A stretch of DNA of 64,000 nucleotides from Adineta vaga (taxonomy: Eukaryota; Animalia; Rotifera): the NCBI GenBank assembly GCA_021613535.1, contig CP075494.1, forward strand, positions 13,082,001 to 13,146,000. Reading direction: 5' to 3'. Shown here in pieces: positions 1 to 64,000 of this stretch (positions are counted from its first letter, which is position 1; each line of letters begins with the position of its first letter). A model generated the notes under the pieces. The model searched no databases and had not been told where the DNA came from. It was given only the letters and a program-made list of their open reading frames with translations. The position numbers and the translations under genes were made by a program.

Positions 1-1365
1 TGAGACATATTTTGCTGATCGAAACCTCAAAGCACCTATTCTTGTTTGGTGGACACCATTTACCTACGATACAGGTTCTTATATTCGCTGTGGTGATGGA
101 ACTCGATGTTTTATATCGAATATACGAAAATATCGTGATAATCAAGATTTTTCTGCTTTTCTTTACTATGGTACTGATATTCATCTTTACGATTTACCAT
201 TACCACGTTCTTCACATGAACAATGGGGATTACTTCATGAAGAATCACCAAAGAATAATTATATTTTTTCATTTGAATCAATTATGCAAATGTTTAATCA
301 TACGGCAACATTTAAACGTCATTCAGATGTACCATTAACTACTCAATGGTTAGCATCCATGGATGATATATTAGATCAAACATATGTTATTGATGTTAAA
401 AAGAAAACTAAATTACAGCAAGATTTCGATTTTGCTCCGATTATATATATTCAATCGGATTGTAATACACCATCGGATCGAGATTTATATATTAAAGAAT
501 TAATGAAATATATTCGAATTGATTCATATGGAACTTGTTTACATAATAAAGATCTATCACCAAAGTAATTGAAAAGAAAAAAAAAGAAGAGAATTTTTGA
601 TCAGATTTTGTTTTAGTTTAAGAAATCCAGTCGAAACAATGGAACATACAGATATATTAGAACTTGTTGGTAAATATAAATTTGCATTAGCTTTTGAAAA
701 TGCAATTTGTACCGATTATATTACGGAAAAATTCTGGCGTCCTTTGAAAGTTGGAACGATTCCAATTGTTTATGGATCGGATCAATTTCACGTACATATA
801 TCATCTTCTCTTTTAGCTTATCGGTTTTCTTTTTCTTTCATAGGATTTTCTTCCTGATGATCATTCAGCAATATCACTTCTCGATTTTGCAGCTCCGATA
901 GAACTAGCAGATTATCTTCATCAATTAAACAAAAATGACACTCTATATGATTTCTATCGTCAATTCAAATTTACTCGTACGATTTCGAATAAAACACTCC
1001 TTGCTCGAACAATGTCTGAACGAACATGGGGTATACATAATGATCGTATTCGTGGAAATTTTATTAATAAATTTGAATGTACTGTATGTGAACGTGTACA
1101 TAAAACACGACAAGATTCGGCAATAAAATATCAAGCGAAATTTGAAGATTATGGTTGTCCACCACCAACGACATTTGATGAAACTGCTCAAAGAGTGGAA
1201 CGTTCGGGAAATTGGTATCGAACATATGAATTTACTCATTGTCAAGTCGAAGTATTTGACGAATGGATAAAACAAGGAAATTATAATTTTACAGAGAAAC
1301 AATTGTATGATGCAGCATCAAAACGTTTTTCACCATCATTTCGACGAAATGAATTTTTAAAATGA
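1..1365 (+). CDS. Alpha-1,3-fucosyltransferase GT10, FUT10/FUT11-like; 5' end outside window, 2 introns (~565-615, ~792-843)
   Basis: Motifs ILVWWTPF, LLHEESPKNN, TATFKRHSDVPLTTQ and YKFALAFENAICTDYITEKFWRPL (GT10 signature). Confidence 0.9.
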
Positions 1366-1714
1366 TGTTACTGGAAAAAGGAAATAAATCAAATGATATT
1401 TTTTAGGTTAACTCATTTACGAAAGAGAATAGTTTGTTACTTGACTTCTACCGACATCTCCTTTCATCATGAGGGTGTGTGAAATACTCTAACCAGTCAT
1501 ACAGGAGAGAACGCAATGAAGAGTAATACCCATCTTTTCCTTCTGACGAAATTCATTTGACGGGATGGAGAGATGTGGGCGTATAAAATATATGATGATG
1601 ATGATGATGATGATGAAATGAGAACATAGTTGCAGGAGCTTCATTGATCTCTACGTTTATAAACTTCTAGATTTCTATCAAAAGTATATCATTTTATTTG
1701 TTTTGACCAAGAAA

Positions 1715-4383
1715 ATGTGTACCACAAGTAAACAAGCTACACTTTGGAAATGTCCGGAAGCATCGGATGAAGCACGTCTTCGTCTTTATAATAGTTTTAC
1801 GAAGAAAAAGGTAAAATACAATGCTTTCTTAACTTCATATTCAAGGATTATATCTAGGAAGTTTTTATACCAATAAATGGTAATGAAGTTCGTTGGTATA
1901 GTTGTGGACCAACTGTTTATGATACATCTCATATGGGTCATGCTCGGTAGGATCATCTCAGTTCCATATCTGGTGTTAAAATCAATCGTTTTCTAGGTCA
2001 TATATATCCTTTGATATACTTCGTCGTGTTATTTCGGATTATTTTGGTTATGATGTACTCTATTGTATGAATGTAACTGATGTCGATGATAAAGTAAAGT
2101 TTTCCTTTCATTTAAATCTTTCCTATTATAACGATTTTCTTCTAGATTATCAAAAGAGCTCGAGAAAAATATTTATTTAAAAAATATATGGAAGATACAT
2201 CAATGTCAACTAACAAGATTCATGAAGATTGTCAATTAGCATTTAACGTACGCTACATTATAATTTCTGATTATGATCAATTGATTGCTGTTTTTGTATT
2301 TTTAGCATGTGAAGGATATTCGATCACGCGAAAATGATAAAGATAAACAAGCAATGTACGATAAACAAATAGCAGCTGTAGAAAATGCATTTTATAATCT
2401 TCATCTTACAACAGATGATGAAATGAAACGAAAAGTAGATGATCATCTTCTTACGTCTAGACAAGTGAATCTAAATTGAATTCGATTATTTAGAAATTAT
2501 TCGACGATTGTCGTGATATTCTTCCATCTTATTTGGATTTTAATTATTCTCATACTACGAATCCACTTGATAATGAAACATATCTCGAATTAGCTCGTCA
2601 TTATGAAAGTGAATTTCATTCGGATATGGCACGTTTAAATATTTTACCTGCACATGTCTTAACACGTGTCAGTGAATATGTACCTGAAATTATCAAATTT
2701 ATTGAGAAAATCATTGAAAATGGTTATGCTTACGAATCCAATTCATCGGTGTATTTTGATACAATCAAATTTCATAAACAACATGCATATGCAAAATTAG
2801 AACCTGATCGTATGGGAGATCTTGTGGCATTAAGTGAGGGTGAAGGTGCCTTATCAGTTAATGAAAATACCAGCAAGGAAAAGAGAAATGATTGTGATTT
2901 TGTTTTATGGAAGAAAAGTAAAATAGGTGAACCAGTTTGGCAATCACCATGGGGTTCTGGTCGACCCGGTTGGCATATTGAATGTAGTGTGATGGCAAGT
3001 GCTGTTTTAGGTAAAAGATAAACTTTACATTTTCAAAATATTCTTTGAGGTTTTTCTTTAGGTCCACAGTTTGATATTCATACTGGGGGCATCGATCTGA
3101 AATTTCCTCATCATGATAATGAAATAGCTCAATCAGAAGCACATTATGACAGTGATTGTTGGGTAAATTACTTCCTTCATAGTGGTCATTTAACTATTCA
3201 AGGATGTAAAATGTCGAAATCATTAAAGAATTTTATTACAATCCAACAAGCTCTTGAAAAATATAGTTCACGTCAAATTCGTTTGTTATTTCTATTACAT
3301 TCATGGTCATCAACATTAGATTACAGTGACAATGGCATGGAAAAAGCTTTAACATATGAAAAAATGTTAAATGAATTTTTTCTCAATATCAAAGCACATT
3401 TACGCGAAATCAAACAAATGAATCATGCAAATGCGTATGTAAAATGTGAAAAGCATGATATTGATTTAAATGAACGATTTTCAACAATTAAAAAACAAAT
3501 TCATCTTGCTTTATGTGATTCAATTGATACACCAACGGCAATGGAAAATATTCGTCAATTGATTTCAGCAACAAATATCTATATGAATTCATCGAGTATA
3601 ACACCTAATCGACTTCTTCTCAAGAATATAGCTACATATATTACACGATTGATCAATATTTTTGGTTTGAATGCATCAGCATCAGGAATTGAAGATATTG
3701 GATTTACAAGATCGACTGAACAACAAGCATCTGCTGTTAATGTTGAAGATATTGCCATGCCATATGTCGAACAACTTGCTATATTTCGTGATAAAGTACG
3801 TACAGAAGCAATTACTGTGAAAAACAAAGAAATATTGACATTATGTGACGATCTAAGAAATAATGTATTACCTGAACTAGGTGTTCGACTTGAAGATCAT
3901 GGTAAGAATTGATGGTTTTTTCTTTCGAGAATAGAAAAAAAATAAACATTTTTATTTTGTCGTATGTAATAGCTGGTAGTAATAAAGCAACAATAAAATT
4001 CTGTGACCCTGCAGAGTTAAGACGTGAACGTGAACTAGCTTTATTAGCTGAAAAAAATAAACAAGAAGAAAAAGAACGAAGAAAATTACAACAAGAAGCA
4101 GAAAAACGAGCAAAAGATGAAAAAAAATTACTACAACAGCAACAACAAAAAGAAAAGGAAGCAAAGAAACAAGCAGCTAAAGAAAAAAAGGTGAAAAATA
4201 TCGATGATGTACCGACTAATTTTTATGTTAATTTTGTTTTGTTGTTTTCTACTCTAGAATCTTGATGCAAATGATTTAAAACAAGAAACTACTATGAATG
4301 GAGCAGCAGCAGCAGTGGCAGCAGCGGTTACGACTAACGGAGCCGCAGCAGCTGAAGGAGCTGTAACTAATGGCGATTCTTAA
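1715..4383 (+). CDS. CARS1: Cytoplasmic cysteinyl-tRNA synthetase, multi-exon
   Basis: [18 protein letters not shown] (HIGH-type), [47 protein letters not shown]. Confidence 0.96.
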
Positions 4384-5106
4384 TAACAATATTAGACTTT
4401 TAGTTTTCATTTTATTTTAATCTTCTTGTTATTTTTGTTGTTTGGATTGAAATTTACCTGTGGGTTATTTCATGTTCGTTCTATTTATTTATTTCTATTC
4501 TTGATATATCACTCATCATTTGGGCCATAATAAAAGAAGATTTCGTTCTCAAACATATACAAAAAAATCACCGACACTAATTTTTCACTTTCATCGCTCT
4601 TTTGAAAGATCTGATCAAAGGTAATAGATGAATCGAAACAGCGAGTTAAATCATTCTCGAACATGCACATATATACTTCGTCTTCTACTAAAATCTCTTT
4701 TCATACATAGAAGATATATTTCCTTGTAAAATGATATTGTCTGGAATGTATTCATACAAATGAATCAGGTACAATTACCCATGTAATGCAAAATTCCTCG
4801 GAAAAATTTGACACTTTCGGTATTGTTCAATTAAAAATTTGAAACAAGATGTCGTTAGTTGAAATAAAAATTTTTACTTCGTATTTTGATTGGTCATTCT
4901 CTCACCTACAATTAAATGATTAATCAATTAAACTGTTTTCAAGTAAAACGTGATCTCAAGCTTGTCTGTAGATATTTTCTACTTACCTATAATTTTCGAT
5001 CTATACAATATTTATGTCCTTCGATAGGATAGAAAGAAATAATAAATAGTACTATTATTCATATCCGATATTCTTATTTTAGGTTTAGATAAGAGAAAAA
5101 AAAAGT

Positions 5107-6864
5107 ATGGTCGACGATAACGATGATGATGTACCTTTACTTGATGACGACGATGAACAATTGATAACATCAGAAGATAGAGAACCAACTGTTGAAGCTG
5201 TTTTTGTTGCTACTTTTGATGTTAAATATGGTATGACATTACTAAAGAATGTCATTTCTTTTACTTTTAATTGATGCAATTTATAGGTAATATTATTGAA
5301 TTTCAAATGCCAGAAAAGGAACAAATGGTATTGGATGGTGTAGAATACAAAGCATTGCCAAGTGGATCACATCATGTTAATCAAGATTTTGTGTAAGATT
5401 CTTTTCGTATAGTTAATAGAACTTCAATGGTTTCGAGATTAATGAGACTCATCTATTATTTTCACTCTCGTACAATGAATATATACATACCTGTTTTAAT
5501 TTTATCAATGTATCGTTTAGATATTTTCGTCTTGGAAATAAATATGGTTTAGCTTGTTTAGTTCGAGCAAATATTACGAATGAAGATGATGGTTCAGCTT
5601 TATCAACAATCGATACGTCACAACGTGGTATGTGCATTAAATCTGTCGGTATTATAACTTCATCTATTATACATATCCAATCATATCTTCCGTTCTTACA
5701 AGCTGAAGCAAAGTCAGTAAAATTGTTCATGATTAATACGAACTATATCGATTATTTAGACTTTATCTTAATCAATCACCAGTCATTTATGATCGTTTAA
5801 GAGGACTTTTGTCTCGACATGATCAACCATCTTCTTTGTCACCATCTATTTACGTAAGATTTCTCAATCAACTTATATTTTCAAGCAAATTTCCCTACCA
5901 CGAAACGTATGTACTTTCGGATAGATATAACCTGTCAATCATATGAATTATAAAGTCAATTGAACTGTCTCGTCTAAATTTTCTCGTTCTTCAAGAACAA
6001 GATCTCGTGCAACATAATAGTTTTACAAACACTCGAAAATTTCACAAAAGAAACCTTAGAAAAAGACATTCATTATATTTCTTTTTCTAGGATACTTTAT
6101 TCATGGAATTTCTTCAACAATTCGGTCCATTAATATTCCCACTTTCAAGGTTAATCCTACTTGGAAAACGTATTTTATTCTATTCACGTTCACCTATCGG
6201 TTCAATTTGTAATGCAGGTAAAATTTCACTTTTTATTTATTGAATAGAAATCATCAATTCTTCTCTAGTTTATTTTCTTCATATGCTCAATCAATCAGTC
6301 AATCCATTATTTTTTATTAGTATTATGGATTTACCATTGTTAAATGATAAATTACCTTATATTGCTTGTACAACGGAAAAGATTTTCAAGGAAAAATCAA
6401 CTTTTTACGATGTTTTTATTAACTGTGATGATCAAATCATGTTTTATACAAATGATTCTGTTTTACAGTCAATTATTAAAGTAACACGTAACGATCGTAA
6501 TCGCTTGAAAAAGACGATGACGTAAGTTTAAAATCATCTTAAAAACAAAATAGAAAAGACTCTATTCGATTATATAATCAATCTCTTATTCAATATGAAT
6601 TGAGACTTCTTTTTCTTTAGTTTCAATTCTTTTATAAACATTGGTAATCGTTTATCTCGATTATTGGATCGATTATCTAAATCAACTACTAATTATCAAA
6701 TGACCAAAGAAGATTTTCAGTCAATTAATCTACATTCTCGTTATGATCGATTATTTATTAGTGAATATATTCGAATACATCATATACCACATGTAATAAT
6801 AAGCATTTCTGGATTATCTCTTTTTCCGATATCACCTTGTTGTTCTTGTCCATCTACCAACTGA
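5107..6864 (+). CDS. DENND11: DENN domain-containing protein 11 (LCHN-like), multi-exon
   Basis: Spliced VEAVFVATFDVKYGNIIEF, LDGVEYKALPSGSHHVNQDFVYFR, RGMCIKSVG, YIACTTEKIFKEK; Cys-rich C-terminus. Confidence 0.8.
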
Positions 6865-7654
6865 TTTTTATCTTGTTGATCTCAAATTGATTTTGCTTTT
6901 ATTTTATCGATTAAATATGAAAACATCCTATGTATTGTTATGTTTTGATCAAGTAAGAAAGATTTGTATCGATCAAATGATTTGTTCCTTTCTCATTAAT
7001 ACACATCTTGTTGTCACATGGGTTAAAATTGTTTTTTGTTCTGACTGTCGTTTTACCACCTTTGTCTAATCATAAGAAGTAGACAACATTATCTTTCATC
7101 TCTTTCTTTGACTGTTTTTTGTCTATAGACATAAAGAAACAAGTTAACCTCCTATAGAAGCTTATGCATGTCGTGAATATACTACACAGAGGGAGAGAGA
7201 GAGAGAAAGAGGTGAGACGTGCGAGATGTTCATGTAGTGGAAGCGTATAGTGAACGATAAGCTATTCTTTCTTCTTTCTGTCCACATATAAAACGTCAAC
7301 GTGCTGTTTCCTCTTTCTCTTTATAGTCATATTGTGAATAAAAAAAGTTCTTTTTCTCTTCTTCTTCTTCTTCTTCTTAATAGAACCCTATGAACAAACA
7401 CATAACAATCCTTTTCAGTATTGATTTCTATATGTGAAATATTCTTCTTTTAGATCATATAAAAGAATTCTCTGGAATTATTAATAAAGCCAAAAGCTTT
7501 GTTTTATAAATCAATGTTCTTTCTTCTCTCGACCTTCTGATAAAAAAAAACAAGAGATACGACGATCGTAAAAAGAAATGTATTTAGAACTTGATTTTGC
7601 TTTTTATTCTATTGTAGATGGTAAAGTAAAAATAAATAGCGACAATCAAATATC

Positions 7655-10600
7655 ATGACAAATTATTCTGAAACCATCGATTCATCATCAACATTACTCT
7701 GTCGAATTCAATATCTTGATGATATTGATCCTTTTTCAAGTGTAAATTTACCTGAACCGGCTCGACCTCCATCTTTCGTTTTTTTAACATCAACTGTTTT
7801 GAGTAATCAATTACATAGTGTACATAAAGCTCTCAATGCTCCACATAATGTAAACAGATTGAATATCATGAAATAAAATGTATATATTTTTATTTTATTT
7901 TTAATATTTGCATTAGATTACTGATTGTATACTTGAATTATACCGACAAGATGGAACTAAAACAGAATTTGGACCATATTTAGATTTAGATCAAACATTG
8001 GATGAACAACGAGAAGAAATCGAAACATTTACAGAAGGGTTTGTTGTATTTGTATGAATTAATAGTTGATATTTTTCTCTCTTTCTCTCTTTATTTGCAG
8101 ATATAAATGGTCAATTGTTCTTCGTACTCAACTTAGCGTTCGAGTTCATGCTTGTATAGGTAAGTAAATATACATGAGTGTCTTCTGTTTTCTTAAGATT
8201 TTTTATTTGAAGATAAATTATTGAATTCGGATGGGCGTGAATTACGACGATCACTTTTTTCATTAAAGCAAATATTTCAAGTAAAGCAATAAAATATGAG
8301 AGAAAGAGAGAATATATTGAAATCTATTATTTTTCAAGGATGATAAAGATCTTGTGCATGAATTTGTAAATAATCAAGGTTTACAATGTTTGATCAAAAT
8401 TGGTGGAGCTGCAGATCAAAATTATCAAAATTATATCTTACGAGGTAAGCAAAGAAGAAGTTTGATATGTTTTCAAATGTTTTTTTTTTCATTTAACCAT
8501 AGCACTTGGTCAATTAATGTTATATGTTGATGGAATGAATGCTGTGATAGAACAAAATGAAGTTGTTCAATGGCTTTATACATTAGTAGATTCTAGTGTA
8601 TGAAATCATAAATTTCGATTTTATTTTTAAGTTTTGTTCTTGTTTTAGTTTCGACTAGTTGTTAAAACAAGTTTAAAACTCTTGATTATCTTTGCTGAAT
8701 ATACCGAATCAAATGCTTTATTAATTTTATCTGCTGTTGCTGAAGTTGATGGTAATGCCAATCGTTCGCTATGGTCAAATGCAATGGGAATATTGAATGA
8801 AATGGAGAATTCATCAACGGAAGTTGTTTTATTAATCATTACATTATTCAATACAGTTCTATCAGCTGTACCTGATCAAGATACATTTTACGATATGACA
8901 GATGCTTTGGAAAAACAAGGCATGCATCGATGTACACACTTCTTTATGAATAGAAAACCAGTTGAAGAAGATCTGATCGAACAATTTCATATTTATGATG
9001 TAAGTTATATTGTTTTGAAATTGAAAATAGTACATACTATCATTTCAGGCTGCTCTTCGACGTGAAGATGGTGAAGAAGATAAAACATTTTCTCAACCAG
9101 CAAGGTATGTAATTTCCAAAAACAAAACAAAACAAAACTTTTCTTTGATTATTCATATCTAAAAGTAAACAAAACATACTTTTTTCAAACGCTAGATCAC
9201 CATCATTATCCAGTATACAGGATAATATTCGTTTGAGGTAATTTTTTTCCTCTAGAGGAATCTTCAACGTTGTTTATCCTTTCTTCTTATTGTTGTAATC
9301 TTGCATGACCATAATTTGTCTATCCTTCTTGCTTTGAATAGACGTGTACCTCGTAAAAAATCTGTATTCGATCGAACATCATCTCGACGTTATTCATCTG
9401 TGGATTCCAATGGTCAGCAAGACATTAATCCGAATCATTTGGATATAACCGATTCAATATTGCGACAATATAATGATGTGATCAATTCATCGAATGGACA
9501 AGATGATTCAACCGTATCATTTAATGATGATATAGATGATGATGATGATGATGATGATAATAGTGATGAGTATGGTTATTTTATTTTATATTGCCTTTTT
9601 CTTTCTTTTCTCTGTGTCTGTCTCCCCTCTCTCTCTCTCTCTCCCTTTCTTCTCTTTTTTCCTTGTAAAATATTAACAGTTTTTTGTTTTGCTTGGATGC
9701 TTCTTCTCCTTCTACTTCTACTTCTCGATTTTTTTTTCTGTTCATCATTTCTTGATTTTTAATTTGATAGGCAAAAAACACGAGCGAAAAGTGCTGTTGA
9801 TAACAGACAAAGCATGCGACGAAGTTCATCAAACACATTTCAACCAATTTCAACCTTTTTTAAAAAAGATCCAGATGTGTAAGTAGATTATTTCATTGTT
9901 CTTCTCATACGAAATTTTCACATTTAGACCTAAACCAACAACAGATTGTATTACTTTTCGTCGAAGGCAAAATCATTGGGAATCGGAACTTATACAACGT
10001 GAAGTACCACGAACATCTGTCAATGAACGTACTCGAGATCGTTGGGGACTATCCAATGAGAGTCAAGTTCCAGCAGCTGACACGAATCGATCATTAGTAA
10101 CTTCACCTCGTAAGTATCAATTCATTTTGAAAGTGACAAAAATCTCCTTATCAATATCTAGTTAAATCATCACTATCAGTCAATAATCATACGATTTCGT
10201 CCAGTCGTTTTATGCGACGATCAAATAATACCGATCCGGAATCACCACCATCACCGACTCGTCCAACTGAAGTACAAGTTTTTTCTCGGCCTCCCTTTCA
10301 TCTTCAACGAAGTCCAAATGGAAATAATGCAATTGAAGCTCTAACACGTCAAATTAATATGCAAACGATGAGTGGAAATGATGTTTCATCCACAAATACA
10401 TTAGGTAAAGAGACAAAACTTATACAATCACCCGAATTGATTGGTGCAGTAACACGAGCAAAAGATGGTAAGTAATGATACCTTATAAGGTATGAAAATA
10501 AATTGAAATCGTTTGTTCTTTCAGGATTACGAACAGCAACAACAAAATCACCACCGTTATCAAGCACTCATTTTAATTTTCCTGTTCAATCACCTGATGC

Positions 10601-13600
10601 AATTGTACCTAAACCTTTCTCAGAAAATGATCTTCAATGGGAATATGTAACTGGAAAAATATCAGATCGTAGATTATGTGTACAGGATCTTGATTTCGAA
10701 GAATTGGATGAATACGATGATATAAATATTTTAACGATAGCTACTGTTCGACCAGGTCCACCACCACCACCGCCTCCAGTAATGATGAATGGTAATGGAT
10801 TACCTCCACCTCCGCCACCACCACCTCTACCACCGCCAATGATGAATGGTGTTCCACCGCCGCCTCCACCTCCACCTCTATTATTCACATCACGAAATAG
10901 TGGACCGTCACAACCATACATGAGCAATGGTAATTTCGATGGAGATTCTTCAATCTCAAGAGCATCATCAATCAATAAACCATTGAAAACAATACGTTTA
11001 CATTGGCGTGAAACAACTCAAAATACAATACCAAATGCACAGAATACAGAAGATTCTCTTTGGACATCATTGAATAAAGTGAAACTAGATACTGATAAAT
11101 TGGCACAATTATTTGAATTAAAACATGCTGATGTTAAACTAAAGGTATGAAACATTTGCAAAGAAAAGCTCTTGCATGAAATGCTCATAAACTTACATTT
11201 GACAGAAAGAAATCTATTTTTTTAATATATACTTACTTATTCATATTCTTTTTTATTATCTTTCCATAGGAATCAGTAAGTACATAGATATGTTTTTATG
11301 TGTGCATTGGCAGCTTCTATTGTTTTAACTACTTTTTTGATGACGACTTTCAAAGTTTGATTTCTAAATTTTTGAAATGTCATTGATCATCATCATCATC
11401 TATTTGATATAGTCCGATTTTCGATTTATTGCACAAAGTGATTTGTTTTTCTTTCTTTCTTTCTACTTGTTTGTTAATAACTAACATGGGAATAGCTTTT
11501 GATATGAAATCTTTTTCTGTGTGAGTGTGCTTTATTTATTTGCTTCTTTTTTTCTCTGGGTTTCTTTATTTATATTATAGAACACAATGACTAAAAGAAT
11601 TCTTTTTTTTTCTTGATATTTTTATAGAAAGGTGTCGATGTAAAGAAAGAAATTACAGTACTTGATCCAAAACGTTCAAATGCTATCAATATTGGTTTAA
11701 CAGTTTTACCAACAGCTCGAACAATTAAAGGAGCAATTTTAAAAATGGATAGTAGTGTGATTAATAAAGAAGGCATCGAGGTGAGAGACAACGTTTGTTA
11801 AAATATCTGCCATGTGCACTTCTTCACATACGAATATCACGATGATTTTTCGATCACAATCGAAGGTTATCTTGATAATCATATCAATTAAAATGAGAGA
11901 GAGGGAATCGTGAAAATCTAATCAAATTAATAGGAGATGTCCGGATGAGACAATTGACGACAACGTAAATACGTTGAAGAGGGTATCATGAGAAAGAAAG
12001 GAAGAAAAAACGTTTATAGAGATTTTTTTGAGACGTAGACATCACTCTATTTGACAACTGTATATCATCTATAACTAGCGAGAAATACTTGTTCTTGAAT
12101 CTATAATTTAATTATTTTCAATAGTTTAGTTTATCCTTGAAAATTATAACAACTTTTGTCGAAGTGTAAAAAGTAAAAATTTAGTTTTTTCGTTCACAAA
12201 AAGGACAATGAGAAATACCTTGGTAACATATTATCATATACCGGAACAGACATAACTTTCAAAGGTGAAAAACTATTGTATGTCTTTATCAATTATTAAA
12301 AGGAGAAGAATTCATTAATTTCTAGGCAAACGAATATACTCAAGGAAAATATTGATTGAATTGTCATTGTCAAATTGAAAAGACAATCAAGGATATATAT
12401 TACTGATTGAAAGCCGTTTGTTAATGATGTTTTTTTTCTCCATTTAACAATGATCAAATTAGTTTCAGTAAATAATTATTCTAAATATCCTTATAGTATT
12501 TCATACAGAAGGGAAGAAGAAAAAAATATCAGATCATGAATTCGTATTGGTTATTAGCAAACCAACCACTGTTGATTCGATTAGAAAGGAAGTTATTAAT
12601 TATGATAAGAAGATTACTTTCATATTTAGAAATTATTAACCATGTTACCAACTGAAGACGAAAAAAATCGTATTATTGAAGCTCAAATGGCAAATAGTGA
12701 TCTTCCATTAGGCAGTGCTGAACAATTTTTATTAACACTTGCATCAGTCGTTGAATTAGAAGCTCGCTTGAAATTATGGTTATTCAAACTTGATTTTGAT
12801 AATATTGAATTGGTTTGTATATTGATCGTTTTTTTTTTCATTTTCCTAACGATAATGATCGTTTCTACAATAGGAAATCGCTGAACCATTGATGGATTTA
12901 AAAAATGGAATGAAAAATTTGAAAGAGAATACAACATTACGACATATACTTGAAGTTCTTCTTGCTGTTGGAAATTTTCTTAATGGCGCTGAAGTAAATT
13001 TTAAAACATCTTACAAAACTTTACCGAAATATATTGATTCTATTTCAGTCTATTGGTTTCCAACTTGATTATCTTGCAAAAGTTCCTGAAGTAAAAGATA
13101 CAATACAAAAACATTCCTTACTTTTTCATGTCTGTAATCTTGTTGTGGAAAAATATCCTGATTCAACTGATCTGTACTCTGAAATAGGAGAAATTACACG
13201 ATGTTCTAAAGTATTGGAATTCATTTCTTTATTTTCTTATTAAATTAAAAAGAAACGATTTATTTTTTAAGATTGATTTCGATGAACTCGAATTGAAATT
13301 GTCTAAACTTGAAAACGATTGTCGAGCAGCATTTGATTATCTCAAAGCAATTAGTAAACATGAAACACCACAAATCAAAACAAAGTACGTTTATTTTCAA
13401 TTAAACCCCCAGTAGATTTCATAGTGAATGAGAAAAATTTCCCTTAACGAGAAAAGATATTCTTCATAAAGAGATCATTTTCAGAGTTGATATTAAACAT
13501 CATGGCAAAATTCATAATGTCACGTATGTACATCATTCTCCGCTGAGCTTTCATATAGACGATATCAATTTTTATGCTTTACAGATAAACATTCTCGCTT

Positions 13601-14870
13601 ATTGCTTTTCGCTAGATGATTTGGATGTTAATCGTTCAAAGGATAATAGTTCTTTTTCGTTTTTACTAGATTAACGGAATTTCTAAGTGATTGTGCAGAA
13701 CGTGTTTGCTTATTGAGATTAATTCATCGACGTGTGATAAATCGTTTTCAAAAATTTCTTCTCTGGCTTGGTTATTCACGTAGTGCAATTCAAGAAACGA
13801 AAATTACACAATTCTGTAAAATTCTTAGTGAATTTGCTTTGGAATATCGAACAACACGTGAACGTATTTCAACACAAAAATTAAAAAAATTAAATCGTGG
13901 TGAACGAAATAAAACAAGAGGCAAATTAATCACAGAGGTTAATTTCTTTTTCTAAACTATGTTTTCATGCTATTATTTTTCATTCTAGATTCTCTCAGAA
14001 AAAAGTAATCCATTAAAAGATGCATTAATGAATGGTTTGCGTACAGACGATGAACCGGGATATCGTCGTCGATCATCCAAAGAACAAAATTATCCAGTAT
14101 ACATTCCGCAAGATTATGATATAAAACCATCACCGCTTGCTTCTGAAAGGAATTTCAAACAACCGATAACTCCGAAAGTAACTCAACCAAATGTATTCAG
14201 TGATTTAGCAGCTGTTGTTAGAAGTTCATCCAAAGACGGTCAACTTATGCCAGGTCATCGATTACGACAAAAAGCGTCAAGTATGTTTTGATCTCTATAT
14301 ATAAATTTGTTTCATATTCGTAATTTATAAACGAAATGAAAAAGTATGTAAGACAATATAGGAGTCAATGTACCCGATCTATGTCGTTTTTTTACTGTTC
14401 TTCTCGCCTATAAAAATACGCATAGAGAAAAAATACATAACGACGACATCAGTTTAACCGATAACGAAAAAGGAGAGGAGTATCGAGTCTCGTCACATAT
14501 TGAAGACGTTTCTTACTTTGAAAACATCACGAAAATTTCATGTGTTCACTGTAGGCTCTAATGTGCAAAAATCAGCAGCACCACCTTCATCCACACCTGT
14601 TCTAAAACCACCATCTAATTCAAATGAATCGGAAGTCTTCGATGCCAGCGATGAATTACTCGATAATCTTGTTAAAAATGCTGCTATAACATCAACAAAA
14701 GATATTATCAGACAACGTCGAATTGCTCGATATGCACAACGACAATCCTGTATGTTTTTCTTTCTTTCAGTCTGATATTTATACAGGCTTTTCTTTTAGT
14801 ACGTCGAACACTTCAAATCAATTTGAATGATGAAGAACGTGCTGAAATCTTTGGTGCTGGAAATAACTAA
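7655..14870 (+). CDS. FHOD: FHOD-family formin (GBD/FH3, polyproline FH1, FH2, DAD)
   Basis: [25 protein letters not shown], polyPro FH1 (~10760-10880), [37 protein letters not shown]-terminal RQSLRRTL. Confidence 0.95.
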
Positions 14871-15425
14871 TCTATTTTAATAATTTCTTCATGTACTCAT
14901 CCTGCACCGGTGTTATATTCAAGTTTTGTTTTCTGTATATTCATTCAACTATATGTGTGTGTGTGTGCATGTATGTTTGTATGTTTGATTTTAATAATAT
15001 TCCAATTCTTTTTTTTTCCTTTGTCTGTCTTTCACATATGTACGAAAATGAAAAGAATGATTTGTTCCATGTCTTTTGATTGTACAAAAATCGACAGACA
15101 ATTTTATGATAAACAATAACAAGTATAATTGTTCTGTTTTTCTATGTTGTATTCAAATTTTTAAATATAAGCATCAATGTGATTTTGTAGATATGTTTGA
15201 TATGAACAATTGATGAACGTCAGAAGGTGAATATTTAGAATCTTTCAAATGAAATGAGTACGAAAATAAACGATGAATCAATTGATTATTGTTGTCGATT
15301 TAGTAGTAACAAACAAAGAAATGCAAATTCGAAATTCAATATAAATATTCCATCTCTCATCCAATTTATATATGTACACAATAAACACATTCATATTCAT
15401 TTTGTTACTGTTGTATATTCTTCAG

Positions 15426-16255
15426 GTGATTACAAAAATGAATATTATCAAAGCAAGACATAATGTGTGGTATACTGCTCAAGCTCTCAAACCAGGTTCG
15501 AAAGTGAGTTTGAGAGCTATTTTTACCTTCATATGTATATATGTATAACACATCATATGCTTGCTCACACTTGATGAAGTACAAATAGTGGATTATAATG
15601 CATGCCCTAAAGTTTATGAATAATCAGATGAAACCAATGTTCGAATATTAATACACAGAATACTCTCGTATTATTGATAAATCTTTTAACGATCGATGTA
15701 GTCTAAAATTTGTGCATCGAAATCAACGATTGTCGGTTTAGTGATAGTCATTGATTTTAAGTTATTTGGTGTCTCATATTCGTCATATTTATTCATTCTC
15801 TCTTTGTTGACCTCTATAACAGATTTACTAGTATTTAAAGAAGTCTTGTTCAATAGAAAATTTCCATGAAATGAGACTAAATTGTTAACTAATATTCTTA
15901 TGAATTTAATTCCATAGCCTAGTAGTTGGTCATGTTGGCAATGGTAATTTTCATGTTACTTTATTGTTTGATTTCAAAAATGCCAAAGAAATCGAACGTG
16001 CTCATGAATTTTCTAGACTTCTAGCTAGGTATGGATCCATCTATATTTTCATATGATATTCATATAGGTATTTATAGAGAATCATTACGTACGCATGGCA
16101 CGATTGCAGGTGAACATGGCATTGGACTTGGAAAGAAACACTTATTGATTGATGAATTTGGAGAACAAGGAGTTCATGTTATGAAAGTCATTAAATAAGC
16201 ACTTGATCTATTAAATATTTTAAATCCTAGCAAAGTTATTGATATGGACATCTGA
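15426..16255 (+). pseudogene. Degenerate 3' fragment of D-lactate dehydrogenase (partial tandem duplicate)
   Basis: KARHNVWYTAQALKPG after a 1-nt frameshift, [20 protein letters not shown] with in-frame TAA at 16196; no 5' exons found. Confidence 0.85.
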
Positions 16256-16349
16256 ATTTCTGGACTAATTTTTGGTTCCAGTTATCATTCTTTTGATAAA
16301 TAATATGCTTACTAAACTGATGTTATATTTCCTTTTAATTATTCTAGAA

Positions 16350-19144
16350 ATGAATATCTTGAAAGTTCGAAGTGTACCAATTTCAAACGTCTTCCGCACG
16401 GTATTAGTTCTTTTAAATTATCATAAAATTTATTATATCAACTCTTTGCTGTTCAGATCGCGCATCGACATGCTTCTTCACAAACTTTAGTAAACGATTT
16501 GAAGGGCATCGTTGGAAATGAAAACGTCTCCAACACTGCTGCTGTTCGTGAACAACATAGTCATGACGAGTCATACCATGCGTATGTCACATCATTCTAT
16601 CACATATATCTCATACCATTTTGTTCTAGTGGTCACGAACCCGATGTTGTTGTGTTTGCACAAAGTACTGATCATGTCTCACAAGTTGTCAAATATTGTG
16701 CATCGAATCGTATTCCTGTCATACCATTTGGTACTGGTACAGGTTTAGAAGGTAAATTCATGTTCACTATAGTAGTCATAAAGTATGAATTTGTTCATTC
16801 TACGACATGTAGGTGGTGTCACTGCTCCTAAAGTGTGTATACAATCATCATTCGATTTCCCTCTGAATATTTCTACTTGTTCAATAACTAGGGTGGTGTT
16901 TCTCTGAACTTGAGTCGAATGGACAAGGTTCTTTCTGTCAATGCTGAAGATTTCGACTGCACTGTTCAAGCTGGTGTCACTCGAAATGCACTCAATTCTT
17001 TCATTCGTGATACTGGTCTACAGTTTCCCATTGATCCAGGTGCTGATGCATCACTTGGTGGAATGTGTGCAACAAGTGCATCAGGAACTATGGCTGTTCG
17101 ATATGTGTGTAGAATGATTGAGAGATTGTATGTGTCATGTGTCTGTTTTGATTAGGGAACAATGCGAGAAAATGTCATTAACATGGAAGTTGTTTTGGCT
17201 GATGGTAGTGTTATCAAAACATCTGGTCTGAAAGGACGAAGTCGAAAAACATCAGCAGGATACAATCTAACAAATCTGTTTGTTGGTCAAGAAGGAACGT
17301 TGGGTATCATCACTGAAGCAACTCTGAAACTACATGCAACGCCAGAAGCGGTATGTTCACATTGAGGCAAAATAGGGAAAGAATGTTTGTTGTATAAAAG
17401 GTGTTAGCTGCTGTTGCACCATTCAAAGATTTTCAAGCAGCAGTCGATGCAACGGTCGCAATAATGCAAAGTGGTTTACCAGTAGCTCGAATCGAATTTC
17501 TTGATGAGAAGATGGTTGATGCATGTAATCGTTTTTCGAAACTACATCTGGATGTTGCACCAACATTATTTCTTGAATTTCATGGAAGTAATAGTAATAT
17601 CGAAACTCAAGGACAACTTGCAGGTAGATCAAAGAGTGTTTTTATACAATACGATGCTTTATGTATCTTTTTCACATTCTATCATTATAGAGGAAACATG
17701 TAAATCATTTGAATGTCTCAAATTTGATTTTTCTACAGAACCTGATAAGCGTAATGAATTGTGGAAAGCAAGACACAACGCATGGTATGCTGCTCAAGCA
17801 CTTAAGCCAGGTTGTAAAGTACGTTAATAACAAAATGGACGTATTGCCTTGAATAGGCTCTAAGGTCATATTAGTCATAAAATAAAGTGTTGTTTTGATT
17901 ATCGCTCATGCGTAACTACTTTGTTTAGACATGTAGAGTATAAATAGATAGTGAGAACGATAAAGACAATTATATACACATCTGAAATCATATTGGCGAG
18001 TCATGAATAAGAGGTAAAGCGTACATTAATGTATGTACGAAGGTAAATTTATGATAAAGAATTGCTCTTATTCTATATGTATAAGTGTCAGAACAATATT
18101 AATTGGTATGCAATGTGCGAAGTAGTACAAAGGATATTTTTTGAGTACAGAGTCTGTTGCGTTTATCTGTTTTACAAGAAAAATGTGTCTTTGAAATTAT
18201 TTTGTTAAAAGCCATGAGGTGGGAAGTTCCCACTTATTTAACATATGTTTGGTATTCGAAAAATAATAATTATTTTACATATCTTTTTAGTATCAAGATA
18301 AAAACGCTTAGTATTAAAGTATGAAGTAAAACAACAAACATACTTGTTTTCATTTTTTCATATTCTGGATTAAGGTTAAACTAGTAAGTAGAACATTTTG
18401 AGAAGCTTTCATAGTCATCTATTCAATTCTTCCTCGATTCAATACATCAAGGGTATCATTCTCCGATTATTGAGATGTTAATAGATTTTACTCGGGAGAT
18501 ATCCATTCTACTAACTAAACCCCAGATAAATTCATTAGCTTCGCTACAAATGGACTCTCCTATGGAACATAAAGACTTTGTTTTCTTCGATTTTCTATGC
18601 AGATAGCCAAAAATTCTGTCTACTGAAGAGTTTATCTATTATGAAAGAAGAAATTTCGATTTATTTGTAGGGTTACAGTACCGATGTTTGTGTTCCAATT
18701 AGTGCTTTGCCCGGGATAATTACATTTGCTAAAAATGAATTAAAACGATTAAATTTATTAGGGTAAGTTAATTGATATATGCATGTCTTGTACATTCTTG
18801 AATTCGTTTCCTTTAGACCTATTGTCGGTCATGTTGGTGATGGTAATTTTCATGTATTTGTTATTGTTGATCCAAAAAATCCCCAAGAAATCGAACGAGT
18901 TCATGAATACAGTATGGTTTTAGCCAAGTATGTTTACTGATAGTTGAAAAATCGTTTCTTGTATTCTATAATGTATAGAGAATCGTTACGAGTATGCGGT
19001 ACAATTACCGGTGAACATGGTATTGGACTTGGTAAGAAGAAATTATTAATTGATGAATTCGGTCCAGCAGGTATCAATACGATGAAAGCTATTAAAAAGG
19101 CACTTGATCCATTGAATATTCTCAATCCTGATAAAGTTATATAA
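16350..19144 (+). CDS. LDHD: Mitochondrial FAD-linked D-lactate dehydrogenase
   Basis: [79 protein letters not shown]; one ~850-nt intron (17819-18670). Confidence 0.95.
18219..18233. promoter_or_regulatory. Palindromic kB-like site GTGGGAA-G-TTCCCAC in the long LDHD intron
   Basis: Contains GGGAAGTTCC (fits GGGRNNYYCC); ~1.35 kb upstream of RHD gene A. Function untested. Confidence 0.35.
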
Positions 19145-19398
19145 TTAACTTCGGTGAATAGACATTTTCTTTGCTGATTTCCATAGTGCTTTCTTTAGTG
19201 AGATAGAAAATAGTGTAAGGTGCAAACGAAAGTTTAGCGTAGTGATTTTCTTTCTTTTTTCAGTTGCTTTCTATTTCAATTATTAATTCGTTATTTATTA
19301 CTTCTTTCGATTGTAACGTGTTCGATAAAATCTACCCTGTACACACGTTGATCATGTTTCTTTTTTCTTTCTGTATCATTTGTTTGTTATCCTTCATA

Positions 19399-19416
19399 TG
19401 ACGTGGGGAAGTTTTT
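19399..19416 (+). promoter_or_regulatory. TGACGTGG (UPRE/CRE-like) overlapping GGGGAAGTTTTT (insect-type kB-like) upstream of RHD gene A
   Basis: Motif match ~180 nt before the ATG at 19589. Confidence 0.3.
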
Positions 19417-19588
19417 TTTACTGCGCCATATTAACTAAAATGAACTACACCGCCTACGCCTTGTGGACAAAATGCTCGACGTAGGAGTTTTGAAGAAATA
19501 TATATAGGTATATAAGTTGATCTCTATTAACTCTCAGAAAGAAACTATTGTAGATAATTTATCATTGAAAATTTACACAATAAATACA

Positions 19589-22169
19589 ATGGCAAATACA
19601 GTATCTTACGGTAAGAGATAAACAATATATGTGTATCATTGTATTCGTTTATTTGTATACTACAGATCCGGATGAACATTTATTTTCACCGTCCTTCGAT
19701 GCTGCTTATCGTGTTTTAAGTAAGTTTTTTTTTATTGAAACCAGTCAATATTGTTTATAATGATATATATTTTATTTAGGTGACACGAATTCACCCGATC
19801 TATTCGATCTAAGTTAGTATTTTACAATTTGTTATATCGAAATTCATTTCTTTCTGTTTAGGCAATAGTAATAGTCCGCCTTTCAGTGATCCATCTCAAA
19901 ATAGCAGTAATAGCTCACCACCTGAATCAAAATTATATTCACCAAGATCATTGGATACGTATCCGGAACCTAATTTTCTTGGAGATGGTATTGATGATTC
20001 TCTTCTTCGGGAACAAATCAATGAGAAACTACAAATTATTGCTCAACCCAAAGCGTTCTATCGTGAACGATACTGTAGTGAAACAGATCCAACTAAACAT
20101 CGAGCTCAACGTTTTATTCGTGCTGATGATGATACATGCAAATATGAATATCCAACTGTACAGGTAACAATCCGTTTTATTTATAGAATTTCATATTCTA
20201 TCTTAGTTTTTCTAAAGATTCCTACGAGATGGCGCAATTTAAATCGAAATTTATACATTCGAGTTACTTTAGTAACAGTTTTTTCTGAAAAAGTACCTGT
20301 TGTATGTATACATCCATATTCGATTGATACGCAAGAAGTTGGTGTTCTACGAAATGTACCGAATAATTCACTTTATTTTCCAATAACTCCTGAAGAAATT
20401 ATGCGTGGAGAAAAAAGGTATGAAATAAAATCCATCATCAAACTTACATTTCTACATCTTTCTGTTATTTTAGTTTTCGTATAAGTCGAAAGAAAATGAC
20501 TCAACATGATTTACGATCCTATGGACTTTTACGTTTATTCGATTTAAGTAAGAATATGAAAAATTTTCACGAAACAATATATTTCTCAATCGAAAACTTT
20601 TAGATCAACATGATATTCAACGTGTCTTAAACATTCATGATGCTAAACAAATTATTGAAACATATCAATTATGGAAATCACAACTTGTTTTTACTGTTGC
20701 TGAACGAAGCGCTAATGATCATTTTCCTTCTATAGTACCTATGACATCAGTAACATCTCAAATAATGTGCGATGAAGCTAGTTTACGACGAAGTGAGTTC
20801 GATTTAGTTTGTATTGAATTCCATTGGAATTTTATAACTTTTTTTTTTCTCAATTTTAGAAGATTCGTTGATGACGGAAACGTTACCTGTACCAGTAATC
20901 GATGAAGATACAGTTATATGTACACCGAGAAAAGGAAATTGGAATGGTGGTGATGAACTCTTATTGGTCATTCCTAAGCTTGATAGACGAAAAGGTAAGT
21001 GAAAGTTCGAATTTATCAACAAATATATATCTATTCATTTGTTTTGAATATTCTAGAATTTAATTTATATTTTGATTATGGTGCAATGGGACAATTAAAT
21101 AGTATTAGAGCATCATTTGTCGATATGAAAACAATTTTTTTTGAAACTCCTTCTTGTGCTGTATTGCCTGGTGAACAGAATCTTGCAGTACCTATCGTCG
21201 TTACACAGAATGATATGATTCTTGCAAGAGTTGAATTCGTTTATTTAGCACGTAAGTTAATTGAATTCATTGTAGAAAAGAAATCATCAATTTACTATTA
21301 CTTTTAGCGACTAAAACAAATTCAACTATATGTTCACGATGTCAACTTGATATCATGAATACAAATAATAATATTAATAATCAAACTAGTAATAAACGAA
21401 GATATTTACAATTAGAACCAATACAATTCGATGGAGGAGAAGAACTAGTTCGACAAATGAGTCTATTAACAACCAAAGAAGTAAATAAATCATATTTCAA
21501 TGATCTTAATTAATAATTATCTCTTTTAGAAACCTGTTCCATCGAACAAACAATCAAATAATGAAGGTAAAATCATATGATTTCAAAATATTTTCTCTTA
21601 TCTAATTTCTTTATTTTCTAGAATCAAATTCGAAATTTGATAAATATCTCAAACAATTACAAGAAGCTGTTGTTAGTTATGTTCGAACAAATAATCCATC
21701 AAAACTATTTCGTCGAACGCGTCTTCTCATTGCGAAATGGGAAGAAGATACACCACCTTTAGATGATGCTATTCGAAATGGACATATCGATCTTGCATTA
21801 AGACTTATCGAACAAACTGTTGATATGCCATCAGCATCGAATAATATACTTCAACGAGAAAATGATGATGGTCAAAATTCATTATTACTTGCTGCAAAAT
21901 TGAATCATTGGATTTTAATGGAACCAATTTTGAACAAACGTCCTGATCTTTTGGAAAAAACGGATAAATCTGGTAATAATATTTTACATCTACTTGCCAT
22001 GGTATCAGAAGATCGTGCTGTTGAAACAATTGAAAATATTTCCAAATTAATACCTGATGATCTGAAAGCAAAACTTTTAGATAAGAAAAATCAAGATAAA
22101 CAAACGCCTAAGCAAATTGCTCAAACGGAAAAAAATACTCAGTGTGCTTCTCTGCTTGTTACATCTTAA
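19589..22169 (+). CDS. Rel-homology gene A: RHD + IPT + NLS + ankyrin repeats (p105/Relish-like layout)
   Basis: LQIIAQPKAFYRERYCSE, YPTVQ, LYIRVTLVT, HPY; IPT TPRKGNWNGGDELLL...IFFETP...FVY; NKRR; ankyrins GQNSLLLAAK, GNNILHLLA, QTPKQIA. Confidence 0.85.
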
Positions 22170-22358
22170 TCATTTTGTTAGATATTTTTATCGCTTTACC
22201 CATGTTGGGTTTGTTTTTCAGTTTGTTTTTTACATATAATTAATAAAAAGTAATATTTATGCTTTATATGCAGGGAAACTCTTATGAATTATTTTACAAA
22301 AATACATAATTGAATGATGTTTGCTGTGTTAGGTACTTTTAGATTAATATATTAGAGA

Positions 22359-25170
22359 ATGTCTGAATTTACGTTTGATCCGGCAGATAGTATGGATATC
22401 AGAATCATATTTTTTTTTGCATTCCTTACTTGTCTTGTTTAGTCGATCTCTCTGATTGCGACGTTCCATCACCTCTTTTAAGTAAATGTTGTAAAAATAT
22501 ATACGATCATAATAATCATATACTTTACCTTTGAATAGGAGGGATACTTGACCAACCAAATTCAAATGAAGGTTTATAAATGTTCTTTCATTAAATAACA
22601 CTATTTCAATGTTTTCAGAAATTTTACTCACGTTTGATTCATTTACATCTTCTTCTAATACGAGTGAGTACTTGCGAATATATCCATTACTTGATTGTAT
22701 TATTCATCATAGATGATAGAAACTCTCTGGACTTTTCAAATGGATTCAATTCGAACTCCAATAATCAGGATATATTGACTGGTAGTTATATATATATATA
22801 TATATATATCTTGTGACCTAAACATATTCATTTAATATCTAATATTATTGCAGAAAATGCTGCTATGTTATCAGATATACAATATACTAATGATTGTATG
22901 AGTATCATTGCACAACCTACTTATACGTTCAGACTACGAACTCGTGATGAACATACAAAGGACAAACGTCATGATACTCTAACAGCAAAAGAACCCAATT
23001 CAAATTTTACAGGTCCAACAATCTGTGTAAATCATTTATTTTATTTTGACATTTTCTACTTCTTTACAAAATTTGCTTTTAGATTTTACCTAGTTATATG
23101 AATACGGACGAACAGTTTTATATCGGCATATTTCTTGTCACAGTGTTTCATAAAAATTCTCAGTGTCGTTATTTTCATCCATATGAACTCGATGATTTTG
23201 AAAGAACTATTCGTAATAGTGCAGACAATAGCCTTTGGTATCCAATTAATAAAGGAAGCTCTATAAATATTCAAAGGTATTGAATTTATTGAAGGTACTT
23301 TCTTTTTTTGTTGTTATATAGGATTCACAGCTTTCCAAATATCTGTATTTTAAAACAAACACAACAATATATTAAAACTAATGAAAATCTAAAACCATTT
23401 TATGGTTACAGTTAGTAAATAAATGTATAATGATAAAATTATTGTTTTCGCAATTCTATTAGCTCTGAATTCAAATTTATTCAGCTCCGCTGTTCCAAAA
23501 TCGATATCGGGAAGAAAATTAACTAAAGATTATGATCTTAAAAAAAGCCAGTTGGCATTTACAATTGGGAAGAAACGAGACTTAGAGAGTGAATTTCCTG
23601 TAATTCTTGATGATTGTATATTCGTCTATTCGGATGAAATGATAGAGATTAATGAAAAAGACAAACCTAAAAATAACAAAAATGTTGAATCAACTGCGGC
23701 ATCACAGCCACTACCTTCTATTCAACAAATCACCAGATATATTCCATCTTATGGCGATGCTGATGGCAATGAAAACATGGTTATCTTTTTACCAAAAGAA
23801 CGGAAAAAACTGAAATTAGCCGACTTACAAATCAGATTTGAATTCAATGAATATCCTTTTGCTAATCTCACTTCATATATAGTTGATAAAAGCACTGTTG
23901 AAATTGAAGATCAAGCGATACTTTTTAAAACACCGCCTTTTCCAGTCCGTATTTCAAGCCGTGTCGTTATCAAAATAATTGTGCAGAAGGGAAAAAAAAT
24001 CTTTGATCCAATAGATTATGAGTATCGATCAAAATGTAAAAGACGCGTCTCTTTTTTATATTTTTGTTACATATTTTGTTTTTAATTTAGATGAATACTC
24101 TTCAACTTCATCGACTAATCGAAATAAACGTTCAAAATATAGTCTTGTCGCACAATCCGATGACACTGATGCGGTGGTACCTATCGTTGGTACTAAACCT
24201 GTTTTGCAACAATGCAAATCAGAACCGGTTAGTTGTACTCATTCGTAATTTGACATATCATCACCTTATAATACTTGTAGGAATGTTATTCATCAAACGC
24301 ATGTGAGTAGTTCTAACTATGTCATTTAGCTTTTCTTTCTTGTCTTTTAACTCGTGATATGATTTTGTTCCAGCACCTCAATCATTAGTTAATAATGGTC
24401 GAACGAATATTAGTACTGACAAAATAATAGATAAACTTGAAGAGAGTGTCCGTTCATTGTTTATTGACAATGATTATACAATGTTTTTACGTCTTTGTCG
24501 ATCATTTATTCGCCAAAAACCTCACTTACTTCATCAAGCTATTGATAATAATCATTCAGATCTTCTAACAAAATTCATTCCTGGTACCAATCTTAATTTA
24601 TTCTATCCGAAAAATCATCTTGGTGAATCTGTTCTACTTCATGCTGTTCGTCTCAATCGTCTTAGTGTAGTGAAAGCTCTTCTGGAACGACAAAACTCGG
24701 ATAAACTCGTTAATGATGTTACAAATGATGGACAGAATATTTTACATATTGTAGCAAAGAACAAAGATTCGAAAGAAATGCTTGATGTATTAATTGATTA
24801 TTTTGACAAAGAAGCGATTGATATCAAAGGAAGGTTTGATAAAGTTGATAATAATGATAATACACCATTACAATTGGCGATTATCAACAATAATCTATCA
24901 GCTACACAAGTTTTGCTCAAATTTGCGAATAAAACTGTATGCAACAGAAATGGTGATGATCTCATCCAACTTGCTACTCGTTATGGTGATTCACAATTAT
25001 GTGAATGCTTATTAGTTGATGAAGATTTAAAAAAGCAAACAAATGAAACGAACTCAAAGTTACCGCCAATTGAATCCGCTCAACCAACAGAACGTGATGG
25101 GACAGTGGAACATCTGAATAAATTATATACGAAACTTGAAATTCGTACCGGTGAAAATTCCGATGAATGA
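22359..25170 (+). CDS. Rel-homology gene B: RHD + IPT + NLS-like + ankyrin repeats
   Basis: Consistent spliced frame from MSEFTFDPAD; SIIAQPTYTFRLRTRDE, GPTIC, IFLVT, HPYEL, SFPNICI, YDLKKSQLAF; IPT PSYGDADGNE...ILFKTPPF; ankyrins GESVLLHAVR, GQNILHIVA, NTPLQLAI. Confidence 0.82.
24484..24842 (+). repeat. 359-bp ankyrin-coding tract, copy 1 (copy 2 at 28858-29216)
   Basis: Direct comparison by eye shows 3 substitutions and no indels. Confidence 0.93.
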
Positions 25171-25609
25171 TTTAATCCATAACGTGTTTTCATTTCAGTT
25201 CTAAAATACTCTAATTCGACGGTACAAAACCTGAGCGATAGTGTTTATTTTCTTTTTGTCTAATCATTTCGTTTTCAGCCAAGAAACAATTTTTATAACT
25301 TATTTAATCTAGATACCTATTTTTTTCCTGTTTTTGCGATGTTAATCAATATTCTTGAAATATATACATTTTCTAAGCTAATAAAATCATTCAATGTAAT
25401 TCTCAATGAGGTGAAGAGGAAGATTTGCGCGTTATTCAAAGAGATGTTAATACAGTTGTAGGAGAAATGAACACTAACCATGCTTTTCGTTTTGTTGATT
25501 GAATTCGACTTTAATATAAATTTAGTTTGATGTAAATGAAACGAGCTTTTGTTCATTGGTATACGTGTGAAGGCAATGGAAGAAATGATTTCGATACAAT
25601 TCAAGAAGA

Positions 25610-26029
25610 TCATTTATTTGAAAAGAAGACAAATACAATAAATACAATACATACATAGAAGTTTGATTTCATAGATAATGCCGCATTTATATGCTGATTG
25701 TTACAAAAACGGGTAAAGCAACATGTAACGCTCATAAATGAAGTAGTATTTTGTAACATCTGCTGACATAATGTATTTTCTATCATCATCCATATCCATT
25801 TTTGTGTTTTTGATTCTTGTTCTTGTGTCGTACAGATTGTGTCGTTTATAGTACAAGTATATTTGTAACTTGTACATGCACATGTGTCATTACCACATTT
25901 TCCTCCCCATACACTACTATCTAATAGTATAATAGGAGTGTAAGAATTCGACATTCCATGATAACAAATGAGACTCGATGCGTAAACAATACTACATATC
26001 AACAATATAAGTTGAAAGATTTGATTCAT
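25610..26029 (-). CDS. Intronless Ly6/uPAR (three-finger)-like protein, probably GPI-anchored
   Basis: Signal peptide, mature start LICY, 10 Cys ending CCFTRFCN, hydrophobic C-terminal tail. Confidence 0.75.
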   Translation of the reverse strand: MNQIFQLILLICSIVYASSLICYHGMSNSYTPIILLDSSVWGGKCGNDTCACTSYKYTCTINDTICTTQEQESKTQKWIWMMIENTLCQQMLQNTTSFMSVTCCFTRFCNNQHINAALSMKSNFYVCIVFIVFVFFSNK

Positions 26030-26595
26030 TTCTGTCAGAACGAATATTGAAAGAAAATTACACGTATGATAAAAATCGATATACTGGGTTCATATATATA
26101 TATACATGTATATAATAAATAAAATGAAGGATTTGTTAAATCATCCTTGTGCGCTATTCTATTGCCATTTTAGTTCCTTCTATTCAGTATAATATACAAC
26201 CTCTCTTTTTTTGTATTCAGGTCGTCAATCAATCGCTACCTATGGCAACTGTGTACGAGTTAATTCATTGAAGAACAAGTAGTGAATAGAGAAAAAATGC
26301 GTAGCATTAGTATGACCTCTTATAATTGTGACATTTCAGAATGAAGGTTGCACATGGAAGAATTTGTGTCGAATTCAAAGCCTTCAATACTTATTGCTTC
26401 CATCTAACATAGAGTTTAGTTAAATAGTACATCTTTTACAAATACGAATCACTTTGCATTTTGAAAAATGAGAGTGCAAAAAAGGCAACATAGTGATATA
26501 TATATACTCCGAACTTTCAAAACAAAGAAAACTGAAAAAGATTTAAAAAATATATCAATAAGTCATACAATAACATAGCATTTGAAGTAGACTAT

Positions 26596-26607
26596 CATGA
26601 CGTCATG
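26596..26607. promoter_or_regulatory. Perfect CRE palindrome CATGACGTCATG between the divergent Ly6-like gene and RHD gene C
   Basis: TGACGTCA core within a 12-bp palindrome. Confidence 0.35.
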
Positions 26608-27144
26608 TAAACTTTATAATTTAGTCCAGAAAGACAAAAAAGTATCGTACTATGTGGCATACTTTAGTAATAAATTACTTGTTAATTTTGTTTGAGAAAT
26701 AGATTCAAACGGTGTAGTTACTATTTGATTGAGGTTACAATAGAAAGAGTGATGAAGATAGATGAAAATGCAAGGCAAGTTTGTAAACAAAAATATTTTC
26801 TCCAGTGCCTTCAGAATGTATTTTCATTTATATTCTAACTAGAAGACATTTAAATGATGGAAGGTATGTTTACCAATGCATTATCATGTAAAGGATACGT
26901 AATAAACTCCACGCAAGATAATATATATGACTGTCCCAGTATGGGAAACTATGATGAATAATAGTGAAAATGAAATGAGTAAACAAAACCCAGTATGGAT
27001 ATTTGGGCTTTTTCCCAAAAATATTCATTGGGTATATTTAAGCATAGAGTCAGATTATAAAAACCATGTATTCAACTACGAGTAAATAAATCTCTAACTC
27101 AAAATATATTCTGTATTTATTATTGTTATTGATAATACTTCAAT

Positions 27145-29256
27145 ATGAACTTAAATTATTCAGATCCATCAAATAGTATGTTCGAACTATCATAGATTAG
27201 AATATATTTACCTTGTTTTTCAGCGTCACTTTTAGGACAAACTCAGCTACAGACTGAATCATTGGAAATCATTGCACAACCATATTACACATCTAAACTA
27301 AGATATCGATCCGATTACAAAAGTAATCAAAATCGTCGTGGAGTTCTTCATAGTCAAAATAATCCCAATTATAAAAGTCCTGCTATTCGAGTATGTTTGT
27401 TATCTGTATTATCTGTATTCTACGATTGTTGTTTACTTCAGATTCCAAATGCCTATCTTCCTTTTGCTGAACAATATTTCATCCGTGTCTGTCTAGTAAC
27501 GATTGAAAATGAGAATACCAATTGTCGTTATATACATCCGTATGATCTTGAAGATGTTGAAAACAATCAATATAATGATCGACATAATAGAGTTATTTGG
27601 TATCCAGTTCTAGAAGAAGATGTTGGTGGAATTAAATGGTATGACAGAATATCTGTTTATATAGGTATATATATATATTCTTTCTTTGATTTAGTTTTCC
27701 AAATTTACGAGTAGTAAAGAAAAAAGCAGATGATTTAAAAAACTGTGGTGATTTACGAATATTCGATTCTTCAAGTAGGTTCTTGCTTTATATTTTTAAC
27801 GAAAAAAATATCAAAGAGTTATTTTCAGCTGAACAATCAACACCTCAATTATCGTCGGTAAAACTGACTATCAAAGAATACAATCTTGACAAAGCACAAA
27901 TAGCATTTACAGTTGGAAAGAAAATCAATGATAATGGTATCTTTTCAATGATTTTATTTTCTTCGACAACAGTTTTTTCCGATGAAATGAGTGAAAGTAC
28001 TGTTAGGGATGTCGATCCAGATAATGTTCCCACTGAATCAAATACTAATGAATCAGCTCATTGTAATATGTACAAATATACACCTCGAAGTGGTTATCAA
28101 AATGCCAACGATGAAGTACTTATTTTTTATACAACAAAACTAAAATTAAAAAAATACGGAGGTTAGACAATCTTACATATGTTTATTGATCAGTTAACTT
28201 GATTCTTCTTTGTAGATTTACAAGTAAAATTTGAATGTGAAAGACCAGATGGTTTATGGTCACAAACTGTTTCAGATCTCGAAGTGAAAGATCAAATGGT
28301 ATCATTTCGAACACCAACATTTGAATATCCTATTGATCAAATTACACCTGTCAACATTGTTTTACGTCAAAAAAGAAGAACGCTAGAATCACTTATATTC
28401 TATTATATCCCGATAGGTAAATTGAAATATAATTTTCTATTATTCTATTCGTTGTCATAACTATTTCACTTTAGATCAATGTTTAAATTGTCAAAGACGT
28501 ATTATCGAACAATCGAATACATTAGAAACAGCAACGAATGAAAATAAACGACGTAGATTGACATTATTTGACGATGATGAAACAACAGATAAAACCACTG
28601 TAATTCAAGAAGCACATTTAGAATCTGTAAGTCAAAATCTAGATAAAAGATGTAACCTACTATTTACTGTAGGAGCATCCATCATTTTCCAATACGGTAA
28701 TTCCATGTAAGTGTGTCGATGAATATGAATTTGATTCGAAATGTAATCTGTTTTTGTAGTTTCTATGCCACCATTTAATCATGATAAACCTCAAGTATTT
28801 TTGAATATGATTGCAGATAGTATAGAAAATCTATTTTCCAATAACGATTTAAAACCATTTTTACGTCTTTGTCGATCATTTATTCGCCAAAAACCTCACT
28901 TACTTCATCAAGCTATTGATAATAATCATTCAGATCTTCTAACAAAATTCATTCCTGGTACCAATCTTGATTTATTCTATCCGAAAAATCATCTTGGTGA
29001 ATCTGTTCTACTTCATGCTGTTCGTCTCAATCGTCTTGGTGTAGTGAAAGCTCTTTTGGAACGACAAAACTCGGATAAACTCGTTAATGATGTTACAAAT
29101 GATGGACAGAATATTTTACATATTGTAGCAAAGAACAAAGATTCGAAAGAAATGCTTGATGTATTAATTGATTATTTTGACAAAGAAGCGATTGATATCA
29201 AAGGAAGGTTTGATAATGATGATAATACATCATTTCAACTAGCATCTCTCAATTAA
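27145..29256 (+). CDS. Rel-homology gene C: RHD + IPT + NLS + truncated ankyrin tail
   Basis: LEIIAQPYYTSKLRYRSD, SPAIR, IRVCLVT, HPYDL, FPNLRVVKKK, YNLDKAQIAF; IPT TPRSGYQNANDEVLI...VSFRTPTF...FYYIP; NKRRR; ankyrin exon. Confidence 0.85.
28858..29216 (+). repeat. 359-bp ankyrin-coding tract, copy 2
   Basis: Near-identical to 24484-24842. Confidence 0.93.
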
Positions 29257-30126
29257 AATCTGCCTGCAACACGTAATCTGTCAAAATACTGTATTGATCG
29301 TATTCCTTTTGCAGTCAATTGTGTATGCGACAGTATTCTGTCTGTTGTTGTTTTTTTGTTCTTTCGTGTTGCAGTAAATTTTTTAACGCTTTTCTATATT
29401 GATGTATCAATGTGCCTATTTAAATAGTATTATTCGTTCTTGACGATTATAAATTTTTTTTTCTTTATTTAAAACGTATTTGAAAAATCTGCAGGCTGCT
29501 CTGACACACTAAACAAATATTTTCATGAAGTTCGTTCTTTTTCTATTGAAAAAGAGAACATTTTGACGAAAACAAGCTGGAAACTAATTGATTACACATA
29601 TATATATATGTATATAAACTATAATATCTTCCTACCGTTCATATTGTTTTGTTTTTTGTGACGAACGTTAGTTTACTATTTGTAATAAAAATCCATTCTA
29701 GATATGAGTTCGAACACTTAATTCAAAAAACATGCGGTGTAAGGGAAAATTACTATTAAGAATCTATTGATTTTATCGCTTTTCGTTACATGTCTGGAAG
29801 TGGGCTATTAAATATTTTCATGTGTAAGTAAACAGCTGTCAAAAATTTCATTTATCGATACCATTAGTAATAAGGTAAAAACCAACAGACTCTTCAAGCT
29901 ATCTCCGATAGGAAGAACGAAAGAAAAACAAAATGACGGCATGGTTTCTTTCCAATCAGTACATGTTGCAGCAAAATAGAATGTATATCGTTAATGTTAT
30001 GCTATTACATAGGACGATTCCCGGTATTTCTGGAATATATATGGACCTATTTTCTGATCGAGGATATTTCAGAACTTGAGTGGACATCTATACAACAATT
30101 CTATTAGTCAGATTTAGTTTCAATCT

Positions 30127-31412
30127 ATGGCACAAGCACCACAACCTTTGTGCATTCTTGCACAACCGAAAGCTGAATTACGCGAAAGATACTCTAGTGA
30201 AATGAGTAGGGAACGAAAGCGAGCTCATCGATACATTCGTACTGATCGAAAAGATGTTGACTATCCAACAATTGCAGTAAAACCTCTTTTTTTATTATGT
30301 TGCATTTTTTCTAAAATCTTCCTTCTTATATTAGATACCAGACATATGGAAAGGTCGGAACATATATATTCGTGTAACATTAGTAACCGTTCCATCTGAA
30401 CAAGCACCTATAAGATGCGTTCATCCTTATCCAATCCATACGACAGATTCAAATACGTTGAGAGATAAGGAAACGAATACAATTTATTTCTTAGTATCAA
30501 AGGAGGAATCCGACAAAGGTCAAAAAAGGTAAATTATCAATATGAACGATTAGTTGATAAAAAATTTTAATTTTCTTTTGTACTCTAGTTTTCGCATTAT
30601 TCGTGAAAAATTAGTTCATCATGATTTAAAAAATATTGAACGATTACGAATTGTAGATAGCAATGAGCTAGATATTCAACGTGTTGATGTATTAGGTGGT
30701 GCTCGAAAATTAATCGATACTTACCAATTAGTCAATTCGCAATTACTTTTTTCTGTCGCTGAAATGAGAAATAATCTACAAACAATTATATATCATGCAA
30801 CATCCGTTTATTCAAACGTAATGAGTCCTCCAACAAATGCAGGAAATGAAAACAATTCAATTGTTCGATATACACCGCAAAGCGGTTCTTGGATTGGTAA
30901 TGATACTATTATCATGGTTATACCAAAGTTAGATCGACGAAAACGTAACTAATTCAACTTTGTTCTTAGTTCAATTTCACTAGAAAATATACATTTGTTT
31001 TCTAGCATGCGAAGTCTATTTTGAATACTCGGATACAGAAAGAGATCCAGTTACATTGAAATATCTCGATGTGAAAACAATTGAATTTACAACTCCACCA
31101 TGTCGATTACCAAAAACTCACAATGAATGTGTATCTGTTCCAATTGTTGTTCGTCAAAATAAAAATACAATCGCATGTGTCAATTTTCTCTATCAAACAT
31201 GTAAATATTCTATTTATTTTATTTTTGGAATTATCTTCAATTTTATTTCATATTTAGCAGATAGATGTGTACAATGTGATAGACATGCAATATTTGATTC
31301 GTTTGAAAGATCGCGATTAGATGATCAACAATCTTCCATTTATGAAACGTCTTATGAAGAAAATGATATTTTTGAAGATTATGATGATATGTCTGATTAT
31401 CAGAAATGTTAA
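30127..31412 (+). CDS. Rel-homology gene D: RHD + IPT, short acidic tail, no ankyrins (start uncertain)
   Basis: LCILAQPKAELRERYSSE, YPTIA, IYIRVTLVT, HPY; IPT TPQSGSWIGND...IPKLDRRK...IEFTTPP...FLY; closest to gene A. Confidence 0.82.
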
Positions 31413-31829
31413 TTCAATATTGTCGAATATTTTCTTTCAGATGACACTGTTACATTTTTTTCTATTTTTTCAATAAAATCGAATACAAATATTCATAATT
31501 ACTCGCTCAATCATAGATATAAACGTCTCTCTATTTGAACAAATAGAAACACGAAATATTATTGATTCTACAATAGAATACATATTTGCCACTCTTGTTT
31601 TCGAAATAAATATGTTTTATCTGGGATATTTCACACGTATACATGTAATCAAAATAATTTGTGAGAAAAAAAAACACACTTTGGATGAAAAGAGGAAGAA
31701 CAATCTGCTTCATAAAATTGAGCAAAATACTTTTTTTTCGTTCTCATTATTTTAACCTTGAAATTGAGTATAAAACACTGTTTTGACAGAAAGGATAGAA
31801 AGGTGAAGTTAATAGTAAATTTTGAGTGA

Positions 31830-32392
31830 TGTCATAATACCATTACGCCGGGTATCCTTTTAAAATCCAGCGATGTATCTTTCCAGAAGCTGAGGAATAT
31901 GAGTGAATTTGGTCATTACCCAGCGGGTAACGAGAAGATGAATGCAGTGATTGTAGATAGATTGATATAAAACCATCTAAACGTGTCACTGTTACCAAAT
32001 ATATTTGATTAATTTTTCTATATTAATGAGTTTTCTCATGAATATCAACTACTATCAAAAGATTTTTTCCTGAATGAAAAAATAAGAAATACACCAAAGA
32101 ATGGTTGCATGTATTGAATCAATTACTGTCATAAAGTATTTGAAGAATATTATACGATCATTGGGTAAGGAGATGATCGAACCAAATTCACTCAAATTCC
32201 TTAGGTTCTGAAGGGATATAGTTTGGTCATCGGGTAACGAGATCATTAGACCAAATTCACTCAAATTCCTCAGGTTCTGAAGGATATAGTTTGGTTATCG
32301 GGTAGCGAGATTGTTTGGTCGTATGTATTTCGTTACCCTGTTGGGTATTTAGACGTTCAGCTCTGGATACCCAGTGTAATGACATTATGACA
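31830..32392. mobile_element. Non-autonomous MITE/foldback-like element
   Basis: 28-bp terminal inverted repeats (24/28 match, TGTCATAAT...GGGTATCC); ~69-bp tandem unit at ~32160-32310 with an inverted copy at ~31880-31915; no transposase, TSD unresolved. Confidence 0.75.
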
Positions 32393-33299
32393 GCTATGTA
32401 AATTTTCACTTTATTCGTCACATAATTTCATTTGTTTTGATCGATTATTCAAATTGATTTTAATGAAATAGTCACTAAATAATTTCTCTAATCAGTCGAT
32501 GGAATAAAAAAAGTCGAATTCAACTGTTGATGAAAGATAATATTTATTTATCTCGATGATATTTGAGGAGATTGTCATAAAATTCTAAACATTCATCGAT
32601 CAATAACAAGTTTAGTTTTTCTTTACTTAGTCGATAGATTGTCAATCTGTATACTCTCTCTATAGGATGTGTGTTATATGTACGATAAAAAATCATCAAA
32701 AAGGTGATTTCATCTTCTGTCTTTTATATATAGTTTGGATCTGAATGATGTTTTGATCAAAGTGGATAATGTTTGAAATATTGATGATTAGTGAAGTAAA
32801 AGCCGAATTTGTCGATAACTTCCAACAAATATTTGTAAACTTTCAGTATATATTGTCTGGTTTTTTCAAGATTAATTGATAAGTTCTTTACTACCGTAGA
32901 AGTATATACTCCGGGTGTCTGCTTACTCGATCAAATCTTGGGATCTTCCAACACTCTCTTTCCTTATTTCAGTATTTAATCAATGTCCACGTGTGCTCTA
33001 TTCGTCAATTCTTCGTAAAACATGCAACACAGATGCGTTGTTCTCAACTACAATTACTTGTTGCGTACGATGACGTTTTTTTTCCAAACGACTCGAAGAC
33101 ATCTATGTTTTTCTTTTGATCCTATAGGATTTTTGATTCTACCAATCGAATTTTTTTCTTGCTAGCAAAATGAAGCAAACTGCTACCAGGTGGGAAAAAA
33201 GGAATTTATTCTGATGACACACTCTTTTCTTCATACATTTTAAAACTACAGTGCAGTTGATTATATTTCATTCTTTCCGATAAATATTTTCAAACAAAA

Positions 33300-34897
33300 A
33301 TGGCATATCAACCACATGACAGTAGGCTAAAATGTGATATTATTTATTCTTTAATGCTATCAAATTAATTTCTAGTTTCACAATGTACTTTCAACGAAAG
33401 TGTATTCTATAATCTTGAGAGAGACTTGTCTACGACTGGTGGCTTTCAACATGCAAACGGTTCACTCGATGAAGATTCCCGAAAGAGTTTATTATGTTTT
33501 CAAAATGGTTTCCCAATTCCCAAAGATACGGTTGAATCAAAAAATACCATTGTTAACTCACCATCGGTATCAACAGACGCTGAATATCATCTTGATGAGC
33601 AATTATTTTCTGATAACGATTTCAGTATGGTCACACTCTATCTGAGTGATCGATTTTTATGCATATAGTATCCACTAATTTTGATCCTACTTTAGATGTG
33701 GTCCAAGAAGTTACTGTTACAACAACTCCTTCTGGTCTGTATAATAAACCTTTTTTTTCGGCGTGCCATAAAGTTTTAAAATTGGTTTTTCTAGATGCTG
33801 AACGGAACAACATGAACCCATCTAATGATATATTACTAGAATTCGACTACGGCGACTTGAATTTTTTCGTAATAAAGTTTAATATCTATATATAGTGCAA
33901 ACAAATGTTTTTTTTCTAGACACCTGAAGATGCGGAACTCTGTCAAACACTTTTAAATGAATATAGTTTACAAAATCTTGATGAATCTATTGAGGAACGG
34001 ACAATGTCTGTTGAAGTCGAACCACCAGCTATTCTTCGTTTGCGCTATAAAACCGATGGCCCAAGACAAATTGAAAAATCTCGCACGAATCCAATGATTC
34101 TTAAAGTAGGATAATTTCATATTCTTCATCATAACTAGTTTTCTTTTTCAGTTACCGAATTTAAAAGGCATTCACTTGAGTCCTGAACAAACATTTCTGA
34201 TTCGCTTAATTCTTACCACCTATAGTAATGATCCATTCGAACAAATATCTCTTCATTCGAACAAACTAGAATATCATTCGAATGATAAGGAAATATTGAG
34301 TGATGGAACTATTTGTGTTCCTATATCGGCAAAAGAAGTTGACGAAGGACGGAAAAAGTTAGAAACTATGCTTTGCAATAAAATTTCCGTAGTTCTAACT
34401 TTTATTTAGATTATCCCGTTTATCATTTATCAAAACAAAGCTCGGAGAATACAATCGTGAATTAACTCCACTCAATTTGTATAAAATTGATAACAGTATG
34501 TAGCATCTCTTTTTCATGCCAATGTAATACGAATATTTGATTATTAGATCAAGTTCTGCAAGATAAACTAGCAGTATCTGAAGCCAAGAAAATTTTCAAA
34601 ACATTGAAGCTGGAAGCGAGCCGAATTATTTGTCAATTGTTAATTAAACAAAATAAAACATATCATCTTACAAATATTATTTGTCTAACTAAGATGATGG
34701 AAGAAAGTGTGTTACTTTAAGAAATTTGATCTTCGAAGAATTTATGTTGGCTTTTTTCTTTAGAGAAACAAGCAACTGGAAAGAAAAAACGATCGATGAC
34801 AATAATGGAAAGTGATGATGAGGAAGAAGATGACGATGCCGATGAACGTCCAACTACATCAAAATCCATCAAACGCAAGAAAAGTTCTGATAATTAA
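33300..34897 (+). CDS. Rel-homology gene E: N-terminal extension + divergent RHD N-domain + basic/acidic tail, no IPT
   Basis: MSVEVEPPAILRLRYKTDG, NPMILK|LP, LIRLILTT, LHSNKL; intron positions shared with paralogs; KKKR and KRKK NLS-like motifs. Confidence 0.68.
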
Positions 34898-35590
34898 AAA
34901 TTCATCATGAACCTTTTCTTCTGTAAGACTTTTATTAATTTCAAAACAACAAAATCCGCTGAAGGGCCTTAACCGCTTATTTTACTCACGAAATTTTATT
35001 TCATTTTATTTCTCAAAGAAACTCGGTGATTGTATTTTATTTAACTATTGAATTTACTATTTTTTTTGTTGAATTTCATTTAATCCCGAAATAAAATTTC
35101 TATTTTACGACATTTCATAATTTCTTCACAAATATCGTAATGCAAAACATATGAAGCACTTCATTCCGTCTCATAGTTATCATTTATTTATTTATGCAAA
35201 ATACGTCGTAGTTGGGTTTTTGTGTGATTATAATGTAAGTTTAAGAGAAGATAAGAAAATCTGACAAAAACACAGTTTCTTTCTGTTTTTTTCAAATATT
35301 TTTAATGCAAAATATATTGCGTAGACATGTTATTGCAAAACTATAATTAGTTTCTCTCGTCTTTCGCCGATACCGACTTTTCATCGCCGTCTATTAGAAA
35401 AAAAAGCAACTATTTGCATTGTCTGTGTTGTTTTTTTTATCTGACGCATTAGAAAAGAACGAAAAAAAACGAGTTACCCAGGCAGGGTGAGATGTAAGTA
35501 GAAAAGACCGCTGATTGCTGTCTGACTTCTTATTCTTTTTAAAAATTTTCAACGACAACTCAAGTTATTTGTACGCCAAATACAAAAACA

Positions 35591-37136
35591 ATGGACAATC
35601 TCGACGTCATATTCAATGGCTTGTTTCCAGATGGAGTTCTTCCAAATCTTTTCGATGATATACCATTTAATCTAGGTGAGTGGGAAAAACATGAATTACT
35701 TTGTAAATTCGCATTATTTTTCAGATTCAATCACAGAAATCGATAATCTGGATGATCTGCTTCCCTTTCCACCATTCAATGAAGCGGAAAACACCGATAC
35801 CGAACTAAATTTCGGAATTACGACTACGGAACTAACTCAAATTCTAACAGGTTAGTAACTAAAACTCTTATTTCATAGCATTTATATACTCTTTTTATCG
35901 TAGAACGAGCAGAAACTGGTTTTGAGAATATTTTGAACGAACAATCGGAACAAGATCAGGCTGTGAATCAAGATTCAACGGTCATAAATACTCCCGTTGT
36001 ATTACAAGCATATGGAAGCGAAAATGGCATAATGTATCAAACACTTCCAGCTTTACTCGATTTCATCTTTGGTGATATGTCTGTTACCCAGCAACCCAAA
36101 GCAAACACTCGTTCACGTTATTCGTGTGATGGGCGTCGGTTTTTACCTGATTCACGTTACCATCCGATGACAGTTCAAGTTAGTTTATTTTTCTAATATT
36201 TACAAAACTCTTAAACGATTTGAAATATTTTAGCTACCAGATTTACGTTCAATTATCTTAGGACAAAATCAAACCTTAGGTATCGTGATGACGATCGTGA
36301 CAGGCACTAACAATCCAATCAATAAAACCATAGTGCACGTCAATGACATATCATGTAAAGAAAAGGGTGTTGAAAAAATTGGCTACGGCTGTATTTTCGT
36401 ACCATTGAGTCATTCTGAAGTTGATGCTTCAGAAAAAAAGTTAGTAAAATAATTAAGAAGAAACGACCTCTAAGTCATCTTTTGATTGTATAGATTTCCT
36501 CGCGCTTCGATTCTGTATAAAAAATATGAGGAATATACGTTCAATCTTACAACATTCGACACCAATACCATGTTTGAATCAATTGGAACATGTATGTAGT
36601 TTTCATATTTTTCCCAATTCATCTATAATAGTGTGTTCATTGAAATATAGATGCCGTTCCAAATCAATCAAATATGGATAACGTTCCAAAAGGAAAACGA
36701 TTTAAAACGGAATATAATCTATCAACATATAAATTCGTATTCCATCTTGGAATGAAACAAGACAATATAATTTATATCTCCAGTATTACATGTGAGACGA
36801 ATTTGATTGATGAAAGTAAGTTTCATCGTAATTGAAATAATAGATTTTATTTGTAAAGAGTATGTTTTTATTTTAGCAATAATACCAACAAAATCGAAGA
36901 AACGATCGGCATCAGTTTCAACAGAAATTCTCTCGGATGACGAAACTAGCTCTGATACACAAGTATCAAACTCAACTAAACGATTTAAATCATCACCATC
37001 ACCAATAATTGGACTACCCGTAAGTACATTCATGTGAAATCAAGTATTTATTCATTTCATAATATTCATTTAGGTAACGCGTATATCCAGCGATCATACT
37101 CAATTCAATCTGGATGATCATCATGCCCCATGCTGA
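35591..37136 (+). CDS. Rel-homology gene F: acidic N-terminus + RHD N-domain + NLS-like tail, no IPT
   Basis: MSVTQQPKANTRSRYSCDG, HPMTVQ|LP, IVMTIVT, FPRASILYKK, EYNLSTYKFVF, KSKKR. Confidence 0.75.
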
Positions 37137-37893
37137 AGGGGCTCATCCGCCATATTTATTTATACTTATATAACTAAATTTATTCAATATAAAGTTTTTC
37201 AATGATCATCTAATGACATGATTAAATCATAAATGTTGTATTGTGTTTTTTTGTGTGATTTGATTACATTTTTTCGTGAGAATTATTACGAAATAAACTT
37301 TCATCATGAAATACTTGTTCCGATTTTGTTGTCCTCATCTTTTTCATATGATTTTCTTTTCGACCGTATGGCTTTTGTTCGAAATACGTTCGTGGTTCTT
37401 TTACATCCTTTATCTACGTTTTTTTCTCTTCTGTTGTTATGTTAAATGACACATATGAAGGCAAGAAATGACGTTGGTAATATGACAGAATGGTAAAAAT
37501 AAAAATAAAAATAGACACTTGAATTTCGTAAGTTGGAAAATACCAATCATTACTAAAAATATGATCAATATAAAATGTTGTCTGGAAAGAAAGTAATTAT
37601 ATAACTGTATGTGAATGTTGTTCTTGTCATGTGCATAATGAAACTTAATTTATCAGTGATTTTTCGTCGACTTATTATTTCTTTTTCAATGTAAATTTTA
37701 TGTTTATGACATATCGTTTTATTCATAATGTATAGATTACTTATTTTCGTAAACATCGTATTTGTGAATATACTTTCGTACGTTCCGTACAGATTGTATT
37801 AGACATTCGTGCTTGAAATTTTCTTTCTACAATATAATTTTGAAAATATATAATTTAAGATTTCGAATGAATTAAGCGAAGTACAGTTTGAAA

Positions 37894-39751
37894 ATGTCTT
37901 CTGATCAATCAGTGTTAAACGATCTCAACAATTTTATATATACTGGTATATATAATACATTTATTGTTGAATTGATATATTTATCATTATTATCATCAAT
38001 TCATTTAGATATTCTTTCAACTGAATCGCTTGTTGAATTTAGTAAACGACTTAAACATATCAATACATTTCTCATCAAAATTGCTTTACAAATTTAGATT
38101 CACTACCGTCGTCTGGCCATTCTTCTTCGTTGGAAACTTACAATAACAATTCTTTTCTTGGTACACTTGGATTTTTGAAATATCGTGAATCTTAATTGCA
38201 CTTCTTTAGATTTTATTTTACCGCCACTCAACAGTCTAACTGAGGATCTTCCAGAAATCGATGAAATACCATTGCATCCATCGTTGTCATATTCTCATCT
38301 TTCTAACGGCGGAACGTATCAATATTTAACAGATGGTTCTCAAGTTTCTCCTCCTATCAAACAAAGTAATACAACATTTCGTATGTTTGTACTTATAATT
38401 GATCTGTATCCAATAGATTCAATTAATGATGATGATGAACAATCTGCAATGATTGGATCAAATACGGATTCATTACCTATTAGTCGACCGTTTTCAGAAA
38501 AATGTATACAACAAATTTATACTTATCGATGTTTTCAAAATGGTTTTATCTTCATCTTTAGTATCCAATTCATCGATTCCACTTTCATCACATGTTCATA
38601 TAACTGATTCTAGTTCTAAAAAACTACAACTTGTTAATCTAATCGAAGAAACCTATCGTGCACGTTATAAGAGTGATTATTTTCCTCAAAATGGAACAGT
38701 TCGATATCCACGTTACATTGCTGATAGAAAACATAATCATTATATAACATTACAAGTAAGAATTCATTCGTAAAAACGAACTTTTCCTATTTATTTAGTT
38801 GCCAAGTGTATATCATTATGATTTAGCAAATAAATACATTCGTATCGCATTAATAACAATATCTATCGATGGTCATAATCATTATTACAGTCCATATAAA
38901 TTTCAAAAAGATCATACGGATCCGAAAATACCTGATGAAAATCCGATTTATATTAAAATAGATACTAATAAAGAACAAACATTTTTGATTAGGTTAATAA
39001 TTTTTTTTATGTACGAACGAAGAATAATTTGACTTCAATCCTAGATTACAGCTTGTTTTAATCAAATCGAAATTAGATCAACTTAATAATGTTCAACCTT
39101 TAAAACGTTTCTCCGATAGTTCGATTCCTATACGAAGTAATATTTTCATAGATAAGATTTTGTAATCAAAATCTTCATATAAAATTTAGATATTGTTCCC
39201 GAAATAATCGTATCACCTAAAGAATTGATCCATAAATATCAACTTGATAAATCTCATCTAGCTTTTACAATATGTACAAAACAGTCCAATGGTACTTACA
39301 AACCTGATCCAGATACTACAGTGATTTCAACAGTTATTAGTGAAGTATCACTAACGAAAAAAACAAATGGTAAATTTATTTTCAATAAATTAACTTTAAG
39401 AAAATTCTCTTTCTAGAAACTCCTGTTACAACTGTATCAAAATTGGGTAAATGATCCTCTTTACTCGTTGACAGTATTATTCAGAACATTGTGCTTTTAT
39501 TTTGAGTTGATTCGGATCATCATCAATGTTGTCCACATTGTTCACATCTATTTCATCCAGATACAACTTCTGAAATAGATGACAATAACAAATGTCAGTC
39601 AAATCTTACAACATCATGTTCCACTGACGAAGTAATCAGTGATTATATATGATTAATTGAAAAAAAAAACTTATTCAAATATTTGTAGACAACAACAACA
39701 ACAACAACAACTACCAAGACAAAAACTAATAAACGAAAGAAGATGAAATAA
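37894..39751 (+). CDS. Rel-homology gene G: Ser/acidic N-terminus + RHD N-domain + CPHC + terminal NLS, no IPT
   Basis: LQLVNLIEETYRARYKSDY, YIRIALIT, SPYKF, KYQLDKSHLAFTIC, TTVISTVISE, terminal NKRKKMK. Confidence 0.72.
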
Positions 39752-40723
39752 CGGCGAATACAACAAACTAATGAAAAAGACTTTTTGATACGTAAGCACT
39801 CTACTCGTACTGAGAGTTACATTTCTCCTGTATTGAATCGTTTATGTATTTCATAATAATATAAAGAAGTTGATGTAGAGATTCTCCGGCTACTTATCTT
39901 TTAATATTGAATTCATAGAAAATTTGGATTGAAATACATGCCAACAAGTTTGTTTGACTAATTCACTTCAAATAATTACAAATATTGTCTGAATTTTATA
40001 TTTTCATCTCACTAAAAGGTGTATGTCTAGAAATCAATGTGTATAGTCAGTCAACCGATACGTCTACATTCGAAACAGACGTTCTCGTTCCCAAATAATT
40101 CTCATATGTTAGAAAATAAGCAATCGTATGTTTTGATTTCGTAGTTATGTTTTTATCAATGATGTCATGAATACGAATCATTTATATTATTTGTTTTTTT
40201 GTCTTTATCGATCACGTGGAGTCAGGGGAAAAAACAATATTTACTTTGTATTTGTTTACTACACAAATGTATAAAACAACGAATAGCAACCATAACAACA
40301 AAGTCTCGTCTATAAAAAATGTGACTTGATGATTTCGTATGTTAAAAGGAATAAATAAATTTTTGTTTATGCTACGCGTGACTAATGCTAGAAACCAGTC
40401 ATTAATATAACTTCAGTCGGTCTTTTCTTTCTCTGTTCTGTTCTTTTTTACTTTTTTTCTTCTTCCGTGTATAGAGAGTACTTGGAAAAAACCCATCATT
40501 GTAGATTTTTTCGAATATAAAAAGAGAAATTAGATCATATTCTAAGCATAAATATTAAAAAATAGAGCTAAAGTAAGAAATCAAACATGACTCATAGAAT
40601 TCTTTTTGGAAAATTTCTTCCTTTCCGTAGAACATTTTTTGTGAAATGTAATTTCATTGCTTGAGCATCTCAAGTAAATCTAATACCAGCTGCAGTGATA
40701 ACAAAAAAGCAAACCAAATAACG

Positions 40724-42297
40724 ATGAGCATGGCTTTTCTTTTCAATGGTACGTCAGCCGAGGGTTTATCTGTTGAAGTCAATAGCGATGGATATCCATT
40801 GAACGATTTTGTGAATAATTCAGTACCCGATTATGGATGGGAAGCATTGTTCGGGAATGAAAATTGGGGCGAAATTGATGTTTCTGGTACATGTGATGGA
40901 GATCTTCTATTAGACAGCATCGTCGGAAGCTGTGATCAAAATGCATTATTCAGTACAGAATCAGTTAATACATGTAATGAGCTCGACGAATTCCAAAAAT
41001 ATTTTTTATTTCCATCACAGGAATCAAGTAGGAAAATATTGTTATGAAAATTTGTTTCAGTATTATTAATATTCAGATTCGTCATCGGAAATCGATCAGA
41101 ATTTGGTCACTGTTTCGCCTGCACCAGTTGAATCTATTGGTAATTGATTATACATTTATATTCATCAGGAAATGATATATAATCTTATTGAAATAGGGAA
41201 GAGTAGCAAGAAAAATAAAAATAAAAAACCGATCCCATTATCATCGTCTGTGGCTGTTGGTGTACCTCAAAGAATCATTCCAGTATCTCATGAGATAAAA
41301 TTGGTCTTTGATTTGGAAGCAAAATATCGACCACGATATAAAAGTGATTATTTTACTAACAGTGGTTCAATTAGAAAACCACGGTATGTGGCCGATCGTT
41401 CTGGTAATCATTACATCTCAGTGAAAGTAATAGGCTCTTATAGAACTAATTATATTAATCTATCTCATCTATGTATACTCTAGGTACCTATCGATATTCA
41501 AGGCCAAATTCGAATCGATTGGGTGACTATACCAGATGAATATGATACTCGTTATGTTATGCCTTATCGATTTCAAGCAAGCAATAATTCATCGGAAATA
41601 TCTGATTGTAATCCAATTTTTGAAACAATCAACTGTGACAGTATGGGAATAATGAAGTAAATATAAATAACAATCTCATATTCGATCATTTATTTAATTG
41701 ATACGTTTTGCTAGAATTTATTTAGTGTTGATCAAAGCAAAACAAGATGCTCTGAAATCGCTTCAACCACTTCAATCATTCCATCCGATAAAAGATGCTT
41801 TTGGCGTCATCGATAAAGACACTACTGAAAAACAAACGAGATTAACACCCAAACAATTGATACAAAAATATCAACTCGGCAAATCTCAATTAGCTTTCAC
41901 ATTATGTCGCGTAGGTGTGGATGGTTACACCTGCCATCCAGAATGGGACACTACTGTTTATTCGACAGTTTTGGAAGGTAATATATCATAATTTGAAGAT
42001 TTAATAAGAATTTTCGATTTCGGCCAATAGAGGAAGTAACTGACAGTCAACCCGTGAAAACAGTATCTTGCCCAAACTGCAAACACAGCATTCCTCTCAA
42101 TGATGATGCTATCAGATGTCCAGAGACACCAAAAACCAAACGAAAAATACCAGAAAGCAAAGCACAACAGCCAACAAAAATAAAAGTATAGATTCGTCTT
42201 TTTTCCATGGTGAATATTTATTTTGAATGATCATTTTTTTTAATTTTAGAAACAAAGATCATTGCCATATGAAATCCTTCCTCTAATTTTTCAATAA
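40724..42297 (+). CDS. Rel-homology gene H: acidic N-terminus + RHD N-domain + CPNC + basic tail, no IPT
   Basis: IKLVFDLEAKYRPRYKSDY, IRIDWVT, MPYRF, KYQLGKSQLAFTLC, TTVYSTVLE; clear paralog of G. Confidence 0.72.
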
Positions 42298-42584
42298 AAA
42301 GATTTAATTTTTCTATATATTAATTCAGAAAAGTATTCATATTTGAAGCATTATCCTATATTTAATCATGATATATTTTCTTTACCATGATGTTTTACTG
42401 AGATCTTTGCAAAAAGAAATAAAAGCAGAAGAAAAATGTCTAAAACAATGTTTTGAGTTCACATCCATATAATGATTCGTTGATTTATTTAACATATTTA
42501 ATATATAACAAAAAAAGAGAAGTTTTCCAAAAGCAATGATAAGTGTTCATCGAAATGTACTTCTAATATTTATAAATTTGAACT

Positions 42585-43420
42585 TCAATCGATATTAAAT
42601 CGTTGTATTCGACAATTATCTTGATCTACTACATAAATTGTACATAATCGATTGAGGACTATTCCTTTCGGATTTATTAATTGTGTGAGATATGTTCCTT
42701 TCGTTTGATTATCAGCAATAATAATACCTTGTTCTGCAAGAACATTCCATTTTACCACACGATGATTATTTTCATCCGATACGTAAACAACACGTTCATT
42801 ACCACAATCAGCAATGATTAAGAAATCATTTTTTTTGTCAAGATTAACATCAGTAGGAGCAAATAATTGAATTAATTGATTTCCTTGGTCATGTTCACCG
42901 GCAACTACTCGATCTTGATTAGCATTGAGTTTCCATTCTGAAATGCGATTATTTGAATATTCCGCTACATGAACTGTTTGATCATCATTAGAAATGAGTC
43001 AATTCATCATTCCACCGATTAATATCTGTTTCAAAGAAATTGTTCTCCTCTCGACTATGGCGTTATTGCTCGGTCAAATTATTTAATCGAACTTCCAATT
43101 GTTCCAAATGTTCACTATTAGCTTTTAATACCTCTTGCCTTGCTTATTCTGCTATTTCTTGAATTTTAACAACTGCATCACATTCCCATTGATCAATACG
43201 GTGCGTCAATGAATGTTTTTGTGCGGTTCATTAAATTGTTCTGCTAGTAATTTAAATGTTGCTTTTGCCATATACTTTGCTATTCGTTTGATAATGATAT
43301 TATGGAAAATAACAAACGATATAAACAGTAACATTGTACTGTATCGTCTACTGACTTGCAAGGATTTTGAAACAAGCGATTCGTTGACAAAAATTACAAA
43401 ATGAAAAAGTATTTTAATCT
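42585..43420 (-). pseudogene. Decayed coiled-coil + NHL-repeat gene (TRIM/NHL-like)
   Basis: IDQWECDAVVKIQEIAE* with stops and frameshifts, then NHL blades (TVHVAEYSNNRISEW, LIIADCGNERV, VYVSDENNHRVVKW, IYVVDQDNCRIQRF) with apparent internal deletions. Confidence 0.75.
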
Positions 43421-43907
43421 TATTTAGTTCATACATCAATAATAATGATGTCGATAGAAGAAAAAGTCTATTTTTGAAGTTATTTTATTGTTAATAAAAC
43501 GTTTGAAAAGGTCCTAATGATTTGATAGTGAACAGAAGGTAGTATCTACTGAATGTAAGTGTAAAGGAGACGCTGTCTTCGCCGTTTTACCCGTCGAATA
43601 TCACTGTCTATGAATATCTACTTCTAATAAATGAAAGTTTGTAGCGACATCTATAATCAATATACAGAGATTCTTAAAGAATGTTGACAGAAAACCTTTC
43701 ATTTCAGCCTAAAAACTGTAAAAAGTCCCACTGATAAGAAATGTCAAAAAAAAAGAATTTTTGACTATCTTTTTATTGGACATTAAGATCGTTTCCTAAT
43801 ATGGATACTACTGATACTCACGCACGCACGTATTCTTGTTGTATATATTCATCCTTCATTCTTCAACAAATCACATTCTCAGTACTCATTCATATTCTCG
43901 TTTAAAC

Positions 43908-44848
43908 ATGCAGGTACGTTTCATTATGAAATAATTCTCATTTCATATATTGTAAAAAATAATCATCTCTATTTTTTTCAGGATCCTAATGCTGATACGC
44001 AATGGAATGATCAATTACGTCGATTTAACATCATCGGACCGAAAGAGGAAATAAAAACTGAAGAAGAACGGTTCGAAATCTCTCGTGGTAAGAAGAAAAA
44101 GAATAAATTGATCTATTTCGAATCATCTTTATATTTTTAGCCGAACAATTAAATAAGAAAACATTAGATGAATTAGACGAACTCGAAGATGAAGAAGACG
44201 AACGCGTATTACAAGAATATCGGTAGGATAATATTTTCTTGTGTAGTTCTTACTGAAATATTCGTGATCTATTTTTTTTAGACGAAAACGATTATTAGAA
44301 TTACAAGAAAAGGCTGCTCGAGCTCAATTTGGTGAGGTTATTGAAATATCTGCAATTGATTATGTTAAAGAAGTTAATGAAGCTGGCGATGATATCTGGG
44401 TTGTACTTTATCTTTATAAATCAGGGTAAATTAATAAAACTTCGATGAATTCTCTTTTATCTTTCGAATATTTAGACTTCCTATTTGTTCATTAATTGGT
44501 GATCATCTACGTTCACTTGCCTTAAAATATCCTCGAACAAAATTTGTTAAAAGTATCTCTACTGTTTGTATTCCAAACTATCCGGATAAAAATCTACCAA
44601 CCATATTTATCTACAATAAGGGTGAACTAAAACAATCACTTATTGGTCCATTTGCATTTGGTGGCATGAATTGTCGTTTTGAACACTTAGAATATAGATT
44701 ATATGAATTTGGTGCTATTGAAACGCACGAAAAATTAGAAAAACCTACTGATATGAAAACCTATGGAGCAAATGATGCTGCTGATGATTTTCTTCGATCA
44801 TCAATTCGTCAAAGTATGAAAAATGGAAGTGATGACGAGGATGATTAA
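43908..44848 (+). CDS. PDCL3: Phosducin-like protein 3 (PhLP2/VIAF)
   Basis: MQ|DPNADTQWND, LDELDELEDEEDERVLQEYR, TKFVKSISTVCIPNYPDKNLPTIF. Confidence 0.93.
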
Positions 44849-45217
44849 ATTCTTGATTACTTGTTATTGCATGTTTTTGATGAAGTTTGCCGTGTGAAAC
44901 ATTTTTTTATATTATTGATGTGACGTTTGTTTTTTTTATTGCAATATACAATGGTTTTCCTACCAAACTGTGTTTTCTGAGTCTTTTCAAAAAAAAGAAA
45001 AAACTAACTACTAATTCGGTTTGACTCGACAGTTAACAACAAGCTCGAGTAATTTTTCATTCCGGAAGCAATTGAAAAGAATGTTTTCTTTATCTAGAAC
45101 TTTAAACGACAGATGAAATATTGCAATTACTTCGGACAGAAAAGAAAAACGTTTCCTACGTGCATTTAATAACTATTTAATTTTTGTATGTGAACAAAGA
45201 ATTTACAAATATTACCA

Positions 45218-45860
45218 ATGCTATCTCGACGGCAAATGAAACCGATGAATAGATATTCGAAATGTATAAAAACAATCCGAAATCGAATTGTCGCAGGTTT
45301 GATATTTTAATTCTTGATTAGTAATCGTTCATTTGATATCGTATATCTAGTGGAATTTCATTGGTCACAAGTAGATCCTCAACAAAGTTATCGTTTACAA
45401 TTAAATGAGAAACAATTCTATGAAGCACAGAAGTCTATTCGACCAAAAAGTAAATGAATAAGATTATCTATGAAGTAACAAATTGATTCTTTTAGAATTA
45501 TTAAATCTTCAATTTGAAAAATTTGTTGATTTGGTAACACCGTTATTTGCATATGATACAATAGAAATCAGTAGTTTTGTCTTACGTTCTACCTTCGATT
45601 ATTTATTCGATCATAATTCGAATGGATCAATTGAACCACCCGAATTCGAACCAGCTTTTATTTTACTTCATGGAAATCATTCCGATAAACTAAATCTCTT
45701 TCATGAAAATCTTCGTCGAATATTCACAAATCGATCTAATCATGTTTCATTTAAAGGTAAAGAAGATCGATTCGAAAATCTAATCAGAAATCATAATTTT
45801 CATTAAGAATTTTCTGAATTTGTTAAATATGGTTATCTACGTGAATTATTTATGAGTTGA
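45218..45860 (+). CDS. Small EF-hand protein, 4 exons
   Basis: EF loop LFDHNSNGSIEPPEF and a second degenerate hand HVSFKEFSEFV; consistent splicing. Confidence 0.65.
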
Positions 45861-45942
45861 CTAATTTCAAGGTAAATTCTTATCTTATTTTCTCTCTCGA
45901 ATACAAAATAGAAGAAACATTATCTTGAGCTCATTTTCTATT

Positions 45943-46781
45943 ATGCAAGGACGAACAGCATTTATTTTAAGTAATCTAAATAGTTTAAATATCAAACTTA
46001 TTCATCAATTTGCTAAACAAAATTGTAATATTATTCTACATGGACATTCAAATGAAGAAAATCGAAGTAGAACAATTGAAAACGAGTATAGAAAAGATCA
46101 AATTAGATTTATATCCCATCAACTACGAATTATTAGTGATGTGGACAAATTAGTTGAAAAAGCTTTCAATTATTTTCAACATATTGATATTTTGATTATT
46201 AATCATCAATATCGTCGATATTATCGAGCTTCAATTGAAGAATTTCCAATAGAAAAATGGAAGGAATGTATTGATTATGATTTACATACAACTTTTGCTT
46301 TAGTAAAAACTTTATGGTCACAAATGAAACGACAACATTTTGGAAGGATTATTCATATTGTAAGTTGTTTGACTATCAGACGATTTAGTCAATAAAAACG
46401 TGTTTATAAAAGTTTAGATTGATGAAGAGAATTTACTTGGAAATGAATATCAATCAGCAAGTACGACTTCACATCATGCATTGTTTGGATTGAATAGAGC
46501 TTTATCAATCGAAGGTAAATCATATGGAATTACTTCTAATATTATTTATCCAGGTAAAGAACTATTGTCGTATATGATTTTTTTTTCTAATGATTATCAA
46601 TTGTTAAGGATTAATGCAAACAAATATCTCTGAAGAGTTTAATCATATTAAAACATTATCAGATCTTGTTCTATTCCTCTGTACGGATCAAGCTCGCTCA
46701 ATAAATGGTCAATCAATTTCGTTTGATGAAAAAAGTCTAAATTATGATGTTTCCTCTCTTGCCCTTAATATTAAAGAGTAA
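45943..46781 (+). CDS. Short-chain dehydrogenase/reductase fold protein with degenerate catalytic motifs, 2 introns
   Basis: HIDILIIN, IEEFPIEKW, MKRQHFGRIIHI, GITSNIIYPG, LVLFLCTDQARSINGQSISFD; lacks TGxxxGxG and YxxxK. Confidence 0.8.
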
Positions 46782-46937
46782 ATACTATATTTCATTATTT
46801 CTATCTGTCAAAAATATATAATTAGACATAATTGTCATTATTGAATTATGATTGAAAGGTAAACATCCAGAAAATATTGTCTTAGATTTGATTTTATCGG
46901 CATGATCATTGAAATATTTAAGAAAAGAAAAAAAGTT

Positions 46938-47867
46938 TCAAGGAATATCAGTAAGATGATTCTTCTGTTCAATTAATTGATGATGCTGTACTGACATCGA
47001 GTTCATATTTGCTCGCGGTTGACATTGTATCATTCGTAAGAATTGTGTTCTAACATAAAAATTACTAAAAAATAAAGCTAATGATTCCAATGCTGCTGAT
47101 AGTGAAACACATAAAATTGAAAGTGAATACAATGGCCAAGGAAGTGCTATTAATGAATTCATTATCACACAAATAAAATATGGTGTACCACCAATTCCAA
47201 GTATAAAAACTAAGATAAGAATTTTTTGAAAAACTTGTAAGTTTCGTCTCAATCGTATAGTTGTAAAAATATTCAATTGAATACCATGTTTTGTTGTATG
47301 ATATAAAATCAATGCGTAAAGAAAAATAATAATCAGAAATGGAATACAAAATGCCAACATTACACCAGAAAATGCTGTTGAAAAATTTTTACTTGTCAAT
47401 AAACACATTCGTGATTCGTATTCATATTGAAATGCAAGTGGTATTAGTAAAAAAATCAAACCGACAATTCCACTAATGATCCAATTGAAAAGAACTAATA
47501 TCCAATTGATTCGAAATGTGATTAACATTTTATTTTTATAACGAATTGTTAGAAAATATCGTGATATTGCTTGTACTACATATGAATAAGATATTGTTGC
47601 ACATGAACTATAATAAATATATGCACGAAATGAACAGAATCTTGTTGTTGATGGAAGAAATAGAAATACTATTTCAATTAATACTGCTAATGAATGATAA
47701 AGAAGTGTAGCACATGAATTACAAGTTAATAGATTCATTATCGATCGTGATTGACTTTTCCAATTATAAACAATAATTACGATGATTATTAATGCAAATA
47801 TAATTGTAATAAACGTCAATATAATATAAATTATTGATGTAATTATAAAAAATGTCTCTCTATCCAT
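46938..47867 (-). CDS. Intronless orphan rhodopsin-like 7TM receptor
   Basis: 309 aa, seven hydrophobic segments, TM3 Cys (RFCSFRAY), QAISRY at the DRY position, ECL2 Cys, TM5/TM6 prolines. Confidence 0.8.
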   Translation of the reverse strand: MDRETFFIITSIIYIILTFITIIFALIIIVIIVYNWKSQSRSIMNLLTCNSCATLLYHSLAVLIEIVFLFLPSTTRFCSFRAYIYYSSCATISYSYVVQAISRYFLTIRYKNKMLITFRINWILVLFNWIISGIVGLIFLLIPLAFQYEYESRMCLLTSKNFSTAFSGVMLAFCIPFLIIIFLYALILYHTTKHGIQLNIFTTIRLRRNLQVFQKILILVFILGIGGTPYFICVIMNSLIALPWPLYSLSILCVSLSAALESLALFFSNFYVRTQFLRMIQCQPRANMNSMSVQHHQLIEQKNHLTDIP

Positions 47868-49388
47868 CAGAAGAACATGAATATATGTGAGAAGTTTTAG
47901 TTTGACATAAATTTATTGTCTGACAAATTGTTGTTTTGTCTTTTGTATTTTAACTTTCTTGGAGAAAAACTAATTATACTTCTGTAGAAAAGTATCTTTC
48001 TTTTTTCTTCAGTTCATTCGAACGAAGAATAAACGTTCGACGTTCATGCGTATGAAATCATTACCTGTATTGACTAATCAAATTAAATTATCGTGAAATA
48101 GTATGATGCTTTTCTAATAATATCTTGTCATTTAAATAAAATCATCTACTTGTTAGTTGTGTATAAAGCGTGATTATGTCTTAAATTGTTACACTGGCAA
48201 ACAAGCATGTATGTTTTAAAGAAAAACATACGTCAAATTCAAAGAAAAATAATTAAAGAGAAAGCTCTGTATATTACGTTTTTAAAATCGAGTTTAAAAC
48301 ATCTTTTTACAAAGAATTTATCCATTGCCTTTCTCTTTTGTTATCGTGATTCATCAACAACGGAAACGAAGAGAATACGATCAACAATATACTGTGTCCA
48401 TTATTGTCAATTAAGACTTTTTCCGTTTATGAAGAAAAATGAGAAACTAACTCACATTAGAAACACGTTCTAATTTTCTCGTTTGTGTCTGAAACCAACT
48501 AATTCTATTATATTGATCGACGACATTTGATAGAATGCAAAAGAAAAAGCGATGAAGCTTCATTAATCATTATTTGTGAACAACGATAATACTCTCTAAA
48601 TATATCAAATTGATCTTCGTGATCAAATAGAATATTTGAGCAATTCATCGATAGAAATAATAATATATTTTCTATCAAACAGAATCTGTATGATGTTGAA
48701 CATTCCGAATGATTAAAGAGCGAGATGATAGAAGCAAAGAACTATTTCAAGCACAGATGTTATCACCTTCTGTGTATCCGTTCAAAAAATGAGTTAGATT
48801 AATTTTAATGAAGAAAAAAATTATCTAGGTTATATCGAGAAAGTCATGTATATACGTCAAATATCATCAGGAAAAAATAACATAATGACAACACGTTTAG
48901 TAAATGAAGTAGGAAAAACGTAAATGATGATAACTGTTTTTATGCTATTACGTCAGGCATGATTCTATCAGTAAATTAATTTCCTCTCATGAATTATCTG
49001 ATAAATGAACAGTCATCTTGCAGATGAAGTCGACTAATTCTTCTTCCCCACAGGCATAATATGCTTTCTAATAAATTCATCAACTAGCGACATCTTTCAT
49101 ACAAGGAAACTGATGTAAATGAATTTTATTTTGAAATAAATCGTTTGGAAATAAGTTCAATTTGATTTTTATTTCGATATTTTTAAAATAAACATTTCCG
49201 GAAGGATCGAAATCTATTCCTGTCTGCATAATGAAAATGGCTACCAGATTTCTTAGTTCTCTTGTTGTTTATTTTTTTTTCCTTTTCTATTTCTATATCT
49301 TGTCAATAACAGAACAGCTGCAAATAGTCATGTTCTTCTTCTTCTTCATCTTTCAAATTTAATCTTAGGCAAACTTTCGTGAATAACA

Positions 49389-52300
49389 ATGGTGGTTTTC
49401 AATGGACAAATGCGTTTGAAAGTAATCGAAGCCGATAATCTTCGTGCAACTGAACATTCGACACGTTATTTTCCTCAAAATCCTTCATTAGCTTTTGTTA
49501 GTCCATATATATCGATTGATATTGACGATTTACCATTAGGACGTACTCATACAAAAGAAAAAACAACTACGCCAACATTCAATGAAGAATTTAACAGTGA
49601 AGTACATCATGGTCATCAATTACATTTTACAATTTTTCATGATGCTGCATTACCACCCGATGAATATGTAGCGGATTGTACACTAAAATTTGAAAATATT
49701 CATGATAAGAAAAGTGACATTTGGATTGATCTTGAGCCAGCTGGAAGAATTCATATATCAATTGAATTACAAGGACAATTCAGTGATTGTAAGAAGATGA
49801 AAATTGGAAAATATAAAACGAAGATTTTTCTTTATTTTTCTTTAGCTGTTAATAATGAACGACATTTTAAACAAAATAAACGAGCTTTTGCTCAACGTCG
49901 TTTTGCAGTTGTACGTCGTGTTTATGAAATAAATGGACATAAATTTATGGCAACATTCTTTCGACAACCAACATTTTGCTCAATTTGTTCCGAATTCATT
50001 TGGTAAGATTAAATCTAAAAAGTTTCTCTTTTTATTTTTCTGAGTGATGAGACTAATAAGAAGGCAAATCTCCTCATTTTTCCAGGGGAATATTTCGTAC
50101 ACAAGGTTATCAATGTCAAGGTAAGACTTTTGAATGTTGCTTCCCAAAATTTTCTCTTCATTCATTTCCTTTTGCTTTTGTTTGTTGTGCTGTGAATTAT
50201 CCCTTTCATATATGAAGAAACTAAACAAACATTGATTTCATTTCGATTGTTTTTAGTATGTACATGTGTGATACATAAACGTTGCAAAGCATCGGTAGTT
50301 ACAACATGTCCAGGAATTCGAACCTGTTTTGAAGTATAACAAAGAACTTGTTGTAAATATTCGAAACATATTTATTTGTTTTTTTTTCTAGTATCGTGAA
50401 AAAAGATTTAAAATTAATGTCCCACATCGATTTGTTGCACATACATATCGATTATTTACGTTTTGTGATCATTGTGGATCACTTTTGTGGGGTGCATGGA
50501 ATCAAGGGATGCAATGTCGAGGTAAGAGATGAGATTCGTTTATTGAAAATATCTCGAGATTAACGAGAACATCTGTTCTAATACAAAGCAAAGAAATAGA
50601 ACCACCTGTTATATAATATTGAATAGTAAAAATAGCTAATATAACATTTGCTATTGATTAGTCGAAATAGAAGAAATCAAAATGTTAAATGGAAAATGAA
50701 TTCGATATTTTTGTTGTTTATGAATAAATAGAATGCAAACTCAATGTACACAAACGTTGTACACGTAATGTTGCGAATGATTGTGGTTTGGATAAGAAAA
50801 AACTTGCTACTGTTCTTGCTGATCTCAATATAAGTACTCCTCAAAAAATGGTAAGCTGTCATTTACATTTGTCTCGTTTTAATCTTGAAAAGAAAACCCC
50901 TCACATTGTTCTGCTTTAGACAAATGTACCAAGTGAAGCCGATAGTAAGAATATTATTTCATATGCTTGTTTTTTTCTAAAAACGATAATATAACAACTA
51001 TTATTTAGCATCATCTGCATCCTCAACTACTTCAACAACATCAAATACAACAGCAAAAACTCCTACACCACCTCCATCTGTTTCATCTGATGATAGTTCA
51101 TCAAAACGAGAACATAATTTTACAGTTGATGATTTTCAATTTATGAAAGTTCTTGGCAAAGGATCTTTTGGAAAAGTAATATCAATGTTTTCTGTCACTT
51201 TATAACATCATTTTGTGTTTAAAGGTTTTATTAGGTGAACATAAATCAACGGGTGAAATTTTTGCGATAAAAGTACTCAATAAAGATGCGATTATTCAAA
51301 ATGATGATGTCGAATGTACAATGACTGAACGACGAATCTTAGCCTTATCAACGCGACATCCATTTTTGACGGGATTATTTTGTAGTTTTCAAACAAAGGT
51401 ATGATCTCTTGAAAAAAAAGAATTCTTCAATTATTAAACGGAGTTCATTTAGGAACGTTTATTTTTAATTATGGAATATGTTAATGGAGGTGATTTAATG
51501 TTTCAAATTCAACGTTCAAGAAAATTTGATGAGCCACGTGCACGATTTTATGCATCGGAAGTTACATTAGCATTAATGTTTCTTCATCGACATGGTGTAA
51601 TTTATCGGTAGGATAAAAACAAAAAGTCATGATTAATAAATAAATACATATGCTTGTTTATCTTTAGTGATCTCAAACTAGACAATATTTTACTTGATGC
51701 TGAAGGTCATTGTAAAATTGCTGAGTATGTGTTCATATTCTTTTTATTTTGATGTTTTATTTCAAAATTTTCTTCAGAAAAACAATAACTTTGTTATTAT
51801 AGTGTAAGAAGATATAAGCTCATGCTTTTACAGATAAAACTAATTTCATTTGCTCGTTGAGACCGAATTGTAAAGAATAGAATTAAAATTGTTTGTTTTT
51901 TTGAACTTTTAGTTTTGGTATGTGCAAAGAAGGTATCTTTGATGGAAAATTAACCTCAACATTTTGTGGTACACCCGGTATGATCATGTCGAAAGAAATC
52001 TTTTCTTTACAAAAAATCATTGTAATCTTTTTTCTATAATTAGATTACATTGCTCCGGAAATACTTCAAGAACTTGATTACTCATTTTCTGTTGATTGGT
52101 GGGCGTTGGGTGTATTAATGTATGAAATGATGGCTGGGCAACCTCCATTTGAAGCAGACGATGAAGATAGTCTTTTTGAGTCAATCCTTCGTGATGAAGT
52201 ACTATATCCGGTTTGGTTATCGAAAGAAGCCGTACATATTCTTAAATCGGTAGATACATACATGAGAAAATGTATAGAGACAAGATTTGTATCGAAATCT

Positions 52301-53051
52301 TTCGTTTAGTTTATGACTAAAAATCCTGCGAAACGTCTTGGTTGTGTAGCAGCACAAGGTGGTGAAGAGGCAATAAAACGTCATGCATTTTTTGCAGGAA
52401 AACTTGATTGGGAAGCATTGGAACGGCGACAAGTTAAACCACCTTTTAAACCTAAAGTGGTATGTAGTTCTATTAATTTCGTGCTGATTTTTTTTTCTCT
52501 CTCTTCGATAGGTTAATCCACGCGATACAAGTAATTTCGATAAAGATTTTACAAATATGCCTGTTAATTTTACACCAATCGAAGCAGTTATTGTAAAAGC
52601 AATTAATCAAGATGAATTCAAAGATTTTTCATATCGAAATCCTGATTGGCGTTGTTTAGAACGTGGAGAAGTTCCGAAAGATGATGCTAATGATGGTCGA
52701 CGTGCATTACGTGATGATTTAACAGTTAATTTAAAACAACCATTACCAATGACACCCATTTTATCTCATCAATCCTCGACAAATGAAACTGTCTCATCAA
52801 CTATAACAGTCGTTAAAACTGATCATACACCAATTCCACATATGGAAACGAAACGAACAGCAACTACATCACCATTTCAAACTCTACATACATCCGCATC
52901 CTCATCAGCTGTAGCTGCAGCATCACAATGGTCAACAACAACACCATCAACAGCACCTGCTGCAACATCCGATTCAATGTCGACTGCTCAACAAAAATCA
53001 CCATCACCAATTCGTACGAATAAAATCATCACCGATCAAACCGATATGTAA
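49389..53051 (+). CDS. PRKCE: Novel protein kinase C, epsilon/eta type
   Basis: MVVFNG C2 domain, pseudosubstrate RRFAVVRR, two C1 domains ([14 protein letters not shown]), [29 protein letters not shown]. Confidence 0.92.
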
Positions 53052-53537
53052 ACTTTCAAAAGGCATAATTTTCATACTTTTTTTCTCTCTCTCTCTATGA
53101 ACACTCTAGTCATTTCATTGTTGTTTTTGTCTCTGTGCGTGCAATTTTTTCTTATTTCTTCAGTTAACTTTATTCAATTACAGTATGAGTCTTTTTTTTC
53201 TTCTTTCTTCTAGTCATTCATCATCATGCTGCTACTGCTGCCTTTTTTCTTTATTTCTTTTTGTGCAATTTTGCTTCGTTTTCGCATAATTTTCACTAGA
53301 ATTGGTAGAACATATAATACAGTCGTTTTGTTTTCTTTCGTGTATATGCCCATAATATGTACACATGTGTACTCTTGATGATTGTCTATATTTATCGTCA
53401 TCGAGACTTTTATATTTTCTAAAATTCTTCTTTTCTTTGGAAAAAAACGAAATATATGAATAAATATATTTATCTTTGAAAAAAACAAAACAAAAACTTT
53501 TATCGTTTGAAAAGAATCGAACTTCATAGATCTTCAA

Positions 53538-56409
53538 ATGAAAAGAAAAATGCAACAAAGTCGATTGGATAACTTTTTTACGATGAAAAAATCTTCTACA
53601 ACAACAACAACAGCAAATAATTCATTGGAAAATGAAGATCATTCAACAACAGCAAAGAAATGTTTATCAACAAATGATAATGAAACTTCGAAGAAATTCA
53701 AACGAACTCAATCTGACACAAGCATTACAACAAATGATGAAAATCCTGAAACAAATTTTTCATTAAATCAATTTTATTTGGATAAATTCTTATTAATTCT
53801 TTCATCCTTACTCAAACATCACAAAGATCTATTTAATGAAAATGAATTAATATTATTTGATAAATTTCAAAATCTCTCCGGTAAATAATTCATTTTTCAT
53901 TTGAATAAAACTAAGCATCATCGTTTATTCAGCTTCTTCACAAATTATTTTCGTTCGTTTATTAATGCGGCGTTGTAAATGGCTTCGACGTTCGACAATC
54001 AATTATGAAATTCCAGATGTATCCAATGATACAGATAATTTAATTCCACTCGTTCAAATTGGTTTAATCCAAGATAGTATGAAGTGTTATTCTTAGTTCG
54101 GAAACTAAAATTAATGAATGATTATTTGTTTATGAATAGTTTCATCATTGGATGATCTAGATGCTGGTCTTCGTTTATTGACAAGTGATGAAATGCGAGA
54201 TTTTTCTAAACGATTTCATTGTCAATCAAAAACGAATAAATCAAAAAAAACTTCGATTGAAAATTTAAAAAGTTTGACTAATCAATATAAATCAATGTTT
54301 GGATCAACAAATCGTGATCATCTATTACTAAAAGAGTATTCTTATTCAATTACGAATTGATATAGAATGACGTGATTCGTTTATTTAGATTGAAACGAAT
54401 TGTAATTAATTGTTATAAAATCTCTGAAGAAATTCGTGGCTTATTCTTTCGAATGATGTTAACTTATCATCCGGTTGCTCTTTTAGCAATGGATGATTTA
54501 GATCAAAATGGTTTTACTCTAATGTAAATATACATATATATATATATATTTGTTAGTTTTCAATTGAAATCATTTTCTTCATGGTGAGAAACTTTCTATT
54601 TAGATATAAAACATTGCAAATCATTCGTGGACAACTTCGACTTCCATGGAATGAAGAACAAATTAGTCATGAACATATACCATTTAAAACATCGAAACAA
54701 CTTCAACTGTAAGAAATCGAAATTCTCATCTAAGAAAATAAATTCTTCTTTCTCAAAATAGTTATCAAGAAGCCATTGATCTTGAAACGGAATATCATCA
54801 ATTAGAAGAATCGAAAAATAGCGAAGATTTAATTCAATTTTATGAAACACATAATGAACAGTGGCGTACGATGATTGATGCATCAACTACAGAGTAATTC
54901 GTATAGGATAATAACGTAAATATTTATTGATTATTTTAGTGAAGAATTGCCCGGTTATTTTCGTCGGTTTTCTCCTATTTATGTTCGTGCTCGGATTTTA
55001 TCATCATTAACTGAAGTTTTACAACGAGCTCGACGATATGAACAATCGATTGAATTAATTCAATATCTTCTAGATCGAACAATGTATAACCGTCATCGAC
55101 GAGGTAAATTATGGAATCGTCTTGCATTAATACAAGAAAATTATATTAAAATCAATGGTCATCAACAATGTTTAAATACAATTCGTGAAGCATTACAAGA
55201 TTCGTGTGTGAAATTAGGTGATCGATTAGCATTATGTGAACGAGCACGAAAATTAATTGCTCGACCGAAATCAAAAGGAACACTAGTAGCAACATGGATA
55301 ACAGATGAAGAAGTAGAAGGAAAATTAATGTGGACTGTACCAATGCCGAAAGAAGTGAGATTTTTCTGCTAAAAAATTCTCTTTTTCTCTTGATATGAAA
55401 AGATTAGATTGAAGTAACTGGTCGTTTATTAGCAAATGATGCTCGAATGGGTAAAGTAACATATACAATTCAAGATCCTGTCGATGGTTCAACTCAATTT
55501 TGTACGGTTGAACAATTAGCTATTCATCATTATCGTACACAAGAAGATTATATTTTCGGTAAAATATCGTTTTTCTTTCTTTTCGTTAATATTTGATATT
55601 GATTTAAAAAAAAAAAGGTATACATTCGGAAGGAGCTGTTATTCGAACATTAGTTGGTCTTTTATTTCTTGATTTGATTTATACATTACCAACACCGGAT
55701 TTATTGATTGACATATTTCAAACTGAACCGTTAGATTTTCAAACGGATGCATTTTATAAATCTCGTCAAACAGAAATTGATCACCGAATTAGTCAATTAG
55801 ATACAGAAGAAGTAAGAAAATAATGTTTAGTATCAACTTTAATCGATAGTGAAATATTTATATTTAGAATATTCAAGAAATTGCTGAGAAAAATTGGGAT
55901 ATGTACAATTTAACAATGAGTACAGTTGTCAATTGGGAATTATTTCAAAATAAATCAACTTTATTAGTAAGAATAATCTTGATCGTCTTCTCGTCGTTTA
56001 TAATCATCTATTATAATAGAGTGCTTTGAAATGTTTAACCTCAGAACAAGTGCAATCGATATCGATTTATACATTTGTACATAATCGAGCTGTATGGAAA
56101 GGATTTCCTGATTTATTCGTATGGAATCCGATTTTGAAAAAATGCAAAGTAATACGAAAAGAAAATTATGTTTGATTTTTGACTTTTTATGTTAGTTTGT
56201 CGAAGTTAAAAGTCATAATGATCGTCTTTCACATCACCAAATCGTTTGGCTTGATAAATTAGTTGAATTTAAGATCGATTGTGAAGTATGTAAAGTTAGT
56301 GGTAAGTTCTTCTTCATATCGAATCTTCTTGTCTAAATTGTATTCTCTTCTAGCAATTGGTGCAAAGAAATTATTGCAAAGAACACCATCTACTATTGAA
56401 TTAGATTAG
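53538..56409 (+). CDS. FAN1: Fanconi-associated nuclease 1 (VRR-NUC)
   Basis: QIIFVRLLMRR, RRGKLWNRLAL, CTVEQLAIHHY, GIHSEG, FQTEPLD, GFPDLFVW...FVEVKSHNDRLSHHQIVWL. Confidence 0.92.
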
Positions 56410-56538
56410 ATTGTTATTACGAAAATACCTTTTTTTTTACAAATATTGTTGTTAAAATAAATAAATACATTTTCATGTTCAGATATTTTTATTGAGAAAA
56501 ACAAAAGACAAGGAGTTTTTATGCTTGTAGAAAAGAAA

Positions 56539-59128
56539 ATGTATGCAAATGATGATGAAGATGAAGAATGGAATAATGGAAGTGATGATGATGAAAGAAA
56601 TCAACCACAAGGTTATGAAGCTTTATTAGATCCAGATGAGGAAGGGTAAGAAACAAACGAAGTTTTATTGAAGATTGACATGTCGTCTTGTATGTTATAG
56701 AAGTTTTGCAGCGGAGGATGATGATGATGAAGCTGAAGGACACGAGAATGAAGAAGAAGATGATGGTTATCAAGAAGAAAATGAACCATCAGAATCGATG
56801 GAAAAAGAAGCACCTGTTGATGATGGACAAATCAAATTATTTGCATGTAATTTGTGTTCAGTATCCTTTAGTAAATTCGAAGGATATCGAGAACATTTCG
56901 TGTCGACTGAACATCGATACAAACGTCGAGATGAGAAAAAACGTTTAGGCGTATGTATTTACGTTTCACTAACTAAAATCATATTTTTATTTTATTTCTA
57001 TTTTTTAGGAAGGTTGTGTTATTGAAACTTCTGCTGTTGAAATATTTGTTAATCTCTTACTTTATAACAAAGTAAAACATAGGAATTTTTCATGAAAGGA
57101 GAATAAAATGATCTTATAAATTGTTCAGATACCATTTGAAAGTATTCAAATTGATATTCAACCAGGTGATTCCAGTATTAGTGGTTCATTGGAATATAAA
57201 CAGAATAAATATGAATATCAACATGCATCATCAATGAATGATTTTTATCAAAATCTTGTCAATAAATTCAATCAAGATTACGAAAAATATCAATTGAAAA
57301 TGCCACCCCAAAGTTTTTTTGTTGCACGTGGTATGTAATAGTACACGAGTAGATGATGTGTTTCAAGCTTCGTTTTTAGATATCTGTCGAAAAGAGGTGG
57401 ATAATGTTTGGACTGTACCACGTTATTGTGATGATACAGGAAAGTCTGATGAACAAATTGTTAAAGTAAGTGAAAGCGAATGATTTAAGATGTAAAATTT
57501 ATTTGTTCTTCGTTTAGGAAGTACTTGATTTTTGTGTTTATACAAATGTTGAACCGGAACGGGAACGTTTGATAGGACAATCCATTCAAACATGGCGTAT
57601 GTTTCATCGTCAAGAAACTAAACCTGGATTTTGGTGTGATATATGTAAACAATGTTTTCGAAAACGAAAAGCTATTATTTGTGTACGTAATATGAGAACT
57701 AACGGAAACTTTGATAAATTATGATTTTTTTTAATATAGCATTTTGAATCAAGTGAAAAACACGACAAAAATCTCAAACATCTTCCACCATACCGGCGAG
57801 CTGTGCAACATGTAAATATGACGGTAGATATATGCTAATGTCGGTATGCTGATCGATGATCTAAAAAAGATCTTCAAATGATTCGAAACATCTCAAATCT
57901 ATCGATACATTGATTCAGAGTTTGAATAACTACATGAGTGAAAGTCTTCTTATATGCATACCGACATTGACATATTGTTATCTAAGAAAATTTCGATTGT
58001 ATATTTATGTATAATTCTATAGAGTTTATTTACTGGACGTTTATTAAATGAATTTGTCGAGTTAGATAAATTGAATTATTATCGAACTCGTGTCAATGCT
58101 TATCGAATTCCACCAGCGAATAAAAATCTTAAAAATGCATATTATTGTACATTTTGCAAGAAATCATTTGAATCAACATATGCACTTGAAAAAGTAATGA
58201 AGAATTTGAAATCATATTAGTAGAATTCATTTCGATTTATTTTAGCATCTTGCTTGGAAAAATCATCGAGATATATTACGAAAACGTCGACAGAATGATT
58301 TAGATAATTTACCACGTCTTGTGGTAAATATTAAAATCCTATGCTATTCTTTCTTATCGATTTCATTTCTAGACTTATCTAAATTTTAATCAATTAGCTC
58401 ATGAACAACGAAATGGTGGAATACAACAAATGGCTAAAACACCAGATGAATATCGATTAAAATATAATCTCGAACCTATTACACTTGAAAGTATGCAAGA
58501 AGATATTAAACGTTTTGATACTTATCTTGCTCAACAAGTTATGCAAAATATTTATAATCAACAAGCAAATAATAACAATCGATTTCATCGTGGTGGTGGT
58601 GGAGGAGGAAGAGGAGGACGTGGCCGTGGTAGACAACCATTTCGTGGTCAAGGATATCGACCACGAGGTAATTTTCATCAACAAAATCCATCACATTTCA
58701 ATTCAGGTAATTAGAAATATACAGATAAAACTATGAGTTTGATTATTTGTTATATTTAGGACAATTTAATCATCCAAATGGTTTTCAACCACGATCATTC
58801 AATAATAACCAACAATTCTATCCACAGAATAATTTTCATTTACCAACAACATTCCGTCCACGTATGTTTTGTTTTGTAATTGAATATCATTGAATTCTAC
58901 TGTTATATAACTTTAGAAAATCAACATTTTATAAATGGAAATAATAAACGTAACTATCCACAAGGTAACAATTATTACAATCCAAGACAAACGTGGCAAA
59001 ATAAAAGAGCTCGATTTGATCGACCATCAACATATCAACAACCATCATCCTCATCATCGTCCAATCGTATTGATTATCGTTATGTAGCTAATCAAAATAC
59101 GTATCAACAACACCAACAATTTCAATAA
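56539..59128 (+). CDS. Acidic N-terminus, three spaced U1/matrin-type C2H2 fingers, RGG and Q/N-rich tail; putative RNA-binding protein
   Basis: FACNLC...HFVSTEH, FWCDIC...HFESSEKH, YYCTFC...HLAWKNH; RGGGGGGRGGRGRGR. Confidence 0.75.
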
Positions 59129-59415
59129 TATTATGTGTTATTTCCTTTTTGAGGAAATTCGTTATTTGTTTTTTTTCTATGTTATACAATCAAATCATTG
59201 TTATAAGTGCCGATTATTGCTAGAAAAATAAACTAGTTCGAAATTATTCTTTTTATTTCACTTGTATACATTGAAATAATAGTATCTTCATCAAGATTTA
59301 GGTTTTTTTTGTTTTGAAAAGAGAGTCGAGTTATTTGACACAAGTGCGATAGAAAGAAAAGGATTAATCCAGAACAAAATACATGAAAGTGATATAATGA
59401 GTAAGTATATTGTTT

Positions 59416-61643
59416 CTATAAACTTCTATCATCATGTTTAGTTGATGATACACTATCAGAAATAGCCAATTCATCTGTTGTCGTGATCGCAGATGTTATT
59501 GTTTTCGTAAGTTGGTTCTTGTGCTCTCTGGATTCATCAAGTACAGCGTTCAGATTTAATTCAAGTTCTTCATTTTTACTTTCAACACTATTTTCCACTA
59601 CCATTTCACCATTTTCTTTAAGACTAGTTTTGACAATAAGATTAGTTTTTGATGAGTCAGTATGCCTATATAAAAAAGGAAATCTCTGTTTTTACTACAA
59701 AACAATAACTTACGCTTCCAATTCATTTCTGTATTCTATCTTTTCTCTCGTTTGTTCATCTTCATCCGCAAATTTTTCTGAATCTTTAATCATACGATCA
59801 ATATCTTCTGGTGATAATCGATTTGTATTCGAGTTGATCACAATATTGTTCTTATTTCCTGTTCCTTTATCTTCAGCAGTAACCTACAATATCAAACATC
59901 AATTTTAGTACTGTTAAACATAGCAATTACCAACGGAAATCATACCTTAAGAATACCATTGACATCGATTTCGAATGTGACTTCGATTTGTGGTACACCT
60001 CGTGGTGCAGGTGGAATACCAGTCAAGTCAAATTTTCCTAAGACATGATTATCTTTTGTCATTGGTCGTTCACCTTCAAGGACTTGAATAGTGACTGTTG
60101 GTTGATTGTCAGCAGCAGTTGAAAAGATTTGACTTTTCTTTGTTGGAATGATAGTGTTTCGTGGAATGATCTTTGTCATAACACCGCCAATAGTTTCAAT
60201 ACCCATAGTTAATGGATTGACATCGAAAGGAAACACATCGCCAGTATCCTGTCCACCTGAAAGAACACCAGCTTGAATAGCAGCACCACGAACTGCGAAC
60301 AACAAAACGTATACAACTATGATCTCAAATTAATCCATTCAACTTACCAACAGCTTCATCAGGGTTGATACCACGTGATGGTTCTTTACCATCGAAAAAT
60401 TCTTTCACTAGTTGTTGTACTTTAGGGATAAGTGTTGAACCACCAACGAGGACCACTTCAGCGATCATTGATTTATTGAAATCATTATCCTTTAAAGTTT
60501 GTTGGATCATTGGCAATGTTGACTGAAACAAATCCATGTTGAGTTCTTCGAATTTGGCTCGTGTTAATGTTTCACTAAAATCTTCATTATCGAAGAATGA
60601 TTCAATTTCGATCTTTGTTTGATGTTGTGATGATAATGTTCGTTTCGCTTTTTCCACTTCACGTCGGAGTTTTTGAACAGCACGAAGATCTTTTCGAACA
60701 TCTTTGCCAGTTTTCTTTTTGAATAATTTAATGAAATGTTCCATCACACGTTGATCGAAATCTTCACCACCCAAATGTGTATCACCATTCGTTGCAACGA
60801 CTTCAAACACACCATTGTCAATGGTCAATAATGACACATCAAATGTACCACCACCCAAATCGAATACAAGAATATTCTTTTCACCTTCTTTCTTATCTAA
60901 TCCATAAGCAATAGCAGCAGCTGTTGGTTCGTTGATGATACGCATAACATTCAAGCCAGAAATAGTACCGGCATCTTTGGTTGCTTGACGTTGAGCATCA
61001 TTGAAGTAAGCAGGAACAGTGACGACTGCATGAGTGACTTTCTTTCCGAGATAGGCTTCCTGAACAACAAAAGATAGCAATAGTAAGAAAAGTGACAGAA
61101 TGAAAAGATATGTTACTTACAGCAATCTCACGCATTTTACCAAGAACCATGGCTGAGATTTCTTCTGGTGTGAAAAGTTTTTGTTCCTTGCCTGTGCTGA
61201 TTTGAATGATTGGTTTGGAGTTTTTCTCGATGACTTTGAATGGAAAATGTTTGATGTCTTGTTGAACAGTAGCTTCATTGTATTCACGACCGATCAATCG
61301 TTTGGCATCAAAAACAGTATTTTCTGGATTGGATGTGAGCTGATTTTTGGCAGCATCACCAATCAATCGTTCACCTTCGGCTGTGAATGCAACGTATGAA
61401 GGAGTGATACGATTACCTTGATCATCAGTAATGATTTTCACTTCTCCATTTTCAAAGATAGCAGCACGTGAGTTTTTTGTACCAAGATCAATACCAATGA
61501 TAACAGCAGAATCTAAGTAAGAAATATGAAATGACCTATTGTTCAATTCGAACAGAGTATAGACCTTCTATTTTAGTTGAATGAATCGAAAGAATCGTAA
61601 AAGAAAGGATAAGAACAACACGAGAAACAGTTTTTGTTTTCAT
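59416..61643 (-). CDS. Divergent BiP/GRP78 (ER Hsp70) paralog, apparently complete ORF
   Basis: Signal peptide exon [15 protein letters not shown]; [30 protein letters not shown]; SBD near-identical to the neighbouring BiP; diverged lid ending HDDRSL. Confidence 0.88.
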
Positions 61644-61715
61644 GTGAATGATCCGTTTGATAGAAAAAGTAATACCCATGTTGGTAGTTGCAGAAATATT
61701 TATATATCAAGTTCA

Positions 61716-61797
61716 ATTGGACAACGAAAGATGAGGCAATGAAGCAAACAGAGTTTAAAATATGATGATGGTTGTGCACGTTTACGTGTTTCATTGG
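61716..61797 (-). promoter_or_regulatory. Degenerate ER-stress elements upstream of the BiP paralog
   Basis: ATTGG-A-CAACG (1 mismatch to ERSE-II ATTGG-N-CCACG) and, on the minus strand, CCAAT-N9-AAACG (2 mismatches to ERSE). Confidence 0.3.
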
Positions 61798-62902
61798 TTC
61801 CCAGTCCTCTAGTTATGATGAAACTGCTCGTATGAAAGGATAGAAAAAATATATAGGTAAAAACATACTATACTTCTAGATATACAACTAAATGACTTAG
61901 TTACACATTTGTGTTGAAAATAAATCGAGAATCAATATTAAGAGAGAGATATGTACATGTTGTTGATACTTTTATTCAAACGAAAAGGTTATGAACAATA
62001 TCTCATTAAATCACATATTATATTATTTACAAGTAACGTTCATCGAAAGTCGATTTACTTGGCCCTGGACTTTCACGATCGACATGTAAATATAGCTGTA
62101 TTTAGATATAAATCAGATACTTAGTATAGTCATTTCTGTATGGACGTATTCGCACTTCCTGTGTAAAAAATACTTTTCAGTGCAAGCGTTTAGGGTCCCA
62201 TCTGTGGAACTCACATAGTCCATTTACGATGACAACCTGTAAATAATAAGATTCTATCTCTAATGAAGCCCTTATCTTTAAGGTTGAATATGCAGGCAGA
62301 AAGTCTAAAAATCTCTTGACTTGAAACTTACACTTTATTTTCTTCAAAAATATATATATTAGTTCCACAACAGAAGCGATCATTTTCTACCAAAATACAA
62401 TTAACGGTCGTTACCGACAAATCTGATCCATTAAATTGAATTTCCGTTGTTTGGCCCTACCTTTCTAGTCTAGTTAATATGAGCTACTATGTAAAACTTT
62501 AATTTACAATTATGTTCTTTATTGGATTCCATCAAAATTGATTTCTACAATACACATCTATTATATATCTCATTAGATTCTTTCTTTGCAATCGCTTGCA
62601 TCTTTCATTCGCTGAACCATCATTTTGAATCATTTTTTTTCATTTGTCCGTGTGTTTAGATATATTTAAACAAAAAAAAATCGCACGTTTCGCATACTAA
62701 TAACAATAAAAATAAAAGAAACTAGACGGAGAGCTAAACAAGAAGAACAAATAGGTAAACAAAAAGCGCGTTGATGCTCAATTATTTTTGAATGACACAA
62801 TGAGAGAACGAAAGAAAAACGATTGGAATGGACATAACAAGCATAAATAAATATAGACAAATCTGACCACCTCCTATCTTTCCATTAACCTAATATTGTC
62901 TT

Positions 62903-64000
<1,098 letters not shown>

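Follow-up and report, generated by a model that had tools for sequence, protein, structure and literature searches.

Eight paralogous genes (A to H) that lie in one orientation on the chromosome-scale contig C5 of the bdelloid rotifer Adineta vaga very probably form a tandem cluster of highly divergent Rel-homology transcription factors of the NF-kB/Rel class. The cluster occupies 19.8-42.2 kb of the window, which is the whole stretch of 64,000 nucleotides analyzed here. NF-kB is a central switch of innate immunity and stress signalling in animals, and bdelloids serve as models both of long-term asexuality and of extreme tolerance to desiccation and radiation. Animals studied so far are known to have one to five NF-kB-type genes plus NFAT; the family described here comprises at least 24 loci in each haploid A. 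vaga genome. In the literature searched on NF-kB, Relish and Rel homology in rotifers, bdelloids or Adineta, no account of this bdelloid family was found. According to the first-pass annotation, divergence and fragmentation put the genes beyond routine annotation. This holds only in part: Pfam misses the N-terminal DNA-binding domain (N-domain) of the Rel-homology domain (RHD), but B, D and G are already present in GenBank as "hypothetical protein" with correct gene models, and some paralogues in other bdelloids have been named automatically in UniProt as "Relish" or "RHD domain-containing protein." The features of the cluster are collected in Table 1.

Table 1. Genes of the cluster and the gene-conversion tract, in window positions.
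Feature	Position	Strand	Content	Evidence
Gene A	19813..22169 (mapped exons only; N-terminal part upstream excluded)	+	RHD N-domain from ~19993, IPT ~20900-21256, degenerate ANK 21627-22169	tblastn with A. steineri orthologue P0003, intact across all three regions; Ank_2 E 1.2e-3; stop ends at 22169
Gene B (UJR23122.1, I4U23_026143, 730 aa)	22359..25170	+	RHD N-domain, IPT ~23729-24028, ANK 24373-25170	P0001 against exons 99-100%; RHD_dimer E 4.4e-4; Ank_2 E 1e-16
Gene-conversion tract, ANK exon of B	24484..24853	+	98.6% DNA identity to 28858-29227 of gene C	blastn
Gene C	27196..29256 (mapped exons only; upstream excluded)	+	RHD N-domain, IPT, shorter ANK	Ank_2 E 1.9e-12; stop at 29256
Gene D (UJR23124.1, I4U23_026145, 349 aa)	30127..31412	+	RHD N-domain and IPT, without ANK	P0002
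Gene E	33300..35115	+	Disordered N-terminus, RHD N-domain, basic/acidic tail; CDS stop 34897, poly(A) 35115	Spliced contigs from three studies, poly(A) loose end; exon-wise translation
Gene F	35457..37230	+	Disordered N-terminus, RHD N-domain, basic tail; CDS stop 37136	Spliced contigs; translation
Gene G (I4U23_026149, isoforms of 362 aa and 422 aa)	37859..39700 (3' end approximate)	+	Disordered N-terminus, RHD N-domain; in the long isoform an extra CxxC-H motif and basic tail	Spliced contigs; P0004, P0127
Gene H	40661..42191	+	Disordered N-terminus, RHD N-domain, C-terminal CPxC motif, basic tail	tblastn with H-type proteins P0085 and P0089; stop codon at 42191

Gene Structure and Architecture

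It had been noticed from the DNA alone that eight co-oriented genes share a phase-0 intron at the same codon. Indeed, GT directly follows an in-frame codon at all eight donors; the introns are 43-58 nt long, and the following exon begins with IP, LP or VP. A search of the window with a profile of exon 2 returned exactly eight matches and no others. A second intron of phase 2, which is not among the common features listed in the first-pass annotation, is also shared by A to H and lies about 65 codons downstream of the first. Spliced, polyadenylated contigs from three studies are available for E, F and G, the three genes covered by the transcription evidence, and each of them is transcribed. The introns predicted in E (34106-34151), F (36179-36233) and G (38756-38798) are exactly those found in the contigs, and the splice junctions of the GenBank proteins of B, D and G are identical to the predicted ones. 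The RNA also fixes the stop codons of E and F, confirming their short architecture.

The proposed relation between architecture and position was borne out: A to C have the RHD, the IPT domain and ankyrin repeats (ANK), D has the RHD and IPT, and E to H have only the N-domain plus a basic tail. Reading this gradient as stepwise loss would give it a direction that it may have had. The sub-pairs A/D, B/C, E/F and G/H were recovered by blastp and in the tree as four clades with 99-100% support. The dimerization domain (IPT/TIG, PF16179) was identified in A to D by Pfam, profile and fold, and is absent from E to H; ankyrin repeats are absent from D to H, and the weak ones of A are homologous to those of ANK-positive orthologues. 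A basic cluster directly follows the IPT in A, B and C. The N-termini are short or disordered and have no family match, and no NFAT regulatory region was found in them. In these searches, spliced models were treated exon by exon, and the full-length proteins used were database records.

Relationship to NF-kB, Rel and NFAT

The Rel-homology reading of the cluster is carried by predicted folds of D and G and by profile comparisons. The AlphaFold model of D has a pLDDT of 85, and its top 40 Foldseek matches are all NF-kB, Rel or NFAT proteins, the first 39 with E-values from 3e-14 to 1e-10, against 3.6e-6 for the first non-RHD match. It matches p65, p50, p52, c-Rel, RelB, NFAT and TonEBP across both domains. 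The model of G (pLDDT 79) likewise has only RHD proteins among its top 44 matches (best E 2e-6). The cores of both models superpose on RHD folds. With RHD N-domains G reaches Z-scores of 13.3-11.1 over 148-174 residues, compared with 7.9 for velvet and 6.3 for p53, and on this gap (13 vs. at most 8) another Ig-like fold was rejected. The DNA-binding domains of velvet, p53, STAT and MRF, which are the next-best structures (Z 6-8), belong to the same broad s-type Ig fold class; they have no sequence signal to the family and are not candidates.

In profile searches of the PDB, a profile of A to D matched c-Rel over the whole RHD (E 4.1e-10) and the dimerization domains of RelB, p52 and p65 (1e-5 to 3e-4), and all 19 matches below E 0.01 are Rel/NF-kB proteins. 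The exon-1 profile gave two matches in all, the recognition loops of NFAT5 and NFATc1, and the exon-2 profile gave only noise. Full-length profiles of E/F and G/H had no direct RHD match in the PDB, so that their link to the RHD is transitive, through hhalign to the A-D profile (E 1.3e-15 for E/F and 6.5e-29 for G/H) and the one predicted fold of G. E/F is placed in the family by its hhalign score together with an Atlas lead. No exon in the window matched Pfam RHD_DNA_bind (PF00554), and among full-length family members none reached the cut-off of 27; the best scored 22.4 bits (P0063), followed by 13.8 bits for P0045, the A. ricciae orthologue of F, with a weak match (E 0.059) at the correct position. 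These sub-threshold matches fall at the right place; the failure of Pfam is read as a limit of model sensitivity. For RHD_dimer (PF16179), the exon of B scored 20.7 bits; the homologue P0048, with 31.7 bits, exceeded the cut-off of 28.3. When the entire genome was searched in six frames with PF00554 and PF16179, nothing was returned, but this blank is uninformative, because the same exon of B was missed as well and the controls were silent.

The stretch best conserved across all sub-families is the recognition loop close to the beginning of the domain, R-x-R-Y-x-x-[ED], which aligns to RFRYKCE of c-Rel and to the loops of NFAT5 and NFATc1. The final residue is D, replacing E, in C and in E to H, and the most canonical loop of the cluster is that of F (RSRYSCDGRR). 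The core motifs that had been described as common to all eight genes are in fact shared unevenly. The loop is present in seven, B having T for Y; HPY is restricted to A to D (HSN in E, HVN in F, SPY in G and MPY in H); and YxLxxSQLxF, although degenerate in E and F, is clear in the other six genes.

Sequence comparison supports placing the family in the NF-kB/Rel class and not with NFAT. The family has the RHD fold and the R-x-x-Y-x-x-E-type loop in common with NFAT1-4 and NFAT5/TonEBP, and descent from NFAT/TonEBP could be argued from the short exon-1 profile, whose only PDB matches are NFAT proteins, and from the NFAT structures among the strong fold matches. Nevertheless, the longer A-D profile did not come closer to NFAT (c-Rel 4e-10 vs. 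NFAT5 0.26), identity in the structural alignments of D is 20-22% to p65 and c-Rel vs. 13-16% to NFAT, and C-terminal ankyrin repeats are characteristic of NF-kB p100/p105/Relish, which together make such a descent very improbable. E to H also differ from all NFATs in lacking the IPT.

Within the NF-kB/Rel class, A to C resemble the class I proteins NF-kB p100/p105 and Drosophila Relish in their order of RHD, IPT and C-terminal ANK; the A-D profile matches the p52/p100 dimerization domain, and NF-kB folds match D. The bdelloid proteins differ from these in an N-domain that escapes Pfam RHD_DNA_bind, and neither a glycine-rich processing region nor a death domain was observed in them; many members carry a CxxC motif after the IPT. 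By eye, the linker of B contains no glycine-rich region and no known degron. ANK-bearing copies number three to four per cluster, compared with one or two per genome for p100/p105/Relish. Gene D is like the class II proteins Rel/Dorsal/c-Rel/p65 in having the RHD and IPT without ankyrin repeats; c-Rel is the best sequence match of the A-D profile, and the folds that match D best are those of p65 and c-Rel. In contrast to p65 and c-Rel, D has only 349 aa and a short acidic tail instead of a long activation domain. The IPT of D was predicted to form a symmetric homodimer, with a score of 0.65 vs. 0.04 for the best of three controls, at least 70% of contacts agreeing between runs and a partner pLDDT of 86, a supportive result that may nevertheless come from recall of NF-kB dimers already solved. 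Of the proteins solved as one-chain pairs, 21 of 30 reached the mark used for such dimers, which D passed, against none of 23 solved as single chains; among eukaryotic proteins the counts were 17 of 29 (animals, 7 of 16) and none of 30, and only one of seven without an older solved relative reached it.

Distribution, Age and Constraint

The cluster exists in two collinear copies, on C5 and on C2, that are older than the bdelloid genome duplication; the sister cluster on C2 has ten genes. In A. ricciae, gene order is the same as in the A. vaga cluster, which answers the proposal to look for synteny in a related genome; on this ground an assembly artefact was rejected. The A. ricciae orthologue of C is 91% identical in exon 1 and 74% in exon 2. 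All four clades of the tree include members from Rotaria and Didymodactylos. In homology searches, including a protein search with the A-D profile, every named match was bdelloid. These observations agree with the earlier description of the cluster as lineage-specific and old.

Neutral evolution of most copies had been considered as a possible outcome. C to H are constrained in comparison with A. ricciae (pN/pS 0.06-0.44, dS saturated), and pseudogenes were rejected on the RNA and pN/pS evidence. The E/F and G/H sub-families have been under constraint since before the split of Adineta and Rotaria. Evolution is nevertheless fast, with dN of 0.04-0.38 from A. ricciae, and the highest pN/pS is that of E (0.28-0.40), in which five of six differences from a close relative are non-synonymous. 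In B and C, the ANK tract has been homogenized independently in A. ricciae too.

Possible Functions of the Family

DNA binding, dimerization, nuclear import and signal-dependent processing are putative activities, proposed here from the domains. A to D may bind DNA as dimers held by the IPT. In A to C, the ankyrin part would act as it does in p105 and Relish, inhibiting the protein until it is removed in response to a signal, and D would be a Rel-like partner without an inhibitor. Having an acidic disordered N-terminus, an RHD N-domain and a nuclear localization signal (NLS), E to H may be nuclear DNA binders that act as monomers or depend on a partner, and they may add to, or compete with, the dimeric factors. 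A precedent is provided by NFAT, in which a monomeric RHD can bind DNA together with a partner. No canonical kB motif (GGGRNWYYCC) occurs in the window, which says little because the specificity of these proteins may differ. The stress or immune role of the cluster that was suggested from the start is likewise putative.

It is also conceivable, though we consider it doubtful, that E to H are not activators but decoys, lone N-domains that damp the output of A-D dimers by sitting on kB-like half-sites or by titrating cofactors. They lack the IPT, which canonical members need for dimeric high-affinity binding, and yet keep the loop, and they are transcribed from the same cluster as A to D. On the other hand, their long acidic disordered N-termini resemble activation domains and are accompanied by NLS-like tails; the ancient constraint on both sub-families is compatible with either role. 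A function of the whole family outside transcription, in which the RHD fold and ANK serve protein binding, for example in cytoplasmic sensors or adaptors of a rotifer-specific defence, is improbable. Fast evolution and the many clustered copies, as often seen in immune receptors, would suit it; the DNA-contacting loop is nevertheless the best conserved part in all sub-families, the tails are basic and NLS-like, and the nearest structures are all DNA-bound transcription factors. Least credible is the view that E to H are transcribed but functionless remnants of tandem duplication in decay. They are indeed shorter and more divergent than A to D, and the differences of E from its close relative are mostly non-synonymous, but the reading frames are open and correctly spliced, with pN of 0.10-0.30 from A. 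ricciae at saturated dS, and orthologues in A. ricciae, A. steineri, Rotaria and Didymodactylos share this short architecture, with ohnologues on C2.

Bdelloids are without canonical Toll-like receptors (PMC6043800, PMC8609888), and a study of bdelloids challenged with a pathogen left metazoan immune genes unexplored (PMC11258130). Setting these alternatives aside, a broader account of the bdelloid family can be offered tentatively. A single-copy metazoan NF-kB gene may have given rise to a large, positionally ordered bdelloid cluster, collinear in two copies since before the genome duplication, in which E/F and G/H would be ancient classes of stand-alone RHD N-domains without a counterpart in other animals, binding DNA without the IPT (G/H perhaps via the CxxC-H tail). 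With the ANK members they might form a combinatorial regulator of responses to pathogens or desiccation in an animal without Toll-like receptors, and recurrent gene conversion would keep the ANK of B and C identical. If so, this sub-domain would be identical because both proteins answer to the same upstream regulator.

With at least 24 loci and two collinear clusters, the family is largely invisible to Pfam and supplies candidate regulators of the responses to desiccation, radiation and pathogens. Existing bdelloid RNA-seq sets can be re-read with this gene list straight away. The short members may also represent a natural experiment, in which an RHD factor works without its dimerization domain.

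Fold and class of the N-domain

Genes A-H share an N-terminal DNA-binding domain of the Rel homology domain (RHD), here the N-domain, which Pfam does not recognise exon by exon or in full-length family members. Four other lines of evidence do, two of them predicted structures. A model of gene D, built on an alignment of 61 family proteins, has a mean pLDDT of 85 (>90 in the cores). In a Foldseek search of the PDB, its first 40 matches are NF-kB p65, p50, p52, c-Rel, RelB, NFAT or TonEBP; the first 39 have E values of 3e-14 to 1e-10 over 310-345 columns, which cover both domains, and the first other protein is EBF1 (E 3.6e-6). For gene G (long isoform, residues 140-422) the model reaches a pLDDT of 95 across the domain, and the first 44 Foldseek matches are RHD proteins (44/44). 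VIA-align gives Z 13.3-11.1 against RHD structures (148-174 aligned residues, 3.4-4.7 A), with residues 8-208 of the model spanning p65 residues 19-190; the next folds are velvet (Z 7.9), then p53 and STAT (6.3). Thus, the predicted cores of D and G superpose on RHD folds, as the Rel-homology reading of the first-pass annotation supposed.

Profile comparisons at the sequence level agree with this. A profile built from 18 A-D-type proteins over their RHD matches chicken c-Rel end to end at E 4.1e-10, while NFAT5 is reached only at E 0.26. Its 19 matches at E <0.01 all come from Rel/NF-kB proteins; for RelB, p52/p100 and p65 the match is to the dimerisation domain, at E 1e-5 to 3e-4. The exon-1 profile (43 columns, eight window genes) has two PDB matches at E <=10, the recognition loops of NFAT5 and NFATc1. 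The short genes E-H are tied to A-D over the whole N-domain by profile-profile comparison (E/F, 98.6% probability, E 1.3e-15, 182 columns; G/H, 99.8%, E 6.5e-29, 210 columns). Weaker support comes from RHD_dimer, above the Pfam cut-off in a Didymodactylos homologue, and from RHD_DNA_bind, sub-threshold at the right position in two other homologues. As a lead only, the ten nearest named ESM-Atlas clusters of the E orthologue are all RHD (top score 0.89). Its ankyrin (ANK)-bearing architecture, together with its closer match to c-Rel, RelB and p52, places the family in the NF-kB/Rel class rather than with NFAT, which narrows the earlier NF-kB/NFAT-family label.

Gene models, transcripts and architecture

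By exact look-up, gene B is GenBank UJR23122.1 (I4U23_026143), D is UJR23124.1 (I4U23_026145) and G is present as two isoforms, UJR23129.1 and UJR23128.1 (I4U23_026149), each an Adineta vaga 'hypothetical protein'. The exon-2 profile matches exactly eight places in the window, the number of copies first proposed. The donors described as shared by these genes have GT after an in-frame codon at 8/8 positions; the introns that start there are 43-58 nt long, and the downstream exon starts with IP, LP or VP. The genes (8/8) also share a phase-2 intron, some 65 codons downstream. The exon after it has an 'SF-x-N/I...KK' stretch, which the profile alignment pairs with 'SFQNLGIQCVKKKDL' of c-Rel. The sub-pairs A/D, B/C, E/F and G/H were recovered by blastp of stop-to-stop segments; the short motifs listed with them are universal across the eight genes only in part.

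Contigs from four public runs (three studies of the same organism, one of a close relative) were aligned to 33420-39419. They skip the shared introns and all other introns of E, F and G exactly, always at GT..AG, and one has a poly(A) end at 35115. These are therefore spliced transcripts of E, F and G.

The domain architecture follows gene position as the first-pass annotation had it. Gene A has an intact N-domain, dimerisation domain (IPT) and degenerate ankyrin region. B has all three parts with a strong ANK, and C has all three with an ANK region that ends early, at a stop at 29256. D (349 aa) terminates after the IPT. E and F, with exons defined by RNA, stop soon after the N-domain; their tails are basic/acidic (KKKRS...KRKK; KSKKRS...KRFK). 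A basic tail preceded by a CxxC(-H) motif closes H and the long isoform of G. Each of E-H has 100-160 acidic, low-complexity residues at its N-terminus.

G+C is about 30% throughout the window, and the features around the array are collected in the table. Where the cysteine-rich ORF lies, A. ricciae carries an unrelated gene model of 370 aa on the minus strand. The D-E spacer (31500-33300) is 1.9 kb long, and 0.85 kb in A. ricciae.

Elements within and around the array, and related loci elsewhere in the genome
Feature	Position	Strand	Remarks
Cysteinyl-tRNA synthetase fragment	3211-3912	+	
FAD-linked oxidase gene, tandem duplicate	15345-19194		directly before gene A; 18944-19144 matches FAD-oxidase_C (E 6e-19)
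Cysteine-rich ORF, 139 aa, hydrophobic N-terminus	25610-26029	-	between B and C; no Pfam match
CxxC + basic element	39416-39700 (G), 42030-42191 (H), 31300-31412 (D)	+	alignment end
Short, internally repeated ORF fragments	32055-32421	-	D-E spacer; possibly mobile-element remains
ORF directly after H	42585-42758	-	position of NHL-repeat gene in A. ricciae; no Pfam match
Rhodopsin-type GPCR gene	46938-47867	-	
C2+C1 protein resembling novel PKC	49389-50006	+	
HSP70 tandem gene pair	59405-64000	-	stretches of 100% DNA identity between copies; another locally homogenised pair
C2 cluster	C2:4,300,440-4,330,200		ten co-oriented genes; exon-1 + exon-2 profiles
Single loci	C1, C3, C6		six or seven; exon-1 + exon-2 profiles

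Age, constraint and gene conversion

The genome searched comprises 100.8 Mb in six contigs, with the window at C5:13082001-13146000. The exon-2 profile matches 29 places in it, which the exon-1 and exon-2 profiles together resolve into the eight window genes, the cluster on contig C2 and the single loci, a family of at least 24 loci. By best-hit relations the C2 cluster is collinear with that of the window: ANK-bearing A/B/C/D-like genes are followed by E/F-like ones, and these by G/H-like ones. The array therefore predates the duplication that made the two chromosomes. A 184-kb contig of A. ricciae preserves the gene order of the window (B, an unrelated gene on the minus strand, C, D, E, F, G+H) and ends the series with an NHL-repeat gene on the minus strand. 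Its G+H is one fused model of 791 aa (L012:14569-18665), and a protein of Rotaria magnacalcarata (P0010, 770 aa) fuses an F-type with a G-type gene. Both fusions are probably annotation errors, and the Rotaria one shows that F-G adjacency is conserved in that genus.

Searched with a profile, 1.84 billion representative proteins yielded 126 matches. The sources looked up are bdelloid in every case except one unnamed ENA record, and comprise Adineta vaga, A. ricciae, A. steineri, five Rotaria species and Didymodactylos carnosus. In a tree of 51 N-domains (root for drawing only; rows <130 residues and the fused P0010 omitted), E/F, B/C, G/H and A/D form four clades at 99-100% support. Each of the E, F, G and H sub-clades contains both Adineta and Rotaria, and Didymodactylos is placed inside the G/H clade. 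Thus, the N-domain-only forms are old rather than recently truncated. Together with the collinear C2 cluster, the order kept in A. ricciae and the bdelloid sources, this supports the initial description of the array as old and lineage-specific.

In exons 1 and 2 of C-H, comparison with the A. ricciae orthologues gives pS 0.51-0.79 (saturated) and pN 0.04-0.30, hence pN/pS 0.06-0.44, with E the fastest. C-H thus evolve under constraint, and the three copies covered by RNA contigs, E, F and G, are transcribed. The close relative among the RNA runs is about 95-97% identical to the window, and its differences are mostly amino-acid changes (34192-34444, 38241-38420). In the disordered N-terminus of G, 9/12 differences change an amino acid; in E exons 2-3, 5/6 are protein-changing, a sample too small to interpret. 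Selection on E and G may be relaxed or diversifying on short time scales.

Within the ANK repeats, B 24484-24853 and C 28858-29227 are 98.6% identical over 370 bp (repeats 1-3), and the RHD parts of the two genes share only about 30% protein identity. In A. ricciae the same tract is 96.9% identical over 425 bp (L012:780-1204 vs L012:6524-6948), whereas between the two species it is only about 66% identical. This pattern shows that gene conversion limited to the ANK sub-domain recurred in both lineages, a concerted evolution of one sub-domain. C departs from B directly after the converted tract (29227-29331), and its ANK is shorter by some two repeats. Beyond the C stop codon a weak similarity to B persists, apparently the remnant of a longer ANK domain.

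Direction of change and proposed mode of action

The literature searched yielded no paper linking NF-kB, Relish or the Rel homology domain to bdelloids or Adineta. A. vaga is without canonical Toll-like receptors, and rotifer immune pathways had not been reported (reviews; PMC6043800, PMC8609888); a study of fungal challenge did not analyse metazoan genes (PMC11258130). UniProt auto-names a few bdelloid paralogues 'Relish' or 'RHD domain-containing protein', and the existence of bdelloid RHD genes is therefore already on record. As far as checked, the record lacks the size of the family, its pair of collinear clusters, and the two classes with an N-domain only and their expression.

In many A-D-type proteins the IPT is followed by a CxxC-plus-basic stretch similar to the CxxC-plus-basic tail of G and H, and this likeness suggests that G/H arose through internal IPT loss. 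An E/F-type protein of A. steineri (P0122) retains a C-terminal IPT-like stretch with CxxC. With both features considered, loss would be the favoured direction of change. The CxxC element itself (CCPHCSHLFH in G, CPNCKH in H) stands directly after the N-domain, and may be a small family-specific metal-binding or redox element.

Beyond the domain content, the predicted fold, the transcription of E, F and G and the constraint on C-H, the mechanism is drawn by analogy with established NF-kB. A-D would bind DNA as IPT-mediated dimers. In the prediction runs for the D IPT, at least 70% of contacts agree and the partner has a pLDDT of 86. The mark for a dimer was reached by 21/30 solved one-chain pairs and 0/23 solved single chains; the eukaryotic figures are 17/29, but only 1/7 without an older solved relative, so that the pass of the D IPT (homodimer 0.65 vs 0.04 for the best of 3 controls) may echo memory of solved NF-kB dimers. 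In A-C, an NLS-like basic cluster after the IPT (in B, NRNKRSK) would stay masked by the ANK part until removal of that part, and D would act like a Rel protein. For E-H, the main rival explanation is that they serve as decoys. In the reading proposed here, E-H, which combine an acidic N-terminus with the recognition loop and a basic tail but have no IPT, would be monomeric or partner-dependent DNA binders.
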